Shown in pieces: positions 1 to 64,000 of a DNA stretch of 64,000 nt. This DNA is from a virus, in IMG/VR virus record IMGVR_UViG_3300045988_103014, positions 77,780-141,779 of that record. The stretch is one strand, 5' to 3'. How positions within the stretch are numbered: the first letter of the stretch is position 1; each line of letters starts with the position of its first letter. A program made the position numbers and the translations under genes. The notes under the pieces are model-generated. The model was not told the DNA's origin. It was given only the letters and a program-made list of their open reading frames with translations, and ran no database searches.

Positions 1-260
1 CTACTGACCAAGTTTATATTGGACAGGCACGAGATATGGCATCACGATGGAAAGAACACGCGAAATGCGGTCTTGACATCGACCGTCCCGCAGGTAATAA
101 ATTATACCTTGCAATGATGGAAGATGGCATTGAAAATTTCTCATGGGAGCTTTTGGAGAAATGTACGCCACAAGAATTAAACGAAAAAGAGCGTCAGTAT
201 ATTGAACTATATCAAGCTTTAGAATATGGATATAACAGTAATAAGGGAGTTAGTAAATAA
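1..260 (+). CDS. GIY-YIG homing-endonuclease-like nuclease; 5' end cut by window edge (frame open from nt 3)
   Basis: Frame open from nt 3: TDQVYIGQARDMASRWKEH...GIENFSWELLEKCTPQELNEKERQYIELY...GYN matches the GIY-YIG catalytic core (YIG, conserved R, E, N). TAA at 258-260. No DNA-binding domain follows. Confidence 0.65.
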   Translation, partial: TDQVYIGQARDMASRWKEHAKCGLDIDRPAGNKLYLAMMEDGIENFSWELLEKCTPQELNEKERQYIELYQALEYGYNSNKGVSK

Positions 261-1111
261 TGAAGTTTGAAAATGTAAGAGTTATGAACTTTGAAAATGC
301 TTTGAGAGGAATGAGAAATCCAAAAAATTCATGGCATTTATCAGATAGTTCTTTTGGTTTGGAACATATGGATTGCATTGATTATGCAACTGACCCAGTA
401 GTAAACGCATATATGGAAGCTGGAGCCGAAGATGCGGAGCAGGTAAATTCTTACTTGTTAAATAATGGTATTATTCATCTACGCGGGGATTTGTGCGAAT
501 TCGCATTCATCGGTCCAAAAGATATGAAACTTGCTAAGGCACTCATTAAGGGTGGCCCAGAACATAGAAAATTTATGAGACAGATTTTTGTGTCTGTTGA
601 TATTACCGCTCCTCTCTATTGGTGGAAGGAGTTTGATACTTATAAAGTTGGTACTGTTGCCAACTCGACCAGTACAATGCACAAAATCACAAGTAAGGAA
701 ATTACTCGTGAGAATTTTGAAATGGATGATTACGTTCCTATTTTCCCCGACCCTGGTTATGAAGGTAAGGATGAACAGGTTTCAATTGACGTTCAGGTGG
801 ACGATATTGTCGAATTTCTTGAGGACTTACGCAAGAAATACTTGGAGTTGAAAGATACCGACCCAGACCGTGCATATGTCTACTGGAAGGAACTAATTCG
901 TTGGACTCCAGAGTCTTGGCTACAGACTAGAACTGTAACAATGAACTATGAGAACTTGCTGGCTATGTGTTCCAAGAGCCAGAGACGTTTCCATAAATTA
1001 AACGAGTGGTCAGGTCGCAAAGATGACTCGCTTGATAATTTCATTTCTTTCGCTAGAGATTTACCATATGCGGCTGACTTCATCTTTCTTGATGAGGTAG
1101 AGCAAGAGTAA
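260..1111 (+). CDS. Divergent ThyX-fold (flavin-dependent thymidylate synthase-like) protein; canonical RHR motif replaced
   Basis: 283 aa. SD AAGGGAG before the ATG at 260. N-terminus and the segment EHRKFMRQIFVSVDITAPLYWWKEFDTYKVGTVANSTSTMH parallel the ThyX layout (E-H...AP...QWFRHR...S..N..S.RY), but EFD stands where RHR is expected. Confidence 0.4.
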   Translation: MKFENVRVMNFENALRGMRNPKNSWHLSDSSFGLEHMDCIDYATDPVVNAYMEAGAEDAEQVNSYLLNNGIIHLRGDLCEFAFIGPKDMKLAKALIKGGPEHRKFMRQIFVSVDITAPLYWWKEFDTYKVGTVANSTSTMHKITSKEITRENFEMDDYVPIFPDPGYEGKDEQVSIDVQVDDIVEFLEDLRKKYLELKDTDPDRAYVYWKELIRWTPESWLQTRTVTMNYENLLAMCSKSQRRFHKLNEWSGRKDDSLDNFISFARDLPYAADFIFLDEVEQE

Positions 1112-1123
1112 AGTATACAATAG

Positions 1124-1152
1124 TTGATTTTTGTAATTAAATTTTGTATAAT
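1124..1152 (+). promoter_or_regulatory. Sigma70-like promoter, extended -10 (TTGATT-N17-TGTATAAT)
   Basis: TTGATT at 1124-1129, TGTATAAT at 1145-1152. Upstream of the regulator/SSB/Sak4 operon. Confidence 0.45.
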
Positions 1153-1207
1153 ATAAATGTAATCAATGAAAATTACAAATTTAGTGAAAAGAAAGTGAGT
1201 ATAAGAA

Positions 1208-1561
1208 ATGTCGAAGAAACAAGAGTTTATTAAAGTTGTTAACATGCTAATTGACCAGACTAACTTCAACTGGGAAGAGGAAGCAGATGCGAAAGCATAT
1301 TGGGACGCTTTCACTACAGCAAAAGAGGAAGATAAGCCAGAGTTTACTGATAATGGTAAGATGATTCTCAAGTATATGCAGGATAATGCGGATACAGAGA
1401 ATTTCAAAGCTAAGGATATTGGAGAAGGATTGTTTATTTCTTCAAGAACCGTATCTGGTTCAATCCGTAAATTAGTAACCGACGGTTATGTCGAAAAAAT
1501 TGGTCAAGACCCTGTTATCTATACATTAACAGAAAAAGGTAAGAACAAAGAAATTATTTAA
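1208..1561 (+). CDS. Small winged-helix (MarR/PadR-like) DNA-binding regulator
   Basis: 117 aa. SD GAAAGTGAG. C-terminal segment SSRTVSGSIRKLVTDGYVEK is typical of a wHTH recognition helix plus wing. Confidence 0.4.
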   Translation: MSKKQEFIKVVNMLIDQTNFNWEEEADAKAYWDAFTTAKEEDKPEFTDNGKMILKYMQDNADTENFKAKDIGEGLFISSRTVSGSIRKLVTDGYVEKIGQDPVIYTLTEKGKNKEII

Positions 1562-1580
1562 TTGAAGGAGAAAAGAAATT

Positions 1581-2522
1581 ATGAAATCAATGATTAACAG
1601 AACTCACATCGAAGGATTACTTTATGAGCACGCACTTGAGTTGAGAACATCTGGTCCTAACTCTAAGAACCCTGGTACTGAGTTTATCATGGGTACTGTA
1701 AGCATCGCAACTGATGACGCACAGGTTAATATTGTGCCTGTTCACTTCACATATGTGACAGCTACTACTGCGAAGGGAACTGCAAATGCAACTTTCGGAG
1801 TATTGAAGGATATTATTGATGGCAAGCTTGGCACTGTTATGGGTAACGGCGCTGATGGTGCAGCAAAGCTTCGTATCGATTCTGCAGTAGGTCTTAATGA
1901 GTTCTACACAGATAGAAACGGACAGGAAGAGCTTGTTTCTGCAAAGAGAAATGAAGGTGGATTTATCCACACAACTGCTACTTTAGCAGAAGATGAGAAG
2001 GCTCGTAATACATTTGAGGTTGATATTGTAATCACAAATGTAAGACGTATTGAGGCTGATGAGGAGAAGAACATTCCTGAGAAGGCAATCGTAAAGGGTG
2101 CAATCTTCGACTTCAGAAAGAGTTTAATGCCAGTAGAGTTTTCAGTAACTAATCCTAACGCAATGGATTATTTCGAGGGACTTGAGGCTTCAAGCAAGAG
2201 CCCTGTCTTCACTAAGATTAAGGGACGTCAGGTTTCTGAGACAATCACTCGTAAGATTGTTGAAGAGTCTGCATTCGGTGAGGACTCTGTACGTGAGGTA
2301 AATTCAAGCCGTAAGGATTGGGTTGTAACTTGGGCACAGAAGGAGCCTTACATCTGGGATGATGAGGAAACAATCACAGCAGCTGAAATGACTGACGCAA
2401 TGAGCGCACGTCAGACTTATCTTGCAACTGTTAAGCAGAGAGCAGATGAGTATAAAGCTCAGAAGGCAGCTCAGGGTGGCTCTAAGGCAGCTCCTGCAGC
2501 AAGCGGTGGATACGACTTCTAA
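1581..2522 (+). CDS. Hypothetical protein, possibly a ssDNA-binding / recombination-mediator partner of the downstream Sak4 ATPase
   Basis: 313 aa. SD GAAGGAG. Ala/Gly-rich flexible C-terminal tail ending in acidic-aromatic ...AASGGYDF, as in SSB and gp2.5-type proteins. Lies immediately upstream of the Sak4-like gene. Confidence 0.3.
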   Translation: MKSMINRTHIEGLLYEHALELRTSGPNSKNPGTEFIMGTVSIATDDAQVNIVPVHFTYVTATTAKGTANATFGVLKDIIDGKLGTVMGNGADGAAKLRIDSAVGLNEFYTDRNGQEELVSAKRNEGGFIHTTATLAEDEKARNTFEVDIVITNVRRIEADEEKNIPEKAIVKGAIFDFRKSLMPVEFSVTNPNAMDYFEGLEASSKSPVFTKIKGRQVSETITRKIVEESAFGEDSVREVNSSRKDWVVTWAQKEPYIWDDEETITAAEMTDAMSARQTYLATVKQRADEYKAQKAAQGGSKAAPAASGGYDF

Positions 2523-2626
2523 TAGCACGCCCCCTTTAAGGGGGCTGCGTTCAACCGTAGAGTTATTTGAAGACAGTATATTTATTAACAATAATATAGA
2601 AGAAATAAAGAAGGAGATAAACGAAA

Positions 2627-3607
2627 ATGGCTATCAATCTATTAGACATTCAGCCAAACAAGGTAAGTAGAGACTTGGGCGGCTATATTACTTACATCTA
2701 CGGTCCTGCCGGCGCTGGTAAGACAACATTTGGTTCTAAGATGCCAAAGCCTCTGCTTCTTGCAGCTGAGCCTGGATATAGAGCCATCCCTGGTATTCGA
2801 GCAATCGACATTACTTCATGGGGCGAGCTAAAGCAGGTATTGAGAGAGCTTAAAAAGCCAGAAGTCAAAGATGCGTATTCTTCAATCATTTGTGATACAG
2901 TAGATATTATGGCAGACCTTTGCCAGAAGTACATCTGTAATCAGTTGGGCATCGAGAACATCGGTGACGGCGGCTGGACTACAAATGGTTGGTCTAAATA
3001 TAAGAAGGAGTTTGAGGAGACTTTCCGTACTCTTGCTCAGCAGGGTTACGCAATCGTATTCCTTGGACACGCAAAGGAAAAGACTATTAAGCCACAGTTC
3101 GGTGACGAGTATCAGCAGATTTGTCCTGCACTTCAGTCTTCTGCGGCAACCATCGTTGAGAATATGTGTGATATCATCGGATATGCTCACACTTATCTTA
3201 AGGAAGGAAATTCTTACAGAGTATTAACTCTTCGTTCTGCGGATGACAGCGTACTTTGCAAGAGCCGTTTCAAGAACATCAAGCATGAGATTGATTTCTC
3301 ATATGATTCACTTGCAGAGGCACTTCATGATGCTATTGATTCTGAGGCTGATGAGCACAATGGTCAGTTCGTAACTGATGATAAGATGAAGGCAGTTGAA
3401 GCTGCAACTTACGACTATGAGGCTCTTATGGCAGAGTTCCAGGATATGGTTGGTAAGATTATGGCAAGCAACTCTAACAACGCTCCTCGTATTTCTCAGA
3501 TTGTTGAGAAGTATCTTGGTCGCGGTAAGAAGGTATCTGATACCACCGCAAACCAGGCAGAGTTAGTTTCTCTTATCGTTGGAGAAATTAAAGACGAACT
3601 TATGTAA
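2627..3607 (+). CDS. Sak4-like RecA-fold ATPase (AAA_24 type phage recombination protein)
   Basis: 326 aa. SD AAGGAGA. Walker A YGPAGAGKTT. N-terminal MAINLLDIQP... and overall layout typical of Sak4 / AAA_24 proteins. Confidence 0.75.
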   Translation: MAINLLDIQPNKVSRDLGGYITYIYGPAGAGKTTFGSKMPKPLLLAAEPGYRAIPGIRAIDITSWGELKQVLRELKKPEVKDAYSSIICDTVDIMADLCQKYICNQLGIENIGDGGWTTNGWSKYKKEFEETFRTLAQQGYAIVFLGHAKEKTIKPQFGDEYQQICPALQSSAATIVENMCDIIGYAHTYLKEGNSYRVLTLRSADDSVLCKSRFKNIKHEIDFSYDSLAEALHDAIDSEADEHNGQFVTDDKMKAVEAATYDYEALMAEFQDMVGKIMASNSNNAPRISQIVEKYLGRGKKVSDTTANQAELVSLIVGEIKDELM

Positions 3608-3627
3608 AATAAGTCACGATTTTTATA

Positions 3628-3665
3628 AAGCCGGGGTGAAATTCACCTCGGCTTGATTTTTTATT
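3628..3665 (+). terminator. Rho-independent terminator after the Sak4 gene
   Basis: Hairpin AAGCCGGGGTGAAATTCACCTCGGCTT followed by GATTTTTTATT. Confidence 0.7.
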
Positions 3666-3681
3666 AAAATTTTGATATAAT
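3652..3681 (+). promoter_or_regulatory. Sigma70-like promoter, extended -10 (TTGATT-N18-TGATATAAT)
   Basis: TTGATT at 3652-3657 overlapping the terminator T-run. TGATATAAT at 3673-3681. Followed by SD and the ATG at 3719. Confidence 0.5.
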
Positions 3682-3718
3682 ATATATGTAATGAAAATAA
3701 GGAAAGGAGTAGTAGAGA

Positions 3719-4384
3719 ATGGCACATAATGTAACCTGTCCTATTTGTACTCGAAAGTTTGACAGAGATAAAGAAGAATATGTTCAAATGAGTGCCCGCA
3801 GATATGCTCACGCAAAGTGTGCATTAAGAGAAGCAGAAAAGAACTCTACTCCAGTTCCAGAGATAATCAATCCGCTTGATAATGTGGTTTGTGAGTATTG
3901 TAAGAAACCTATGAACCGCAAAGATGAAGATTGTGTACCGTTGGGGAATGGGAAATATGCTCATCGAGAGTGTCAGCATATCGAAGATACTCGAGAATTA
4001 ACTGAGCAAGAAAAACTTGATAGATACATTATGAAGTTATTTAAGACTGATTATGTACATCAAAGAGTAAAACGACAAATCAATGACTTTATGAAACAGT
4101 ATAATTATACATACTCAGGAATAAGGAAGTCATTGACTTATTGGTATGAAGTAAAGAAACAACCAATAGAAAAAGCCAATGGTGGAATTGGAATTGTTCC
4201 ATATATTTATAAAGACGCATATAATTATTACTATATGCTATGGGAAGCGCAACAAAAGAACCAAAATAAGGATATTGAAAGTTACAAGCCAGAGGATATT
4301 GTTATTCGCGTTCCCGCTCCGCAAAGGAATATTAAAAAGCGAAAGTTGTTTACTTTCTTGGACGAGGAGGAGAATAATGGCTAG
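3719..4384 (+). CDS. Double zinc-ribbon protein with basic C-terminus, possibly a helicase loader / replication accessory protein
   Basis: 221 aa. SD AAGGAAAGGAG. Two C-x2-C...H-x2-C modules (CPIC...HAKC and CEYC...HREC). Basic tail ...RNIKKRKLFTF. 3' end overlaps the dnaB start by 8 nt. Confidence 0.5.
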   Translation: MAHNVTCPICTRKFDRDKEEYVQMSARRYAHAKCALREAEKNSTPVPEIINPLDNVVCEYCKKPMNRKDEDCVPLGNGKYAHRECQHIEDTRELTEQEKLDRYIMKLFKTDYVHQRVKRQINDFMKQYNYTYSGIRKSLTYWYEVKKQPIEKANGGIGIVPYIYKDAYNYYYMLWEAQQKNQNKDIESYKPEDIVIRVPAPQRNIKKRKLFTFLDEEENNG

Positions 4385-5912
4385 TAAATATGTAGATTTG
4401 ACTGCGGTTATGCAGGTCATCGGATGTGTGTATAACAATCCGGGATTATTAGAATTTACAGACAAATATACAATCGTTGATGAAGACTTCGCCGATGAGT
4501 TCCACAGAACGGTGTTCGGCGCAATTTATAAAATTCACGAAATGGGTGCAAATAAAATTACACTCCAACAGATTGAAGATTTCTTGAGCACAAGACCTAA
4601 ATCAGCAGCGAATTTTAAGGTTAATAAAGGTGAAGAGTGGATTGTGAAAGTATCTGACACTTGCACACCTTCAGCTTTTGATTATTACTATAACCGATTA
4701 AAGAAATTTACTTTACTCCGTGCGTATGATAATTTTGGAATTGATGTAACAGACATTTATGACCCGGACAATATCATGGATGTAAAGAAGAAACAACTCC
4801 AAGAGGATATAGTTGATAATTCAACACTTGAGCAAATCGCAGATAAAATTGATGAAAGAATTAACTCAATTCGTTTGCAATATGTTGATGACTCTTTTGG
4901 AGAGGCTTCACAGGCTGGTGAAGGTATTGACGAGTTAATTGAGAACTTTATGAAGAATCCAGAAGTCGGAGTACCTTTATATGGTTCACTTATTAACACA
5001 GTAACTCGTGGCGCAAGATTGAAAAAGTTTTATCTTCGTTCTGCGGCAACTGGTGTTGGTAAGACTCGTAGTATGATTGCGGATTCATGTTATATCGCTT
5101 GTTCAAAAATCTACGATGATACTTTTGGTTGGATTAGAACTGGTGGCGGTAATGAACCAGTATTGTTTATTACAACTGAGCAGGAATTAGCTGAAATTCA
5201 GACAATGATGTTAGCATTTATCTCAGGTGTAAATGAAGACCATATCTTAAATGGTAAATATCTCGGAGATGAATTAGACCGAGTAATGCAAGCAAAGGAA
5301 ATCTTAAAAGCAGCTCCATTATATGTTGAAGAGTTGCCAGACTTCTCGCTGAAAGATGTTGAAGATAAGATTAAGAAAAACATTCGTGACCACGATGTAA
5401 AATATGTGTTTCACGATTATATACATACTTCTATGAAAATCTTGGAAGAGATTACAAGACGAAGTGGTGGTATTAAGTTAAGAGAAGATAATATCCTATT
5501 TATGTTATCAAACAAATTAAAGGATATTTGTAATAAATATGGTATCTTCATTATGTCAGCTACACAGTTGAATGGAGATTATCAGACAAGTGAGACCCCT
5601 GACCAGAACTTATTGCGTGGTGCAAAGGCGATTGCGGATAAGATTGACTTTGGTGCAATTTTATTGTTAGCAAAACAGGAAGACCACGAAGCATTAACTG
5701 AAATCTTAAACTCAAATGTTTTTGATAAACCAACAATTAAAATGTCAATTTACAAAAACAGACGAGGAAGATATAAGGGTGTTTATCTTTGGTGTAAAGC
5801 AGATTTGGGTTGCTGTCGTATTGAGCCAATGTTCTGTACGACTTGGGACTACGAACTGGTTGACATAAATAATATCAAGATTATGATTGAAGAAGAATCA
5901 AGTGCATTCTAG
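4377..5912 (+). CDS. dnaB: DnaB-type replicative DNA helicase
   Basis: About 511 aa from the ATG at 4377 (SD GGAGGAG). The ORF track begins upstream at 4179 in the same frame. DnaB N-domain, Walker A LRSAATGVGKTRS, C-terminal RecA-like domain. Confidence 0.85.
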   Translation: MASKYVDLTAVMQVIGCVYNNPGLLEFTDKYTIVDEDFADEFHRTVFGAIYKIHEMGANKITLQQIEDFLSTRPKSAANFKVNKGEEWIVKVSDTCTPSAFDYYYNRLKKFTLLRAYDNFGIDVTDIYDPDNIMDVKKKQLQEDIVDNSTLEQIADKIDERINSIRLQYVDDSFGEASQAGEGIDELIENFMKNPEVGVPLYGSLINTVTRGARLKKFYLRSAATGVGKTRSMIADSCYIACSKIYDDTFGWIRTGGGNEPVLFITTEQELAEIQTMMLAFISGVNEDHILNGKYLGDELDRVMQAKEILKAAPLYVEELPDFSLKDVEDKIKKNIRDHDVKYVFHDYIHTSMKILEEITRRSGGIKLREDNILFMLSNKLKDICNKYGIFIMSATQLNGDYQTSETPDQNLLRGAKAIADKIDFGAILLLAKQEDHEALTEILNSNVFDKPTIKMSIYKNRRGRYKGVYLWCKADLGCCRIEPMFCTTWDYELVDINNIKIMIEEESSAF

Positions 5913-5925
5913 GAGGATGAAATCA

Positions 5926-6189
5926 ATGGCAGATGTAAAGAAAAATGTAAAGAAGAATACTAATAAGGGCGGCAAGAAGTCAGCTCAGAAGCGTCTTGTA
6001 ATCACAAGTCAGGGCGTAGGTCCTTTCTACGAGTACAAGATGGGTAAGGAAGCTGCTTACCACATCACCCATGACCTTGATGGTAAGGTAGTAAAGGAAG
6101 CAAAGGGTCGCGAGAAAGAGTATCTCGTTGACTATGTAAACGAGCAGATGGGTCTCAGAGGCACTTGTGTGGCTGTAATCACTGGGTAA
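5926..6189 (+). CDS. Small basic protein, hypothetical
   Basis: 87 aa from the ATG at 5926 with SD AGGAGGA 8 nt upstream. The ORF track started at a TTG at 5887 that lies inside dnaB. Lys-rich N-terminus. Confidence 0.5.
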   Translation: MADVKKNVKKNTNKGGKKSAQKRLVITSQGVGPFYEYKMGKEAAYHITHDLDGKVVKEAKGREKEYLVDYVNEQMGLRGTCVAVITG

Positions 6190-6195
6190 TAAATT

Positions 6196-7305
6196 ATGAT
6201 AGACTACAATAAAACAGAAATACGAGAGCAAGTAAAGCTTGAGAATGTTTTTGATTTATTGCAGGAATGGGGCGGAGACCCTGAATATACAGCGTTTGGG
6301 ATAATCTCCGCCACGATATGTCATAATAAACCTGGAGAAGGAAGTCGTAAGTTGTATTACTATGAAAACAGTGGATTGTTTCAATGTTACACTGGTTGTC
6401 AAGGTTATTTTGACATATTTGAAATGGTATGCAAAATCATGGACATTCAGCAAGGTTTGGAGTTTGACCTAAATGATGCGGTTCGTTGGATTGCGACAAA
6501 ATTAGGTATCTCAGGAACTATTAGGGATGATAATGCTGAAGAGACAGGAATGGAAGATTGGGTTCTTCTTGCGAACTACTCAAGAATTCAAGAAATAACT
6601 CCAAAAGAAAAACAAGAGATTATTCTTAAAGAGTATGATAAAGCAATTCTCTCTCGTTTAAATTACAGTTTACGATTAGAGCCATGGCTCAATGAACATA
6701 TTAACCAAGAGGTAATTGAATATGCACAAATTGGATATTATCTTGGCGGCGACCAAATAACTATCCCCCACTTTGACAAGGATAATCGTTTTGTGGGTCT
6801 GCGCGGCAGAACAATGTGTAAAGAAGAAGCTGAAAAATTTGGTAAGTATAGACCGATTAAATGTTGCGGTCAGATGTACAACCATCCTCTTGGAATGAAC
6901 TTATATGGATACTCTTGGGCGAAAGATAATATTAAGGCTATGAAAAAGGCAATTATTTTTGAGTCTGAAAAGTCCGTATTGATGTATATGTCATATTTTG
7001 GAATTGAGAATAATATTGCGGTTGCTTGTTGCGGTAGTAACATCTCTGCGTACCAAATTCAGTTGTTAATAGATGCTGGTGCGGAGGAGATTATTGTTGC
7101 GTTTGACCGACAGTTTCAAGAGATTGGCGACAAGGAACATCAGCATTTAGTAAAGAATTTTAAGACTTTGCATAATAAGTTCAAGAACTATGTTTTAATT
7201 TCTTTCATGTTTGATAAACAGATGATAACGGGTTACAAAGCTAGCCCGATTGATGAGGGCGTTGAAAAGTTTATGACGCTATTTAAAGAAAGGGTTGTCT
7301 TATGA
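6196..7305 (+). CDS. DnaG-like DNA primase (CHC2 zinc finger + TOPRIM)
   Basis: 369 aa. Zinc-finger CHNKPGEGS...FQCYTGCQGYFDIFE. TOPRIM-like IIFESEKS and AFDRQFQEIGD. Confidence 0.7.
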   Translation: MIDYNKTEIREQVKLENVFDLLQEWGGDPEYTAFGIISATICHNKPGEGSRKLYYYENSGLFQCYTGCQGYFDIFEMVCKIMDIQQGLEFDLNDAVRWIATKLGISGTIRDDNAEETGMEDWVLLANYSRIQEITPKEKQEIILKEYDKAILSRLNYSLRLEPWLNEHINQEVIEYAQIGYYLGGDQITIPHFDKDNRFVGLRGRTMCKEEAEKFGKYRPIKCCGQMYNHPLGMNLYGYSWAKDNIKAMKKAIIFESEKSVLMYMSYFGIENNIAVACCGSNISAYQIQLLIDAGAEEIIVAFDRQFQEIGDKEHQHLVKNFKTLHNKFKNYVLISFMFDKQMITGYKASPIDEGVEKFMTLFKERVVL

Positions 7306-7547
7306 AAATTGATGGTATGCAATACAGGCAAGTAAATATGACTATTCCAGTATGTGGGGAGACATATGGTGCGGCCATGTATGACGACCGTATGCCCGAA
7401 CCCGCAATAGACTTTTTAAGAATTGAGTTTACTGACTTGTGGGAATTTGATAAATATGTTCAGTCACTCAATGACCTTCACAGACAGCTTCACGATAAAC
7501 TTGAAGGCAGAACAGGAATTAAATTGTATAAAAAAGGACGAGAATAA
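7302..7547 (+). CDS. Hypothetical protein
   Basis: 81 aa, overlaps the primase stop (translational coupling). Confidence 0.5.
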   Translation: MKIDGMQYRQVNMTIPVCGETYGAAMYDDRMPEPAIDFLRIEFTDLWEFDKYVQSLNDLHRQLHDKLEGRTGIKLYKKGRE

Positions 7548-7696
7548 TGAAACAGTATTATGTAGTAGAAAAAGATGATGAGGATTGGGATTTTGATAGC
7601 ACGCCTTCATACAACAGCCAGGAAGAGGCTTACAGAGAGAAAGAACGCTGTGAGCAGGATTATGGCACTGAATATGTTGTATGGGAGGTCGATTAG
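7547..7696 (+). CDS. Small highly acidic protein (49 aa), not in the ORF track
   Basis: ATG at 7547-7549 overlaps the upstream TAA. MKQYYVVEKDDEDWDFDSTPSYNSQEEAYREKERCEQDYGTEYVVWEVD, 16 acidic versus 5 basic residues. Ends with TAG at 7694-7696. Confidence 0.35.
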   Translation: MKQYYVVEKDDEDWDFDSTPSYNSQEEAYREKERCEQDYGTEYVVWEVD

Positions 7697-7773
7697 TATT
7701 AAGAAATCTATCTCAATCTTTACTAATATGTATGGGTGGTGTTCCTTTCTTATGAAAGGAGGTTGAAATTTCT

Positions 7774-9537
7774 ATGGAATATCAACTTATTAAACCATTG
7801 CTCCCAGATAAAAATTTAACAGTGGTAGAGCGGGTTTTATCAAACAGAGGTATTATGCCGGAGAATATTCAGCATTACCTTAACACCACAGATGATGACA
7901 TTATTGACCCTACAATGCTTATGAATGTAGAGGTCGGTGCAAAGATGCTCATCAGACACATTTCACAAGGTGACGATGTTCTAATACAAATAGATAGTGA
8001 CTGTGATGGCTACACTTCTTCCGCAGCACTTATCAACTATTTGTACAGTCTTTTCCCTGGCTTTGTGAAAAACCATGTATTTTATCGTATCCATACGGGG
8101 AAACAGCACGGTATAATTCCACAAACAGTACCAGATAATATTAAGTTAGTAATTGCACCAGATTCAAGTTCAAATGATTATGATGAACACAAAGAATTAC
8201 ATGAAAAAGGAATTGACGTGTTGGTAATTGACCACCATGAGGCAGATGCTATTTCCGAGCATGCTTGCATCATCAATAATCAATTATGTGACTACCCAAC
8301 AAAATCCCTATCGGGAGTTGGTGTTGTCTACAAGTTCTGTAGCTATATTGATAGTTTAATGGGTGTATCAAATGCAGACTTGATTTTAGACTTAGTTGCA
8401 GTTGGTATGGTGGCCGACATGATGGATTTGCGTGATTACGAGACCCGACACTTGGTCACAAAGGGACTCGACAATATCCGCAACCCTTATCTCAAGGGGA
8501 TGGTACAGACCCAAAACTTTAGTATTTCTAAACATGGCGGGTTAGACCCCTTTGCGGTAAGCTTTTATATTGCACCTCAAGTCAACGCGACTATTCGTGT
8601 TGGCACGCAAGAAGAAAAGCTCATGCTATTCGAATCTATGCTTGACTATCGGGGATATGAACAAGTCCCTTCGACCAAACGAGGATGTAAGGGTCAAACA
8701 GAGACGAGAGTAGAACAGGCTTGTCGTAATTGCTTAAACATTAAGAATAGGCAAACAAAAGCAAGAGACACAAGCTTGAATACAATTGAACAGATAATTG
8801 AAAAAAATAATCTTTTAGACCACAAGTTTTTAGTAGTTAAACTTGAACCTGACTATGCTACTGATAGGAACCTTACTGGATTGATTGCAAACCAGTTGAT
8901 GGCTAAATATCAGAGACCAGTCCTATTACTGAACCGAGTTACAAATCCGGAAACTAAGGCAGTAAGCTGGGAAGGGTCAGGCAGAGGATACGACAAGTCC
9001 AAGTTTGACAACTTGAGAGAGTATCTCAAGACTACAGATTTGGTCATGTACGCTGAGGGACACGCAAATGCGCTGGGCGTAGGCGTAGAGGACAGCCATT
9101 TTTCTGAATTGGTTGACCGTGCTGACACGGACTTAAAAGATTATGATTTCACCCCATGTTATAAAGTAGATGAAATCTTCCACAGTTCTGACTTTAACGG
9201 AAATGATATTGTCGAAGTGGCTGAGTTAAAATCTATATGGGGCCAAGGAGTAGAGGAACCTATGATTGCGATTGAAGGTATAAATGTTACAAAAGCAAAT
9301 GTAACTCTGATGTCGCCTGATAAGAGCCCTACTTTGAAGATAACCTTGCCAAATGGCACGAGTTTAATTAAGTTCAGGTCGTCAAGTGAAGAGTATGAGA
9401 ACTTATGCTCTGAGCTTGGTTGTGTAACCATCAATGTTGTGGGAAAATGTGAACGCAACGTTTGGAATGGTAGTATTACTCCACAAATAATTATTGAAGA
9501 TTACGAAATTGTAGGAAGCACTCAATACTATTTTTAA
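7774..9537 (+). CDS. RecJ-like DHH-family ssDNA exonuclease / phosphoesterase
   Basis: 587 aa. SD AAAGGAGG. DHH motifs IDSDCDGYTSSAAL and VIDHHEAD. Confidence 0.8.
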   Translation: MEYQLIKPLLPDKNLTVVERVLSNRGIMPENIQHYLNTTDDDIIDPTMLMNVEVGAKMLIRHISQGDDVLIQIDSDCDGYTSSAALINYLYSLFPGFVKNHVFYRIHTGKQHGIIPQTVPDNIKLVIAPDSSSNDYDEHKELHEKGIDVLVIDHHEADAISEHACIINNQLCDYPTKSLSGVGVVYKFCSYIDSLMGVSNADLILDLVAVGMVADMMDLRDYETRHLVTKGLDNIRNPYLKGMVQTQNFSISKHGGLDPFAVSFYIAPQVNATIRVGTQEEKLMLFESMLDYRGYEQVPSTKRGCKGQTETRVEQACRNCLNIKNRQTKARDTSLNTIEQIIEKNNLLDHKFLVVKLEPDYATDRNLTGLIANQLMAKYQRPVLLLNRVTNPETKAVSWEGSGRGYDKSKFDNLREYLKTTDLVMYAEGHANALGVGVEDSHFSELVDRADTDLKDYDFTPCYKVDEIFHSSDFNGNDIVEVAELKSIWGQGVEEPMIAIEGINVTKANVTLMSPDKSPTLKITLPNGTSLIKFRSSSEEYENLCSELGCVTINVVGKCERNVWNGSITPQIIIEDYEIVGSTQYYF

Positions 9538-9578
9538 TTGCACAATATGCGGCCTAATAGAAATATTAGGAGGCTATT

Positions 9579-10487
9579 ATGAAAACAAAAATAACTAAGA
9601 AACTTGTAGCAGCAATGCTTATTATGGCATGTTTTTTAATGCTAGTAGGCATGGGTTGCCACGCGGGTACTAATACAACTTCGGAAGCTGACATCCCTTC
9701 TGAAACTATTGAAATGACAACTGAATATGAAGTTTGCACCGTACAAATGAATGATGTTGCTACTGTGGGAGCCGCATATGAAGTAGAGGAAGAGCCAATC
9801 GTGCTTGATGCCTCAGAAATTTCAGTAGTGGAAACCAGAGACAAATCGGAATTAGAAAACTTAATACAGGAAACTGAGACCAAGTTATCAGCTGCTCAGG
9901 CTATGCTTGAGAGCTGTCAGACTCTTGGTTATACAGATGATAATCCAGTAGTAGTATTAGCAAATGAAGAAGTAGCTAATATTCAAGCCGTACTTAATAC
10001 ATATAATGAGACTTATGCTGAGGTTCTAGTTGAGGTTAGAAACCAGGAGCGTATGGAAGAGTATCCTGCGGCAACTACAGTTTGGAATTATTTAACCCAG
10101 ACATTAGGTTACAGTGATGCGGTGGCTGCCGGTATCCTTGGCAATATGATGGCTGAAGTCGGTGGACAAACACTTGCTCTACAGCCAAGTATTTATGGGC
10201 ATTCATCGAATGGATATTATGGAATTTGCCAATGGAGCCTACGCTATTATCCTTCAGTAAATGGCGCAAGTCTTGAAGGACAGCTAGATTTATTGGCAAG
10301 TACTATCGAAGCTGAATTCAATGAATTTGGTTTTGTATCTGGATACTCTTATGAAGAGTTTTTACAGATTACAGACGAAAAGGCTGCAGCACTTGCATTC
10401 GCAAAGACGTATGAAAGATGTGGTTCTGGTAGCTATTCAGTAAGACAAAAAAATGCAACAAAGGCGTTAGAATACTATACTAATTAA
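9579..10487 (+). CDS. Secreted protein with C-terminal phage-tail-lysozyme-like (lysozyme2-type) domain
   Basis: 302 aa. SD TAGGAGG. N-terminal signal peptide (KKLVAAMLIMACFLMLVGMGCHAG). C-terminal AAGILGNMMAEVGGQ...YYGICQWS matches the G-N-x3-E-x-G ... Q-W pattern of phage tail lysozyme domains. Confidence 0.6.
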   Translation: MKTKITKKLVAAMLIMACFLMLVGMGCHAGTNTTSEADIPSETIEMTTEYEVCTVQMNDVATVGAAYEVEEEPIVLDASEISVVETRDKSELENLIQETETKLSAAQAMLESCQTLGYTDDNPVVVLANEEVANIQAVLNTYNETYAEVLVEVRNQERMEEYPAATTVWNYLTQTLGYSDAVAAGILGNMMAEVGGQTLALQPSIYGHSSNGYYGICQWSLRYYPSVNGASLEGQLDLLASTIEAEFNEFGFVSGYSYEEFLQITDEKAAALAFAKTYERCGSGSYSVRQKNATKALEYYTN

Positions 10488-10498
10488 AGGAGAGAGTT

Positions 10499-11011
10499 AT
10501 GAAGAAATCAATGATGTTTATGATTTCCTTGCTCTTAATCTTATGTATACTAACTCCAAGTATGGAAGTCCAAGCGGCGCAAAAGTATAAAACCGCACAA
10601 ACTGTGTGGGATTACCTCGACGAGCAAGGATATAATGATTATGTAAAAGCTGGCATTATAGGTAATATGATGGCAGAATGTGGTGGACAGACTTTAGCTC
10701 TCAATGCTGGGTGCAAAAGTAGTGCGCATTATGGTCTATGTCAATGGAGTCGCAAATATTGTCCAAATATGTATGGCGCTTCATTGAAAAGCCAGTTGAA
10801 ATATTTGAATAAAACAATGCCTGATGCTTTTAAGTATTATGGTAAAAGATATAAGGGCGGTTTTAATTTCAAGAAATTCAAAAACTTAAAAGATGAAAAA
10901 CAAGCCGCCAGAGCGTTTTCGCTTTGTTATGAACGGCCAGCCTCTAAGAATACTAAAAAGAGAGAGGCTAATGCTACTAAAGCATTAAAGTATTTTCGTT
11001 CTAAAAAGTAA
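10499..11011 (+). CDS. Secreted lysozyme2-like protein, paralog of the upstream gene
   Basis: 170 aa. SD AAAGGAGAG. Signal peptide MKKSMMFMISLLLILCILTPSMEVQA. KAGIIGNMMAECGGQ...HYGLCQWS. Confidence 0.6.
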   Translation: MKKSMMFMISLLLILCILTPSMEVQAAQKYKTAQTVWDYLDEQGYNDYVKAGIIGNMMAECGGQTLALNAGCKSSAHYGLCQWSRKYCPNMYGASLKSQLKYLNKTMPDAFKYYGKRYKGGFNFKKFKNLKDEKQAARAFSLCYERPASKNTKKREANATKALKYFRSKK

Positions 11012-11015
11012 TCAC

Positions 11016-11044
11016 GGGGAGCTGCGGCTCCCCTTATTTTTTTT
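11016..11044 (+). terminator. Rho-independent terminator
   Basis: GGGGAGCTGCGGCTCCCC followed by TTATTTTTTTT. Confidence 0.8.
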
Positions 11045-11058
11045 AAGGAGTTGATGTT

Positions 11059-11289
11059 ATGATGATGGATGCAATGCGACAATTGGGTATTGATGTCGCA
11101 ACTATTATACAATCTTTTGGAGTTAATATGGATGATGTAGATGAGTCCTTAATTGAGAAATTTAACAACACGGTTATTGGTTATCCTATAACGGCTGAGG
11201 AATTAAAAATTGCATTAGAAAAAGTGCAGAACCTCCCCGGACCGGAAACCAGCGCAGAAACCGTCATCTCAAATTCAAAAGTCGATTAA
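11059..11289 (+). CDS. Hypothetical protein
   Basis: 76 aa. SD AAGGAG 8 nt before the ATG. Confidence 0.5.
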   Translation: MMMDAMRQLGIDVATIIQSFGVNMDDVDESLIEKFNNTVIGYPITAEELKIALEKVQNLPGPETSAETVISNSKVD

Positions 11290-11317
11290 CTAATTTTTCG
11301 CCAAAAAGGTGCTTTTG

Positions 11318-11346
11318 TTGATAATTATTAAAAAATGTGATATAAT
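11318..11346 (+). promoter_or_regulatory. Sigma70-like promoter, extended -10 (TTGATA-N17-TGaTATAAT)
   Basis: TTGATA at 11318-11323. TGATATAAT at 11338-11346. Confidence 0.5.
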
Positions 11347-11378
11347 ATATGTAGATAAAAGTATAAGGAGAGATGATA

Positions 11379-11555
11379 ATGCCGGAATGGAAGAAAACTG
11401 CTAAGAAGTGGGCAATAGATAAATTCGATAGGGTAGTATATGAACACTACGGAGAGACTCGAGGACAGGGAGAGTTTCTTGAGTTTGAAGGCTATATCGG
11501 TGGAGATTGGCTCACATTTAGATATTATGAAGATGGAAAAATAACGGAGAGATAA
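11379..11555 (+). CDS. Hypothetical small protein
   Basis: 58 aa from the ATG at 11379 (SD AAGGAGA 6 nt upstream). The ORF track used the ATG at 11373. Confidence 0.4.
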   Translation: MPEWKKTAKKWAIDKFDRVVYEHYGETRGQGEFLEFEGYIGGDWLTFRYYEDGKITER

Positions 11556-11556
11556 T

Positions 11557-12744
11557 ATGGAACTAACAAGAAAACAAGAAGAAGGATTGAAGATTGCTCT
11601 TGAACGCCATAGAAATCACGAAAAATGTACGGTTATTGCCGGCTATGCCGGTACTGGTAAGAGTACACTTGTTAAGTATATAATTGCGGCGCTCGATGTT
11701 GACCCCGCAAAGGTGTGTTATGCGACCTTCACAGGGAAGGCAGCGCAAGTCTTAATCAAAAAGGGTAATAAAAATTCTTTAACCCTTCACAAACTTTTAT
11801 ATGATAGTATTCCTCGTCCAGCAGGCGGGTTTATGAGAATTCCAAAGAAGCAGCTTGACTACAGTGTGGTTGTAGTTGATGAGGTTTCAATGGCACCAAA
11901 AACAATTATGGACTTACTGTTTAAACATAATGTCTATGTAATTTGTTTAGGTGACCCATTCCAGTTGCCTCCAATAGACAAGGATGAAGATAATCACTTA
12001 CTTGACCATCCGCATGTATTTTTAGATGAAATTATGCGTCAGGCCGCAGAATCGGAAATCATTCGTTTAACAATGGACATTCGTGCGGGCAAGCCTTTGG
12101 TAAATTCAAGAGGTAATCAAGTTCATGTAGTAAGCAAAAATGAACTTGTAGATGGAATGTACTCTTGGGCTGACCAGGTGCTTGTTGCAACAAATGATAC
12201 TCGTCACGCAATAAATGACCAGATGCGTCAGATGAAAGGGTTCGGTCCAGAACCTTGCGATGGAGATAAGATTATTTGCTTGCGTAATTACTGGGGTATC
12301 TGTTCTGAAGAGGGCGCTGGTGACCCACTTGTTAATGGTACTATTGGAACTTTAACAATGCCAAGAAAAGATTTTATTGAGGTTCCTTATTACGCATATC
12401 GTCCTGGTAGAATTGATATTCTTGCTGGTGGATTTGTGTCTGATACTGGCGGAGATTATGGTGAGCTGAATATGGACCCAAAGATTATCCTTGGTGCAGA
12501 AAGTGATTTGGAATGGAGAGATAAGTATAAACTGGGTAAGCTTGCGGACCGCATTGGTGATGTAATTCCAAAAGAGTTTGCATATGGATATGCAATTACT
12601 TGCCACAAGGCGCAGGGTTCTGAATGGGATAAGGTTCTTGTGGTTGAAGAAAATTTCCCAAGAGTAAAAGAAGAGCATGCGCGCTGGCTATACACAGCAG
12701 CAACAAGAGCAGTAGATAAATTAGTGATTAGGAGAAAAGAGTAA
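11557..12744 (+). CDS. Dda/RecD-like SF1 DNA helicase
   Basis: 395 aa. Walker A AGYAGTGKST, Walker B VVVVDEVSM, C-terminal ITCHKAQGSEWDKVLVV. Confidence 0.8.
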   Translation: MELTRKQEEGLKIALERHRNHEKCTVIAGYAGTGKSTLVKYIIAALDVDPAKVCYATFTGKAAQVLIKKGNKNSLTLHKLLYDSIPRPAGGFMRIPKKQLDYSVVVVDEVSMAPKTIMDLLFKHNVYVICLGDPFQLPPIDKDEDNHLLDHPHVFLDEIMRQAAESEIIRLTMDIRAGKPLVNSRGNQVHVVSKNELVDGMYSWADQVLVATNDTRHAINDQMRQMKGFGPEPCDGDKIICLRNYWGICSEEGAGDPLVNGTIGTLTMPRKDFIEVPYYAYRPGRIDILAGGFVSDTGGDYGELNMDPKIILGAESDLEWRDKYKLGKLADRIGDVIPKEFAYGYAITCHKAQGSEWDKVLVVEENFPRVKEEHARWLYTAATRAVDKLVIRRKE

Positions 12745-13145
12745 TGAATGAATCGGCTGAGAGAATTAAAAGAGCATTAGATATGCACAGACAAAAAAAT
12801 AACAGACCTCTTGATGCGAATATGCAAGAGTTTGTTGATATGATGCAAAAAGATATTGAAAAAACCGTACAAGACAAGTATGGTGATTTCGTAGATATTA
12901 AACACTTACCTCCAACATCTGATATTGAAACCGTTGCTGCGATGACAGCACAGGAAATTAGAACTAAAGGATACGCTTATGATTCTTTATGCTTCAGATA
13001 TAGAGATGCCCGTTATAAACAGGCTGAAGCAGAGGCTGGTTTCCGTACTATTGGAGATGAGTGGGAAAAAGCTAAGAGACGAGCAGAACGTGATTATATG
13101 CGTTTTTGTATGATTTTAGACGATGTGATTGGAGAGCATGACTAA
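12744..13145 (+). CDS. Hypothetical protein
   Basis: 133 aa. ATG overlaps the upstream stop (TAATGA). Confidence 0.55.
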   Translation: MNESAERIKRALDMHRQKNNRPLDANMQEFVDMMQKDIEKTVQDKYGDFVDIKHLPPTSDIETVAAMTAQEIRTKGYAYDSLCFRYRDARYKQAEAEAGFRTIGDEWEKAKRRAERDYMRFCMILDDVIGEHD

Positions 13146-13753
13146 TGAAATTTCTGTCAATTGATTTTGATGTTTGTCTATGGAAAGACATCAATTTATA
13201 TAATAATATGGTTGGTACTTATAAAGAGGTAGATGAGTTATTTCAAAAAAATCCTATGCTACAAAATATTAGATTTGATGCAGACCTATATTGCAGATTA
13301 ACTGATTTAATTGTAAAAATAGCACAACGATTGCCTGCTGATAAAATTCATTTTATTACTTCCCATGAGGAGATTGTTCCTCTTATTCAGGTGGAAGATA
13401 GAAAAAACTCATTGGTAAATATTGATAATCATCACGATATTGAGTACAATTATCGTGATTATATTCGAGTTCCTCAATGTGGCAGTTGGGTAAAATATTT
13501 ATTCCAAGAGCAAAAGATTGAGAATTATGTTCATATCGGTACTGATAATTCTGATAGACCTTTTGATGAAGATATCCATTTTGTTGATGAATTTTGTAAT
13601 GTTAGTCAATACAATTTTGAACTTCTCGTAGATGAGATAGACGAACTTTTTATTTGTTTGTCACCAGCCTGGGTTCCTCGCCAGTATCACGGATTGTTTA
13701 AGGCGTGGGCGGCAACACTCGGACAATTAAAAAATTGTAAATATACTTATTAA
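13145..13753 (+). CDS. Hypothetical protein (acidic, His/Asp-rich)
   Basis: 202 aa. MKFLSIDFDV... and NIDNHHDIEY. No confident family. Confidence 0.55.
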   Translation: MKFLSIDFDVCLWKDINLYNNMVGTYKEVDELFQKNPMLQNIRFDADLYCRLTDLIVKIAQRLPADKIHFITSHEEIVPLIQVEDRKNSLVNIDNHHDIEYNYRDYIRVPQCGSWVKYLFQEQKIENYVHIGTDNSDRPFDEDIHFVDEFCNVSQYNFELLVDEIDELFICLSPAWVPRQYHGLFKAWAATLGQLKNCKYTY

Positions 13754-13766
13754 AGGGGCATAAAAA

Positions 13767-13967
13767 ATGTTTAAGCGACCAAAGAATAAATTTTGCAGTT
13801 TATGTCTACAAGACATTGATGATAGTACAAAGTATAATGTGTTTAAGCACAATACTTTGTTTAGAATGGATGGCGGATGGTGGCATTGTTTGATGCCACA
13901 TTATGTCTGTGAGTCCTGTATGCAGAAACTCCAGGCATACTGCCAGGAGAACAAGATTGAAAAATAG
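13767..13967 (+). CDS. Small Cys-rich (zinc-ribbon-like) protein
   Basis: 66 aa. CSLC...CESC pairs. Confidence 0.45.
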   Translation: MFKRPKNKFCSLCLQDIDDSTKYNVFKHNTLFRMDGGWWHCLMPHYVCESCMQKLQAYCQENKIEK

Positions 13968-13985
13968 TAAAAAATTTGATATAAT
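13957..13985 (+). promoter_or_regulatory. Sigma70-like promoter, extended -10 (TTGAAA-N17-TGaTATAAT)
   Basis: TTGAAA at 13957-13962. TGATATAAT at 13977-13985. Drives the Pol III alpha operon. Confidence 0.55.
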
Positions 13986-14018
13986 ATATAGAGAAAGATA
14001 AAAAGGAGAGCGAATTTA

Positions 14019-17000
14019 ATGAAACAGTATTTTGGATGTCATAATCATACAATGTATTCTAATATTAGATTGCTCGACTGCATAAACCGTCCGAAGGACC
14101 TCATTGATAAAGCCATTGAGTTGGGGTTAAGTGGAATTGCATTTACTGACCACGAGTGTGTTTCAGCACATATGGAAGTTAATCAGTATGCAAAGAAACT
14201 GAGAGAAACAAATCCTGACTTCGTAATTGGCTTAGGAAATGAGGTTTATTTGGTTGATGAGCGAGAGAGTGGAATTAAGTATTACCACTTTATTCTCATT
14301 GCGAAGGATGCCACAGGTCATAAAGCTATTCGTGAATTAAGTTCTACCGCATGGTATAATTCATATACGGATAGAGGTATGGAACGTGTGCCTATTACCA
14401 AGAAGGAGTTAGCAGACGTAGTAAATAAGTATCGTGGTCACTTAATTGCGACTACCGCTTGTATTGGTGGTGAGTTGTCAAGTACAGCTTATCTGATGGC
14501 ACAGGCGAGAAATGTGGGCGATGATACATCGGCTGCGGTATATTATAAACAAATTCAAGATTTTGTAGAGTATTGTTTAGATTTATTCGGCAAAGACTTC
14601 TACATAGAGTGCGCGCCTTCAACTGCGGCAGACCAGATGTTGGTTAATACAACTATTTATCGTATTGCAAGACATTATGGTATTAGAATGGTAGTTGGAA
14701 CCGATGCACATTATTTAAGACCGGAAGACCGTCCGGTTCATAAAGCATATTTGAACTCAAAGGGTGGAGAACGAGAAGTCGACTCATTCTATGAGTTTGC
14801 TCATCTTATGACATATGATGAGGTTAGAGAACTCTTGTTACCTTGCTTTAATGGCTTTGATATTTCAGCAGATGAAATTGTCGAAGATATTATGGAAAAC
14901 ACCTTAAATATGCAAGATAAAATTGAGTTCTATTCACTAGAAAGAAAGCAGATTATTCCTAAGATTGAAGTTGAGGATTGGCCTAAGCCAGAATGCGAGG
15001 GAGATTATCTTTCTGATAAATATCCAATTCTTAATTCATTATTAGGAAGTGATAATCCTCAAGAAAGATATTGGATAAATGAATGTCTAAATGCTTTATC
15101 TTTTAAGGGATTATATAATGACACTTATCTTGAAAGACTTGAGATTGAAGCAGATATTATTAAAGATATTGGAGAAAAGTTAGATGACTGTTTGTACGCA
15201 TACTTCAACACCTTCAAACATTACATCGACTTGTTCTGGGAGTGCGGAAGCATTGTTGGACCAGGAAGAGGTTCTGCTACAGGTTTCCTTTCCAATTACT
15301 TGCTCGGTATCACGCAACTTGACCCGATACGATGGAACTTGCCTTACTGGAGATTTCTTAACAAAGAAAGAGCCGAGTTGCCAGATATTGACATCGACCT
15401 TGCCCCATCTAAACGCCCCACAATTTTTAAGGCTATCAGACAAGAGCGTGGTGAGTTTGGGCTTATCCAGGTTGGCACTTTCGGAACTGAGGGAACAAAA
15501 TCCGCAATTCTTACAGCATGTAGAGGATATCGTAGCGAAGACTTCCCCGATGGAATTGATGTCGATGAAGCTCAGTACATGAGTTCACTCATTCCACAAG
15601 AAAGAGGTTTCTTGTGGTCAATCAATGATGTTGTTTATGGAAATGAAGAAAAAGGTCGTTTACCAGTGACAACATTCATTCGTGAAGCAACTAACTATCC
15701 TGGATTGTTAGAAATTATTATGGCAATTGAAGGATTGGTAAATAAGAGAAGTTCTCATGCATCAGGTGTCATTTTATATGGAGACGACCCATTTGAAACT
15801 GCATCCTTTATGAAGACTCCAGGAGGAGATTTAATTACTTGTTATGACCTTCATAAAGCAGAGGCGGGTGGAGATACAAAGTATGACTTCCTTGTAACTG
15901 AAATTTCTGATAAGATTATCATTTGTCTTGAACTTTTGGTTGAAGCTGGTGTAATTGATTCAGCAAGTTTAAGAGAGTTATATGAGACCATTCTTCATCC
16001 AGAAGGACTTGATACAACAAAGCCTGAGATTTGGGAACATCTTGCGGCTGGTGATATTCTTGACGTATTCCAGTTCTCAACTGGTGTAGGTTTGGCGATT
16101 GCGAAGAAGTTGAAGCCAGTTGACCCTCTTGAAATGACTGCGGCCAACGCGATGATGAGACTTATGTCTGAGAAAGGTACAGAGTCTCAGCAGGATAGAT
16201 ATATTAGAATTAAGCAACAAGGACTTGATGTCTTCGAGAAGGAAATGGTTCAGCATGGTGTGCCGGATGAGATGAGAAAAATTCTGCACGAAAGCTGCGA
16301 TAGATATTATGGTTGCTGTGCAATTCAGGAACAGATGATGATGCTTCTTATGGATTGTGCGAACTTTACACTTGGAGAAGCAAACTCAGCTCGTAAGGTT
16401 GTTGCGAAGAAGCAAATGGATAAGATACCCGCACTTAGAGAACAGGTATTAGGAAGATTTGAGAATGAAACGGTTGGTAAGTATTTCTGGGATATTGCGG
16501 TTGCTCCGCAGCTTGGATATGCGTTCTCAATGAACCACTCACTTCCATATTCATTTGTTGGTATTCAATCTATCGAGCTAGCAACTCGTTTCAATCCTAT
16601 TTATTGGAACACCGCTTGTTTGATTGTAAACTCTGGTGCAACAGACCCGGACAATGGCGGTTCCACAGATTATGGAAAGATTGCAAAGGCTATGGGAGAT
16701 ATTATCAATAGAGGTATCCAAATTAGTCTTGTAGACATAAATCATTCTGATTTTGGTTTCAAACCAGACGAGGAACACAATCAGATTTTATATGGTATGA
16801 AGAGTATGTTGAATGTTGGTGATGATTTAATTCAGACGATTATTAACAACAGACCATATGCTTCACCAAAAGATTTCTTGCAGAAAGTTAAGCCTAATAA
16901 ACAAGCTATGATTTCACTTATTAAAGGTGGAGCATTTGATACTATGATGGATAGAAGAAAGTGTATGGCTTGGTACATTTGGGAGACTTGCGACAAGAAG

Positions 17001-17903
17001 AAGAGATTGACTCTTCAAAATATGCCAGGTTTGATTAAGTATGGTATCATTCCACAGAATACTGAACAACAGATTATGGCAAAGAGAGTATTTGAATTCA
17101 ACAGATACTTGAAAGCAATTACAAAGGCTGATAAGAGTGCATATACTGGAAAATATACTCTTGACGAAAGAGCAATTAGTTTCTTGCAAGAATTAGGTCA
17201 GGACAGTTTGATTATGACTGACAATCTCGCCTGGTTCGTTGATATGAAACAATGGGATAATGTATATCAGAAGTGGATGGATGTATTCAGAAATTGGATT
17301 GCAGAAGATAAGGATAATATCTTATTTGAATTGAATAAAACAATTTTCAAAGAAGATTGGGATAAATATGCACAGGGTACAATCTCAGCGTGGGAAATGG
17401 AGGCGTTATGTTTCTATTACCACGAACATGAATTGGCACATGTGGATAAGAAGAGATATGGCTTTGCAGATTTCTACTCTCTTCCAGAAGACCCGGTTGT
17501 TGATAGAACATTCCAAAAGAGTGGTAAGACAATCAACATTTTCAAACTTGATAGAATTTGCGGCACTTGTATTGCGAAAAACAAGACAAAGTCAACTGTT
17601 ACACTATTAACAACAGATGGTGTTGTAAATGTTAAGTTCAGAAAAGAATATTTCTCATTATTTGATAAACAGATTTCAGCTAAGGGAGAAGATGGTGTTA
17701 AGCACGTAGTTGAAAAATCTTGGTTCAATAGAGGAAGTATGATTGTTGTAACAGGTATCCGCTCAGGCGATGACTTTATTTCTAAGAAGTATGCATCTAC
17801 AGGTGGACATCAATTATATAAGATTGATGCAATAAATGAAGATGGTTCTCTTACTTTGAGAGACGGACGTTATCAAGGAGAGGCAGAAGATGAACCAAGC
17901 TAA
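14019..17903 (+). CDS. dnaE: DNA polymerase III alpha subunit, DnaE type, with N-terminal PHP domain
   Basis: 1294 aa. SD AAAGGAGAG. PHP motifs GCHNHTMYS and FTDHECVSAH. Length and layout typical of a Pol III alpha. Confidence 0.85.
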   Translation: MKQYFGCHNHTMYSNIRLLDCINRPKDLIDKAIELGLSGIAFTDHECVSAHMEVNQYAKKLRETNPDFVIGLGNEVYLVDERESGIKYYHFILIAKDATGHKAIRELSSTAWYNSYTDRGMERVPITKKELADVVNKYRGHLIATTACIGGELSSTAYLMAQARNVGDDTSAAVYYKQIQDFVEYCLDLFGKDFYIECAPSTAADQMLVNTTIYRIARHYGIRMVVGTDAHYLRPEDRPVHKAYLNSKGGEREVDSFYEFAHLMTYDEVRELLLPCFNGFDISADEIVEDIMENTLNMQDKIEFYSLERKQIIPKIEVEDWPKPECEGDYLSDKYPILNSLLGSDNPQERYWINECLNALSFKGLYNDTYLERLEIEADIIKDIGEKLDDCLYAYFNTFKHYIDLFWECGSIVGPGRGSATGFLSNYLLGITQLDPIRWNLPYWRFLNKERAELPDIDIDLAPSKRPTIFKAIRQERGEFGLIQVGTFGTEGTKSAILTACRGYRSEDFPDGIDVDEAQYMSSLIPQERGFLWSINDVVYGNEEKGRLPVTTFIREATNYPGLLEIIMAIEGLVNKRSSHASGVILYGDDPFETASFMKTPGGDLITCYDLHKAEAGGDTKYDFLVTEISDKIIICLELLVEAGVIDSASLRELYETILHPEGLDTTKPEIWEHLAAGDILDVFQFSTGVGLAIAKKLKPVDPLEMTAANAMMRLMSEKGTESQQDRYIRIKQQGLDVFEKEMVQHGVPDEMRKILHESCDRYYGCCAIQEQMMMLLMDCANFTLGEANSARKVVAKKQMDKIPALREQVLGRFENETVGKYFWDIAVAPQLGYAFSMNHSLPYSFVGIQSIELATRFNPIYWNTACLIVNSGATDPDNGGSTDYGKIAKAMGDIINRGIQISLVDINHSDFGFKPDEEHNQILYGMKSMLNVGDDLIQTIINNRPYASPKDFLQKVKPNKQAMISLIKGGAFDTMMDRRKCMAWYIWETCDKKKRLTLQNMPGLIKYGIIPQNTEQQIMAKRVFEFNRYLKAITKADKSAYTGKYTLDERAISFLQELGQDSLIMTDNLAWFVDMKQWDNVYQKWMDVFRNWIAEDKDNILFELNKTIFKEDWDKYAQGTISAWEMEALCFYYHEHELAHVDKKRYGFADFYSLPEDPVVDRTFQKSGKTINIFKLDRICGTCIAKNKTKSTVTLLTTDGVVNVKFRKEYFSLFDKQISAKGEDGVKHVVEKSWFNRGSMIVVTGIRSGDDFISKKYASTGGHQLYKIDAINEDGSLTLRDGRYQGEAEDEPS

Positions 17904-18186
17904 TTGTGTACTTGATGACTTAGTAAAAGCGATTAAAAAGGTGGAGGCGTTCCCATGCCCCACCTACTTCGTCGCTTTCTTCCCTCAATATGCAAAGGAA
18001 CTGTGGCCAGATGAGTTTTTCACTTGCGGCAACAAAACATATCTTAAAGCAGACCCAACTCAAGAAGTTATTTTTTATCCAAATGAATTTAAGTCTGCCG
18101 AACTGGAAAATACTCCAGTTTATTTAATACCAATAGATGAATTAAGACCTATTAAAATAGCATATGAAGGGAGTTTAAGTGTTTGA
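17890..18186 (+). CDS. Hypothetical protein
   Basis: 98 aa, overlaps the pol 3' end. Confidence 0.45.
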   Translation: MNQANCVLDDLVKAIKKVEAFPCPTYFVAFFPQYAKELWPDEFFTCGNKTYLKADPTQEVIFYPNEFKSAELENTPVYLIPIDELRPIKIAYEGSLSV

Positions 18187-18737
18187 AAAAATATAATATT
18201 GTTGCTTTTATTGGACCTGCGGGCGCAGGTAAAGATACAGTAATGCGAAAGGTGGTTGAGGCTTGTCCAAACCTTCACGAAATTGTAAGCTGTACAACTA
18301 GACCTATGCGTCAAGGTGAGGTTCATGGAGTTAATTATTTTTATATGAAGCCCGAAGAGTTTAGTGATAAAGTTCTTCATGGCGAGATGCTTGAAGCCAG
18401 TTGTTTTAATGATTGGTTTTATGGTACTGGATATGAGTCACTACGCTCTGATTGTATAAATATTGGAGTGTTTAATCCAGAGGGTATTGAATCACTCTTG
18501 GCTCATCCAGACGTAGATGTTAAGGTATTTTATGTGCGCGCGTCAGATAAAAATAGGATGCTGCGCCAGCTCTATAGAGAAGATGACCCAGACGTGATGG
18601 AAATTATTCGTCGTTTTAGAGCAGACCTTATCGACTTTGAAGATATTGATTTTCCTCACGAGGAAATTCAAAATAATTCGATTGAGGATTTGGAGAATGC
18701 GGTTGCATACATTAGTGGTCTCTATGCTGAAGCATAG
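18183..18737 (+). CDS. Guanylate-kinase-like (deoxy)nucleoside monophosphate kinase
   Basis: 184 aa. TTG start at 18183 with SD GAAGGGAG 9 nt upstream. P-loop GPAGAGKDT. Signature TTRPMRQGEVHGVNYFY. Confidence 0.65.
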   Translation: MKKYNIVAFIGPAGAGKDTVMRKVVEACPNLHEIVSCTTRPMRQGEVHGVNYFYMKPEEFSDKVLHGEMLEASCFNDWFYGTGYESLRSDCINIGVFNPEGIESLLAHPDVDVKVFYVRASDKNRMLRQLYREDDPDVMEIIRRFRADLIDFEDIDFPHEEIQNNSIEDLENAVAYISGLYAEA

Positions 18738-18854
18738 GGGCCCGACCCAGACCTCAAGAGGTTGAGGACAAAATAAGTTAATTATTTAGTTATAAAAATC
18801 ATATATAGTATACCCCTGAAGTGGGAAGTACAAGATTTAGATGGAGGATATCAT

Positions 18855-21176
18855 ATGATTAGAATAGCTAAACGAGATAAGGAAATCGTAGTATTTGATA
18901 AAAAGAAAATTGAAAATGCTATCAACAAGGCTTTCCTTGAAGTTGATGGAGTTCTATATGAAACCGATACTGCGAGAGATATCGCTGATGATATTGAAGA
19001 AGTCTTGTATAAGATTGACGAAGCAACGAATGAGCCTGTCACTGTTGAACAGGTACAGGATTTAGTTGAAGATTTCTTAATGCAATCCGAGCGACGCGAT
19101 GTTGCACGTGCTTATACTCGTTATCGTTACAAGAGAGAGATTGCTCGAAATCATTCGAGCGAACTTATTGATGCTATTGCTCAAAAATTAAGAGCAACTA
19201 ATGTTCAAAATCAAAATGCAAATGTTGATGAACATTCATTCGGTGGCCGCATGGGTGAAGCCAATGCCGTGGTTACTGAAAAGTACGCATTAGATTTTTG
19301 CGTTTCAAAGAAGACTAGAGAAAACCATATTAAGAATAGAATTTATATTCACGATTTGAATGCATATGCAGTTGGTATGCATAACTGCTTGTCTATTCCT
19401 ATCGACCCGATTGCCGCAAAAGGTTTTAATACAAGACAAATTGATATTAGACCTTGCCGCAGTTTTGGTACTTTTGGTCAAGTTTCTGCTGTTGTTATGC
19501 AGCTACAAAGTCTACAACAGTTCGGTGGAGTTTCTTATACTCATTATGATTGGAGTTCAGTTCCATATGTGCGTATGAGTTTCACCAAACACTTAGGAGA
19601 TGGTATGTTATATTTGGAGGGCAAGTCTGAATATAAAGTTAAGCGTTTCCACAAGTGGTTGGAGCATGACCCAGAGCACCCAGATGGAACAATCCATATG
19701 GATGATGAAGAGTTTAAGGCATTGCACCCAGTAGCATGGGAATATGCAATGGATATGACTGAAAGAGAAGTATATCAGACAGTTGAAGCACTTTACCACA
19801 ATCTTAATACTTTACAGAGTAGAAGTGGTAATCAGTTACCTTTTAGTTCTATCAATTATGGAACTTGCACATTACCAGAAGGTAGAATGGTAACAAAAGC
19901 ATTGCTTGAAGTTTCTATTGAAGGTTTAGGAAAAATGCACAAGACTTCTATTTTCCCTTGTGGAATTTTCCAATGTATGACAGGCGTTAATCGTAAACCA
20001 GGAGACCCAAATTATGATTTATTCAAACTTGCTTTGCGCTCCACAGCACAGCGTTTATACCCAAACTATGCAAATGTTGATTGGAGTGGTAATGCTGGAT
20101 ACGACAGAGCGGACCCTAGAACTTACTTCAGCACAATGGGATGTCGTACTGCAAACGGCTGGGATATCAACGGACTCGGACAGCTTAAAGATGGGCGCGG
20201 TAACATTGCACCGACAACCATAATCTTACCTACTTTAGCAATGGAAGCTGTAAAGAGTTATGAAGGAATTCCTTGCGGCGATTATAAACGTGATGTTGTA
20301 GATTTATTTATTCAAATCCTTGATGAAGCAATTCACGACGCTAAAGATAGTTTAATTGAACGTTTTGATTGGATTTGTAGTCAGGATGCGGGTTCCGCAA
20401 GATTTATGTATGAAAATGGTTTGATGGCGGGTTATGTACCAGAAGAAGGAATTCGTTCCGCACTTAAACATGGTACTCTTGCTATTGGACAGCTGGGTCT
20501 TGCAGAAACTTTACAGTTGTTAATTGGTTGCGACCATACTGAACCAGAAGGTATGGAATTAGCAAAGAGAATTGAAGGTTTATTTAAGCAGAGATGTGCA
20601 GAGTTTAAGGAAGAGTATAAACTAAACTTTGGTGTTTACTACACACCTGCGGAGAACCTTTGCTATAAAGCAATGAAGAAATTTCAGAGCCAATATGGAG
20701 TTATTCCTAATGTATCTGAAAATGAATTCTTCACAAATTCAATGCATGTTCCTGTGTGGAAGAATGTAGATGTATTTGAGAAAATTGACATTGAAAGCGA
20801 ATTGACTGGTTATAGTTCTGCTGGATGTATCACATATGTAGAACTTGACTCAGGTATTAAGAATAACCTTGAAGCCTTAGAACAAATTGTGAATTATGCT
20901 ATGGATAAAGATATTCCTTATTTCGCAGTTAATGTACCTAACGACACTTGCTTAGATTGTGGTTATACTGATGAGTTCAATGATTGTTGTCCAATTTGCG
21001 GCAGTACTCATATTCAACAGTTACGTCGTGTTACCGGATATCTCACCGGTAATTATACAACCGCTTTCAATAAAGGTAAGCAAGAAGAAGTGAAGATGAG
21101 AGTGAAACATAGTAATGTCAAGCACATTACTTTAAAAGGGGGTCAACAACATGCAGTATGCGGGGCTAATACTTAA
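18855..21176 (+). CDS. nrdD: Anaerobic ribonucleoside-triphosphate reductase (class III)
   Basis: 773 aa. SD GGAGGA. N-terminal ATP-cone. Zn-ribbon CLDCGYTDEFNDCCPICGS. Glycyl-radical motif RRVTGYLTG near the C-terminus. Confidence 0.9.
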   Translation: MIRIAKRDKEIVVFDKKKIENAINKAFLEVDGVLYETDTARDIADDIEEVLYKIDEATNEPVTVEQVQDLVEDFLMQSERRDVARAYTRYRYKREIARNHSSELIDAIAQKLRATNVQNQNANVDEHSFGGRMGEANAVVTEKYALDFCVSKKTRENHIKNRIYIHDLNAYAVGMHNCLSIPIDPIAAKGFNTRQIDIRPCRSFGTFGQVSAVVMQLQSLQQFGGVSYTHYDWSSVPYVRMSFTKHLGDGMLYLEGKSEYKVKRFHKWLEHDPEHPDGTIHMDDEEFKALHPVAWEYAMDMTEREVYQTVEALYHNLNTLQSRSGNQLPFSSINYGTCTLPEGRMVTKALLEVSIEGLGKMHKTSIFPCGIFQCMTGVNRKPGDPNYDLFKLALRSTAQRLYPNYANVDWSGNAGYDRADPRTYFSTMGCRTANGWDINGLGQLKDGRGNIAPTTIILPTLAMEAVKSYEGIPCGDYKRDVVDLFIQILDEAIHDAKDSLIERFDWICSQDAGSARFMYENGLMAGYVPEEGIRSALKHGTLAIGQLGLAETLQLLIGCDHTEPEGMELAKRIEGLFKQRCAEFKEEYKLNFGVYYTPAENLCYKAMKKFQSQYGVIPNVSENEFFTNSMHVPVWKNVDVFEKIDIESELTGYSSAGCITYVELDSGIKNNLEALEQIVNYAMDKDIPYFAVNVPNDTCLDCGYTDEFNDCCPICGSTHIQQLRRVTGYLTGNYTTAFNKGKQEEVKMRVKHSNVKHITLKGGQQHAVCGANT

Positions 21177-21657
21177 CGATACCTCAAATGCTGGTACTGG
21201 AGTTTGCGTTTCCTTTTATACCCAAGGCTGCCCTCACTGTTGTGAGGGTTGCCATAACCCAGAAACATGGAATTCAACTGGAGGATACGAATTTGTTCCC
21301 GAAGTCTTAAATGAAATCCTTGATGGTATAAAGGCAAACGGAATTAAGAGAAATTTTTGTGTCCTTGGTGGAGAGCCATTGTGTTCTTCAAATTTATTTT
21401 TAACTTATTTAGTAGTTAAATCGGTTCGAGATGCTTATCCCGATATTAAGATTTATATTTGGACAGGATATACCTTTGAAGATTTAATGAAAAGCACACC
21501 ACCAAAGCTAAGAGATATTTTGTTGATGAGTGATGTTCTTATTGACGGACCATATATCCAAGAAATGCGCGATGTTACACTTCCTTTAAGAGGTTCCACT
21601 AACCAGCGTGTTATCAACTTGAAGGATGCAGAAGTGCTATCAGCTCTTGAAAAATAG
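21151..21657 (+). CDS. nrdG: Anaerobic RNR activating protein (radical SAM)
   Basis: 168 aa. CPHCCEGCHN (Cx3Cx2C cluster). Overlaps the nrdD 3' end. Confidence 0.85.
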   Translation: MQYAGLILNDTSNAGTGVCVSFYTQGCPHCCEGCHNPETWNSTGGYEFVPEVLNEILDGIKANGIKRNFCVLGGEPLCSSNLFLTYLVVKSVRDAYPDIKIYIWTGYTFEDLMKSTPPKLRDILLMSDVLIDGPYIQEMRDVTLPLRGSTNQRVINLKDAEVLSALEK

Positions 21658-21675
21658 AGAAAAATTTGATATAAT
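21647..21675 (+). promoter_or_regulatory. Sigma70-like promoter, extended -10, near-identical to the copy at 13957
   Basis: TTGAAA at 21647-21652. TGATATAAT at 21667-21675. 29 of 31 nt are identical to the promoter at 13957-13985. Confidence 0.55.
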
Positions 21676-21704
21676 ATTCATATAAAGTGAAAAGGAGATT
21701 TGCG

Positions 21705-22229
21705 ATGGGAGATTATATTTCAGTTCAGAATAAAGCAATGCTTGACGCTCTCGTTAATCACGAAGATGGCGAAATCGCATTTGTTGAAGATGAACAGTCA
21801 TATTATATGTACAAAAACGGTTGGATTCCTGTTAAGGCGGAAATGACCGGAGAAGGACTCAAGCTTAATCTCTATGACTTGAATAAGCAGATTATCAATC
21901 AGTTACCTGATTATGATGAGGAAAAACTTGAAGATTTTAAGAAAGCTATTGAGATTTGGAAGGGCAGTAAGTCAGACAAGTTTTATCTGTTATATGGTAA
22001 AGAAATCAGCTACTTCTCATTGTTTGTAGAAAATGAGGAAGACGCTGAAATGGGATTTGCTGACCAGGTTGTAGATATTATTGTTAATAGCTTTAAATCA
22101 GTAAAAGAATATGACATTACAGAAGACAATTCTGCTGTGGAAATTTGGGTTTATGACGAAGAACTTGGTGATACAACAGTAATGTATCTGTTCTGTTATG
22201 GACAGGGGGTAGTACCTTATTATGGATAA
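21705..22229 (+). CDS. Hypothetical protein
   Basis: 174 aa from the ATG at 21705 (SD AAGGAG 6 nt upstream). The ORF-track GTG at 21687 lacks an SD. Confidence 0.55.
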   Translation: MGDYISVQNKAMLDALVNHEDGEIAFVEDEQSYYMYKNGWIPVKAEMTGEGLKLNLYDLNKQIINQLPDYDEEKLEDFKKAIEIWKGSKSDKFYLLYGKEISYFSLFVENEEDAEMGFADQVVDIIVNSFKSVKEYDITEDNSAVEIWVYDEELGDTTVMYLFCYGQGVVPYYG

Positions 22230-22473
22230 AGTAATTGTTGGTTATGTAGATTCAATGGGATTTAATCAGAAAATTCAGTTGCCAGGAGGAGAAGAAATGT
22301 TTATTCCTAGCGACAGTTATGCAGAATCCCTAGTTGCGCTTTGCAATAAAGAACAGACTTTCAAATTACATCTTTTTGGTAATGTACACTATCTTGAAGG
22401 TGTAATTGAGGAAATTGAAAGAAAAGAGAAAGAATTGTTCAGTCAAAACAATATAGAAATCGAGGTAAATTAA
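22222..22473 (+). CDS. Hypothetical protein
   Basis: 83 aa, coupled to the upstream gene. Confidence 0.45.
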   Translation: MDKVIVGYVDSMGFNQKIQLPGGEEMFIPSDSYAESLVALCNKEQTFKLHLFGNVHYLEGVIEEIERKEKELFSQNNIEIEVN

Positions 22474-22474
22474 A

Positions 22475-22720
22475 ATGGGTAGATATGTAATTAGTGATAC
22501 AACCGTTTATCGTGTCCCTGATGTAGCCGCAGTAGAGCAGCTTCACGAGGAACTTTCAAATGACGGCAAATTCCAGTTAGTGGGTTTCAGCTATAAAACC
22601 AAGCAGATTAAGGTTAAGGGAGAAGTTGTTGAAGAGTATCAGGTAGTAACTGCCAAGAGAGTGTTCAATGAAGAGAAAGACCCAATCAGCACTGTAGAGA
22701 TTGAGTACGAGGTGAACTAA
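22475..22720 (+). CDS. Hypothetical protein
   Basis: 81 aa. SD GAGGT. Confidence 0.45.
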   Translation: MGRYVISDTTVYRVPDVAAVEQLHEELSNDGKFQLVGFSYKTKQIKVKGEVVEEYQVVTAKRVFNEEKDPISTVEIEYEVN

Positions 22721-23271
22721 TGGCAAAGTTTGAGAAAGTAAGTAAATACGCAAATGTAGATATTCAGATGCCTTGTAGGAAGACAACTGATGCCGCAGGT
22801 TATGATATGGTTGCGGCTGAGGATATCATTATCCCTCCATACAATTATTTAATGAACGAGATTGTTAGTTTTGTTGGTATTGATAAAATTGATGACCCAG
22901 TTACATTAGATGAGATGGCAAAGATTACAAAGTCAGCTCAAGCTAAGCCAACTCTCATTCCTACTGGTATGAAATGTCAGCTTGAACCAAATACTTACCT
23001 TGAACTTTCGGTAAGAAGTTCTTGTCCTCTTAAGCATTGGCTTATGATGGCAAATAGTGTAGGTATTATTGACGCTGATTATTATAATAATCCAGATAAT
23101 GAAGGACATATTTTCTTCCAGATTTATAATATGTCACCAATTCCTATCATTATCAAGAAAGGTGAAGCTATTGGTCAGGGTATTATTAAGAACTATATTA
23201 AGACTGAGGATGATGTGCCAGGTGGTACTCGCGTAGGAGGTTTCGGTTCTTCTGACCAGAAGGCGCAGTAA
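22720..23271 (+). CDS. dut: dUTP pyrophosphatase
   Basis: 183 aa. Motif GIIDADYY, C-terminal motif V GGTRVGGFGSSD. Confidence 0.75.
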   Translation: MAKFEKVSKYANVDIQMPCRKTTDAAGYDMVAAEDIIIPPYNYLMNEIVSFVGIDKIDDPVTLDEMAKITKSAQAKPTLIPTGMKCQLEPNTYLELSVRSSCPLKHWLMMANSVGIIDADYYNNPDNEGHIFFQIYNMSPIPIIIKKGEAIGQGIIKNYIKTEDDVPGGTRVGGFGSSDQKAQ

Positions 23272-23810
23272 TGAGATTACTCGCACTAGACCAAGCAAGT
23301 AAAGTAACAGGCTATTCCATCTTTATTGATGGAAAGCTTGAGACTTTTGGTAAAATCACTGCAAACCAGGAAGAAATTGGTGACAGATTGCATTATATCA
23401 GAGAAAGTGTTGCAAAACTAATTGCAGATTACGATATTGATTATATTGCTTTTGAAGATATCCAACTCCAAAAGGATAGTAATGGTAGAGAAATTGTGAA
23501 TAATGTTCAAACCTTTAAAGTCCTTGCGGAAGTATTTGGAGTGATTTATGAATTGGCGATTGCGCTTGGTATTCCTAATGAGGCCGTTTTGGCGAGTACT
23601 TGGAAGTCAACACTTCAGATTAAAGGAAAACAAAGAGATGAGCAAAAGCGAAATGCTCAGGCATATGCGCAAACCACATATGGAATTAAATGTACTCAAG
23701 ATGAAGCTGATGCACTTTGCATTGGGACTCATATCCTAGTTAAGTCAGGATTAGCTACAAAACCAAAAAAAGCAACTTCTGTAGGGGACGTTGGTTTCGA
23801 TTGGTCATAA
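23271..23810 (+). CDS. RuvC-family Holliday junction resolvase
   Basis: 179 aa. MRLLALDQASKVTGYSIF and AFEDIQLQ are typical of phage RuvC-like resolvases. Confidence 0.65.
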   Translation: MRLLALDQASKVTGYSIFIDGKLETFGKITANQEEIGDRLHYIRESVAKLIADYDIDYIAFEDIQLQKDSNGREIVNNVQTFKVLAEVFGVIYELAIALGIPNEAVLASTWKSTLQIKGKQRDEQKRNAQAYAQTTYGIKCTQDEADALCIGTHILVKSGLATKPKKATSVGDVGFDWS

Positions 23811-23880
23811 CAAGACACTTGGCCCACTTTAACTTTCAATTCTATTTAGAGGAAAGAAAGTTAAGGAGGGCTTTATTTTT

Positions 23881-24432
23881 ATGTGGGAAACAGTTGGAGC
23901 AATTATGCTCAAATATTGGGTAGAATTCCTGCTGGGCTTGATTGTCACCGGCGGTGGATTCCTGTTAAAGCATCATCTTAAACTGGTAAAAGCAGAACGT
24001 CTCAGAGAGCAGAAAGAGCTAATTCTTACAATGCAAGAGGATAACCGCAAACAAATCCAAGAAATTATGGAAGATTGCGTAGGCATTGAAGACGAAATTG
24101 AAGAAAGATGTCGTCAAGCCTATTCTGATTTTACGGATGCTTTAATAAAAGACCGAGAGTCTTCTAAAACCGAAGATGAAAAATTAGAGCATTATATTGA
24201 TGCAGTCCAAGCTGAAGTTGGGGTACTTAAAGCTGGACTACTTTCCGTTCAAGGTAAGCAGTTTAAAGATAATTGTCGTACTTTACTTGACAGTAATCAC
24301 AAAATTAGTCTTGATGAATGGGAAGAAATTGATGCTGACCATGACGCATATAATGGATTAGGTGGTAATCATACCGGAGACCATCTTTATGAGTTAGTTA
24401 AAAAGAAAGCTGAAAAACAGTTATCTGAATAA
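23881..24432 (+). CDS. Membrane-anchored coiled-coil protein, hypothetical
   Basis: 183 aa. SD AAGGAGGG. N-terminal TM helix, then charged coiled-coil-like sequence. Confidence 0.55.
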   Translation: MWETVGAIMLKYWVEFLLGLIVTGGGFLLKHHLKLVKAERLREQKELILTMQEDNRKQIQEIMEDCVGIEDEIEERCRQAYSDFTDALIKDRESSKTEDEKLEHYIDAVQAEVGVLKAGLLSVQGKQFKDNCRTLLDSNHKISLDEWEEIDADHDAYNGLGGNHTGDHLYELVKKKAEKQLSE

Positions 24433-24443
24433 TCCAAAATTAA

Positions 24444-24480
24444 GGGGAGAGTATATATAATACTCTCCCCTTTTTTATTT
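24444..24480. terminator. Bidirectional rho-independent terminator between the convergent early and late modules
   Basis: Perfect hairpin GGGGAGAGTATATATAATACTCTCCCC with T-runs on both sides. Confidence 0.85.
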
Positions 24481-24678
24481 TCCAGACTCCCAATGCGGCT
24501 CATCTTGCGATTCCATTGCGGCAACAATGGTGCAATAATAAACTGTCTCTGCGAGGTCTTTAATCATATCAACTACTTCGCCCATTTCGGAGGTGCAAAC
24601 TCCATCAAGATTATCTAGTTGGTCATGAACTTTATCTGTTAAAGCGTGTTGAATTTCATTTAGCATTTCAATATCCAT
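24475..24678 (-). CDS. Small acidic protein, hypothetical (cassette gene 5)
   Basis: 67 aa. SD AAAGGGTGG. Confidence 0.45.
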   Translation of the reverse strand: MDIEMLNEIQHALTDKVHDQLDNLDGVCTSEMGEVVDMIKDLAETVYYCTIVAAMESQDEPHWESGK

Positions 24679-24679
24679 T

Positions 24680-25114
24680 TTACGCCACCCTTTCTACAAT
24701 CAAATTTGCATTTTGAATATCAATATCAATTCCACTTGTGATATTCTTAATTGCGATTGTGGTGCAACATCCAATAGGAACATCGACTAAAAATTCTGTT
24801 CCAACACTATATGTTGAAGTGGTGTCTCCAACAGTAATAGTCATTGTGGATGTTGGGATTGTCTCGCCATCGCGCGATGCTGCGAGGGATAATAAAGTTA
24901 CTCCGATGATAGTTTCATCGGCATTGGCTTTCATGTTACCTGTAAAAGTAACACGGAATCTTGCGCGGCGCTGTCCATTTGGCAACCCGCGCAAAGTTAC
25001 TAAGCCACTATCCTCTACATGAATAATACTACAATTACCAGGTACTACTGTTGTAGTAAATAATACATTATCGTTTGAAACGACTTTTTGAATAGTATTA
25101 GCAGTAATTTCCAT
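24680..25114 (-). CDS. Beta-rich small protein, hypothetical (cassette gene 4)
   Basis: 144 aa. SD AAGGAGG 6 nt before the ATG. Thr/Val/Ile-rich. Confidence 0.55.
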   Translation of the reverse strand: MEITANTIQKVVSNDNVLFTTTVVPGNCSIIHVEDSGLVTLRGLPNGQRRARFRVTFTGNMKANADETIIGVTLLSLAASRDGETIPTSTMTITVGDTTSTYSVGTEFLVDVPIGCCTTIAIKNITSGIDIDIQNANLIVERVA

Positions 25115-25129
25115 AATGTACCTCCTTAA

Positions 25130-25828
25130 TTAACCATTAAACTGATTACCAAAGAATGGGCCTGGATTATAAGGTCCGTAGAAAGGAGCATAACCAGCAT
25201 TATAAGTTGCAGACATAGGATATCTTACGACACCGCTAAGTGCGCCCTGTAACTGCAACTGGTTAATCTGATTCTGCATATCAGCCATACGGTTTCCAGT
25301 TAATACGTCGAGAATCTTCTGGGTCTGCGCGCAATTACTTGCTAACAACTCTTTTGTATTAAGAAGGTTGTCGTATCTAATGGAATCAATATTCTGCTGA
25401 ACTGCGGCAAAACCCTTTCCAATTTCGTAGCCATTCTGTGCTACTGCGTCTTTGACATCACGAATGTCTGAATCTAACGCTACTGCGTTATCTTTCAATT
25501 CTCCGTTAATATCATATGCAACATCTTTTAGCATTGACTGAGTATAGTTAATGCCATCTTTTACTGCGCCAGTTACATCATATGAAGCCTGATGAATGTT
25601 ATCAATGATGCTCTGGTTTTGTCTTTCTAATGAAGCGAAGTTAAAATCATTCTGCACTTCATTTGCTGTTGCGGCACGTCCGTTATTTCCCCATGAGCCT
25701 CCGCCCATGAAACAGAATAAGAAGAGAATGATAATCCACCATGCTCCTCCATCATTTCCGAACATACCATTGTTTCCTGTAGCGGCTGCTACGTCGGCTA
25801 AAGAATAGCCATAGTTTTGATTGAACAT
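25130..25828 (-). CDS. Single-pass membrane protein with Gly/Asn-rich N-terminus and Tyr/Gly/Pro/Phe-rich C-terminal tail (cassette gene 3)
   Basis: 232 aa. SD AAGGAGG. TM segment WWIIILFLFCFMGG. C-terminal ...YNAGYAPFYGPYNPGPFFGNQFNG. Confidence 0.6.
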   Translation of the reverse strand: MFNQNYGYSLADVAAATGNNGMFGNDGGAWWIIILFLFCFMGGGSWGNNGRAATANEVQNDFNFASLERQNQSIIDNIHQASYDVTGAVKDGINYTQSMLKDVAYDINGELKDNAVALDSDIRDVKDAVAQNGYEIGKGFAAVQQNIDSIRYDNLLNTKELLASNCAQTQKILDVLTGNRMADMQNQINQLQLQGALSGVVRYPMSATYNAGYAPFYGPYNPGPFFGNQFNG

Positions 25829-25851
25829 ATTTTGTTCCTCCTTAAAATTTA

Positions 25852-26094
25852 TTATTTAACTCCAAGCTGTTGCTTGAATGAGTTAAATTCTTCGTCAAAG
25901 TCGACGCCGCGCTGTGTACATACGTTTCGAGCAACCTGCTCGATACCTGCGGCGTCACCTCGCTGCGCAAGACTCAATAGGTTTGCACCCATAGGAGTTC
26001 GACTAAATTCCCCTTGTAAGTATTGCAACATTAACTGTTGTGGGTTTGCGCCTCCTCGAATCATGCGTAGAATATTCATCATGTCAAAGTTCAT
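25852..26094 (-). CDS. Hypothetical small protein (cassette gene 2)
   Basis: 80 aa. SD AAGGAGG 7 nt before the ATG. Confidence 0.5.
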   Translation of the reverse strand: MNFDMMNILRMIRGGANPQQLMLQYLQGEFSRTPMGANLLSLAQRGDAAGIEQVARNVCTQRGVDFDEEFNSFKQQLGVK

Positions 26095-26106
26095 TTTGCT
26101 ACCTCC

Positions 26107-26463
26107 TTAAAATTGAAAATCTTGCGCAGGCTTAGTGTCTGCGTCCTGTTGGATTGGTTTGGGAATTACTCCCTTGATTTGTTCGATAACTTTCTCGAAC
26201 TCTTCTCGTGTGACATAGCTGGGATTAGCTGTAGTTAGCTCTACTGGATTATTTTTTAGTTCATAAACTTGGAGTAAGGGAGAGCCATCAAATCCTATCT
26301 GCTTTGTATAAATTTTTTTATTCGCTATGTCAGGGAAGAAAAATATAGAGCCATCGAAATCAATTTGTGCGGCTCTAACTTCATCGAGAGAAGCTACTTG
26401 GCGACCTTTGAGAATAGGCATCATCTGTCGCATTTGGGTGGGTTGATAATAACTGTTGTACAT
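26107..26463 (-). CDS. Hypothetical protein (cassette gene 1)
   Basis: 118 aa. First gene downstream of the tandem terminators. AGAAGGT SD-like. Confidence 0.5.
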   Translation of the reverse strand: MYNSYYQPTQMRQMMPILKGRQVASLDEVRAAQIDFDGSIFFFPDIANKKIYTKQIGFDGSPLLQVYELKNNPVELTTANPSYVTREEFEKVIEQIKGVIPKPIQQDADTKPAQDFQF

Positions 26464-26570
26464 TTTTTTACCTTCTTTCTACTAAATTTTTTCCATCCCT
26501 CTCATGTATACTTGATTTTTATTTGGGAATGATTTTCCAGTTTTGTCACAACGAATTTCCAGGACGAGAA

Positions 26571-26653
26571 CAAAAAAAAATGGGGGACGCCATTAAGCGT
26601 CCCCCAAGGGCAAAAAAAATAAAGGGAACACTGATTCAGTGTTCCCTTTTTTC
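26571..26653 (-). terminator. Two tandem hairpin terminators downstream of the holin gene
   Basis: GGGGGACGCCATTAAGCGTCCCCC (26582-26605) and GGGAACACTGATTCAGTGTTCCC (26624-26646), each followed by a U-run on the minus strand. The second also has a T-run on the plus strand. Confidence 0.75.
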
Positions 26654-27049
26654 TTATTTACATTCGTTTACACAAGCCTCAATCTGAGTTGTAAGATATA
26701 CATTCAAATCTCCAAAAGCCTCAGTCAAAATAGCTTTTGCTTCTTCACTTAAAATCTGTTCAACAGCTAATGCAGTCTTTGAAAAAGCAGCTTTCTGCGC
26801 CTCTGGGTCAAACTTACCTTGAGCCTTTAATGTGTTAACATATGTCTGATTTGTTGCAATTACACAAGCAGTAATTGTATCTGCTGCGATTGCAATATAC
26901 TTGTCAAGTAAGTCATTCTGTGACTGAATAACAAGCTGGTCGCTCTTTGCCTTAATATACTTTACAAGAAAAGCAGTAAGAACGCCCAATAGAGGAATTA
27001 CACATACCTCAAAAATTTCTGTTAATAGTTGTAATACTTCAGGTGTCAT
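26654..27049 (-). CDS. Holin, LL-H-like family (single N-terminal TM + long soluble tail)
   Basis: 131 aa. SD AGGAGG. TM CVIPLLGVLTAFLV followed by KYIKAKSDQ... matches the organisation of LL-H-type holins. ATGA overlap with the upstream gene. Confidence 0.55.
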   Translation of the reverse strand: MTPEVLQLLTEIFEVCVIPLLGVLTAFLVKYIKAKSDQLVIQSQNDLLDKYIAIAADTITACVIATNQTYVNTLKAQGKFDPEAQKAAFSKTALAVEQILSEEAKAILTEAFGDLNVYLTTQIEACVNECK

Positions 27050-27801
27050 AAACTATAACCTCCTATTTTTCTTTTATAATGAACAGAGTCTAATAAATAA
27101 TCTACTCCTTCATCTTCATCATCTGACCAGGCGGATGCTATTGTATAGTTACCACCTTCATTGAATGAATTGTGAAGAGTTTTAAGTAGATGAATAAAAT
27201 CCTCTGAATTCATATCTGATATAAAAATAACATATTGTCCATCTTCGCCAGTATAGCATCTCATTGCGTTACAAATAATACGGCAACGATTAAGAACATC
27301 TATACTATCAGTTTTCAATAAAATTACTCCAAGAGATGCACCAAAGTCTCTGCGGAAATGATTGATTGCGGCCTCAAGCTGTTCAGCTTTTGCAACCTTC
27401 GAACGAGCCTCCGCGAAACTATCTTCTAATACTTTATCGTTGATTTCTTTGATTACTAAAATAACCTCATTTGTGGTCTTATAATCTTTTGGTTTATAAA
27501 ACTCAGCGCATACCCACTTATATGAGTTTGCCGCGGTTAATCTACGATAGTAGCAGTTTAATGGTGAATTCTCTTTCTTAAAATGTCTCTTTACTGCGTA
27601 GATATCAACGAAATGTAAAAAGTATGGAATATCAAGCGGGTGAACATGAGTTCCCGCATATTTCATACACCAGTTTGTGATTGCGCGGTCAAGGACTTTT
27701 TCTTCTTTTGGAAGTTTAATAACTTCAAATTCTTCTGTAACTAAGTTGATTTTTAACACTTTTGAATAAGTGTCAAGTAGAAATTGCTCTAGATTTAGCA
27801 T
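27046..27801 (-). CDS. Hypothetical protein translationally coupled to the holin, candidate lysis-associated protein
   Basis: 251 aa. SD AAGGAGG. No signal peptide or TM. No recognisable murein-hydrolase motif. Confidence 0.6.
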   Translation of the reverse strand: MLNLEQFLLDTYSKVLKINLVTEEFEVIKLPKEEKVLDRAITNWCMKYAGTHVHPLDIPYFLHFVDIYAVKRHFKKENSPLNCYYRRLTAANSYKWVCAEFYKPKDYKTTNEVILVIKEINDKVLEDSFAEARSKVAKAEQLEAAINHFRRDFGASLGVILLKTDSIDVLNRCRIICNAMRCYTGEDGQYVIFISDMNSEDFIHLLKTLHNSFNEGGNYTIASAWSDDEDEGVDYLLDSVHYKRKIGGYSL

Positions 27802-27887
27802 ATTGAAAAAGCCTCCTTTATTTGCTCTTATATTTCAATTATACTAAAATTTTTCCGAAAAATCAACTTAAAGTTACTAGAAGATTT

Positions 27888-27912
27888 GGGAGAAAGATGC
27901 AATCTTTCTCCC
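27888..27912 (-). terminator. Hairpin just downstream of the 1939-aa fibre gene (weak terminator / RNA stabiliser)
   Basis: GGGAGAAAGATGCAATCTTTCTCCC, no strong U-run on the minus strand. Confidence 0.4.
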
Positions 27913-27919
27913 TTTATGA

Positions 27920-30900
27920 TTAACGTACCTTAATCCAAATACGTCCATTAACTTTAACTGGGTCACGGTCTGCTAGTTCACCACCACCCCATTCTTCATA
28001 ATCAGGTACGCAAGAAACAGTACCAACAATGCGGTCTGGATACATTAAAACTTCTTCACGAGTCATAATGTCCACCTTGCCACCAGGAGCTGCACAAACA
28101 CAATCTCCAGGTTTATAATTATCGCGGTCTTGATATGGATAAGCAAGAACGCGTCCCGCAACTGCGATATTAGTTTTTGCTTCATCAGTCTCACCTTGAC
28201 TAAAGCCCCAAGTATCTGAAACAATACCTGCGAAGTGTTGAAGTCTTTGAGTAGTTTTTACCAAAGAATCATCTCCCACCTCAGTCATAACATAACCAGG
28301 TTCTTGAGAATCAGCTCGACGACACTCGGCATAGTCATTCCATACCGCACCAGTAACAGAGTCTCCTTGTAGCCAGAACTTACTCCATGCACTTGTTGTA
28401 CCATTGCCTTCAGCTGTGGCTGTATAGACATTGTTACGACCCCAGAAGCTAAATGCCATAAGACGCTTGTAATAAGCATCTCCTTGGCCATGGTTAAACT
28501 TAAGTACATGATACCAAGATGAGCCTGGACTATCAATATCACCCGCAGGGAATGATGTCTGAAGATATTGTAAACAATTGGATAAGCCTTTTGTGTTATT
28601 GATATTTAATACATTAGCTCCTGATGCAGTTGTCGCTGTAGCTGCATTACCAGTAATACTAATACCCCAAGTGCCACTATTATATACCAAACGTTTCCAA
28701 GCATTCCAGCCGCCTCGGTCAGAACTGCGTGTACGGAAATACATCTCATTATTCCAACCGTCTCCATAGATTTGATGTTTATATGCAGAATTCGTGGCAT
28801 AATCAAGGGTGGTAACAACTCCCCAACTTCCAGGTAAACCATGGTTGCTATAAGCAAATATCATGCCAGTAGCATCATTTACATTTTGTCCACTTCCAGA
28901 AGTCCACCATCCAGAATATCGTAAATAACGAGGGTCTGTATAGCTTGTAAAATTAGACGTATCTAAAACTCGTGTCCACGCGCGACCTTCAATATTACCT
29001 GAAGTGGTACGATACCACATTCCAGCTCCTGCTCCAACTCCTAATGCGAGCTGAGAAACCCATGATGATGTTACCCCATGATTCCAAGTTTGTGACCATG
29101 CATGTACCCATTGAGCGCCTCCCGTTGGATTATCTGTCGCAGCATAAATCATACCACAAGAAGATGCATTGTGCGCTGCCAATTGAGTAAATGTAACACC
29201 ACTACTATTACCATAATTGGCACTATTAAAAATTTTACATACATTACTAGTGCCGCTAAAATAACTTGTACCATTTACATGTAATCGATAGCTTGGTGCT
29301 GTTGTACCAAGGCCCATACCGGTAGCTGTCATAACAAGACCATTCGCGCCGTCTGAAGAATTTCGAGAAATACAGAAATTATTATCTGATTTTCTGTGAA
29401 TAGACCATGCATTGGCATTGGTGCCAGAGTCTGCGGTTGCGCCTAAGATAATTGTATTCCAAGTACCATCAGCACCTCTTAAACGGATACCTTCTCTATA
29501 GTTACCGCAAGTTGAGTTGATAATCATTTGTCCATTTGAACGAATACCATATGCGGCTCCAGTAGAAGTTCTTACATCTAGTCCATAATCATAAGTACTA
29601 TTTTTATCCATAATAATACCCCAGTCATTACTAGAGTAAGTTCTAAAATATGCCAAACCGTCATATTCATTATTGCTAGCATCGTTAATAACAACTAATT
29701 GGTCAAATTGTCCTCTTGAAGTTTTTATATTGTCTGTACCAGAAACGGTGCTACTTACATTACCAATAGGTGCAGTTGAGAAATCAATAACCCAATCTGC
29801 ATTATTCCAATATTTATATCCCCAGTTACTGAATCCAATTACCACATCTCTAATTTGAACTTGTGGATATGACCATACAGTACTTGCGCTACCAATCATA
29901 ACTGCAGATTTGTTATTTAATTCACCAAATGCAACAGTAAGATTCTGTTTATCTTGTCCATGATGACTTAAACATTCAGCGGTATAAGAATGCCAAACAC
30001 CATCATAATAATTGTATCCAGAAATGGCATAAGATACAGAAGTATTAGTAGCATAATTATAAATATCTACAATGAATTTCATCATAGTATTACTTCTATA
30101 TACTGGCAGTTGAATTCTTAAATAACCTGTAATAGAAGATGTAGTAGTTGTATAATGACCCCCACGAGGATAAGTCACAAAACCGTCCTTACCAGTTGCT
30201 TCGGCTCTCAAAGGACCATCAGCCCAAGTAAAACCACTTGAATCAATAGAAAATACATTTCTATTATTATGTCTTCTAAATACCCAACCACGATTATTTT
30301 GGTCATTCATAGTAAAATAGGTTGCCCAGTCTGCAGTAACCCAACCGTGAGTACCTAAGTTACCAGTGCCTCTAAACATAATTCCATATGATGAGGAATC
30401 GCTATATAGAGTAATACCACCATCTGTACTAGAGCCACCTCTGTTAGCATGTAACCAACGAGTAGACATTGAACTCCAGAAATAACTGCCATTACCATTA
30501 ACCCAAGCATTATTGCTTTCAGGCAATAGATTTTGAGTCCATAACTGACCGTGTATCCAGCTTTCACCATTAGCATATAATCTATATGCAACATTAGTAC
30601 CATTGATGCCGATAGAACTATTAACAGTCATGTGACCTTGAGCACTAATAGAAGCAACATTTCCAGTGCCAGTATTTCTAAATACCCATCCACGTCCAGT
30701 AGTATTTGACATGGTAAAGTATGTTGCCCAGTCCGCGGTAACACTACCATGTGTCCCCATATTACCAGTACCACGGAAGAAAATACCATAACTAGTATCT
30801 TTATTACCATATAAAGTAATACCACCATCAGTCGATGAGCCAGCAACATTAGCCATAATCCATTGTGAATAAGTGTTATTCCAATAATTAGAGCTTAATC

Positions 30901-33739
30901 CTAAATTACGATTATTATTAGTATAAGGGAATAAATTTCCATCAACTGCAATTTGTTTATTAAAGTAAAACTGTGAACAAGTAGTTTGGAAATGTGTCCA
31001 AGCACTATTTAGATTACCAACCTCTAAAACATATCCATAATTCTGAATTTTAACCGCACCAAGAATTCTCCATCTTTCATTATCATGTTGTGCAACCCAA
31101 TTACCATTGGAATCACAAGGTCCAAGGTAATTTTCATTACTAACACCATTATAACCAATGCCACCCCAATACGAACCGCTTTTGTTCCATCTTAAAGCTG
31201 GATAAACAGTAGAGTTAAGGTTAATATACATTGGACTCGTTGTATATAAACTAGTACCTGTAATACCCAAATTTACGATTGGAATAGACGTAAAATTAGC
31301 AACAGTAATATCTGCACTTGTCTCAATTTTTGTTTGAGTAAAATCATAGCCAGGAGCTGTATCATGTACGAGCATGTTAGAAATTTGTATGCCCCTATAA
31401 TGGTCTGTTCCAGCATAAACGTAGAAAATTGCAGGATTAGCAATGTCATAATAAATTTTTACTGTTGACATATTGATACCAACAGCAATACCTCTTACGT
31501 TATTTACAATCCATTTTTTATCAGTACCATTCCAAGAAAAGTAATAAGCTAATTGGATTTTTCCACTTTCACCACTACTATAAGGACCTCCAACCGTGAT
31601 GTCCATAGAAATCATAAACCATGCATTACTACCACTAGAAAATCCATTGTAAGGCAAAGTAACCTTATAGAATTTACTACCAGCAGCAGAACCTATCCAA
31701 GGATAACTACGATTGCTTTGACGAATTGCAGTACCAAGATTGATATTTCTCCATCTTAATGATGTTGTTCCTAGGTCATAGATATTATCTACATTAGAAC
31801 GCACGTGAGACTGTACGATTTCTAATGTACCTTGTGTCTGCGCACTATTGGCAGCAAACACGCTCTTATCTGCGATTCCTAAACTAACTGTCTTAGAACT
31901 TGCAGTATATTTTAAACCAGCCCATTTATCATAATCCCAATTATCTGCACCAAAACGGATTGAAGTATTATTTTGAAAAATAACTTCTCCTCCGATGGCA
32001 TTAACATAAGTGGAACCAATTAAAATACCTTTATGACTAACGCCATATGAGGTTGTAATTAAATCGTTAAAATAACTTGTACCATTAACAAAGAACTGAT
32101 AACCAACATTTTCTCCGTTAACACCAAGCTTATTAGAAATTCTCCAGTTACCATAAGTATCTGAACGTAACATACCAGTAGTCGAAGAATTGCTGCCACT
32201 GTGAGTAATATAAAAATTACCATCATTATTACTTATATGCCAAGATTTTGCATTATATCCTGAATCTCCAACCGCACCCATAACAATCATTGACCAGTTA
32301 TCTGGGGCGAATCCAATTCTTAAACCCTGTCTTGCATTGTCACTCGTAGGCTTAATTCTAACACAACCATTAAAAGTTTTATCGCCGCTTAATTCTTGGA
32401 TTGTATCTTTAGCTCCTGCAGTAATGACACCAGCATTAGTAGTACTAGCAACAGGCATGTTGATTGAAACTGTATTACCATTACCAATGGTATATTTTAA
32501 TTGCGGTTGAGTCGCATGATTTACATATTCAATGGCTTTAATATATGTTGAATAAATAGTTTGTCCCGCGCTATCTTGAGTCGCTTTTGTTGCAGTTGAT
32601 GCATTACCATCAAGTGCGGCAACGATATGACCATTTTCTAAAAATTTAATCTGTGCGGTTGCGCTATTAGCACCAGCATTATAGTTCGCATCAGTGCAAT
32701 ATGAAAATATTAAATCATCTGTATAAGAAGCGTGGTCATAGGCTCCTATATCCCACGAACCATTAGTTGTTTTTATTGAAATCGCAGGAGAATATCCATG
32801 AATAGAAGTCATTCGTACCAACGCTGAAGTACGGCCGTTAATCCATGAGGTGCTAACTCCATCTTTAATTAACTGTCCCGTAAAAGTCTTATTGCCAGCA
32901 ATAGTCTGTGCGCCTGTGGTAATTAAACCTGCGGTCGTTGTACTTGCATTCGGAATTGTAATCAAATCGCCGGCATCACTACCATTACCGTATTTACCTC
33001 TAAAAGTAAATTGTGTTCCATTAGAAGTAATCTGCTTAATCTCGTGAATATAAGTGGCACGAATAGAAGTTGTATCGCCTTTTGCTTTATCTGCGTAGTT
33101 TGCATTTTCAATAGTACCATCTGTAAAAGCAATTTGTTTCCAGGGTTTTGCAGTATCAATTACTGCATTACTAAAACTACGATAATAAATATTTCCATTA
33201 GAAGAAAAACCTAATTGAGAATCATAATTACCACTATATCTACTAATTTGTAAAATGCCATTTGAATTATCTGTTGCTGGCATATTACCTGTAGCATCAG
33301 AATATGTATTATAATAATACTTAATTTTTCCTGCGCCCGGGTCGTCAGTTGGTAAAGTTTGTACTTGCGCACCGTTTATCAAGTCTGCACTTAATGCAGA
33401 GCCGCCACAACTTCCAGAAGCCGCAAAATGTAAATCAACATCATTAGATGAACCATTACCTTTGGTTACTGTAAATACATAATGATTTGTTGTTTTATCA
33501 TCATTTTGTTTTTTTGCTACGGCAGCAACATATTTTGAACGAATCGTTTCATTTGTCGCATCACCGTCAGCTCGTGTAGCCACATCAGCTTTATCTGCGT
33601 GCGCGCCGATGCGGACACGCTTTGATGCCGAAACATCGACATACATGTTACCCTCGTCAGTGGTAACATATGCCCAACCCTCCGTTTTAGTAGCCGGAAG
33701 GTTTTTTTCTTGACCTTTCAATATTTTGAATAAAGCCAT
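27920..33739 (-). CDS. Giant tail fibre / receptor-binding protein with HylP-like N-terminal anchor and internal repeats
   Basis: 1939 aa from the ATG at 33739 (SD GAGGT 7 nt upstream). The ORF-track GTG is at 33754. N-terminus MALFKILKGQEKNLPATKTEGWAYVTTDEGNMYVDV. Repeated A-S-T-T-x-A-G-(L/V)-I-T motifs. Gly/Ser/Thr/Asn/Trp/Tyr-rich. Confidence 0.7.
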   Translation of the reverse strand: MALFKILKGQEKNLPATKTEGWAYVTTDEGNMYVDVSASKRVRIGAHADKADVATRADGDATNETIRSKYVAAVAKKQNDDKTTNHYVFTVTKGNGSSNDVDLHFAASGSCGGSALSADLINGAQVQTLPTDDPGAGKIKYYYNTYSDATGNMPATDNSNGILQISRYSGNYDSQLGFSSNGNIYYRSFSNAVIDTAKPWKQIAFTDGTIENANYADKAKGDTTSIRATYIHEIKQITSNGTQFTFRGKYGNGSDAGDLITIPNASTTTAGLITTGAQTIAGNKTFTGQLIKDGVSTSWINGRTSALVRMTSIHGYSPAISIKTTNGSWDIGAYDHASYTDDLIFSYCTDANYNAGANSATAQIKFLENGHIVAALDGNASTATKATQDSAGQTIYSTYIKAIEYVNHATQPQLKYTIGNGNTVSINMPVASTTNAGVITAGAKDTIQELSGDKTFNGCVRIKPTSDNARQGLRIGFAPDNWSMIVMGAVGDSGYNAKSWHISNNDGNFYITHSGSNSSTTGMLRSDTYGNWRISNKLGVNGENVGYQFFVNGTSYFNDLITTSYGVSHKGILIGSTYVNAIGGEVIFQNNTSIRFGADNWDYDKWAGLKYTASSKTVSLGIADKSVFAANSAQTQGTLEIVQSHVRSNVDNIYDLGTTSLRWRNINLGTAIRQSNRSYPWIGSAAGSKFYKVTLPYNGFSSGSNAWFMISMDITVGGPYSSGESGKIQLAYYFSWNGTDKKWIVNNVRGIAVGINMSTVKIYYDIANPAIFYVYAGTDHYRGIQISNMLVHDTAPGYDFTQTKIETSADITVANFTSIPIVNLGITGTSLYTTSPMYINLNSTVYPALRWNKSGSYWGGIGYNGVSNENYLGPCDSNGNWVAQHDNERWRILGAVKIQNYGYVLEVGNLNSAWTHFQTTCSQFYFNKQIAVDGNLFPYTNNNRNLGLSSNYWNNTYSQWIMANVAGSSTDGGITLYGNKDTSYGIFFRGTGNMGTHGSVTADWATYFTMSNTTGRGWVFRNTGTGNVASISAQGHMTVNSSIGINGTNVAYRLYANGESWIHGQLWTQNLLPESNNAWVNGNGSYFWSSMSTRWLHANRGGSSTDGGITLYSDSSSYGIMFRGTGNLGTHGWVTADWATYFTMNDQNNRGWVFRRHNNRNVFSIDSSGFTWADGPLRAEATGKDGFVTYPRGGHYTTTTSSITGYLRIQLPVYRSNTMMKFIVDIYNYATNTSVSYAISGYNYYDGVWHSYTAECLSHHGQDKQNLTVAFGELNNKSAVMIGSASTVWSYPQVQIRDVVIGFSNWGYKYWNNADWVIDFSTAPIGNVSSTVSGTDNIKTSRGQFDQLVVINDASNNEYDGLAYFRTYSSNDWGIIMDKNSTYDYGLDVRTSTGAAYGIRSNGQMIINSTCGNYREGIRLRGADGTWNTIILGATADSGTNANAWSIHRKSDNNFCISRNSSDGANGLVMTATGMGLGTTAPSYRLHVNGTSYFSGTSNVCKIFNSANYGNSSGVTFTQLAAHNASSCGMIYAATDNPTGGAQWVHAWSQTWNHGVTSSWVSQLALGVGAGAGMWYRTTSGNIEGRAWTRVLDTSNFTSYTDPRYLRYSGWWTSGSGQNVNDATGMIFAYSNHGLPGSWGVVTTLDYATNSAYKHQIYGDGWNNEMYFRTRSSDRGGWNAWKRLVYNSGTWGISITGNAATATTASGANVLNINNTKGLSNCLQYLQTSFPAGDIDSPGSSWYHVLKFNHGQGDAYYKRLMAFSFWGRNNVYTATAEGNGTTSAWSKFWLQGDSVTGAVWNDYAECRRADSQEPGYVMTEVGDDSLVKTTQRLQHFAGIVSDTWGFSQGETDEAKTNIAVAGRVLAYPYQDRDNYKPGDCVCAAPGGKVDIMTREEVLMYPDRIVGTVSCVPDYEEWGGGELADRDPVKVNGRIWIKVR
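30200..31000 (-). repeat. Two tandem copies of an approx. 130-aa protein repeat inside the 1939-aa fibre gene
   Basis: GSSTDGGITLY(G/S)...G(I/M)(F/M)FRGTGN(M/L)GTHG(S/W)VTADWATYFTM...RGWVFR occurs twice about 134 aa apart. The DNA copies have diverged. Confidence 0.6.
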
Positions 33740-33860
33740 ATTTTTTAACCTCACTCTCTAAGCTTTTGGTTATACACCACTCGGCTTTAAAATTTTTTGT
33801 TTTTAATCTCTTATATATATAGATTTTACTATTAGTTTTTTAACATATCTTGGCCAATAA

Positions 33861-33898
33861 ACAAAAATAAGGGGGAGATGCTAAATTGCATCTCCCCC
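33861..33898 (-). terminator. Rho-independent terminator after the 236-aa gene
   Basis: GGGGGAGATGCTAAATTGCATCTCCCCC followed by a U-run (TTATTTTTGT) on the minus strand. Confidence 0.75.
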
Positions 33899-33906
33899 AT
33901 GGGTTT

Positions 33907-34617
33907 TTATACTTCGTACCAATAAACCTGAAACTCTCTTTCAATAGCTGCTAATCTATCGTAGATTGCATCTAAGGTGTCTGATTCGTACGCATATTTA
34001 TCACTTAAAGCGTAATAAGACTCACGAATGTCAAAGTCCAATTCGCTCTTTACGAAATTTCCTTCTGAATTCTTAACATAGTATACACCAGGCTGATATA
34101 ACTCAGGAGTAAGCTCAACTCGATAATAATCAAGAACATTCATACCGTTTAAGACGGTACTTGTAGAGGAAAGGGTATTAAGATTATAAACGAGTTTCTT
34201 ACCTGTTACATCGGTTTTGAAGAAACGAATTGAGTAGGTGACTTCACCTGCGGCCTTCGTTGCCTCACCCTCAATGCACCAAGGAATAATCATCTTGTTC
34301 TCTTCTCTGAATGTAACAACATCATAATAAGGAACAACATAAAAACGACCTTCTTGTGCGGCATTGATGTACTGGATTACACAGCACGTTTCAGCCAAAT
34401 CTTGGTTATCAAAATATCTATCAACGATGAAGAACACCGTTTCTGAGTTGTGGTCGAAACGCACACTCAGAAACTCTGGTGCTTCAATCGTTCTAGAATT
34501 CAAATCTATGTTATAGATACTCTCAGACTTAGGGAGTAAAGCAGCTAACTGTGGTACGTTTCCGCCATCAGTTAAAGCGAACAGATTGGCGAAAAATTCT
34601 TCACTTGAAGTAACCAT
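33907..34617 (-). CDS. Tail fibre / baseplate-associated protein, paralogous to the N-terminal domain of the upstream 675-aa protein
   Basis: 236 aa. SD AAGGAG 9 nt before the ATG. Shares the FIVDR(F/Y)(Y/F)D...KMII.W...AG...RFF domain with the gene at 34644-36671. Confidence 0.55.
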   Translation of the reverse strand: MVTSSEEFFANLFALTDGGNVPQLAALLPKSESIYNIDLNSRTIEAPEFLSVRFDHNSETVFFIVDRYFDNQDLAETCCVIQYINAAQEGRFYVVPYYDVVTFREENKMIIPWCIEGEATKAAGEVTYSIRFFKTDVTGKKLVYNLNTLSSTSTVLNGMNVLDYYRVELTPELYQPGVYYVKNSEGNFVKSELDFDIRESYYALSDKYAYESDTLDAIYDRLAAIEREFQVYWYEV

Positions 34618-34643
34618 ATACTTTTACTCCTTTCTAACAAAGA

Positions 34644-36671
34644 TTATACTACGTAGAAGATTTCACTAACAACTGAATCAGTTGTTTCATTCTTATGGTT
34701 AGTTAACTGACAGTAATACTTACCAGTCTTGGTAGGAACGAATGTTGACTTAGTCTCTCCTTCAAGAGCTGTATCACCTTCAATGACAGCAATATCATCA
34801 GTAGTTTGATACCACTGATAAGTTACTTCATCACTAATGTTCCAAGTATTCTTCCAGTTCTCCTCTAAAGTAACATGAATCTGAGTTGTCAAGGCAGTTC
34901 CATTAGAGAAGTCGACCTTGGTTTCGTCAGTGTCTTTATGAGGATACTCGATAACTGGCTTAACAGCTGCGTAAGATACGCGGCACTCTGAACTACCAGT
35001 CTTAACATACTTAAGGTTCTTATGATTGTAAACAACAACCATATACTTACCTTCAACTCCCTTAGGAGCTGCCATAAGTTCAGCTGTATTAGTAAGAGTT
35101 AATGAAGCCTCTCCAGCTCCCTCAATTCTAATCCAATCAGCATCCTCAATAGTATGCTCTACACCATCTTCATCAAGTTCATAATTAACTTTATTACCAG
35201 TAGACTCGTTACCAGTAGTAGGGTCAATTGCTCTCTTGTACCAAACGTAGATAAGCTCACCCTCTTTGGTTCCGTTTGCCTCTGGGTTTGAAACTTCAAC
35301 AGAAAGAGTTACTGAAGAAGCATTTGTGTCCTCTGTTACTACGTTAATTCCTAAGATTTCTCTTGGAGTTAAGTTAATATCAATAGTAGCAGGAGTAGGC
35401 ATTGGAATGATACAGATAACTGACTTCTGTTCTGCCATATTCTTACCACTTAAACGGTTTACTGCAACTGCATTGTAAGAACCAACGCGAGTGGCGACAC
35501 AAAGAGCAACTCTCTCATAGAATGTTGCCTGTCCAGCTGCGTAGTCATCTTCTGGAAGAGGTTCAGCATTAAAATACTCTTCGCCCTCTGCAGTAGTCTT
35601 TTTCTTATAAAGAACCTTCTTAGACTCTCTTAAAGCTCCGATGTGGTCAGCATCAGTGTTAACTTCTCTAAACTCAGTTCTTACTAATGCTCCAGTAGGG
35701 TCATCAGCACCACCAAGGTTAGGAGTCTGCTCATTTCCGTTATGGTCAACGAATCTCCAGTAGTAAGAAATGATACCACCATCGTTTGAACGAGCCTGTA
35801 CTTCGAGAGGATAAATCTCTGTGTTGTTTGGTAACTCGGTCTTGTAAAGCTTGTTCTCGATAAGGTCCTTATACTCGATAAGGTTTGTAATGTAAGTAGG
35901 TCTTTCTGCCTTTGCAACACCTGCAAGAGTAGTCTGGCTATTTACAATACGATTAGTTACAGCCTCATTGATTTCATCCTCAATCATGTATTTACCATTA
36001 CCAAAGATAAAGTCTAATGAAGACTTGATAGTTGCGGTCTGTGTTAAAGTAGACCAGCTATACTTAATTGTGCTTAAGTTCTTGTCGTCCCATTGGAAGA
36101 AACGAAGCGCAAATCTTAAAGTACCAGCGTACTTTGTAATATCGCTAGAAAGTGCCCAACCGATAATCATCTTATTTGGCTGACTCTCAATATCAACTAC
36201 CCAAGGAGTAGAAACACCAGATTCATTATTTGCGTTTGTCCACTGAATGTAGATGTCGCAAGTATCTAAGTCTGTGATATCATAGAAACGGTCAACGATG
36301 AAGTAAACGATTTCAGCGTACTTGTCACCCTGTACAGCAAAACCATTAGCCTGGAATGATGCAGGCATTGTAATTGCACGAGAATTACCATCTACACGAA
36401 GCACATCTTCATCAAGAGGAAGCATGGTATATCTACGTCCCTGAGAACGAAGCATATCATATGACTTTTCAGATGCGCCAAGCTGAATTAAATCTGGCAA
36501 ATATGAGAAATACTGCTCAATGGTTGTAATAGGGTCTTCAGCGATTAGAAGTCCTGTGTCGTCCTTTTCGCCTGTGCTCTGCAATACGCCCTCTTTAATA
36601 AGAGCCTGTGTAGCACTAGAGAACAATACAGAATACTTATCAGCGTTGGAACTATTTACATAAGTAATCAT
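34644..36671 (-). CDS. Tail fibre / receptor-binding-like protein with C-terminal Ig-like repeats
   Basis: 675 aa. N-terminal domain paralogous to the 236-aa protein. C-terminal beta-rich T/Y/W-rich repeats. Confidence 0.55.
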   Translation of the reverse strand: MITYVNSSNADKYSVLFSSATQALIKEGVLQSTGEKDDTGLLIAEDPITTIEQYFSYLPDLIQLGASEKSYDMLRSQGRRYTMLPLDEDVLRVDGNSRAITMPASFQANGFAVQGDKYAEIVYFIVDRFYDITDLDTCDIYIQWTNANNESGVSTPWVVDIESQPNKMIIGWALSSDITKYAGTLRFALRFFQWDDKNLSTIKYSWSTLTQTATIKSSLDFIFGNGKYMIEDEINEAVTNRIVNSQTTLAGVAKAERPTYITNLIEYKDLIENKLYKTELPNNTEIYPLEVQARSNDGGIISYYWRFVDHNGNEQTPNLGGADDPTGALVRTEFREVNTDADHIGALRESKKVLYKKKTTAEGEEYFNAEPLPEDDYAAGQATFYERVALCVATRVGSYNAVAVNRLSGKNMAEQKSVICIIPMPTPATIDINLTPREILGINVVTEDTNASSVTLSVEVSNPEANGTKEGELIYVWYKRAIDPTTGNESTGNKVNYELDEDGVEHTIEDADWIRIEGAGEASLTLTNTAELMAAPKGVEGKYMVVVYNHKNLKYVKTGSSECRVSYAAVKPVIEYPHKDTDETKVDFSNGTALTTQIHVTLEENWKNTWNISDEVTYQWYQTTDDIAVIEGDTALEGETKSTFVPTKTGKYYCQLTNHKNETTDSVVSEIFYVV

Positions 36672-36704
36672 ATTCTTATATCCCTATCCTTTCTTAAATT
36701 TTAT

Positions 36705-36737
36705 GGGGAAGGGAAAAGACCCTTCCCCGGATTTTTT
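36705..36737 (+). terminator. Hairpin with T-run oriented for the plus strand, lying between two minus-strand genes
   Basis: GGGGAAGGGAAAAGACCCTTCCCC followed by GGATTTTTT. Confidence 0.4.
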
Positions 36738-36791
36738 CTCTTCACAGAGATTTGAAAAACTAACGTGTATTTATAATCAATCTTGGCCTAA

Positions 36792-36989
36792 TTAGATTTC
36801 TCTCCAGTTCGCTACTTCACTCTCTGATACAATAACTGCGTCTTCAACTACAGTTTTACCATCGGTGAGTTTCTTACCAATTGCCGGTTTAACGCGAACT
36901 TTTACCATGGCAGGTACACCCTCCAAATGAATTGGAGTGGTGACCGTACCATTAGTGCCAAGATAAGTATATAACTTTTCAGCAGTCAT
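36792..36989 (-). CDS. Small beta-rich protein, hypothetical (tail-associated)
   Basis: 65 aa. SD GGAGG 6 nt before the ATG. Immediately downstream of the 2475-aa gene. Confidence 0.45.
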   Translation of the reverse strand: MTAEKLYTYLGTNGTVTTPIHLEGVPAMVKVRVKPAIGKKLTDGKTVVEDAVIVSESEVANWREI

Positions 36990-37007
36990 AACTTACCTCC
37001 TTATATT

Positions 37008-40000
37008 TTATGAAGTAACGATAATGTTATGGTCTACAGCTTCACTTAACTGGAAGTTTACGCTTTGACCACTCTTACCGAATGTCAGACTTGAGAAGTA
37101 GCTCTGTCGGTCAGCAGTACAATAAATATCTAAGTGCTGAAGTGCCTTATCATTATTGTTTTCAACAACATTAGTGTCAACAAATGTTAATTGAGATGGG
37201 TCACCAGGACCTCCAATCGTCAATTTATTCATTTGACCTTTAGTATAAGAGAATACTGAAGTACCTAATCTCTTAATACCGCCTCCAAGAGTAAGATTAA
37301 AACTGGTCTGACCTGTTGGATTAGCTAATGCTTGGTTAAATGCATTGTCTTGAATACGATAAACCTTACCACCAATGGCTGTTACAACCAATGATGAACA
37401 TCTGGTAAAGCAACTTGCATCTAAAGTTCTTAAAGACTCAGGGAAGTCAACATGCTTCAAACGAGTACAACCTTGGAAGGCTGACATTCTAATAGCACGA
37501 ATTCGACAGTCATTTAACTCATCATGTACAAAATATACATGAGTAACATCACTCTGGTTTACAAATCCTTCATAAGCAACGCCTAAAACAGATTTTCCAC
37601 CATGAGCAACTGGTAAAGTAACTTTACCACTTAATTTAACTCCTGGTTTAACCTGAATTTCAAAACCATCCTCGTTGTAACTTGGATTGTCTGTATCTTC
37701 ATAGTAAGTAGGAACAAACTCAAAGTACTTATCATCTGTAGCGGCATCATATACAGATTCTTTTACGAATACTGCATAGAAAGTGTTGTCTACAGTAGCC
37801 TGAATTGAAGCCACGTTTACTGTCTTAGCCTTGCTTGCGCTTGCGGCTAATACTGCGTTTCTATCCTGCGTCCAACCTAAGAATCTATATCTTTCATCAT
37901 CTTCAAGTGAAGACTCATCAAGACTAGGAACGATATTTGGAACAGGGATGAAGTCTCCGAAAAGAACTCCTTCACGAGCAACCTCAGTAAAGTTGCCAGC
38001 CATACCGCTCATGAACTTCATTTGGAATTCATGTCGAGTAAATACAGCATAGAAAACATAATCGTGAACTGTTGTATCAGTAACCTTAGTAGCGTCGCTT
38101 GTATTCCAATCACCTTCTGTAATAATACCACTATCATCATTAGTTGTTGACCAACCATGGAAATCGTAGTTATCTCTCTTAGCCTCATACTTAGCATAAG
38201 GATTTAAGAAACGATTTCTCGTACTAATTGAAGAAGAAGGTAATACCTGCTTATCAATAATAGTATAAGTTCCATCTGGCTCAAGCTGCATGAATGTAGC
38301 TGTATAACCAGGATTTACGTTCTTGAAGTGGATATCAAGTTTAGCACCAGGAATAGCACTATCTGCTAATAATGTGTTACGAATTGTATCTTCATCAACA
38401 GCTGTGTCGTTATCTACATAAACACTACCTGTTAAAGTAGGTACTGAAAGACCAGTAGAAGTAGTGTTCTTAAACTGTGCATCTGCAATAAAGTCAAGTA
38501 ACATCTGGATGTCAGTAATCTTGTGAGAATCTGCCTCTAACTCTGGTAAGTAATCATAAACCTCACCATTTAAGATGTCTGTCTGCCAGTTCGAATCTGC
38601 TCCAGTGTACTTCTTAAATCCGTAGTGACCATCATCTGTATAATACTGATGATTGTTGATTTTCATCACACCTGGGTCAAGTTTCTTATAAGGTGACCAT
38701 TCTACGTCAGTAAGTGATAACTTCAAGTCTTTCTGACCTGCACTCTCACCGAACTTGAAGATTTTATACAACTTGTTAACCAAGTCATATGAACCGTAGC
38801 CTAAGCTACCCCCAGCTAATTCTAACTGAGCCAAGTTACATGAAGTAGTATTAGGAACAACCTCTTTCACATTTGTAAGACCTTCAATATACAATCCCTT
38901 TCTTGCAACCCATTCACCAGTAGCTGGGTAATAAGTTGAATAATAAGTATTTGTCTCTGGGTCTTCATATGGTGTAGTAGATTCATCTTTTCTTGCCTTA
39001 GCTGCAGCAACCATTGCAGGCATATCGAAATCAAGAACTGTGTCAAGATTTGCGGCTTCAACTAACTTAAGTCCTTGTAATGAACTTGGCAAGTATAATG
39101 TATCAAGTGCAACACCATCTGCGAACTTAACAGATAAAATATTAGAACGTACAGCCTTAAATACTTGCAACTTTTCAGAAGAAGTAAAGTCGTAGTTCAA
39201 AATACCAGTAGTATCAAGTTCTAGGCCCGACATGTTAACTTCCTTAAGCAATGGCTTACCCATAACTGAGTTAGTTGTTGAGTCGAAGTCAGGTGACTTC
39301 AAGCCTTTGTTGAAGAAGAATGGATGGTCATTACCAAGTAACAGCTTAGAAACATGTGGACAGTTCTTAGCGTAAAACTCAGTCCAATATAATCTACTGA
39401 TATCACCGATACTCTCAAGAGTATCTGCACCATATAAGTAAATCAATGACTCTGATAAGTTAGGAGAGTTCATGATACCTTGCTTCTGAGCTTCTGGCAA
39501 TTCGTAACGAACTATTGTTCCAGTATACTCTTTTGAAGGCAAGGCGTTAACGTCTACACCTAAAGTAACATATGATTTCTGATATGGCTTTAAGTCTACC
39601 CAGAACTCTGCGTCTAAGTAGTTGGATTTAATTCTATTACCTTGCTCATCCAACTTACCATCAGGTGTGTAGTATGGAACTACATCAAAATCAGGAGCTG
39701 AAGAATCCGCAATAGCAATCCAGTGGTCGGAGAATTTATCTTTCTTATTGGCACCGATACGACCATGAATTTCAGTACCATCACCACGAGCATAGTTACC
39801 TTGTGAGAACCAAGAGTCAATGAAGTTCAAACGTCTAGCAAGGAACTGCTGTCTTGAAAGACTTCTGTTACCCTGTAATGCATAGAAGTAAGTACCATTA
39901 TCATCAACGCTTACGCCGCCACCCTGGTTCTGATAACCGATTAAGTTGTTACAAATACTTAAATACTTGAACTGCTCATCCATATTAAACATACACAGAG

Positions 40001-43000
40001 GTCTGTCGCCACGCATCTGAATTTCGCCAGTTTCATCAGGATTTGCCAAGTACCACTTCTCAATGTGGTCTACATTGTAAAGAGGACCCTTTCCTTTGTA
40101 ACGACTATTCTGCATTTCGTGTCTAAGCTCTTTATATTTACCTTCAATTAACTCACGGAAACACTCAAATAAGTTATTCCATAAGACACTATCTGAAGTA
40201 GAGAATGTACCGTCGATAGTTGCGTTCTCTGAGTAATCGAATGAAGGAATACCTGTATTGTTGATACCCAACTGAGTATCCATATCGTAGAAAATTGGAT
40301 ACCAGATATATTCTCCACCTTCCTTTTGAGGACCCCAAGAGGCCATCATACAGTTCTTACCACGAGAGTCGTAGCAAAGAAGAACTTCGGTAATGATGAA
40401 GTATACTAAACAGTACTCTAAGTCAAAGTGTTCAGTGAACTCTTTTGTAAACTTAGCTTTTCTGTATTCTCTGGTTTCATATTCATATTTAATGCCATCG
40501 TAGTCAATTACTTTTGGAACGCCGATATATACGCCCTCAGATAGAACAGTGTTTCCACTTTCTTCATCAACTACTGTTGGAACAGTTCCCTTAATCTCAT
40601 CTTCGTACTCATCATAGTAAGTTTTTGAAGCGTCATAAGACTGTCCTGCGGCTGATACATAATCCATAATCTTGCGGGCTGGCTTACCAGCAAGTCTCTC
40701 AGCCTCTGTAGGTACTGCGTCTAAACAAGTAGACCATACCCACTGATTTGCTTTCTCCCAGTTACCCATAATTTTGAATAACTCTTTTGAACGGAAATCT
40801 GTACTTGCTAAATCAATAGCAGAGTAATCAGCAAGCAAATCTTCATAAACGTCTGCATTAGTTACAGGGTCGTAAATGTAATCTAAGAAGTCGCCATCTT
40901 TACTGTAACGATACTCATAAGAGTCTGCTACGAATGGACAAGAATTCTTTGAGTTCATTTCACGAACTTTCTTTGTAACTTGAGTTGCAACGCCATCAAC
41001 TTCTTCTGTAACGGTTTTATCAACCCACATATCGAAGCTCAATTTATGTCTTCCAAGAGGGTCACGGAATGAGCAATATCCACGAGCGTTATCTGAGAAC
41101 TCCCAGCACTCTGCGAACTTACTAGCTACGGTTTCAACACCAGCTTTTACCTTACCCCACTTAGCACTAATCTTTTTGCTTGACTTGAAGCAATAAGTTT
41201 CATCAGAACCCTTATCAGTAAGCATGTTATAACGTCCAATGAACTGATAATCATTATCTGTTTCACCATACTTCCAGAATGCCATAACAGGGAAACCTTG
41301 AACGTTTGTTCTTAGGTCTTTGGTGTTATCGAACTTATAAGGCTTATACTCTGGGATATAATACTTATTAGGCTCGTAAGGCTTTTCTTCTGTAAAGGAT
41401 GCCTTCTTATACTCGTCCTTTTCTGCATTATAAGTATAATAAGTCATATTCTTTGTATCTGCTGTTGGAGTAGTACAAATCTTATAACTCAACTTATTGA
41501 ATGCTCCAGCCTCATTATAGTCATCGATTGGATGCTTTGTATAAGAGCTGTGAACAAGGTTTGCAAGACCCATGTTGTATGTACCAGAAGACTCCATAAA
41601 GTCAATCTTCATAGTAAACTTTGTAGTACCAACAGAGTAATTGTTGTAGTAGAAGAAGTCTAAGTGACACTTCTCTAACGCATCTGCGTCACCAGCAATA
41701 CCTGCAGCGAACAACTCCTTAAAAGGACCCTGGTTCATATACATTAAGATTGTTTCGTTACCCTCATTATCAAGTCCCTTAGTCTTTGCCTTGTAGTTAC
41801 GTCTTGGGTAGAACTCGGAAGAAGTACCCTGAACGGCAAGGTTAACACCTCTATGAATACTTGTAAATGATGGACAGTGATGCTTGTAATAATACTGAGC
41901 GAAAGTTAAACCTTCTTTAGTAGCCTCAGATTTCTGGGCTTCGTTCATTGCGTTACCCCAGTCTTCCAAGTTACCATTCTTTGCGGCTTGGTCAAGAGTA
42001 GGGTTTACAAATGTAAATCCAACTGTCTTCTTATCCGCCTTAGAATAAGGAAGTTTTGTATCTCTGCTACCAGTATCAAAGATTACATAAGGCATCAATA
42101 ATGAATCCACGTGCTCAAGGTCATCGTTCCAATCTCTTACCGCCTTATAATTCAACTGATATTCACGAGTATCCTGATTATAAGAAATCAATTGAGTTGT
42201 ATGGTCATAATCAAGAACGCTAGCATGGTCAACTGAATAGTTGATAAGAATATCACGCATTGACAATGGAGCTGTGTAAATTCTGAACTTGTACAAGTCT
42301 ACATCACAGTATTCAGAGTTGAATATTACTGCTGGACTCTTGATTTCAAGAGGACCATCATCTGTGATTTTACCTACTGCAGTAAGTACGCCCTGTAAGT
42401 ACATATACAATCTATGGTCATTGTAGTTGAATACGATGGTTAAATTCATCATCTGGTCTTCAACATACTTTACATTCAATGTGTTCTGTGCACTTGAGAA
42501 GAATCCGTCCTGAGGTCCTAAACAGAAACCACGCTTGTTAGTATCGTAGTATCTACAGAATGGTGTATCACCAGAAACCAAACGAGTAATATCTGAGAAA
42601 GCCTCAGAAATATCATCGTAAGTAATAGGTGAACCAGGCTTAGATAATTCGGTACGTAAGAAGTTATCGTAGTTATCGAATCCCTTAGGGTCATTCATCT
42701 GTGCAACGAACTTATTCCAGTACTCTTGGTCGTTTGCATAACGAGTATACTCACGAATTAAGTTCTGGTAGTTCTGAACATTTCTAATCTTAAATTGGAA
42801 CTCAAATGTACAAGACTGCTGCTTTGCGTTTTGTGGATTGTTCAAAATCATATTTCCAATAGGGAATGAAACTGAAGCACCATTACTAACTCTTAAGCAA
42901 GTATCATTGTTATCATCAAGAATCCAACCATTGTTATACCAGTTAAAGCCTGTAAATGTTGCACTGAAAGGTTGAACATCAGGCATATCCTCGTTGTGGT

Positions 43001-44435
43001 AAGACCAAGAAGCTCTCTTTGACTCAGGCTCATTGTTTGAACGACCAGCAGCGTCAAATGACAATAACAACTGAGTTTCTTCAACAAGACTTAAATCACG
43101 AGTAGGGTCTTTTGCAACTGAGAACTTAATATCACGAGAAACGTACTTAATATCGCCCTCTTCAGGGTTCTTCTTCATAACACGAAGTGAGTAGCTATTC
43201 TCGATATCCAAAGTAGCATCTGTAATCTGCCAAATAGAGAATTTGGTAGCACCAGTATTCTCTAAACGAGAACCGATTTCTGCAATACCTTTAACGAAGA
43301 TAACTTCCTTATCTCCTCCATCTGGGTCGTACACTCTATATGGGATTTTAATAGGGTCATAACTAAAATATTCAGAATCATAATTACCCAACCAAATGAT
43401 AGGGTCTGTGCCGCCGTTATTTACAGCAACTTCAAATTCAAGTGGCTCTTTAACACCAACTCCACGGTCTCCATCAATACTTTGTGAAAGATTAACTCCA
43501 ATAGTATGATAACCATGAGACACGTTCTTGAATGTACATTTTTGCTCACCAGTTGCGCTCTTGGTTAAGTTCTGAGATTCAACCAAAACTCCATCTAAGT
43601 AGAAGTCAAGGATTTTCTCAACATTACCAGATACGTTACAATAGTAAGTAAAAGTACCATTCTGAGGTGATACATTTGAGAATTTCTCACTTTCATACAA
43701 TAGTAATTCTACAGTTGTAACTTCATATGTGATAGTTCTACTTTTACCACTGTTTACGCCGGTTGCATATAGTGAAAGAGTGGAACCAGTAGATTCACGT
43801 AAACGAGAACCAAATTCAAACTCTTTTTCTACATTGTTTGTAACTTTAAATGTACCTGAGTCGTAAACAACTCCAGTAGCAGTAACACTTAAAGACCAGC
43901 TAATAGTCAATTCACCTTCATCCATGTATGAACCATCTGAGTAGGTTGCTGATGTTACAGTGAAGTTTGCGGCCATCTTCTGACCATTAACTAAGCTTAC
44001 GGTTGGAAGTGCTTTACCTTTAATGGCAATAGCCTTACCCGCGGTTGTACCACCGCCACCGCCGCCAGTTCCACTAACAGCAATAATCATACAAAGCATT
44101 GTCTGCTCTTCTGCGTTCACTTCTAAGATACGGAAAAAGGTGCCGTCAGAATTGATAATCAAACCGTCAACCTGAGGTAGCATATCTTCTGACTCTAAAT
44201 CATCGAAGCTCAAAGTATATGTACCATATTCGTCTGGCTCTAAGTCCTCAGCCTCTGCATAGATAAATGGTGAACCACTGCCGCCGACAGAAACACGCTT
44301 ACCATTTGCATCCATATACATTTTACCTGTATCTGTTGCAATAAGAAGTGCTCCTTCAACAACATTGAGTTTCAATAAATCTTGCTCAGCTCCACGAATA
44401 GGTTTTAATGAGACATTAGTTTTTTGACTATTCAA
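37008..44435 (-). CDS. Giant (2475 aa) tail fibre / receptor-binding protein with HylP-like N-terminal anchor, Gly7 linker and a central CotH-like region
   Basis: TTG start at 44435 with SD AAGGAG 8 nt upstream and no in-frame ATG nearby. N-terminus ...LKPIRGAEQDLLKLNVVEGALLIATDTGKMYMDANGKRVSVGG. GTGGGGGGTTAGK linker. Region around nt 40323-40380 encodes CYDSRGKNCMMASWGPQKE...IWYPIFYDMDTQLG. Confidence 0.7.
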   Translation of the reverse strand: MNSQKTNVSLKPIRGAEQDLLKLNVVEGALLIATDTGKMYMDANGKRVSVGGSGSPFIYAEAEDLEPDEYGTYTLSFDDLESEDMLPQVDGLIINSDGTFFRILEVNAEEQTMLCMIIAVSGTGGGGGGTTAGKAIAIKGKALPTVSLVNGQKMAANFTVTSATYSDGSYMDEGELTISWSLSVTATGVVYDSGTFKVTNNVEKEFEFGSRLRESTGSTLSLYATGVNSGKSRTITYEVTTVELLLYESEKFSNVSPQNGTFTYYCNVSGNVEKILDFYLDGVLVESQNLTKSATGEQKCTFKNVSHGYHTIGVNLSQSIDGDRGVGVKEPLEFEVAVNNGGTDPIIWLGNYDSEYFSYDPIKIPYRVYDPDGGDKEVIFVKGIAEIGSRLENTGATKFSIWQITDATLDIENSYSLRVMKKNPEEGDIKYVSRDIKFSVAKDPTRDLSLVEETQLLLSFDAAGRSNNEPESKRASWSYHNEDMPDVQPFSATFTGFNWYNNGWILDDNNDTCLRVSNGASVSFPIGNMILNNPQNAKQQSCTFEFQFKIRNVQNYQNLIREYTRYANDQEYWNKFVAQMNDPKGFDNYDNFLRTELSKPGSPITYDDISEAFSDITRLVSGDTPFCRYYDTNKRGFCLGPQDGFFSSAQNTLNVKYVEDQMMNLTIVFNYNDHRLYMYLQGVLTAVGKITDDGPLEIKSPAVIFNSEYCDVDLYKFRIYTAPLSMRDILINYSVDHASVLDYDHTTQLISYNQDTREYQLNYKAVRDWNDDLEHVDSLLMPYVIFDTGSRDTKLPYSKADKKTVGFTFVNPTLDQAAKNGNLEDWGNAMNEAQKSEATKEGLTFAQYYYKHHCPSFTSIHRGVNLAVQGTSSEFYPRRNYKAKTKGLDNEGNETILMYMNQGPFKELFAAGIAGDADALEKCHLDFFYYNNYSVGTTKFTMKIDFMESSGTYNMGLANLVHSSYTKHPIDDYNEAGAFNKLSYKICTTPTADTKNMTYYTYNAEKDEYKKASFTEEKPYEPNKYYIPEYKPYKFDNTKDLRTNVQGFPVMAFWKYGETDNDYQFIGRYNMLTDKGSDETYCFKSSKKISAKWGKVKAGVETVASKFAECWEFSDNARGYCSFRDPLGRHKLSFDMWVDKTVTEEVDGVATQVTKKVREMNSKNSCPFVADSYEYRYSKDGDFLDYIYDPVTNADVYEDLLADYSAIDLASTDFRSKELFKIMGNWEKANQWVWSTCLDAVPTEAERLAGKPARKIMDYVSAAGQSYDASKTYYDEYEDEIKGTVPTVVDEESGNTVLSEGVYIGVPKVIDYDGIKYEYETREYRKAKFTKEFTEHFDLEYCLVYFIITEVLLCYDSRGKNCMMASWGPQKEGGEYIWYPIFYDMDTQLGINNTGIPSFDYSENATIDGTFSTSDSVLWNNLFECFRELIEGKYKELRHEMQNSRYKGKGPLYNVDHIEKWYLANPDETGEIQMRGDRPLCMFNMDEQFKYLSICNNLIGYQNQGGGVSVDDNGTYFYALQGNRSLSRQQFLARRLNFIDSWFSQGNYARGDGTEIHGRIGANKKDKFSDHWIAIADSSAPDFDVVPYYTPDGKLDEQGNRIKSNYLDAEFWVDLKPYQKSYVTLGVDVNALPSKEYTGTIVRYELPEAQKQGIMNSPNLSESLIYLYGADTLESIGDISRLYWTEFYAKNCPHVSKLLLGNDHPFFFNKGLKSPDFDSTTNSVMGKPLLKEVNMSGLELDTTGILNYDFTSSEKLQVFKAVRSNILSVKFADGVALDTLYLPSSLQGLKLVEAANLDTVLDFDMPAMVAAAKARKDESTTPYEDPETNTYYSTYYPATGEWVARKGLYIEGLTNVKEVVPNTTSCNLAQLELAGGSLGYGSYDLVNKLYKIFKFGESAGQKDLKLSLTDVEWSPYKKLDPGVMKINNHQYYTDDGHYGFKKYTGADSNWQTDILNGEVYDYLPELEADSHKITDIQMLLDFIADAQFKNTTSTGLSVPTLTGSVYVDNDTAVDEDTIRNTLLADSAIPGAKLDIHFKNVNPGYTATFMQLEPDGTYTIIDKQVLPSSSISTRNRFLNPYAKYEAKRDNYDFHGWSTTNDDSGIITEGDWNTSDATKVTDTTVHDYVFYAVFTRHEFQMKFMSGMAGNFTEVAREGVLFGDFIPVPNIVPSLDESSLEDDERYRFLGWTQDRNAVLAASASKAKTVNVASIQATVDNTFYAVFVKESVYDAATDDKYFEFVPTYYEDTDNPSYNEDGFEIQVKPGVKLSGKVTLPVAHGGKSVLGVAYEGFVNQSDVTHVYFVHDELNDCRIRAIRMSAFQGCTRLKHVDFPESLRTLDASCFTRCSSLVVTAIGGKVYRIQDNAFNQALANPTGQTSFNLTLGGGIKRLGTSVFSYTKGQMNKLTIGGPGDPSQLTFVDTNVVENNNDKALQHLDIYCTADRQSYFSSLTFGKSGQSVNFQLSEAVDHNIIVTS

Positions 44436-44461
44436 TGTGTTTACTCCTTTCTATCTTTTCT

Positions 44462-44504
44462 GAAATGAAAAAAACGGGAAGAAGAGGCAATTCTCTCCTT
44501 CCCG
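44462..44504 (-). terminator. Rho-independent terminator after the 590-aa gene, only about 30 nt upstream of the RBS of the 2475-aa gene
   Basis: CGGGAAGAAGAGGCAATTCTCTCCTTCCCG (imperfect stem) followed by a U7 run on the minus strand. Confidence 0.65.
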
Positions 44505-44562
44505 ATAAATTTCCTCTATACTAGAGTAAAAACTATAATAAGCTATTTAATAGCCTTTGTCC

Positions 44563-46335
44563 TTATGCAGGGTCAAAAGAACCCCAAACCATATCAACAG
44601 CTACGCTTGTACTCTTACCATCACTACTGTTAGTAGTATTTACCTGTAAAGAGTTGGAAGCAATAGCAAATACTGCATTCGCAGAAGTGGTTTGTCCTTT
44701 TGCAGTGGCAAAACCAATTGTGCTAGTAACTGTTGCAACAGTTTTTGCATTATTAGTGGTACCAACAACCTTAGTACCGTCTTGGTCCATGTGACCATTA
44801 GTGTCTGTTAATTTATACTTCTTAACATTAACACCCTTAATATGTCCTGCGGCATCACGGATAATTGATTCAACAACTTGAATCTGTAAATCGCTGCCTT
44901 GCTGCTGTTCAACATAATCATTGGACTGAGTATAATTATAAGCAGTTGTGTCGCCTTTGGCAGTGTTTGCTGTTTTAGCAGTGCCATCCAAGTGAGCATG
45001 CGTAATTGTAACCTTTGCTGTTGTAGAGCCAGCTGGGTCTGCTGCGGCAGATACGGAAATATTGTCATCTCCTGCGAATGTCACTATACCAGCATCTTGT
45101 CCAGTACTACCCTGAATAGTAAAGCCAGTGGCATTTGGAACAACTGTATAATGAGTATCAGTCTGAGCGTCATCTCCAGAAGGAACTACATCAATAGTTA
45201 AAGTGGTAGGGTCAATCTTACCAGTATTAGGGATTTCAGTACCGTTAATAATAAACATATCACCCTTTTTACCAGTGTAAGTTGTACCCTTACTATTGGT
45301 ATATTCATAAGTTGCACCAGCAATTAAGAATGTATCACCAAGTTCCAACTGAGTAACAATTGTACTCAAAGATGTAACAGAGCCACCAGTACCAAGAGTA
45401 CCACGATATCTCATCGCATCCAAAGTCTTCATCTTAGTATCAATTTCAGTCTTTGAATATACTGGTAAAGTAACTGTACCATTGACAATCTTAGCTGTTT
45501 CGTAAAATGCCTGTTCTCCACCAACTTGGAAAATAGGATTTAATTGTGCAGTACCTTCATGACCTGCACTATCCTTAACAGTTACATATAAACCTTCTTT
45601 ATTTGTGCTGGTATCTTCAGCATTGGCGCCGTTACCTGCGGACACGCTCTCAAGAATAGTATCTTTTACGCTTAGCTCCAATGTATCATTGGCAGATTTA
45701 CGCATTGAAAGATTACCATCTTTAGATTTAATCTTAAATGAGCTATCATTGTCAGTGTTCTCTGAAGTTAAAGAAATAGTTGCTTCTTTAGTATCAGAAT
45801 CATATCCGACTCCTAGTTCATAAGTGTCACCTGTGATAGTAACATCTTTACCAGAACTAGTTACCTCAAGACCATTCGCACCCTTAATAGTAAATGTGTC
45901 ATCATAAGATGCGCCGCCGGTACCAGTAACCTTATCAATTTCTGTAATAGTATACTTAATAGATGCTGTATTATCTGTTACGGTAACATCATATTTTACA
46001 TTACTAATCGCAGTATTCGTATTAGGGTTAATCTGTACCCATTTTTGACCATTGAATACACATAAGATATTCTTGTCTTTATCTGAGCCATCTACATAGT
46101 AGAACTGACCTGTGTGCTGACGTTTCTGCTCATTGGTGCTTACCTCTGGTAACTGTCCAAGGTTATTAACGATTGTAATACCTTCATTGACAGGAACCGC
46201 ATCGCCATTTGCAATACCAACATACAATCTGTGACTATCGCTAGTCATATAGAAGGTTCCATCAGTGGCGGTCTTGCTTGTTCTTAACGCATCTAGATTG
46301 CTCTGTAGACCACGCTTAAATAAAACATTAGCCAT
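44563..46335 (-). CDS. Tail fibre protein with HylP-like N-terminal anchor
   Basis: 590 aa. SD GGAGGA. N-terminus MANVLFKRGLQSNLDALRTSKTATDGTFYMTSDSHRLYVGIANGD. Thr/Gly-rich beta sequence. Confidence 0.65.
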   Translation of the reverse strand: MANVLFKRGLQSNLDALRTSKTATDGTFYMTSDSHRLYVGIANGDAVPVNEGITIVNNLGQLPEVSTNEQKRQHTGQFYYVDGSDKDKNILCVFNGQKWVQINPNTNTAISNVKYDVTVTDNTASIKYTITEIDKVTGTGGASYDDTFTIKGANGLEVTSSGKDVTITGDTYELGVGYDSDTKEATISLTSENTDNDSSFKIKSKDGNLSMRKSANDTLELSVKDTILESVSAGNGANAEDTSTNKEGLYVTVKDSAGHEGTAQLNPIFQVGGEQAFYETAKIVNGTVTLPVYSKTEIDTKMKTLDAMRYRGTLGTGGSVTSLSTIVTQLELGDTFLIAGATYEYTNSKGTTYTGKKGDMFIINGTEIPNTGKIDPTTLTIDVVPSGDDAQTDTHYTVVPNATGFTIQGSTGQDAGIVTFAGDDNISVSAAADPAGSTTAKVTITHAHLDGTAKTANTAKGDTTAYNYTQSNDYVEQQQGSDLQIQVVESIIRDAAGHIKGVNVKKYKLTDTNGHMDQDGTKVVGTTNNAKTVATVTSTIGFATAKGQTTSANAVFAIASNSLQVNTTNSSDGKSTSVAVDMVWGSFDPA

Positions 46336-46341
46336 GTATTA

Positions 46342-47145
46342 TTATCCTCCTATCTCGTCGAGTGTTACTGGATTGTATTCTACTCCAGTGGCTTCATTGA
46401 TTTCATGCCATACTAATCTTTCATAAATATTAGTAAGTTCTGTCTTCACGTCTTTCATAGCAAATTCAAGATTTCCTACTCGAGTTTCAAGACCTGGCTG
46501 ATAATCTCCACCATCTAAGGAGCCTGTGTCGAACACTGTACCTTCAATAGTGTTCAATCTCTTGTTAAAATCGGTAAAGTCAGGATTCTTTTCGAACCAA
46601 TCCATTAAATCCTTAAAGTCATCCATACTACCGACGTAATCTTCAAATACACTCTCTGCAATTTCTCTTGCAGACATTCCATCGTCGTCACCAACAATAG
46701 TCTGTACAACAGCAGTTAAGTCATATAGACCTGAACTCCATGTACCATTACCCAAAAGAACGAAGTCCTCTTGGCCTGCTAATGGAACTGGTACTAAACC
46801 AGATTTTCCATCATCTTCATCGGTGGCTCCGACCATCACAGGAGCGATAAGTGCTGCAATATCTGCAAGTGTCTTATCAACCCATTTATCCTGTTCAGCG
46901 TCATACATTAAAACTGAATTGGCTGCAACATTATTGGATAAAAGAACATCTGTCAAATCGCCTAAAGAAGTGACTGAAATATTACTTGAGCCACCGGCAA
47001 TAATTTTAGTTCCTAAATATAGAATACCTCTATCGGCATCATTTTCAGAAATAAAATATAATGTGTCGGGGTCTTTGTGCTGAAGGTTTTCATACGCGGT
47101 TGGAGTACCACGCGTAAATCGTACATAATTAGGTACTGTAGCCAT
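46342..47145 (-). CDS. Short tail-fibre-like protein with HylP-like N-terminal anchor
   Basis: 267 aa. SD GGAGGG. N-terminus MATVPNYVRFTRGTPTAYENLQHKDPDTLYFISENDADRGILYLG. Confidence 0.6.
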   Translation of the reverse strand: MATVPNYVRFTRGTPTAYENLQHKDPDTLYFISENDADRGILYLGTKIIAGGSSNISVTSLGDLTDVLLSNNVAANSVLMYDAEQDKWVDKTLADIAALIAPVMVGATDEDDGKSGLVPVPLAGQEDFVLLGNGTWSSGLYDLTAVVQTIVGDDDGMSAREIAESVFEDYVGSMDDFKDLMDWFEKNPDFTDFNKRLNTIEGTVFDTGSLDGGDYQPGLETRVGNLEFAMKDVKTELTNIYERLVWHEINEATGVEYNPVTLDEIGG

Positions 47146-47194
47146 AATTTATTACCCTCCTTCATTTCACTCCTATAGATTCTTTAAGTTTAGG

Positions 47195-47236
47195 GGTTAA
47201 AAATTAAACTGGCTTGGCCTATTATAGCCAAGCCAG
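47195..47236 (-). terminator. Rho-independent terminator after the 1826-aa gene
   Basis: CTGGCTTGGCCTATTATAGCCAAGCCAG followed by TTTAATTTTTAACC on the minus strand. Confidence 0.7.
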
Positions 47237-47244
47237 TCATTTAA

Positions 47245-50200
47245 TTATGTTGTAGGCTCTAAAGCCTTAATTCTTGCCTCAAGAGTTGCAATGTATGTAC
47301 ACAATTCAGCGATTGTCTTCTGAGAAGCTGTACCGCCTTGTGGAGTATATGTGAACTTAGTAGTTGTAGTTACTGTACCAGTAGGTAAATCTGTCAACGC
47401 CAAATCTGCTCCACCAGTTACAAGTCCCTTACTATCATAAGTTACTTTACACTTTGTAGCACCAGTAATCGCGGCATTTGCCACAACAGCTGCATTAGCT
47501 AAATCATAAGCAGCTTTAACTGCTTTAGGAGTTGCTGCTAAAGCTTCACTCTCACTATTGGTTGCACTGCTTAACTTAGTTACACCATATAGACTAGTAG
47601 ATGCAGTAGTAAGTGACTGAGCAGTACCACTAGCTCCACCAACAGTAACATTTACTTTAGGAGCTGCAGAACTAGTTCCAGCAGTAATTGTAATGCTTGG
47701 AGAGAAATCAGTATGAGTAACTGCAATCTGTCCATCGCTCTGAGTTACTGCGCTTACGTATTTACCAGTAGCCGCATCACTGTCTGTATAATCTAAACCT
47801 CCGATTGTGTCAGTCAAACTATATAAATATGATTGAACTTTTGAGAACGCACCATTGATTGTGTCGGTCGCGGCGATAGCTCCCGTGATTCGATTTGAAG
47901 GAGCTGTATAATTTGTTAAAGCCAAAGTGCCGACATAGGCTTTTGTCTCTGTAAATGCGCCATCGGCAGCTACAAGACTCATACCTGTTACTACGTTACC
48001 TGTACCGTTGGTTAAGCTTGGTGTTGGAATAGTTACGGTGTGGTCACTCAAAGATGAAACGTGTCCTGTCTGGTCAATACCAGCAGAAAGAACTTTGAAT
48101 GTACTTCCGAACTTAGGTGTTTGATTTGATGTGTCGCCTTTTGATGTTGAAGCTGTACCTGCGGCTGCGTGTCCGATAGTAACTTTCTTATTGGTTGCGT
48201 CTGCAACTAAAGTAATCCATCTGTTGCTTGTATCAAGAGTGGCTGTATCTACCTGTGTTGCTGCTGTTAAAGTACCTGCGGCAGCTGTTGGTGCGGTAGT
48301 TGTGGTCGCACCTGAATTAGCGATTGCTAAATTCTTAAAGCCATCTTGAAGTGTGTAAGTACGTTTTGTACTTCCAGTTAAGTGTCCTGCGTTATCCCAA
48401 GATAATTCTTGAACTGTGAAAGTGCTTGAGTTATCAAGGTCTGTCGCTGCAGTACCCTCTGAGAACTTCTTAACATAATGCTTAAATGTAATTGTATCTG
48501 AGGTAGCATCGTGGCTCATCTGAATCCACTTATTACCAGCAGAGAAATTCAATGTATCACTTAAGCTATCTGCACTTACTGTTCCATCTGTTGAAGAGGT
48601 ATCGTCTGTGTTAGTTGAACTACCTACGATTTTAACATTCTCAAATACTTCTGGAATAGTAACTGTATGAGTTTCAGCAAAAATGATATGACCAGCTTCA
48701 TCAAACTTAAATACTGGAACTTCAAAAGTATTATCAGTATCAAGAAGATTTACTGTTTCATCCTGTTGTAAACCATATGCAGTATTTGCTTGTGTTGAGA
48801 TAGGTGACAATGCGTGAGCAAATGTCATTGAATCATTTGTTGCATTAGTTGCAGTTCTAATCCATTTATTACCAGTGTTAATAGTAAATGTATCCTGAGT
48901 ATTTTCTGCAACCACATTTGCATGCGATGTTGCTAACTCAGTAACTGCGGTACTATCTGCGCCGCTTGCGATTGTCTTAAATCCATAAGGTAGAGTAACT
49001 GTCTCAGTATTTTTACCAACCACATGTCCCATTTCATCAACAATAGGAGTGTATAAAGAAATCTTATCTGAATTATTGCTTGATGCAACATTATCAGTGT
49101 TCTTATTGGTTGTACTAGTAGTATCTGTTACCTTTTGGAAATTGTGGTGAATTGTGAACTTAGGTCCAGCAGGTGAACTATCTAAGCTTAATGTCAACCA
49201 CTGTCCGCGCATTGCACCCACAGATGCGACCTCACGGAATTTATCTTGACCTACTCCCTCTGCTAATACGATTTCTGCGGCTCCACTTGCCTTAGTCTCT
49301 GTACTAGAAGTCTTCTGTACTGTTGACCAATGCGCAGTGTTCACGCGTCCGTAGTCATCAATAATTGCAAAGTTATTAGGAATAAGTTTATCAAACTTAT
49401 TGATGGCGTCATTGATTACGTTAATGCAACCTTGTAGTGTAGTTCTTTCACGAGTATTAAAATTATCAATTTCAAGCATCTTGTTCATCTGCAAGATTAA
49501 ACCATGAATTGTATTTAATCCACGTCCAAAGTTTACTAAAATTTCGCTACCAACCGATTCGTCTCTATAGCACAATCTCACTGAAGCAGGAATCTGAGTA
49601 ACAGCTTCACTCCATTCAGAATGTGGTGCGAACAAACCTAAGCTATCTGACATTACATAAACGCCGCCATTTAGTTTATAGTATTCTTTAGAAGAACTGT
49701 AAGTCAATGATTTATCAATAATATATTCTCCAGTAGTTGGGTCAATGATATAATACTTATTAGGTACATAGAATTTGCGAGCTGTAAACTCATTAAAAGT
49801 GACATCTGCAAAATACTGTCTACCCTCAGTCATTTCTTCATTTTTATCAATAGCATAGCTTCCATCGGTAGTTACAAAATAGAATTTATTTTTTTCGTAG
49901 AAAGTTCCAGCATCTTCGAATTGCGGTGTATAGAACTTAGTAAATACAGCCGTAGCTCCTCCATCAAAAGTGAACTCTTTCTTATAAAATTCCTTTAAAG
50001 TATCAATAGTTAAATACTGATAACTACCAATATAAGTAGGAAGTAACGGACTATCTTCAACATCCTCTACTACATCTTCATCAACTTCTCCATCATATTC
50101 TACATCTTCTGTAAATGAAGGTAACAGTTGTTTTGGAGCAGCGAAGTAATAATAATTATCTCTCCAAGGAAGTAGCTTAACTTTATACATACCAGTAACA

Positions 50201-52725
50201 CTTAGATTTACTGTTTCGTCACTTGTGGTAAAACTTCCGTCTGGGTTCTGTACCCACTGACCTGCATTATCACCACTTACCTTAGAACCATTGATGATAT
50301 AGTAATCGTCATTTAAGTTAATCTGGTTATAAGGTCTATCTTCCATCTTAATGGTTTTTGCACCAGTAGATGTATTAGTAGTCATACGATAGAAGTAACC
50401 AGGACAATAAATATAAGTTAGGTTTGTTGTGGCTTCAGGCTTTCCACTGTCGTCATAAGATAAAACATATTTTTCAGTCTGTGTATCATAACGACTTACC
50501 TCTTCAAGACTCTGGTTAACTGCTTTTTCATCAGTTCCAATTTTTATAGTAAAATATGGACGATTTGCAGTTCCCTTATCTGCGATATCTAAATAATATC
50601 CAGGATACTCTTTACTACCATCTGCGTTAGTAACCGTAGTCATTCTAGGATAATAGAAAGTATAAGGTGCATAATAAGCAGTAACTTTCTGAGGAGTTGC
50701 TTTATTAAGAGTGTGATAAGTTACATCTTCAGCAACGTCATATGCCACTTTATAATTAGGCTTTCCTGTATCTGGGTCAACAGGAGTTTTGTAATATAAA
50801 GTTGAATTTGGTTTTTCTCCAAGGTTGGTTACTTTAGAGAATTTATTATTTTTACCAATCTTCTTTACATAATAAGTTTTTGAGCTATCAAAATTATTAT
50901 CGTTACATACATTATATGTTGAACCACTCTTAGTATAGAAATGCCCTTTTGCATAAGTAACTTCGTTTAATACAATAGTTTCATATGAATAAGACAATTC
51001 TCTAGTGTAAGTATATTTAATAGTCTTACGACGATATGAGCCGTCTGAAAACTGATAAATATAACCATCTTCATATTTATTCAAATCTAAAGCATCTGCA
51101 TCTGCGACAATAATCATACCTAACATATCGTGGACAGTGTTAATACAACCAGCGATAGTATTTACTGCTTTATCATCGAAATGTCCATGAACATCCATGA
51201 TACTGCGCAAACCTTCACGTTTAACAACACCATTAGCATACTCCCATTGATAATCAAGGTTACGCACATTGGTCTTTGCAATAGTTGCATTTGTCTCTCT
51301 TCCACCATAAGCCATATCCCACAACGTAGATACAGCATCACCAAGAGAAGGTAACATCATAACTAACTCTTGAGTATCTGGCTGAGCATTATATCCTTCA
51401 TTGGTTAAATGGTCATTATAAATGCGGCCGCTATAACCACTTGCCTCTAAGGCAATCTTATCTTCAATTTTTATATCAACTGAAGGGTTGTAGAATTGTG
51501 AGTCTGGATTGAGTACATCATAACTCTTTGAAATCACTTTCGGATTAAAACCAGCTTTATTTACATAAATCGCGCCATCAACATTACTACTTATATTACC
51601 TTTCTTACCATTCCATTTATTAGAATATGGACTGTAATACTTGGTACTCTCTTCTTCAGATGTAATGTCATAAAAAGCTCCCTTCCATTCAGTAGTAAAA
51701 TCTGAAGGATAAGAAACTGTCATTTCTGATGCGCGAACAGCAGGATATTTATCTGAGATTCTACCCATGTGGTCAACAGTTGGAACCTTTAAACCACCAT
51801 ATGCGCCACGAACACGCATACCCCAAGGACCTTGAATATGAATATTGTAATTCGTATTTGTATTATTTGGGTCATAGTGAGGTGGAACAGGAGTTACTGT
51901 TGGAGCATCTGCTGTAAATGAAAATGTAGGAGTGATTGTATTTAAGTCTGCAATCATTACATACTTTTCTTCATTTCCAACATAAACTTTCTGCCACACA
52001 GTTGAGTCATAAGAACGCTCTGTGTTATAAACTTTATCAATATTATAATTTCGAGTAAATACTGATTCACCGCTAGAAACCGTTTCCCAAATTACTGCGA
52101 CTTGAGTATTACCTGCACTATCTGCACTCTCTTGATACTTGGCTCTCCAATACTGAATTTCACCTGAAGTATCGTAATTTCGCCAAGGCTCAATTACTGC
52201 ATACTGACCAGCAACAAAGCTATTAACAAAGTACATTTTGCTGTCAATGATATAAATTTGAGGGTCAGCTAAATTTGGATTCTGACGATAAAAAGTATCA
52301 TATTCACTTTTGGTTACTGCTTTATATGAACCTCTACTATCATCCAATCGAATGTACATTGGACTACCAAGTCTCATATAAATATGCTGACCAGCAGGAA
52401 TACAACATACTGAACCGTCTTTAATCATTTCTGGTCGAACCAAAGCATCAGGCATACCGCCTTCAATAGCTTCGATTGTCTGCGTCGGGTCAAGCACCAT
52501 TTTTACAGTAACTTTCGCCAATTCAGTGTACATATCGCCACTGTAATAATAATACTGCTGGAAATCATCAGCAGAAATATCCTGTTCATATTCTACAAGA
52601 ACATAACGACCCGCGAAGATATTGTCCTTCTGAGCGTTTTCATCCATAGATAATCTGTTAGGATAAATTCTGTCAAAGTAAAATTGCGTTCTGGCAGTAT
52701 TTCTAACATTTCCATAAAAACTCAT
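47245..52725 (-). CDS. Giant (1826 aa) tail fibre protein carrying a lambdoid side-tail-fibre-like motif near its C-terminus
   Basis: nt 47521-47580 encode TKLSSATNSESEALAATPKA(VKAAYDLAN), which closely resembles the SSATNSTSETLAATPKAVK motif recalled from enterobacterial prophage side tail fibres. Large beta-rich protein. Confidence 0.65.
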   Translation of the reverse strand: MSFYGNVRNTARTQFYFDRIYPNRLSMDENAQKDNIFAGRYVLVEYEQDISADDFQQYYYYSGDMYTELAKVTVKMVLDPTQTIEAIEGGMPDALVRPEMIKDGSVCCIPAGQHIYMRLGSPMYIRLDDSRGSYKAVTKSEYDTFYRQNPNLADPQIYIIDSKMYFVNSFVAGQYAVIEPWRNYDTSGEIQYWRAKYQESADSAGNTQVAVIWETVSSGESVFTRNYNIDKVYNTERSYDSTVWQKVYVGNEEKYVMIADLNTITPTFSFTADAPTVTPVPPHYDPNNTNTNYNIHIQGPWGMRVRGAYGGLKVPTVDHMGRISDKYPAVRASEMTVSYPSDFTTEWKGAFYDITSEEESTKYYSPYSNKWNGKKGNISSNVDGAIYVNKAGFNPKVISKSYDVLNPDSQFYNPSVDIKIEDKIALEASGYSGRIYNDHLTNEGYNAQPDTQELVMMLPSLGDAVSTLWDMAYGGRETNATIAKTNVRNLDYQWEYANGVVKREGLRSIMDVHGHFDDKAVNTIAGCINTVHDMLGMIIVADADALDLNKYEDGYIYQFSDGSYRRKTIKYTYTRELSYSYETIVLNEVTYAKGHFYTKSGSTYNVCNDNNFDSSKTYYVKKIGKNNKFSKVTNLGEKPNSTLYYKTPVDPDTGKPNYKVAYDVAEDVTYHTLNKATPQKVTAYYAPYTFYYPRMTTVTNADGSKEYPGYYLDIADKGTANRPYFTIKIGTDEKAVNQSLEEVSRYDTQTEKYVLSYDDSGKPEATTNLTYIYCPGYFYRMTTNTSTGAKTIKMEDRPYNQINLNDDYYIINGSKVSGDNAGQWVQNPDGSFTTSDETVNLSVTGMYKVKLLPWRDNYYYFAAPKQLLPSFTEDVEYDGEVDEDVVEDVEDSPLLPTYIGSYQYLTIDTLKEFYKKEFTFDGGATAVFTKFYTPQFEDAGTFYEKNKFYFVTTDGSYAIDKNEEMTEGRQYFADVTFNEFTARKFYVPNKYYIIDPTTGEYIIDKSLTYSSSKEYYKLNGGVYVMSDSLGLFAPHSEWSEAVTQIPASVRLCYRDESVGSEILVNFGRGLNTIHGLILQMNKMLEIDNFNTRERTTLQGCINVINDAINKFDKLIPNNFAIIDDYGRVNTAHWSTVQKTSSTETKASGAAEIVLAEGVGQDKFREVASVGAMRGQWLTLSLDSSPAGPKFTIHHNFQKVTDTTSTTNKNTDNVASSNNSDKISLYTPIVDEMGHVVGKNTETVTLPYGFKTIASGADSTAVTELATSHANVVAENTQDTFTINTGNKWIRTATNATNDSMTFAHALSPISTQANTAYGLQQDETVNLLDTDNTFEVPVFKFDEAGHIIFAETHTVTIPEVFENVKIVGSSTNTDDTSSTDGTVSADSLSDTLNFSAGNKWIQMSHDATSDTITFKHYVKKFSEGTAATDLDNSSTFTVQELSWDNAGHLTGSTKRTYTLQDGFKNLAIANSGATTTTAPTAAAGTLTAATQVDTATLDTSNRWITLVADATNKKVTIGHAAAGTASTSKGDTSNQTPKFGSTFKVLSAGIDQTGHVSSLSDHTVTIPTPSLTNGTGNVVTGMSLVAADGAFTETKAYVGTLALTNYTAPSNRITGAIAATDTINGAFSKVQSYLYSLTDTIGGLDYTDSDAATGKYVSAVTQSDGQIAVTHTDFSPSITITAGTSSAAPKVNVTVGGASGTAQSLTTASTSLYGVTKLSSATNSESEALAATPKAVKAAYDLANAAVVANAAITGATKCKVTYDSKGLVTGGADLALTDLPTGTVTTTTKFTYTPQGGTASQKTIAELCTYIATLEARIKALEPTT

Positions 52726-52731
52726 CTTACC

Positions 52732-53076
52732 TTATACCTCCTCGTTATTATTGTCATAAGTGACATCAATAATAAGTCCGCCAGTAGAACAGTTTGAAAT
52801 AGCTCTCAAAGAATTACCATCAAAACTTAATGACGTAATCTGAGTGTTGTCGCCAAGATTTAACTCGTAGACACCAGTTGCCCCGATGATAACGGGGCTG
52901 GTGCTACTGTTTACGTAAAACTTGGTTCCAGGTAAAGCCTGAATTCCAATCTGCAAAATAGGCAAAACTGAGGAGAATACATTACCAGACACTAAAGTCT
53001 GATAAGTGGTATTAGGTGTATTATGGGTTTTATCAACATCGCTAAAATAGCGAAATTGTTTGATTCTTTTAGCCAT
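52732..53076 (-). CDS. Small beta-rich protein, hypothetical (tail-associated)
   Basis: 114 aa. SD GGAGGTTAAGGAG. Confidence 0.5.
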   Translation of the reverse strand: MAKRIKQFRYFSDVDKTHNTPNTTYQTLVSGNVFSSVLPILQIGIQALPGTKFYVNSSTSPVIIGATGVYELNLGDNTQITSLSFDGNSLRAISNCSTGGLIIDVTYDNNNEEV

Positions 53077-53093
53077 AAATCTCCTTAACCTCC

Positions 53094-56000
53094 TTAATAA
53101 ATAGTATCTGCGGCTTTGACTGCCGAGATATTCATTGTGCCATTATATGTCAACGGAATTGTAAGTCTACTGATTAAGTAGTCTCCGTTAATATGGCTAT
53201 TATCATCTCTGACTGCGATTCTTGTATTTGGTTGCAAATGATATACTGGAATAGTTGTCATACTAATTGACTCAGTACAACAAGTGAACTGATATAAAAA
53301 GTCTTCTAACTGAGAGTGTGCGGTTTTGCCTTGAGAACTAATTGTAAATAAATTTTCAAGGTCATAGGTTAAACGAACATACGAATAACCCGGTTTCGCA
53401 TCTCTGTATTCCTCCCATTTGTCTGCATTTACAAAAATGACACTCGGAGTATCTCTATAGTAGATGGCTTTTACTTTTTCATCATTAACAGCTTTCGGCC
53501 TATTACCCACAGTCTTAGCTGAGTATTTAGCTACATCGCCATCTGTGTCAAGGAAATCGAACCAGAAGATAAGGTTAGCTGGGTCATTTTTCAAATCCAT
53601 TGCCCAACCTGTGTTTAGGTTGTAAGTTGGTGCATCATATAACGCATCATTGGTTTTAAAAGTATAACAGTTAAATCTTAAATACTCATATTCTGGGTCT
53701 CCATTATTATCATACCCAATTTGCTTGCGAGTATAATAACGCTTATTATATTCAAACTCTTTAAGCACGTCTACAACCTTAAAACTTGTAGCATACTTTT
53801 GAGCTGTTAAATAATCCAATCTCTTATTACAAGTATCTATCAAAGCCGCTGCCCCATTAGCTAAATCTTGGTCACTCATACGAGCATCTCTATCTTCTCT
53901 AATTGCGGCTGCTAACTCATTATTATAGTTAGTCTGTAAATTTTGTAAATCTACAACTAACTCTTCTTCAGCAATATCCATTTGATAATCTAAAAGAGCA
54001 ATCTCACATAATTCAGCACTACCGTACTGAGCTGGAGTATTTTTCATTACCTCGAATTGTTGGGTAAACATCGCTGTGCCATAAATCTCTTTTAATCTAT
54101 TAAAAGCATTTTGGCGATAAGTATTATTTGCAACACTATTGTACGCATCAATATCATATACCTTAAACAAAGGATAATATTTACCATTCTTTACTTCATT
54201 CTGTGGTACTCGATGATAATATACAATCGAGTGGTCAACTGGGAAGAAGTAAGAATCATGCTCTTTTTCTACTGCAATTAACGATTTAACACCCTCGGCA
54301 TCTGGAGTAATTGCATCTTGCAAATAAAAGAATTGGTCGCTCATAGTGCATTGAGTTAAATCTAATACCTCTTTAAATCCAGCATTTTCATAATATACTG
54401 CGTCTTGAGCATATGTAAAAGCAGATACGCGTTGACCATTAACCTTACTATAATACGAATGACCGCGAGTAAAACTTTGTACTCTGATATCAGAAGTGCT
54501 AATGCCAGGGTCTTCAGAGTAATAAGTTACATCCGGAGAAAGCTTAACCGCAGCGGTATATTTATACACACCTTCGCTTGTCTCTTCTCTGGTGTAATAT
54601 TGAACACCTTGCTTTAAAGTCCCAACACGCTCATAACCGCCATATTCAAAATACTTGTATCCAATTTTGAATTTAGCATTTGGGCCAACAGTCTTAGCAG
54701 CGTTAAACTCAGCATCTGAACCATAGTCGCTTCGGACCAATGTAGTTGTATAATCCCACACTTTAGAAGTATAATTGTTCAAAGTTAAATCAGAAGCTTT
54801 GGTCGCATAGTAATAAGTTTTATCAGGTTGTAAATCAACTAAAGAAATATCTTTCTTCTTATCATAATATGGATATTCATCATATCGCTTTAGTTCATAA
54901 TAAGTATAACTACCAGAACTTTGATATAAGCGACGAGTGCCATTCTGCATAGCGCTTAGCGATGGAATAGCATCCAATTTAACATGGTCTTGAAATTTGC
55001 CCTGAACATAAACTTCATTAACTGAGTCCCAAGTGTAGAAAGTTTGAATACCATCATCCGGAGTTGACTTTGAACGAATCTTCTCCCAGAAGCCACGCAT
55101 TGCACTTTTATATGCAGTTGCATCATCATAGTCATTTTCAGTCTTCAAGTAATATCTATCTTTTTCAACATTCTTCTTAAAGTAGATAAAGAACTCTTCA
55201 CCCAACTCCTTCATTTGAAGATTAGTTAAACAACCAATAGATGGATTTTCTAATGCGTTAATACATTCATTTATTAAACGAATGAAATCTGCGCCACCCG
55301 CAATTGCAGGTCTTGGATTATAAAGGTCACGCCAAAATCCTTCCATGTCAGTATAATAACTTTCATAGCCAGTTGTACCATCTTCATTAAACAAACCTTC
55401 ATTATGCTGATATACATTAAGCATGAAATCATCTTCGTGACAGTGAGCATTGTAATCAACTGCCATTTGGTAAATAATCTCACGCCAATCAACCTCACTA
55501 ATAATTTCAGTTTTTCCATCATAAAGAGTGGTTCCATCTAAATTCTCTAAAACTTTGTCTGGAATGTGTGGGTCATGAATATAGGCACCAATACCGTTTT
55601 GAGCCTGCTGAATATAATAAGTATAAGTATGTCCACAAACACCGTGGATTGAAGCCACTTGATTTGTATCTACATAATAAAAGATATCGTCTGTATTGAC
55701 AGTATAATCTTGATTATTGCCATAGCTACCTCCAGTAGCGAAGTAATCAAAAATTCGCACTGAAGTTGGTTTACAATATTTACCAATAGTTTCTGCTGGA
55801 TATGCGCCAGTTCGAATACGATATACTTCAGCCCATTCGTGAACGTCCCACCACTCTTCTGGTAATCCATTTGCATTTGGGGTTTTACCTTGCTCATACT
55901 TCTCAGTTAACTCATCTAAAATCTCTTGATAAGTACGAGTAGTAAACATCTTCAAACCATCCGAAGTTGTGTATGTATGCGGCTTCTTGTCAATCGCATA

Positions 56001-57416
56001 TCTTAGATGAATAGGAATAGTTTTATCAGATACTTTAGATTTCTTAGCACCCCAAATCGAAAAATCATTTTTAAGATTTGTAAGATTTGGCGTATTTTGG
56101 AATGAAGTAACTAAGTTACTACCGCCGAAGAAATAGGTTGTATCTGATGTATCAATTGCGCTTGAAGTGTGCGCGCCATCCACTTTTTCATAGTAGATAA
56201 GTGAGCTGTCCCATACACCTCTCGCAATTTCAAAACCACCATTGATTTTGATATAATACATGGAAGGAATATATCCTTTACCATTCTTAAACTCTTTACG
56301 CACATATCTATCTACTGTACCCTCGTTTACAATTCCAGTAAAAGGAGTCTGTACATAAGTTTTTTTCTTTTGGAATACAAAGTGTCCATCAAGGTCATAG
56401 AAATATTCAAACTCACCAAGCATATTCTTAATTTTATCTAGAACTGAGGTAATTGCTTCACCAACCTTAGCAGTTAAGTCACCTGGATATGTTAATTCAG
56501 TTAAGCGATATCCACAAACTTCTCCATAAGACACCTTGGCAACAGAATAGATTACTTCATCAGAAACCGAACTTCCGTCCATTGCTTTTACTGTTGTAAT
56601 TTTCTCCTCTGTGCCGGAAAAGTTCTGACTCATACGAGGGTCATAATGACCTTTCTCGCCAATGTCTTTGAGACGAACCGGCTTACCATTATCTACATCC
56701 CAATATTCTTTCTCACCATCAAAAGTAATATTTTCAATCTCATTTGTATAAAGATTGATAACCATATACAATGGTTTTTCTTTTGAGCCTCTGTACTCCA
56801 TAAGCTCCAAACCGAATTCGTCAATATCATTGATAATGATGTTTTGGAATGGCTCATTGCCGTATTTATGAACTGCTTCTCGGATAATAGTTTTAATTGG
56901 AATATCTTCTGTTGTTGATACCAATTTACCCTTTTCGTCTCTGGTATAAATTTTAACCTTACCAAAGTCTGCTGACAAGGACTCAATCATACCACCTAAT
57001 TCGCCATTTAACTTACACATCTTATCTTTTCCATTTACAGAAATAGAATAGCTATTTACAGATTGAGTTGTATTAAATGTGGATAAAATAAAAGTACCTT
57101 GTTTAAACCAGATTATGTCGTCATACTTTGGATTGATTGAATTTTTTAATCCGATAAACAATTTTATTTTCGTATTTAATCCCCAGTAGTAGTCATTGAT
57201 GTTAATATCATTTGCGACCATGCTCAATGAAAATGAGCGGCGCACTGAAGATGTTCCATCAACATTTAAACTACCCTGGGTTACTCGCCCTGAAATTTCT
57301 TCCATGGGCTCTTCTTGCATATTTAAAGCAACAATACGAGCGTACACAGTACGCTCGCGTTGCTCGGATAATGCTTTTAGGAAATCTTCATCTAAAAATG
57401 GATTTGCATTCATCAT
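53094..57416 (-). CDS. Large (1440 aa) tail / baseplate structural protein, possibly a Tal-like tail-tip protein
   Basis: Start overlaps the upstream stop (ATGA). No confident motif. Position and size suggest a baseplate hub / tail-associated protein. Confidence 0.5.
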   Translation of the reverse strand: MMNANPFLDEDFLKALSEQRERTVYARIVALNMQEEPMEEISGRVTQGSLNVDGTSSVRRSFSLSMVANDININDYYWGLNTKIKLFIGLKNSINPKYDDIIWFKQGTFILSTFNTTQSVNSYSISVNGKDKMCKLNGELGGMIESLSADFGKVKIYTRDEKGKLVSTTEDIPIKTIIREAVHKYGNEPFQNIIINDIDEFGLELMEYRGSKEKPLYMVINLYTNEIENITFDGEKEYWDVDNGKPVRLKDIGEKGHYDPRMSQNFSGTEEKITTVKAMDGSSVSDEVIYSVAKVSYGEVCGYRLTELTYPGDLTAKVGEAITSVLDKIKNMLGEFEYFYDLDGHFVFQKKKTYVQTPFTGIVNEGTVDRYVRKEFKNGKGYIPSMYYIKINGGFEIARGVWDSSLIYYEKVDGAHTSSAIDTSDTTYFFGGSNLVTSFQNTPNLTNLKNDFSIWGAKKSKVSDKTIPIHLRYAIDKKPHTYTTSDGLKMFTTRTYQEILDELTEKYEQGKTPNANGLPEEWWDVHEWAEVYRIRTGAYPAETIGKYCKPTSVRIFDYFATGGSYGNNQDYTVNTDDIFYYVDTNQVASIHGVCGHTYTYYIQQAQNGIGAYIHDPHIPDKVLENLDGTTLYDGKTEIISEVDWREIIYQMAVDYNAHCHEDDFMLNVYQHNEGLFNEDGTTGYESYYTDMEGFWRDLYNPRPAIAGGADFIRLINECINALENPSIGCLTNLQMKELGEEFFIYFKKNVEKDRYYLKTENDYDDATAYKSAMRGFWEKIRSKSTPDDGIQTFYTWDSVNEVYVQGKFQDHVKLDAIPSLSAMQNGTRRLYQSSGSYTYYELKRYDEYPYYDKKKDISLVDLQPDKTYYYATKASDLTLNNYTSKVWDYTTTLVRSDYGSDAEFNAAKTVGPNAKFKIGYKYFEYGGYERVGTLKQGVQYYTREETSEGVYKYTAAVKLSPDVTYYSEDPGISTSDIRVQSFTRGHSYYSKVNGQRVSAFTYAQDAVYYENAGFKEVLDLTQCTMSDQFFYLQDAITPDAEGVKSLIAVEKEHDSYFFPVDHSIVYYHRVPQNEVKNGKYYPLFKVYDIDAYNSVANNTYRQNAFNRLKEIYGTAMFTQQFEVMKNTPAQYGSAELCEIALLDYQMDIAEEELVVDLQNLQTNYNNELAAAIREDRDARMSDQDLANGAAALIDTCNKRLDYLTAQKYATSFKVVDVLKEFEYNKRYYTRKQIGYDNNGDPEYEYLRFNCYTFKTNDALYDAPTYNLNTGWAMDLKNDPANLIFWFDFLDTDGDVAKYSAKTVGNRPKAVNDEKVKAIYYRDTPSVIFVNADKWEEYRDAKPGYSYVRLTYDLENLFTISSQGKTAHSQLEDFLYQFTCCTESISMTTIPVYHLQPNTRIAVRDDNSHINGDYLISRLTIPLTYNGTMNISAVKAADTIY

Positions 57417-60400
57417 GACTTCATTTCCTCCTCAAAATCCTTTTTCTCTATTGCTACATACATAATTAGTTCTGCATAATATTTATCCATTGCCTCTCTC
57501 GCTTGGTCGCAGTTGCGCAACAAGTTTTGAAGTGTTGGAGTATTGTTAATAACATCGTTATCAGACAAAGAGGCGATAGATTTCTTTGCAACATTCCAAG
57601 CCGTATAAGCACTATCGTATAATTGTCTCTTTGCAGAAGCAACTGTAGCATTACCATCTGCGCCATTCTCGCAAGAGAAAATCATAACTCTTGTTTGATA
57701 TGACATTTCACACACAAGACCTTTTCCAATTGTTAAGGTCTTAATATTCAAATCAGGTCCCTCTAAAATATACTCATGGTCTTCCAAGATTACATCACCG
57801 TCACCAGTGTTGAATGAATAGAAATCATCTTGCACATAAAAGATTTCGTGAGTTAAACCATCGAGCATCTTTGTTGTTGCATAAGGATGTTCTTCATCTC
57901 CACTCATATAATATCCATGGCGGAAGTTTGCGTCTGTAAACCACTGTGTATATTTATAGTAGTCTTCATATGTATAATCAGTACGTGGAGTACATAATTG
58001 ATACAAGTAAGCTGGGTTGTACATATCTGGAGTCATCTCTAAAGTACAATCCATATCAAAGAAGTAACCAATTCTATCTCTAGTATGAGTAATGTTTTCA
58101 TTACGCTCTTCATCCCACTCTTCCCATTCTTCATGCACCTGTTTCTCAAATACTTGCTGAACATAACGAGGAGAAATTTTTACCTTAAAAATTTTAGCGA
58201 TAGAAGTTTTTACATCTTCAATACATTTAATAATATCGTGAGTATCCTCATACTTGCCATTATAAGGATTGTAAGTTGTCTTTGTTGGTGTACCAAACCA
58301 CATTTTAGTTGGATAATCATCAATGCGAGATGAAATATACAAATCGAATACATTTGCCATATCACTCTTATAACCATAAGTTACAATACCAGTAGGATGT
58401 TCTTGAACTCCATTTGGATTGTCTGCGGTTTTAGTCATTGGATTTACTAAATTAGGCTGGTCTGCTGGTAATACGATACGTTTAATACCAGTAGGAAGTT
58501 CAACATAATATGAACCACTTGCACCGATGGTGATTTGCTCATCATCTAACATAAAAATAGTTCCTGGTTTTGCTTCACGGATATCTACTGAGTAAGCGGT
58601 CTTTTTGTTAAGCAGTCCAGAAGCATAAGAAATTTTTCCTGCTAACTGAGAAATACCAATTGCCTTATCTACTGGCAACGCATTAACATAAGTACCTGCG
58701 GCACCCGTGTTACTAATAACAAGAACGCCAAGACTTGTAACATGCTTACTAATATCTAAAGGTGTCGCTACACCATTTTTGTAATAAACCGCATTGTTAA
58801 TACGACTAATCAACTCATCATTGAGCTGCATATTTACATCAAGTTCTTTATAGTTCATAATTGAGTTTGCAATCAAATCTAAATCTGCACTATGACCAGC
58901 AATATTAACTGATTGATATCTCGTTTGAACTACATCTGACTCAACTTCAACAAATCCCATTTCCATCAATGAGTCATAAGATGCGTCGGCTACTTCATAT
59001 GCCGTTGCTGAAAATGTATGCAGCATGCGGCCTAGGGTATCATTAGGCGACATTGAAACATTCAAAAGTCTAACGATAAAGTTACCTTCTGCCGGAGACT
59101 TAAATAATTTAGGTTCTCCGTTTGTAAGCCACTTTAATACTTCCATTTTGAAAGTACGCTCTGCTGTTATATTCTCAGACACTAGCTGAGTTGTTGGTAA
59201 CTCAAGTCCTAAATCATCCATTGACATAAATTGATGATTTTCGTCTCCAAGGTAAGAAATCAAACCTGAGATTGGGAATTCGTGATAGTCAATATTTCCA
59301 TTTCTAAAAATGAATGGATACTTACTTCCAATAGTATCAGTTTTTTGTTCGATAACATCACGCTTAAATGATGATACTTTTGGATTGTATTTAATTTTTA
59401 ATTGGCGCATTCCGTCGTATAGGAACGCATCTTCGAAATCAGCTGTTACCACAGGTGCTTCAATTCGGTCAGAACGAAGGCCTGCAACGTTGTACTGCTG
59501 AATTGCATATCTATACTGGACACCCTGTTCAATACTGTAATCTTTCCATAAGCGACGAGATGGTACTTGCGCTTGCAATGTGAAACTACCCATATCACGC
59601 CATGCCCAACCATCATTACTTGCGGCTCTTACAATATAAAACATACCAGTTACTTTCTTTTCAGTTTGATTATCAGATACACTATGATTGGTTAATATTA
59701 AATCGACAAAGCCTTCTTCGTAATTCAAATTAGCTGATAAAGTAACATCCATATCCGGCAAAACTGTTCCAGCTTTAATGATACGATGGCGAGCTGATTC
59801 AACAACTAAACCATTGTTTGTGGTAACTGTAAATGTTAGATAATATGATTTATTGGATTCTAGTTCATCAGGAATTACGAACGTCTCATGCGACTCTCTA
59901 CTTGAATCATCATCGTAAGTATGATGAATGATATCCCCACTGTCTGCGATTACTGCTCCACCTGCCTCTTTTAAGACAAATCTACTTGAAGCCATTTTCT
60001 CAGTAGCATCGCCACCTCTTTGGCTATAAATTCCAGTGTATGAATACAAGTGATTACTTGTTACATTAGAATTCAAGCCGGCGATTGATAGCGCCGGCTT
60101 GGTTGTGTACTTAGCAACAGCAGTTGATGAATAATAACCAACAGTTCTTGTCTCATCAACGAATGCTATCTGTACTTTATAGAATTGTCCTACTGTCAAA
60201 TTCAATTCTGAAATATTGAATGTAACATAACTATTTGGACCGATTTCATAATCGAATAATCTATCATTATTTGATGAGTCATGTAACATAACTACATCGG
60301 TCCATAATAGTGTGTTACTTTGGATAGTTTTAATTTTAATGGCAAAACCACTAATATCAGCACTACCCACAGTTTTATTTAAGGCAAAAGGAATCGTGAT

Positions 60401-60490
60401 TTTTGTCTCACGGTCTGTACTATCGACAGGATAAATTGAGTAGAAAGAAGGCACCGTTCCATCCAGATGAGGTGGATATAACTTTGCCAT
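57413..60490 (-). CDS. Large (1025 aa) tail / baseplate structural protein, possibly an extended Dit-like distal tail protein
   Basis: Beta-rich, non-helical, so not a tape-measure protein. Translationally coupled to the 1440-aa gene. Confidence 0.45.
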   Translation of the reverse strand: MAKLYPPHLDGTVPSFYSIYPVDSTDRETKITIPFALNKTVGSADISGFAIKIKTIQSNTLLWTDVVMLHDSSNNDRLFDYEIGPNSYVTFNISELNLTVGQFYKVQIAFVDETRTVGYYSSTAVAKYTTKPALSIAGLNSNVTSNHLYSYTGIYSQRGGDATEKMASSRFVLKEAGGAVIADSGDIIHHTYDDDSSRESHETFVIPDELESNKSYYLTFTVTTNNGLVVESARHRIIKAGTVLPDMDVTLSANLNYEEGFVDLILTNHSVSDNQTEKKVTGMFYIVRAASNDGWAWRDMGSFTLQAQVPSRRLWKDYSIEQGVQYRYAIQQYNVAGLRSDRIEAPVVTADFEDAFLYDGMRQLKIKYNPKVSSFKRDVIEQKTDTIGSKYPFIFRNGNIDYHEFPISGLISYLGDENHQFMSMDDLGLELPTTQLVSENITAERTFKMEVLKWLTNGEPKLFKSPAEGNFIVRLLNVSMSPNDTLGRMLHTFSATAYEVADASYDSLMEMGFVEVESDVVQTRYQSVNIAGHSADLDLIANSIMNYKELDVNMQLNDELISRINNAVYYKNGVATPLDISKHVTSLGVLVISNTGAAGTYVNALPVDKAIGISQLAGKISYASGLLNKKTAYSVDIREAKPGTIFMLDDEQITIGASGSYYVELPTGIKRIVLPADQPNLVNPMTKTADNPNGVQEHPTGIVTYGYKSDMANVFDLYISSRIDDYPTKMWFGTPTKTTYNPYNGKYEDTHDIIKCIEDVKTSIAKIFKVKISPRYVQQVFEKQVHEEWEEWDEERNENITHTRDRIGYFFDMDCTLEMTPDMYNPAYLYQLCTPRTDYTYEDYYKYTQWFTDANFRHGYYMSGDEEHPYATTKMLDGLTHEIFYVQDDFYSFNTGDGDVILEDHEYILEGPDLNIKTLTIGKGLVCEMSYQTRVMIFSCENGADGNATVASAKRQLYDSAYTAWNVAKKSIASLSDNDVINNTPTLQNLLRNCDQAREAMDKYYAELIMYVAIEKKDFEEEMKS

Positions 60491-60496
60491 TTTCTA

Positions 60497-60889
60497 TTAA
60501 GCCTCCTCTGTACCATCCTTTAACATAAACATAATAGCGTCCATCTGAGCGTTTGTAAGCTCGATGTCATCAGCAAGACTATTGATATCAACATAGTGAA
60601 CATCAATATTCTCCTCAAGGTTCATAAGTTCAGTGAACTCTTCATTAGCCTTCTGCTCATTCTCAGGCTTAACTACATAACCCTGACCATCCTCAGTCTC
60701 TTCGCCATACTTCTGAATCAACTCTACACGAGCCTTCTCAATAGCTTCAGCTGCTGACTGGAACTTTGCTGTGTTCTTCTTGATAGTAAAGCTTAACTTA
60801 ATAGGAAGCTTCTGTGTACTATCTGCTTCTGCAAAGGCTCTTAAAAGACCTTCTGCAATATTATAAATTTCAAAATTTTTGAATGTCAT
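60497..60889 (-). CDS. Small acidic protein, paralog of the upstream 159-aa gene; possible tail / fibre assembly chaperone
   Basis: 130 aa. SD AAGGAGG 9 nt before the ATG. C-terminus ...LTNAQMDAIMFMLKDGTEEA parallels ...LSTDNLQAIMFMIDDDAND of the neighbour. Confidence 0.5.
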   Translation of the reverse strand: MTFKNFEIYNIAEGLLRAFAEADSTQKLPIKLSFTIKKNTAKFQSAAEAIEKARVELIQKYGEETEDGQGYVVKPENEQKANEEFTELMNLEENIDVHYVDINSLADDIELTNAQMDAIMFMLKDGTEEA

Positions 60890-60922
60890 ATGACATATCC
60901 TCCTTTATATCTACATCTATGA

Positions 60923-61402
60923 TTAAACTACTTCGGTATGTTCACCAGTAGCTAAATCCATCTTACCAGTTTTTTCATTCTCAGTAAGCATTTTAAAAAC
61001 TTTTCGAGCATCATTAGCGTCATCATCAATCATAAACATAATTGCTTGTAAATTATCAGTAGATAAATCACAATCTAACTGCGCTAACTGCAATAGAGAT
61101 AACTCCATAATAGTTACCTCTTGTTTAATATTTTCCAAATTTTCCAACTCTTCATTGATTTTGTTAACATTCTCAGGAGAGATAGAAATCTCATTTGGAT
61201 TTTCTTCACTTGGAACTCCATATCTTTGAATAATACCATTGCGCAAATCTAAAATCTCTTTTGCTAATTTTCTAATAATATTAAAATTTTTTTGAATATA
61301 AAAATTATAAATTACAGGAACATAATCTTGTTGCCCAATAGTGTTTTTCTCGATAAGCTCATAAAGTTCTATAATTTCACCATTTGTAAAAACTCTTACC
61401 AT
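60923..61402 (-). CDS. Small acidic protein, paralog of the 130-aa gene; possible assembly chaperone
   Basis: 159 aa. SD AAGGAG 8 nt before the ATG. Confidence 0.5.
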   Translation of the reverse strand: MVRVFTNGEIIELYELIEKNTIGQQDYVPVIYNFYIQKNFNIIRKLAKEILDLRNGIIQRYGVPSEENPNEISISPENVNKINEELENLENIKQEVTIMELSLLQLAQLDCDLSTDNLQAIMFMIDDDANDARKVFKMLTENEKTGKMDLATGEHTEVV

Positions 61403-61424
61403 AAGCTTTTCTCCTTTAACTCTT

Positions 61425-64000
61425 TTAATCTATAGCTACCTGAACTGCGTGTCCACCAACGCTTGGATGTCGTCCTGTGTCAGTAGAACCAGTACTTGTA
61501 GTCGTTGAACTCTCTTCCTCTACAGGCTCTAGACCAACATAGTTAACCTTTCTATCAACCCAATGTCGTGTTGCTTTTGTTAAAGCAGTACAAGTAGTAA
61601 TGTCACCTTCATCAAAATATACATAGTTTACAACTTGTGCATCTTTACCAGCCAACCATTCACCAAGCACACCAGCTAAATTCCAATAGTGGTAATGAAT
61701 AGTATTAACAGATTGAACCACCGTTGCAGTATCAAAACTATACCAAGCATAACCAAAATTAGCACTTTTATCAACACATTGGTCATCGCCAAATTGCAAA
61801 TAGTCATGCACAATACATTTTGTAAATTCAGCTTCTGTTGCTGTTAATTTACCGTTCTTATTAAAGCTATAAGAACCGCCACTGCTTCCACCTGCTGAGA
61901 GCTTGTCGCTACTAATAGTAATACCTGCGATGTCACCAGTACCAGTAACATGTAATTTACCAGCAATCCAAGTTTCACCTGTAGATGCAGCAACCTTAAA
62001 ATTGCTACCATTTAAACTAAATCCTGAAGTACCTAGATATACTGTTGAGCCACCCCAACCTCCTGTACCATAAGTAAATGATGTTGAGTCAATCTTAAAT
62101 GGTCCAATCGTACCACCAACAGTAGCCGTTAAATTTGTACAAGTAACTGAGCCATCCCATTCAACTGTGAATTCAGCATTTTTTGTTCTATCACTATTGT
62201 TACCAATAATTTGTAAAGGTTTAGAACCTGAATCCGAGTTGATAACTATCTGACCCTTTTCAGCATTAACAGCTTTAATTGTAAATTTATAACTTGTAAT
62301 ACGACCTTGCGCCAAGTCAATTTTTGTACCAGCACCTGCAGTTGTTCCATTCTCAGGTACATAGTCTAAAGTTTGTAAATAGTAACTGCTACCAACTACC
62401 ATTAAAGGCTTATATTTCTTAGCAGTATTATCATAGCCATAAACCTTAAACAATGAACTGGTACTGCTATTGATAATAACATAACCCTTAGAACCATATG
62501 TTGTAAATTTACCATTTTGCAAATCTAAACGAGTTCCAGTTGGTTTACTATTACTACCCTCTTTTGCATTAGGATTAAAATTAGAAGACTGTAAATAATA
62601 AGCAGAAGTCTGTCCACTATCTCCAGTCAATTCAGCACTTTCTCCATCGGTATCATTTCGTGCGCTACCCTTAATCACAAATAATACATGATTAGTGGCA
62701 TCAGCCAACCTAAAGAAGGTTGCTGTACTAGTGGCAATTTCTACACGTCCACAAGTACCATATGAAGTAAATTTACCATTTTGCAAGTCTAAACGAGTAC
62801 CAACTGGCCATTTAGTAACATTGCCTGAATTATCTTTGGTCGTAGTAGAATCAAAATTAGATGACTGCAAATAATAAGATGATACTGTTGGAGTAGCATC
62901 TACACCATCTGACCCATCTGAATCAGCATTATCACTATTATCTGCTTTTTTACCACCCTTAATAATAAATAATACATTATTATCAGCATCAGCTAAACGG
63001 AAAAATGTTGTATTGCCTGTGGCAAACTGAATTCTACCATACTTGCCAAAAGAATAAAAATATCCATTTTGCAAGTCTAATCTAGTACCTTGTGGATTTT
63101 TCCCACTTGGAGTATACCCTAAACTCTGTAAATAGAATGAGGTAGGGGTAGAAACTTCATCTGTACCAGTTGGTTTATTATCTGTATCTTCTTTCTGTGC
63201 GGCGGCTACGTCCACAGAAATCTTTAACATATCTGAGTACTTAAAGTTAAAATAATTATTGATTGGAGTTGTACCATCCGCCTTTACAGGATTTGTACGT
63301 CCTTTAATTACAAACAAGTTCTTTGAATCTTTAGATGTATCAATTTCAACCTGTCCAGCTGCGCCGTACATTTTCATAGAAGAACCTGTGCTAATTTTGT
63401 TAGCCGCAGTAGGTCCGTCTAAGTCAATTTCCATACCAATACGTTGTTTGCTAATTGACCAAATACCTGAGCTAATAGTGCCATGATTACCATCAAAAAT
63501 AATCTGACCTTGACCAGATTTACCAATAAAACCTGTGCCGTCTATTTTCCAACCGAAACTTTGAATACCCTTATTAAAACCATATAAACCTAACAATGTA
63601 GAACTAGAAATGGCATCTGTAACGTCACCCATCATCACGCCTTCAAAACGATTTTCACTATCTTTCTTTCCAGCTCCAATCATTGTTGATAATATTGTAC
63701 CATTTTCTTCGTCAATTGTCAAACCGCCGTCCCAAGCGTTGAGCATTGTAGAAGAAAAAGCATCTCGTGTCATCATGATTGGTTGTGACCATACGAGAGT
63801 ACCGTTTCTTGTTGCAGTGACATAAATATCGCGGTCTGTTTTACCGTCTAATTCAGTATACATCGAAGGAACGGTGATTGTATTCGCGGCGGTTAGTCGA
63901 GGGAAGAATGTTGGCGCATGATTTTTTGCAGCCTCAACTCCAATAGGAGTTTCATCTTCAGGATTTTCCTCATTGTATGTCCAACCATCAATTACTACTG
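61425..64000 (-). CDS. Large Ser/Thr/Gly-rich tail structural protein with four to five tandem ~85-aa repeats; N-terminus lies beyond the window end
   Basis: The reading frame stays open upstream of the ORF-track Met at 63863 through nt 64000 (...IDGWTYNEENPEDETPIGVEAAKNHAPTFFPRLTAANTITVPSMYTELDGK), so the gene is 5' truncated by the window edge. Confidence 0.65.
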   Translation of the reverse strand, partial: VVIDGWTYNEENPEDETPIGVEAAKNHAPTFFPRLTAANTITVPSMYTELDGKTDRDIYVTATRNGTLVWSQPIMMTRDAFSSTMLNAWDGGLTIDEENGTILSTMIGAGKKDSENRFEGVMMGDVTDAISSSTLLGLYGFNKGIQSFGWKIDGTGFIGKSGQGQIIFDGNHGTISSGIWSISKQRIGMEIDLDGPTAANKISTGSSMKMYGAAGQVEIDTSKDSKNLFVIKGRTNPVKADGTTPINNYFNFKYSDMLKISVDVAAAQKEDTDNKPTGTDEVSTPTSFYLQSLGYTPSGKNPQGTRLDLQNGYFYSFGKYGRIQFATGNTTFFRLADADNNVLFIIKGGKKADNSDNADSDGSDGVDATPTVSSYYLQSSNFDSTTTKDNSGNVTKWPVGTRLDLQNGKFTSYGTCGRVEIATSTATFFRLADATNHVLFVIKGSARNDTDGESAELTGDSGQTSAYYLQSSNFNPNAKEGSNSKPTGTRLDLQNGKFTTYGSKGYVIINSSTSSLFKVYGYDNTAKKYKPLMVVGSSYYLQTLDYVPENGTTAGAGTKIDLAQGRITSYKFTIKAVNAEKGQIVINSDSGSKPLQIIGNNSDRTKNAEFTVEWDGSVTCTNLTATVGGTIGPFKIDSTSFTYGTGGWGGSTVYLGTSGFSLNGSNFKVAASTGETWIAGKLHVTGTGDIAGITISSDKLSAGGSSGGSYSFNKNGKLTATEAEFTKCIVHDYLQFGDDQCVDKSANFGYAWYSFDTATVVQSVNTIHYHYWNLAGVLGEWLAGKDAQVVNYVYFDEGDITTCTALTKATRHWVDRKVNYVGLEPVEEESSTTTSTGSTDTGRHPSVGGHAVQVAID
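62276..63386 (-). repeat. Tandem approx. 72-93-aa protein repeats (YYLQSSNF...GTRLDLQNGKFTSYG..GRVEIATSTATFFRLADATNHVLFVIKG)
   Basis: Four clear copies (aa about 243-530) plus a degenerate fifth (about 170-212) in the partial gene at 61425-64000. Confidence 0.65.

What the first reader, a model, noticed from the sequence alone, without database searches (positions are those of the whole stretch)
27920..64000. About 36 kb of consecutive giant tail-fibre / receptor-binding-like genes in terminator-delimited units
From nt 27920 to the window edge the minus strand holds 13 predicted genes, five of them encoding proteins of 1025 to 2475 aa. They are beta-rich and Gly/Ser/Thr/Asn/Tyr/Trp-rich, with fibre-type motifs. 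No capsid, portal, sheath or tape-measure-like protein lies among them. Hairpin terminators at 27888, 33871, 44475 and 47209 split them into at least five transcription units, each carrying its own large fibre gene. That many independent adhesin or depolymerase candidates is unusual for a Gram-positive phage and suggests a multivalent or modular host-recognition apparatus.
Basis: partly seen in the sequence, partly recalled or inferred. Interest (0 to 1): 0.7.

Follow-up and report, generated by a model that had tools for sequence, protein, structure and literature searches.

The report
Phage tail-tip and multi-fibre gene module
This 36 kb stretch is the tail-tip and host-recognition module of a large, uncultured gut or rumen phage: structural tail-tip proteins (one is the baseplate hub) come first, then several fibre-type proteins, and only the last fibre is swapped between close relatives.

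Summary
The minus strand from 27920 to the window edge carries an unbroken run of genes, five encoding 1025-2475 aa, separated by GC-rich hairpins at the stated coordinates.

Corrections:
- There are 14 genes, not 13. A conserved 65-aa gene lies at 36792-36989.
- The gene at the window edge is truncated. Relatives encode about 1650 aa there, directly after a 3074-aa tape measure protein.
- There is a fifth hairpin at 36704.

The upstream half is tail-tip structure, not independent adhesins.
- The 1025-aa protein sits where the distal tail protein normally does. It starts with three FN3 domains.

The downstream half is fibre-like.
- The 1826-aa protein has a Phage_fiber_2 repeat.
- The 590-, 2475- and 1944-aa proteins share one N-terminal motif, probably a docking motif.
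- The 2475-aa protein combines a marginal CotH-like match with BspA-type leucine-rich repeats.
- The 1944-aa protein has T4 gp37-like repeats and is mosaic between close relatives.

The layout recurs in dozens of related metagenomic contigs, and its core proteins have over 1500 homologues. It is the standard design of a large uncultured clade, so it is a new variant of a known kind, of moderate interest.

The parts
61425..64000 (-). C-terminal 857 aa of a truncated giant protein, about 1650 aa in relatives, encoded directly after the tape measure gene. It has a conserved segment at about aa 13-190, four to five tandem ~90-aa repeats, and a variable end.
   Evidence: The frame is open to the window edge. 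The L003 homologue is 1654 aa and follows a 3074-aa PF10145 tape measure protein. Internal repeats span aa 233-560. Identity to the closest relative is only about 50%, against 80-89% for neighbouring genes. No Pfam, PHROG or NCBIfam match.
60923..61402 (-). 159-aa acidic protein rich in helix-favouring residues, a paralogue of the next gene. Possibly an assembly chaperone (inference).
   Evidence: Matches phrog_1401, E 1.8e-8. 31% identical to the 130-aa protein, E 1e-14. L003 and L004 have only one copy; L006 has two.
60497..60889 (-). 130-aa acidic protein rich in helix-favouring residues (phrog_1401), conserved across the clade.
   Evidence: 81-86% identical in L003 and L004.
57413..60490 (-). 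1025-aa tail-tip protein in the position usual for a distal tail protein (Dit). It has three N-terminal FN3-like domains (aa 1-340), a conserved core (about aa 350-530) and a variable C-terminal half. Its stop overlaps the hub gene's start (ATGA).
53094..57416 (-). 1440-aa baseplate hub or tail-associated protein. The hub core is formed by aa 1 to about 700 plus aa 1270-1440. A variable ~570-aa region is inserted between them.
52732..53076 (-). 114-aa small protein (no helix-favouring composition), conserved next to the hub across most of the clade. Role unknown.
   Evidence: 29-89% identical in most related loci. No family match.
47245..52725 (-). 1826-aa fibre protein with a conserved N-terminus (aa 1-60), ~100-aa repeats (aa 1212-1567) and a Phage_fiber_2 repeat near the C-terminus.
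   Evidence: Pfam PF03406 at 56.3 bits, cut-off 22. Matches phrog_381 and phrog_6202 'tail fiber'. Weak match to phage Mu tail fibre S, 5yvq. Repeats. Conservation pattern.
47207..47238 (-). Conserved hairpin after the 1826-aa gene: 13-bp stem, then TTTAATTTTT.
   Evidence: Present in L003 and L004 with compensatory G-C to A-T changes.
46342..47145 (-). 267-aa protein with a conserved N-terminal half. Candidate adaptor or short fibre (inference).
   Evidence: aa 6 to about 150 are 35-50% identical across distant relatives. The N-terminus resembles the shared fibre motif by eye, but the motif HMM did not detect it.
44563..46335 (-). 590-aa fibre-like protein carrying the shared N-terminal motif.
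   Evidence: N-terminal motif HMM hit, E 1e-5, aa 1-51. Weak repeat similarity to the 1826-aa protein. 73% identical in L003 and 40-46% in L004.
44475..44504 (-). Canonical intrinsic-terminator-like hairpin (12-bp stem followed by T7) after the 590-aa gene.
   Evidence: Conserved in L003 and L004.
37008..44435 (-). 2475-aa giant protein. It has the shared N-terminal motif (aa 11-51), a large conserved body that includes a CotH-like domain (about aa 1323-1440), weak Listeria-Bacteroides repeat matches, and a BspA-type leucine-rich repeat domain at the C-terminus (aa 2312-2406).
   Evidence: LRR_5 at 39.7 bits, cut-off 27.7. PDB 4fs7, E 3e-9. CotH PF08757 at 24.8 bits, cut-off 23.8, when aa 560-1750 were scanned alone; 6 of 21 relatives also match CotH, 13 match LRR_5 and 3 match Flg_new. 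TIGR02543 weak match. Motif HMM hit, E 7e-5. 1109 clusters of relatives, mostly 2200-2900 aa. Matches phrog_14959.
36792..36989 (-).
   Evidence: Called at the same position in L034 and L035.
36704..36729 (-). GC-rich hairpin with no U-tract on the coding strand. It may be a 5' or 3' RNA structure rather than a terminator.
   Evidence: Conserved in L034 and L035.
34644..36671 (-). 675-aa protein. Its aa 83-222 are paralogous to the next gene, and it is well conserved between close relatives. Candidate adaptor or baseplate-peripheral protein (inference).
   Evidence: 34% identical to the 236-aa protein, E 2e-18. 87-88% identical in L034 and L035. No family match.
33907..34617 (-). 236-aa paralogue of the 675-aa protein's N-terminal domain. 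It is the most conserved gene of the module and lies next to the most variable one.
   Evidence: 96-98% identical in L034 and L035.
33871..33898 (-). Canonical terminator-like hairpin (11-bp stem, 8 G-C pairs, then TTATTTTTG) after the 236-aa gene.
   Evidence: Conserved in L034 and L035 with altered stems.
27920..33754 (-). 1944-aa mosaic tail fibre (probably 1939 aa from ATG 33739). It has the shared N-terminal motif, T4 gp37-like shaft repeats (aa 940-1180), a variable distal part, and a conserved 150-aa C-terminal module (WNDYAE...GRIWIKV).
   Evidence: Matches phrog_20242 'tail fiber', E 4e-25. tblastn hits annotated gp37 and long-tail-fibre genes of T4-like Acinetobacter phages. Only 125 homologues, each covering 4-57% of the protein. 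The N- and C-termini are shared by 54-92 homologues, the middle by 3-20. Segment swaps relative to L034 and L035. The C-terminal module has no Pfam or PDB match.
27888..27912 (-). Hairpin after the last fibre gene, with no U-tract on the coding strand. A holin gene follows at 26654-27049.
   Evidence: Holin phrog_13712, E 3e-32.

Best explanation
The region is the distal part of the tail gene cluster of a large long-tailed phage from an uncultured gut or rumen clade. It is read from the window edge leftwards.

Structural tail tip. Directly after the tape measure gene, which lies just outside the window, come:
- a giant repeat-bearing protein, truncated by the window edge;
- one or two small acidic proteins;
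- a 1025-aa protein with N-terminal FN3 domains, in the position usual for a distal tail protein;
- the 1440-aa baseplate hub;
- a 114-aa protein.

Projecting proteins. These follow the tail tip:
- an 1826-aa fibre;
- a 267-aa plus 590-aa pair;
- a conserved 2475-aa protein ending in a leucine-rich-repeat adhesin module;
- a conserved 675-aa plus 236-aa pair;
- a terminal fibre of about 1940 aa.

Proposed working. Three of the projecting proteins (590, 2475 and 1944 aa) share one N-terminal motif. I infer that it docks them to equivalent sites on the baseplate. Most proteins have a conserved N-terminal part, presumably for assembly, and a variable distal part. The last fibre is exchanged piecewise between close relatives and is the most likely determinant of strain-level host range. 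The conserved hairpins most likely attenuate or punctuate late transcription, setting the relative amounts of the components. They need not define fully independent units.

Shown: the gene content, the hub fold, the fibre and LRR domains, the marginal CotH-like match, the shared motif, the mosaic pattern and the conservation of the layout. Inferred: the docking role, trimeric fibre structure, which protein binds which receptor, and terminator function.
For: - Tape measure gene immediately upstream, with the same gene order, in relatives at 50-90% protein identity.
- Three FN3 domains in a confident model of the 1025-aa protein.
- Phage_fiber_2 repeat and tail-fibre PHROGs in the 1826-aa protein.
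- Tail-fibre PHROG and T4 gp37-like repeats in the 1944-aa protein.
- An HMM built from the N-termini of 1944-aa homologues finds only the N-termini of the 590-aa (E 1e-5) and 2475-aa (E 7e-5) proteins among 474 sequences. All decoys scored E > 1.
- LRR_5, CotH and Listeria-Bacteroides repeat matches in the 2475-aa family.
- Mosaic terminal fibre beside a neighbour that is 96-98% conserved.
- Four of the five hairpins are conserved in relatives, with compensatory changes.
- A holin gene just downstream and a divergent replication module confirm the phage context.
Against: - No structure was obtained for the 1826-, 590-, 2475-, 675-, 236- or 1944-aa proteins, so their fibre nature rests on short motifs and annotated relatives.
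- The Dit assignment of the 1025-aa protein rests on position only. Fold searches returned only FN3 hits, and no Dit family matched.
- The post-tape-measure giant, the 114-, 159/130-, 267-, 675- and 236-aa proteins have no assigned fold.
- The motif HMM did not detect the 267-aa protein.
- Two of the five hairpins lack a U-tract on the coding strand.
- Sigma-70-like promoter matches are not enriched (73 against 65.7 +/- 8.5; 83 against 75.3 +/- 8.3), so separate transcription units are unproven.
- The host is unknown.
Confidence: 0.7

Rival explanations
1. One reading: every large gene is an independent adhesin or depolymerase, each in its own transcription unit. That would give a five- or six-valent receptor-binding apparatus.
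For: There are five to six giant, beta-rich proteins. Fibre motifs occur in several of them. Conserved hairpins lie between groups of genes. Even the hub and the 1025-aa protein carry variable regions that could contact the host.
Against: The core of the 1440-aa protein is a baseplate hub. The 1025-aa protein and the post-tape-measure giant are conserved tail-tip proteins with thousands of homologues. The first hairpin-bounded unit contains four giant genes, and two units contain none. No enzymatic depolymerase family was found by sequence search. Promoter-like sites are not enriched.
Confidence: 0.12
2. The refuting view: the genes are essentially ordinary baseplate or tail-tip proteins that are unusually large, and only the last gene is a true receptor-binding fibre.
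For: The order and most of the sequence of every gene except the last are conserved across the clade. The hub is identified. The 2475-aa protein is conserved over about 2000 aa in distant relatives.
Against: The 1826-aa protein has a genuine tail-fibre repeat. The 590- and 2475-aa proteins share the N-terminal motif of the mosaic fibre. The 2475-aa family ends in adhesin-type LRR modules that differ between members. The 590-aa protein diverges faster than its neighbours: 73% against 88% identity in L003, and 40-46% in L004.
Confidence: 0.15
3. The 2475-aa CotH-like / LRR protein is not a receptor-binding protein for the bacterial host. It is instead a virion-borne enzyme or an adhesin for another surface, such as mucus or host-animal glycoproteins.
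For: CotH is an atypical kinase family, and the match is above the Pfam cut-off. Phage CotH domains fused to variable lectins are reported but unstudied (PMC8008677). BspA-type LRR and Listeria-Bacteroides repeats are typical of bacterial cell-surface adhesins. The family motifs DSRGKN and YDxD are nearly invariant.
Against: The CotH score is marginal (24.8 against 23.8 bits), and neither searching the CotH-region segment alone nor the full-length profile returned a solved CotH structure. Catalytic residues were not aligned to a characterised kinase. The protein carries the same N-terminal motif as the fibres and sits among fibre genes, so a conventional receptor-binding role is the simpler reading.
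Confidence: 0.1

Closest known systems
Tail-tip and baseplate modules of Gram-positive long-tailed phages (tape measure, Dit, Tal, then peripheral receptor-binding proteins), for example Staphylococcus phage 80alpha and Lactococcus phages TP901-1 and p2
   Different: A ~1650-aa protein and a small acidic protein lie between the tape measure gene and the Dit-position gene. The Dit-position protein starts with three FN3 domains. The hub has a 570-aa variable insertion and no detectable lysin domain. The components are several times larger than usual, and five or more projecting proteins follow the hub.
Phages carrying several receptor-binding proteins (from general knowledge: CBA120 and G7C tailspike sets, Klebsiella PhiK64-1, Staphylococcus K/phi812, Listeria A511)
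   Same: Several fibre-type proteins are encoded in a row. Their N-terminal parts are conserved and their distal parts variable. A shared N-terminal motif suggests a common attachment principle.
   Different: No beta-helix or depolymerase domains were detected. Only the last fibre is freely exchanged between close relatives, while the others are clade-conserved. No adaptor hierarchy has been demonstrated.
The phAss-1 group and Enterococcus phages H1, EF1, EF5 and VRE9 (about 135-140 kb, DNA polymerase III alpha, very long tape measure proteins)
   Same: The hub and the 1025-aa protein have homologues at 24-32% identity. The replication module is of the same kind: Pol III alpha, RecJ, RecD-like helicase, NrdD. 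The tape measure protein is 2673-3149 aa (PMC10607447).
   Different: In Enterococcus phage H1 the hub gene is the last of the structural module and the giant genes precede it. Here the fibres follow the hub. phAss-1 uses genetic code 15, while this window reads in the standard code. No DNA-level similarity was found.
T4 gp37-type long tail fibre distal subunits
   Same: The repeated segment at aa 940-1180 of the 1944-aa protein matches annotated gp37 and long-tail-fibre genes of T4-like Acinetobacter, Pseudomonas and Shewanella phages at 28-51% identity. It shows the same mosaic evolution.
   Different: Only a short shaft repeat is shared. The N-terminal anchor, the C-terminal 150-aa module and the genomic context are unrelated. 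No gp38- or gp57-type chaperone was seen.
CotH-domain proteins of phages (noted in PMC8008677 as fused to hypervariable C-type lectins, unstudied)
   Same: A CotH-like domain lies inside a presumed virion surface protein that has a variable C-terminal binding module.
   Different: The binding module here is a BspA-type LRR, not a C-type lectin. No DGR-like template and variable repeat pair was found in 24000-64000. The protein is 2475 aa and conserved across more than 1100 clusters.

Membership tests
Baseplate hub / tail-associated protein (Mu gp44, T4 gp27, Tal N-terminal fold): the 1440-aa protein | Multi-domain gp27-like hub fold | tested here: met
Baseplate hub / tail-associated protein: the 1440-aa protein | Encoded downstream of the tape measure gene in the tail cluster | tested here: met
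   In L003, L004 and L005 the order is tape measure (PF10145), then 3 genes, then the hub. In the window itself the tape measure gene lies beyond the edge.
Baseplate hub / tail-associated protein: the 1440-aa protein | Cell-wall-degrading domain (applies to 'Tal' in the strict sense) | tested here: not met
   No lysozyme, peptidase or glucosaminidase family was found in Pfam, PHROGs or NCBIfam. The term 'hub' is therefore safer than 'tail-associated lysin'.
Distal tail protein (Dit): the 1025-aa protein | Dit fold (tube-like N-terminal domain plus galectin-like domain) or a Sipho_tail family match | tested here: inconclusive
   No Pfam, PHROG or PDB sequence match. Fold searches were swamped by the three FN3 domains. 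The conserved core at aa 350-530 was not searched on its own.
Distal tail protein (Dit): the 1025-aa protein | Gene immediately upstream of the hub gene | tested here: met
   The genes overlap by 4 nt at 57413-57416. The same order holds in all related loci.
Phage tail fibre: the 1826-aa protein | Phage_fiber_2 repeat (PF03406) | tested here: met
   56.3 bits against a cut-off of 22, at aa 1709-1747. Also matches phrog_381 and phrog_6202 and Mu fibre S, 5yvq, at E 0.0035. Only one repeat copy was found.
Phage tail fibre: the 1944-aa protein | Similarity to experimentally known fibre families | tested here: met
   phrog_20242 'tail fiber', E 3.8e-25. tblastn hits gp37-type fibres of 69 phage records. 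The BppL_N match is below the cut-off, 23.7 against 25.8 bits.
Phage tail fibre: the 1944-aa protein | Modular, mosaic evolution with conserved ends | tested here: met
Phage tail fibres in general | Trimeric, elongated beta-structure exposed on the virion | not testable with these tools
CotH kinase family (PF08757): the 2475-aa protein | Profile match above the curated cut-off | tested here: met
   24.8 bits against 23.8, E 1.8e-5, for aa 1323-1440 when aa 560-1750 were scanned alone. 6 of 21 relatives also match. The full-length scan had missed it, so the match is marginal.
CotH kinase family: the 2475-aa protein | Conserved catalytic and metal-binding residues, and kinase activity | not tested
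   The family-invariant motifs DSRGKN and YDxD are present, but they were not aligned to a characterised CotH. Searching the segment alone found no solved CotH structure.
BspA-type leucine-rich repeat (LRR_5): the 2475-aa protein | Profile match and similarity to solved LRR_5 structures | tested here: met
   39.7 bits against 27.7. 4fs7 at E 3e-9 with the single sequence and 2e-29 with the family profile.
Tailspike or depolymerase (beta-helix, pectate lyase, glycosidase) | Any enzymatic family match in the large proteins | tested here: not met
   None was found in Pfam, PHROGs or NCBIfam. These are sequence searches only, so divergent beta-helices could be missed.
Intrinsic (Rho-independent) terminators | GC-rich stem-loop followed by a U-tract on the transcribed strand | tested here: inconclusive
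   Met for 44475 and 33871, moderate for 47207, and no U-tract for 36704 and 27888. Four hairpins are conserved in relatives with compensatory changes; the one after the last fibre gene is not. Termination activity cannot be tested here.

The most novel reading that the evidence does not exclude
The clade-wide 2475-aa protein may be a virion-displayed CotH-type enzyme joined to an interchangeable LRR adhesin. In that case this widespread group of gut and rumen phages would carry an atypical kinase, or a CotH-fold ligand binder, on the tail. It would act on the bacterial envelope or bind non-bacterial surfaces such as mucus, rather than acting as a passive fibre. Together with the shared N-terminal motif, this would describe a plug-in baseplate architecture not yet characterised in any cultured phage.
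Probability: 0.12. Interest if true: 0.8.

Novelty: new variant of a known kind. Interest (0 to 1): 0.45.

Why it matters
The module belongs to a phage clade that is very common in animal-gut and rumen metagenomes. More than 1500 hub homologues and more than 2500 homologues of the 1025-aa protein were scored, and the 2475-aa protein has more than 1100 clusters of relatives. Its only cultured relatives found in the phage collection searched are a few distant Enterococcus phages.

This work gives a first parts list for its tail tip. The hub is located. A shared N-terminal motif that may serve as an anchor is defined. The one freely exchanged fibre is identified as the likely host-range determinant. 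A conserved giant protein combining a CotH-like domain with leucine-rich repeats is flagged.

These points would guide host prediction, fibre engineering, and the choice of targets for structural work. They do not reveal a new biological principle.

Tried and rejected
- A megablast search of 22 kb of the region against 50,697 phage records found nothing.
- An exact-sequence look-up of the window-edge protein found no record.
- Single-sequence PDB searches with the 1944-aa protein, and profile searches for the 1440- and 1025-aa families, gave no match.
- The profile of the conserved C-terminal 150-aa module of the terminal fibre matched no PDB chain or Pfam family. I had guessed an intramolecular-chaperone or Peptidase_G2 relationship from the WNDYAE motif, and that is not supported.
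- IMG/VR pattern scans with the 1944-aa and 675-aa proteins found no relatives.
- Pfam and PHROG scans of the full-length post-tape-measure protein of two relatives gave no hit.
- The CotH segment found no solved CotH structure and no annotated plasmid CotH gene.
- tblastn of the 1826-aa protein against the phage records found nothing.
- A diversity-generating retroelement was considered because phage CotH proteins can be DGR targets. No template and variable repeat pair exists in 24000-64000, so this was rejected.
- A bacterial adhesin island or contractile injection system was rejected because of the flanking holin gene, the phage replication module and the tape measure gene in relatives.
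- A literature search for the morphology of the Enterococcus relatives gave only a table entry listing them as 'Myoviridae', without micrographs.
Full report
**Observation**

The minus strand from 27920 to the window edge is one uninterrupted run of genes. Three corrections are needed.
- The '812-aa' ORF stays open in frame up to base 64000. The gene is therefore truncated by the window. Its homologue in the closest relative is 1654 aa.
- A 65-aa gene at 36792-36989 was missed. It is called at the same place in two relatives.
- The 1944-aa gene most likely starts 15 nt further in, at ATG 33739, where its homologues start.

The large proteins contain 34-48% Gly/Ser/Thr/Asn/Tyr/Trp.

Terminator-like sites are about twice as frequent as in shuffled sequence. 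For four of the hairpins the corresponding intergenic regions of relatives carry hairpins at the same places, with compensatory stem changes. The site after the variable last fibre gene is not conserved. Four of the five are therefore conserved, probably functional elements. On the coding strand only three have a convincing or moderate U-tract.

**Context**

The plus strand at 1-24432 is a replication and nucleotide-metabolism module: DnaB, RecJ, a RecD-like helicase, DNA polymerase III alpha and NrdD. A holin gene follows the last fibre gene.

There is no DNA-level match in 50,697 phage records. By protein similarity the nearest described phages are the ~140-kb Enterococcus phages H1, EF1, EF5 and VRE9 and the recoded gut phage phAss-1, at 24-32% identity.

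Metagenomes hold far closer relatives. The 1440-aa protein has at least 1527 homologues and the 1025-aa protein 2588, none with a Pfam domain. Related contigs of 100-220 kb occur in IMG/VR (28 loci). They also occur in 48 contigs of metagenome-assembled genomes from rumen, rabbit, chicken and human samples, binned mostly as Bacilli, Erysipelotrichaceae, Mollicutes or Clostridia. This hints at low-GC Bacillota hosts but does not prove it.

**Gene order in relatives**

In the closest relative (L003 and L035, one 51.9-kb contig) and in L034 and L004 the order is:
1. tape measure protein (3074-3090 aa, PF10145);
2. a giant of about 1450-1650 aa;
3. a 131-aa protein;
4. a protein of about 1000 aa;
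5. the hub homologue;
6. a protein of about 113 aa;
7. a fibre of about 1630-1820 aa;
8. a protein of about 230-268 aa;
9. a protein of about 583 aa (split in L004);
10. an LRR protein of about 2460-2510 aa.

In L034 and L035, which extend further, a 65-aa, a 675-aa and a 236-aa protein and then a variable giant fibre follow.

The window therefore begins about 2.4 kb downstream of the tape measure gene. A looser version of the same order is seen in nearly all IMG/VR loci.

**What the upstream proteins are**

The 1440-aa protein is therefore the baseplate hub. It carries a ~570-aa variable insertion that is replaced in L004. No lysin domain was detected.

The 1025-aa protein was modelled directly (pLDDT 83.3). 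It starts with three FN3-like domains, followed by a strongly conserved core and a C-terminal half that varies across the clade. Fold searches returned only FN3 hits. Its role as the distal tail protein is therefore suggested only by position, because its stop overlaps the hub gene's start.

The truncated giant has a conserved segment, four to five tandem ~90-aa repeats and a fast-evolving remainder (about 50% identity where its neighbours show 80-89%). Its fold is unknown. The 159- and 130-aa proteins are acidic paralogues rich in helix-favouring residues (phrog_1401).

**What the downstream proteins are**

- *1826 aa.* It has a Phage_fiber_2 repeat well above the cut-off and matches tail-fibre PHROGs.
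- *1944 aa.* It matches a tail-fibre PHROG. Its internal repeat at aa 940-1180 matches annotated gp37-type long-tail-fibre genes of T4-like phages. It has only 125 homologues, each covering 4-57% of its length. Its first ~500 and last ~150 residues are shared by 54-92 of them, and the middle by 3-20. Against L034, aa 388-1500 are 76% identical and the distal 440 aa are replaced. Against L035, only three short segments are shared. The adjacent 236-aa gene is 96-98% identical in the same genomes. This is the classic signature of an exchangeable receptor-binding fibre.
- *Shared motif.* An HMM built from the N-termini of the 1944-aa homologues finds only the extreme N-termini of the 590-aa (E 1e-5) and 2475-aa (E 7e-5) proteins among 474 sequences. 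All decoys scored above E = 1. Three proteins therefore share one N-terminal module, which I interpret as a common docking element.
- *2475 aa.* It is conserved over about 2000 aa in distant relatives and has 1109 clusters of relatives, mostly 2200-2900 aa long. Its C-terminus is a BspA-type LRR, preceded by weak Listeria-Bacteroides repeat matches. When aa 560-1750 were scanned alone, aa 1323-1440 matched Pfam CotH just above the gathering score. Six of 21 relatives do the same. CotH domains in phage proteins have been noted but not studied (PMC8008677).
- *No enzymes found.* No beta-helix, pectate-lyase or glycosidase family was detected in any protein.

**How it probably works**

The upstream genes build the tail tip around the hub. 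The downstream genes supply projecting proteins that attach through conserved N-terminal parts and present variable distal parts. The terminal fibre is the component that recombines between close relatives, so it most likely sets strain-level host range. The clade-conserved 1826- and 2475-aa proteins probably recognise more widely shared surface features.

The 675/236 pair, which is conserved and paralogous, and the 267-aa protein may be adaptors. That is inference only.

The hairpins divide the window into five groups: seven genes from the truncated giant through the 1826-aa fibre, then 267+590, 2475+65, 675+236, and 1944. Promoter-like sites are not enriched and two hairpins lack U-tracts. 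I therefore favour attenuation within late transcription over fully independent units.

**Comparison and novelty**

The design matches the known scheme of tape measure, Dit, hub and receptor-binding proteins, and it recalls phages that carry several receptor-binding proteins. It differs in the following ways:
- extra genes lie between the tape measure gene and the hub;
- the Dit-position protein begins with FN3 domains;
- the hub carries a large insertion;
- the components are very large (about 11,800 codons in 36 kb);
- three projecting proteins share an anchor motif;
- one conserved giant combines a CotH-like domain with leucine-rich repeats.

In Enterococcus phage H1 the hub gene ends the module and the giant genes precede it. 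The arrangement seen here is therefore specific to this metagenomic clade.

I rate it a new variant of a known kind.

**Limits**

- Only two structures could be predicted, and the hub model is of a homologue rather than the window protein.
- Host, tail morphology, virion composition, terminator activity and any CotH activity are all untested.

Noticed in passing
window 63864-64000 (minus strand): The reading frame of the '812-aa' gene continues without a stop to the window edge. The gene is truncated, and relatives encode 1445-1654 aa here, directly after a 3074-3090-aa tape measure protein. At about 1.5 A per residue (general knowledge) that predicts a tail of roughly 460 nm.
   Followed up: yes
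window 36780-36788 and 33847-33855 (minus strand): The motif T[TA]GGCCAAGAT[TA]TG[AT]TTA[TA]AAA occurs twice, in the intergenic regions before the 675-aa and 1944-aa genes, and is conserved in L034 and L035. The regions before the 2475-aa and 675-aa genes also share a ~60-nt element (GGNCAARG...TAGTTTTT, a small hairpin, then the large hairpin). It may be a phage-specific promoter or regulatory cassette.
   Followed up: partly
L010, L013, L015, L017-L021, L023, L024, L029, L030 (IMG/VR relatives): In many relatives the homologues of these giant genes are broken by in-frame stop codons when read in the standard code. L021 has no ORF of 250 aa or more downstream of the hub. This fits stop-codon recoding, as reported for phAss-1 (code 15). 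The window itself reads cleanly in code 11.
   Followed up: partly
window 60497-61402: The small acidic protein is duplicated here (159 and 130 aa, 31% identical). L003 and L004 have one copy and L006 has two.
   Followed up: partly
window 27920-28370 (C-terminal 150 aa of the 1944-aa protein): The module 'WNDYAE...SDT.G...GRVL...GP.G.V..MT.EE...GRIWIKV' always sits at the extreme C-terminus of about 80 otherwise different giant fibres. It has no Pfam or PDB match. It could be an unrecognised fibre assembly or chaperone domain, or a receptor-binding knob.
   Followed up: partly
window 9579-10487 (plus strand): A 302-aa protein with a 'phage tail lysozyme' domain (PF18013, E 5e-17) is encoded inside the replication module, far from the tail genes and on the opposite strand.
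   Followed up: no
L037-L084 (genome-contig hits): Phage contigs of 100-165 kb from this clade are binned into metagenome-assembled genomes labelled Mollicutes, Tenericutes, Bacilli, Erysipelotrichaceae, Lachnospiraceae, and even Methanobrevibacter, Bacteroides and Endomicrobiaceae. Such labels are unreliable as host evidence.
   Followed up: no
window 53094-57416, aa 700-1270 of the hub: The hub carries a Tyr-rich, poorly conserved insertion of about 570 aa between its conserved N- and C-terminal parts. It is shorter and only 27% identical in L004, and absent in the ~830-aa homologues. The hub itself may therefore present a variable, host-facing domain.
   Followed up: partly
window 26654-27049 and 27046-27801 (minus strand): A holin (phrog_13712) lies just downstream of the fibre genes. 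The 251-aa gene between the last fibre and the holin has no family match, and no endolysin was identified next to the holin.
   Followed up: no

What the first reader, a model, noticed from the sequence alone, without database searches (positions are those of the whole stretch)
33590..47145. Four fibre genes share a HylP-like N-terminal anchor motif
The N-termini of the 267-aa gene (MATVPNYVRFTRGTPTAYENLQHKDPDTLYFISENDADRGILYLG), the 590-aa gene (LFKRGLQSNLDALRTSKTATDGTFYMTSDSHRLYVGIANGD), the 2475-aa gene (LKPIRGAEQDLLKLNVVEGALLIATDTGKMYMDANGKRVSVGG) and the 1939-aa gene (LFKILKGQEKNLPATKTEGWAYVTTDEGNMYVDVSASKRVRIG) all fit the pattern F-K/R-x-G...L...EG-x-hy-hy-x-T-D-T/E-G-x-hy-Y-hy-G. From memory this is the conserved virion-attachment N-terminus of streptococcal phage hyaluronidase HylP and many Firmicutes phage fibres. 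It implies that all four dock to the same kind of site and that their distal parts are exchangeable cargo.
Basis: partly seen in the sequence, partly recalled or inferred. Interest (0 to 1): 0.6.

Follow-up and report, generated by a model that had tools for sequence, protein, structure and literature searches.

The report
Shared N-terminal plug on phage fibres
Four tail-fibre-like genes of a large uncultured gut phage start with the same small, roughly 45-residue domain, a distant relative of the N-terminal cap of phage hyaluronidase HylP and the Bordetella phage receptor-binding protein Mtd; it most likely fixes each fibre to the tail, which is a familiar design in an undescribed branch of a known domain family.

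Summary
A profile built only from outside sequences finds exactly three ORFs in the window: the 590-aa (E 5.8e-26), 1939-aa (1.6e-18) and 2475-aa (1e-6) genes. Profile-profile P-values among their families are 1e-9 to 1e-14. The 267-aa gene is more divergent. It has a 4-residue insert and Pfam places its family in PF24243, but with a 62-sequence alignment it joins the others (hhalign 95%, P 3e-8), and its model shows the same strand-helix-strand-strand order.

The HylP/Mtd_N link is real but below threshold. None of the four reaches Pfam's cut-off. However, 15 of 70 full-length relatives of the 590-aa gene hit Mtd_N in register, their consensus scores 21.7 bits (cut-off 26.3), and one protein with three tandem copies matches both profiles.

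The 1826-aa protein is not a fifth member; it has its own conserved N-terminus.

"Exchangeable cargo" applies only to the 1939-aa type, which is mosaic. The 267/590/2475 genes form a conserved, collinear, syntenic trio in related 50-200 kb contigs. Their N-termini are the best-conserved segment of the 267-aa and 590-aa genes.

The docking function is inferred, not shown. This is an undescribed branch of a known domain doing a familiar job: modest interest.

The parts
46996..47145 (-). N-terminal domain (aa 1-50) of the 267-aa protein (gene 46342-47145). It is the divergent member, with a PF24243-type motif YVRFTRGTPTAYENL..KDPDTLYFI..GILYLG.
   Evidence: PF24243 matches at 15.3-18.2 bits, below the 23.7 cut-off. 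25 of 28 homologues match it, and the family consensus scores 25.0 bits. hhalign to the merged profile of the other three gives 95%, P 3.2e-8. The AF2 model shows E9-13, H15-20, E28-32, E41-44, E47-50.
46168..46335 (-). N-terminal domain (aa 1-56) of the 590-aa protein (gene 44563-46335): MANVLFKRG...DGTFYMTSDSHRLYVG. A second conserved sub-domain follows up to about aa 105 (46021-46167).
   Evidence: The family HMM scores 5.8e-26. The AF2 model has pLDDT 79-93 over the first 50 residues, with E6-9, H11-20, E28-31, E37-40, E46-48, E53-56. Relatives hit Mtd_N in register.
44280..44435 (-). N-terminal domain (about aa 8-52) of the 2475-aa protein (gene 37008-44435): SLKPIRGAEQDL...EGALLIATDTGKMYMD. 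The protein has a BspA-type leucine-rich repeat (LRR) region near its C-terminus.
   Evidence: The family HMM scores 1e-6. hhalign of the 2475 type gives P 1.3e-11 against the 590 type and 1.2e-14 against the 1939 type. LRR_5 scores 5.4e-10 at aa 2312-2406.
33590..33739 (-). N-terminal domain (aa 1-50) of the 1939-aa fibre (gene 27920-33739): MALFKILKGQEKNL...EGWAYVTTDEGNMYVD.
   Evidence: The family HMM scores 1.6e-18. Relatives keep aa 1-50 and the last ~150 aa but have different middles. PHROG 20242 'tail fiber protein' scores 3.8e-25.
47245..52725 (-). The 1826-aa fibre. It is NOT a member; it has a different conserved N-terminus (MSFYGNVRNTARTQFYFDRIYPNR..GRYVLVEYE). It is listed because it heads the conserved gene order 1826 / 267 / 590 / 2475.
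   Evidence: hhalign probability is below 1% against all four families and Mtd_N. It carries a Phage_fiber_2 repeat at aa 1709-1747 (2.4e-15). Synteny is shown.

Best explanation
Each of the four proteins begins with a 45-50-residue strand-helix-strand-strand domain. Together these domains form an undescribed, divergent branch of the superfamily that includes the N-terminal cap of phage hyaluronidase HylP and of the Bordetella phage receptor-binding protein Mtd (Pfam Mtd_N). That superfamily apparently also includes PF24243.

By analogy with Mtd and HylP, each protein is taken to be a homotrimer. The three N-terminal domains would pack into a small cap at the end nearest the virion. This cap would be the plug that fixes each fibre to a socket on the baseplate or on another fibre, while the long distal parts (Ig-like beta-sandwiches, BspA-type LRR, and others) reach the host.

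Shown here: homology among the four; the sub-threshold link to Mtd_N; position at the extreme N-terminus; and conserved gene order in the clade. The N-terminus is also the best-conserved segment of the 267-aa and 590-aa genes, but not consistently of the 2475-aa gene.

Inferred: trimerisation, the docking role, and a shared type of socket.
For: Homology:
-, as given in the observation check.
- The domain defines a large family: 3,526 clusters (50% identity) at E <= 1e-3 and 489 at E <= 1e-10. In nearly all of the 150 best hits it sits at residues 1-55 of the protein.

Link to Mtd_N:
- 15 of 70 relatives of the 590-aa gene hit Mtd_N; the next most frequent family has 3.
- The hits are in register.
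- For the 590-type consensus, Mtd_N is the only Pfam hit at E <= 10 (2e-4).
- P0051, with three tandem copies, scores 86 bits on Mtd_N and 79 bits on the family profile.
- hhalign of the 590 type against 90 bona fide Mtd_N proteins gives 74%, P 2.7e-5, in register.
- Foldseek against viral models returns a 'Hyaluronidase' of an uncultured siphovirus at E 1.1e-5.

Constraint:
- In orthologue pairs the first 45-50 residues are the most conserved block: 590-aa gene 51-69% in nine of ten pairs against 22-43% in the distal blocks; 267-aa gene 54-78% against 23-50% at the C-terminus.

Context:
- The genes sit among tail genes.
- The order 1826 / 267 / 590 / 2475 recurs in relatives down to about 40% identity.

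Literature:
- Mtd trimers sit at the ends of tail fibres (PMC2408619).
- The Mtd N-terminal beta-prism 'presumably attaches' it to the fibre (PMC10743442).
- Small N-terminal domains generally connect receptor-binding proteins to the tail (PMC5380687).
Against: - No window protein reaches Pfam's Mtd_N cut-off.
- The 2475 and 1939 types show no direct signal to Mtd_N (hhalign P 0.02-0.04; 1 of 21 in Pfam).
- Profiles of these N-termini do not retrieve HylP or Mtd from PDB sequences.
- The 2475-aa N-terminus is not consistently its best-conserved block.
- No docking partner was identified, and no oligomer model was made.
- A docking role has not been demonstrated experimentally for the Mtd_N domain itself in any paper I could read.
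Confidence: 0.6

Rival explanations
1. The domain is a trimerisation or folding nucleus (a cap that registers the three chains) rather than a docking plug. Attachment to the virion would use other surfaces.
Confidence: 0.2
2. The N-terminal domains of different proteins co-assemble, either as hetero-oligomers or stacked cap on cap. The adjacent 267, 590 and 2475 products would then form one branched fibre complex instead of four fibres docking independently.
For: The 267-, 590- and 2475-type genes are adjacent, and their order is kept in relatives down to ~40% identity. The 267 and 590 types share not only the first ~45 residues but a second sub-domain as well, 78 aligned columns in all. The 267-aa protein is short, and its C-terminal half is predicted helical, as an adaptor might be.
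Against: Identity between the paralogous N-termini is only about 25-35%, which is low for chains that must pack into one heterotrimer. Nothing was computed on complexes.
Confidence: 0.12
3. The resemblance is a generic beta-hairpin motif (D/E-G-x-hy-Y ... G-x-hy-Y) that arises by convergence, and has nothing to do with HylP/Mtd.
For: Small profiles of these N-termini hit designed beta-propeller proteins (Cake, Bagel) through the same DGxxY...GxxY hairpin. The direct Mtd_N signals are all below threshold.
Against: Profile-profile P-values are 1e-9 to 1e-14 among three families and 3e-8 for the fourth, and the permutation control was never reached. The matches to Mtd_N are collinear over the whole 37-position model and concentrate on that one family out of 24,736.
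Confidence: 0.06

Closest known systems
Mtd_N (Pfam PF18454): the N-terminal domain of Bordetella phage BPP-1 Mtd (PDB 1yu0) and of streptococcal prophage hyaluronidases HylP1-3 (PDB 2yvv, 2c3f, 2dp5). NCBI names it 'hyaluronate lyase N-terminal domain'.
   Same: It sits at the extreme N-terminus of trimeric phage fibre or receptor-binding proteins. It is about 40 residues long. It shares the collinear motif hy-x-F-[KR]-R-G ... [DE]-G-x-hy-x-hy-x-T-D-[TS] ... hy-x-hy-G, and the predicted strand-helix-strand-strand order. Relatives of the 590-aa gene hit the model in register.
   Different: All four window proteins score below the curated cut-off. They have Y/F-rich strands (FYLT, LYVG) where Mtd_N has GE-hy-x-hy-ETDT and KIGDG. 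The 2475 and 1939 types are linked only through the 590 type. Four paralogous copies occur in one phage.
PF24243 (Phage_tail_C, 'Phage tail tip domain'), a 26-position Pfam model
   Same: The 267-aa family matches it (25 of 28 members; consensus 25.0 bits against a cut-off of 23.7). It covers the strand-turn-helix-strand part, FxRGTxxAYxxL..KDxDTLYFI.
   Different: Here the motif is at the N-terminus, not the C-terminus that the model's name suggests. The window protein itself is below the cut-off (15.3-18.2 bits). I found no paper describing this model.
[quoted passage not shown]
   Same: A small conserved N-terminal module is combined with different distal parts. One virion carries several fibres. 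The 1939-aa type shows module exchange at the domain boundary.
   Different: There is no sequence relationship to those modules. Three of the four genes here are conserved core genes rather than swapped cassettes. The hosts are probably gut Firmicutes, not enterobacteria (weak evidence).
Pseudomonas phage JBD30 receptor-binding protein gp54 (PDB 8rk3, annotated DUF2793 domain-containing protein)
   Same: This is a worked example of docking. [quoted passage not shown] DUF2793 is the second most frequent Pfam hit among relatives of the 590-aa gene (3 of 70).

Membership tests
Pfam PF18454 Mtd_N | Whole-protein score at or above the curated gathering cut-off (26.3 bits) | tested here: not met
   None of the four full proteins shows an Mtd_N hit at E <= 1, and none of the four 70-aa N-termini shows one at E <= 10. 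The 590-type consensus scores 21.7 bits, and relatives score 15.7-22 bits. The HylP1 control scores 34.9 bits.
Pfam PF18454 Mtd_N | Remote homology detectable by profile methods, collinear over the whole model | tested here: inconclusive
   For the 590 type: 15 of 70 relatives hit in register, and hhalign gives 74%, P 2.7e-5. For the 267 type, only the RGT segment aligns (12-18 columns). The 2475 and 1939 types are not significant directly, with 1 of 21 in Pfam. My Mtd_N reference alignment had low diversity.
Pfam PF18454 Mtd_N | Strand-helix-strand-strand fold forming a trimeric cap (beta-prism in Mtd) | tested here: inconclusive
Pfam PF18454 Mtd_N | Location at the extreme N-terminus of a phage fibre or receptor-binding protein | tested here: met
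   The domain starts within the first 16 residues in all four proteins. It occupies residues 1-55 in nearly all of the 150 best family members. The genes lie in a tail gene block.
Pfam PF24243 Phage_tail_C (for the 267-aa gene) | Score at or above the curated cut-off (23.7 bits) | tested here: not met
   The window protein scores 15.3 bits (full length) or 18.2 bits (N-terminus). Its family does belong: 25 of 28 members match, with best E 8.7e-6; the consensus scores 25.0 bits; and two homologues carry a precomputed PF24243 annotation.
Unnamed 'MANVLFKRG / MALFKILKG / FRPVRG' N-terminal domain family (defined here) | Significant match to an HMM built from outside sequences | tested here: met
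   590 aa: 5.8e-26. 1939 aa: 1.6e-18. 2475 aa: 1e-6. The 267-aa protein is not hit by this HMM; it joins only by profile-profile comparison. The 1826-aa protein is not a member.
Branched multi-tailspike systems with T4 gp10-like anchor domains (CBA120 / G7C type) | gp10-like attachment domains in the N-terminal parts of the spikes | not tested
   The Pfam and PHROG scans of these proteins returned no gp10-like family, but no dedicated comparison was made. This system is cited only as a functional analogue, from my own knowledge.

The most novel reading that the evidence does not exclude
A single plug domain, uniting Mtd_N, PF24243 and two unassigned sub-families into one superfamily, is the standard connector of a large, entirely uncultured clade of gut phages (contigs of 50-200 kb). 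It lets one baseplate carry three or four different fibres, including a 2,475-residue BspA-LRR adhesin. The adjacent 267/590/2475 products would assemble cap on cap into a branched fibre.
Probability: 0.3. Interest if true: 0.45.

Novelty: new member of a known kind. Interest (0 to 1): 0.3.

Why it matters
The finding gives a handle on the adsorption apparatus of an abundant group of large gut phages that is absent from culture collections.

- The family has more than 3,500 sequence clusters, yet shows no BLAST-detectable match in 50,697 deposited phage records.
- A profile of this domain marks fibre genes that current Pfam and PHROG models leave blank.
- The domain boundary at about residue 50 is a natural junction for swapping receptor-binding parts.
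- The result suggests that Pfam Mtd_N and PF24243 belong to one superfamily.

It does not reveal a new principle. Conserved N-terminal attachment modules on otherwise variable fibres are textbook phage biology.

Tried and rejected
- **Pfam, PHROG and NCBIfam scans of the four N-termini.** Nothing useful came back except a weak PF24243 hit for the 267-aa gene. NCBIfam holds no model that recognises even HylP1.
- **Small profiles against PDB sequences.** They returned only designed beta-propellers, through a generic hairpin motif, and no HylP or Mtd.
- **Searches of deposited phage genomes.** DNA, the 590-aa protein, a central family member and the 267-type consensus all gave no match. Close relatives of the 590-aa protein in IMG/VR were also absent; the alignment-based scan then found 52 loci.
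- **Genome collection scan.** One hit only, an Oscillospiraceae MAG (metagenome-assembled genome), so these are not common prophages.
- **The 1826-aa protein as a fifth member.** Rejected.
- **P0051 as an orthologue of the 590-aa gene carrying a bona fide Mtd_N.** Rejected. Beyond the three tandem N-terminal units it shares nothing with the family, so it is only an intermediate sequence.
- **Permutation control against the Mtd_N alignment.** One shuffle gave an aberrant score of ~130 against every query. I treat that as an artefact.
- **Literature.** One search was wasted on 'Mtd_N', which matched 'mtDNA'. The Smith 2005 (HylP1) and Dai 2010 (BPP-1) papers are not held.


Full report
**What the window is**

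The plus-strand half encodes replication genes: a PolC/DnaE-type DNA polymerase, NrdD, RecJ and helicases. The minus-strand half (24-64 kb) encodes very large tail and fibre proteins.

The exact 267-aa protein occurs on eight metagenomic contigs, the longest 194,171 bp, and several come from gut metagenomes. The DNA polymerase is about 40% identical to those of Enterococcus and SPbeta-like Bacillus phages. There are no tRNAs, and no nucleotide match to 50,697 deposited phage records for the one stretch tested (44000-52800). So this is a large, uncultured gut phage, probably of a Firmicutes host. The only hit in 185,579 species genomes is an Oscillospiraceae MAG (metagenome-assembled genome).

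**The observation**

The four quoted N-termini are in the sequence. The 1939-aa gene starts at the ATG at 33739, which has GAGGT 8 nt upstream and matches where relatives start. The 2475-aa gene starts at a TTG with AGGAG upstream.

Pairwise BLAST already links 1939 to 2475 (35% over 46 aa) and 1939 to 590 (34% over 47 aa), but not the 267-aa gene.

A profile of the three N-termini plus metagenomic fragments was searched exhaustively against 1.84 billion representative proteins:
- 3,526 proteins matched at E <= 1e-3 and 489 at E <= 1e-10.
- Nearly all of the 150 best matches cover residues 1-55 of the protein, most of which are about 450-800 aa long, with some of 870-1,800 aa.

An HMM rebuilt from those outside sequences alone, run on all 528 ORFs of the window, finds exactly three: 590 aa (5.8e-26), 1939 aa (1.6e-18) and 2475 aa (1e-6). 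The next best E is 0.72.

Separate alignments of the three sub-types match each other by hhalign at P = 1.8e-9, 1.3e-11 and 1.2e-14. Their consensus forms are:
- 590 type: MANVLFKRG..DGxFYLTTDTxRLYVG
- 1939 type: MALFKILKG..EGWAYVTTDEGNMYVD
- 2475 type: FRPVRGxE..EGYVYFATDTGKIYLD

**The 267-aa gene**

Its family (33 homologues; more from related loci) has the consensus YVKFLRGTPxAYxxL..KDxDTLYFISE....GxLYLG.

- The family HMM above does not hit it.
- Pfam places it in another model, PF24243: 25 of 28 members match, and the consensus scores 25.0 bits against a cut-off of 23.7.
- Profile-profile comparison does connect it. Against the 590 type, P is 3.9e-5, with score 26.8 against a permuted-column null of 10.1 +/- 2.3 and maximum 18.1.
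- With a 62-sequence alignment the figures are 90% (P 1.6e-6) to the 590 type and 95% (P 3.2e-8) to the merged profile of the other three. The alignment needs a 4-residue insert between the second and third strands.
- Full-length profiles of the 267 and 590 families align over 78 columns. These include a second sub-domain, NSVLMYD..KWV against NILCVFNGQKWVQ.
- AlphaFold models give the same order of elements. The 590-aa model has E6-9, H11-20, E28-31, E37-40, E46-48 (pLDDT 79-93 over the first 50 residues). The 267-aa model has E9-13, H15-20, E28-32, E41-44, E47-50 (pLDDT 73-79 there).

I therefore count it as a divergent fourth member.

**The proposed fifth member**

The 1826-aa protein has its own conserved N-terminus, MGFYGNITNTSRTQFQFDKIYPNR..GRYVLVEYD, seen in 20 distinct sequences. 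Its hhalign probability is below 1% against every family here and against Mtd_N. It is rejected.

**The link to HylP**

My remembered HylP1 and Mtd sequences were checked against the PDB and are exact (2yvv/2c3f; 1yu0). HylP1 residues 9-45 hit Pfam Mtd_N (PF18454) at 1.5e-8.

None of the four window proteins hits that model. The indirect evidence is as follows:
- Of 70 full-length relatives of the 590-aa gene, 15 hit Mtd_N at E <= 0.1. The next family has 3 and most others have 1.
- Ten relatives scanned one by one show the hits are at residues ~5-43 against profile positions 2-37, with E 1.5e-4 to 1.4e-2.
- For the 590-type consensus, Mtd_N is the only Pfam hit (21.7 bits, E 2e-4, cut-off 26.3).
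- P0051 carries three tandem units (ALQIRRGLETNLPGSPEDGELLFATDTNRLYIGDGG). It scores 86 bits on Mtd_N and 79 bits on the family profile. It is an intermediate sequence, not an orthologue.
- hhalign of the 590 type against 90 proteins annotated PF18454 gives 74%, P 2.7e-5, in register.
- Foldseek against predicted viral structures returns a 'Hyaluronidase' of an uncultured siphovirus at E 1.1e-5, among tail-fibre proteins.

The 2475 and 1939 types have no direct signal to Mtd_N. Profiles of these N-termini do not pull HylP or Mtd out of PDB sequences.

The fair statement is a sister branch of Mtd_N, below Pfam's threshold. Membership is shown for the superfamily rather than for the Pfam family.

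**Context in relatives**

Loci carrying homologues of the 267-aa gene at 64%, 44% and 42% identity have the same gene order: about 840-1,200 aa / about 120 aa / about 1,740-1,830 aa / 267 type / 590 type / 2475 type (at least 1,500 aa, up to 2,522).

Of the 52 IMG/VR loci (contigs mostly 50-200 kb) that carry a 590-type gene, 40 have a 267-type gene upstream and many have a 2475-type gene directly downstream. One sub-group has three family-domain ORFs within 10 kb. So several copies of this domain on neighbouring fibre genes is a clade-wide feature.

In orthologue pairs the first 45-50 residues are the best-conserved block of two genes:
- 590-aa gene: 51-69% in nine of ten pairs, against 22-43% in the distal blocks.
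- 267-aa gene: 54-78%, against 23-50% at the C-terminus.

The same holds for the unrelated N-terminus of the 1826-aa fibre. The 2475-aa N-terminus is only modestly or inconsistently better conserved.

The three syntenic genes are collinear with their orthologues over their whole length, so they are core components, not cassettes. The 1939-aa type is different. Its relatives keep residues 1-50 (up to 88% identity) and the last ~150 residues, but have different lengths (737-1,794 aa) and rearranged or unrelated middles. Two relatives share only the first 44-51 residues.

**Mechanism**

What is known elsewhere:
- Mtd is a pyramid-shaped trimer at the ends of the BPP-1 tail fibres (PMC2408619).
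- Receptor-binding proteins in general carry a small N-terminal domain that connects them to the tail or baseplate (PMC5380687).

By analogy, I propose that each of the four proteins trimerises, that its N-terminal domains form a cap, and that this cap plugs into a socket on the baseplate or on another fibre. That is inference. No partner was identified and no complex was modelled.

The main rivals are a pure trimerisation nucleus and cap-on-cap assembly of the three adjacent gene products into one branched fibre.

**Verdict**

The thing is a new, divergent branch of a known N-terminal fibre domain in an uncultured phage clade. It is useful for annotation and possibly for fibre engineering, but it is not a new principle.

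Noticed in passing
L034, L051, L060, L016, L022 (in-frame TAG) and L029, L033 (in-frame TGA), each around locus positions 10001-11800: In several IMG/VR relatives the 590-type gene is interrupted by 1-6 in-frame TAG codons, or 4-5 TGA codons, while protein homology runs through them. This suggests stop-codon recoding in parts of this phage clade. The window itself reads cleanly with the standard bacterial code.
   Followed up: partly
window 34644-36671 (-) and 33907-34617 (-): The adjacent 675-aa and 236-aa genes share a paralogous ~140-residue domain (34% identity, E 6e-20; motif FIVDRY/F-D..DL...IQ..NA ... NKMII.W). No Pfam or PHROG model matches it. It is a second case of a module shared between neighbouring tail genes.
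   Followed up: partly
window 47245-52725 (-): The 1826-aa fibre has its own strongly conserved N-terminus (MGFYGNITNTSRTQFQFDKIYPNR..GRYVLVEYD across 20 distinct relatives), unrelated to the Mtd_N-like domain. It also has a Phage_fiber_2 repeat at aa 1709-1747.
   Followed up: partly
window 37008-44435 (-): This is a 2,475-residue protein with a BspA-type leucine-rich repeat region near its C-terminus (LRR_5, 5.4e-10, aa 2312-2406). It matches a PHROG of unknown function (3e-48). Orthologues of 2,172-2,651 aa are conserved in relatives.
   Followed up: no
window 27920-28400 (-), C-terminal ~150 aa of the 1939-aa fibre: The last ~150 residues are kept (48-86% identity) in relatives whose middles differ. 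By eye it resembles a C-terminal intramolecular chaperone or auto-processing domain (..DYAE.. motif), but no Pfam model hit it.
   Followed up: no
window 44475-44525 (-): A G+C-rich hairpin followed by a run of T (gggaaggagagaattgcctcttcttcccgttttttt) lies about 40 bases after the stop of the 590-aa gene and before the 2475-aa gene. It is a terminator-like site inside the fibre gene block.
   Followed up: no
window 61425-63863 (-): By eye, the 812-aa protein contains about four internal repeats (..YYLQS..F....GTRLDLQNGKF.S.G..G.V.I..). It has no PHROG match at E <= 0.001.
   Followed up: no
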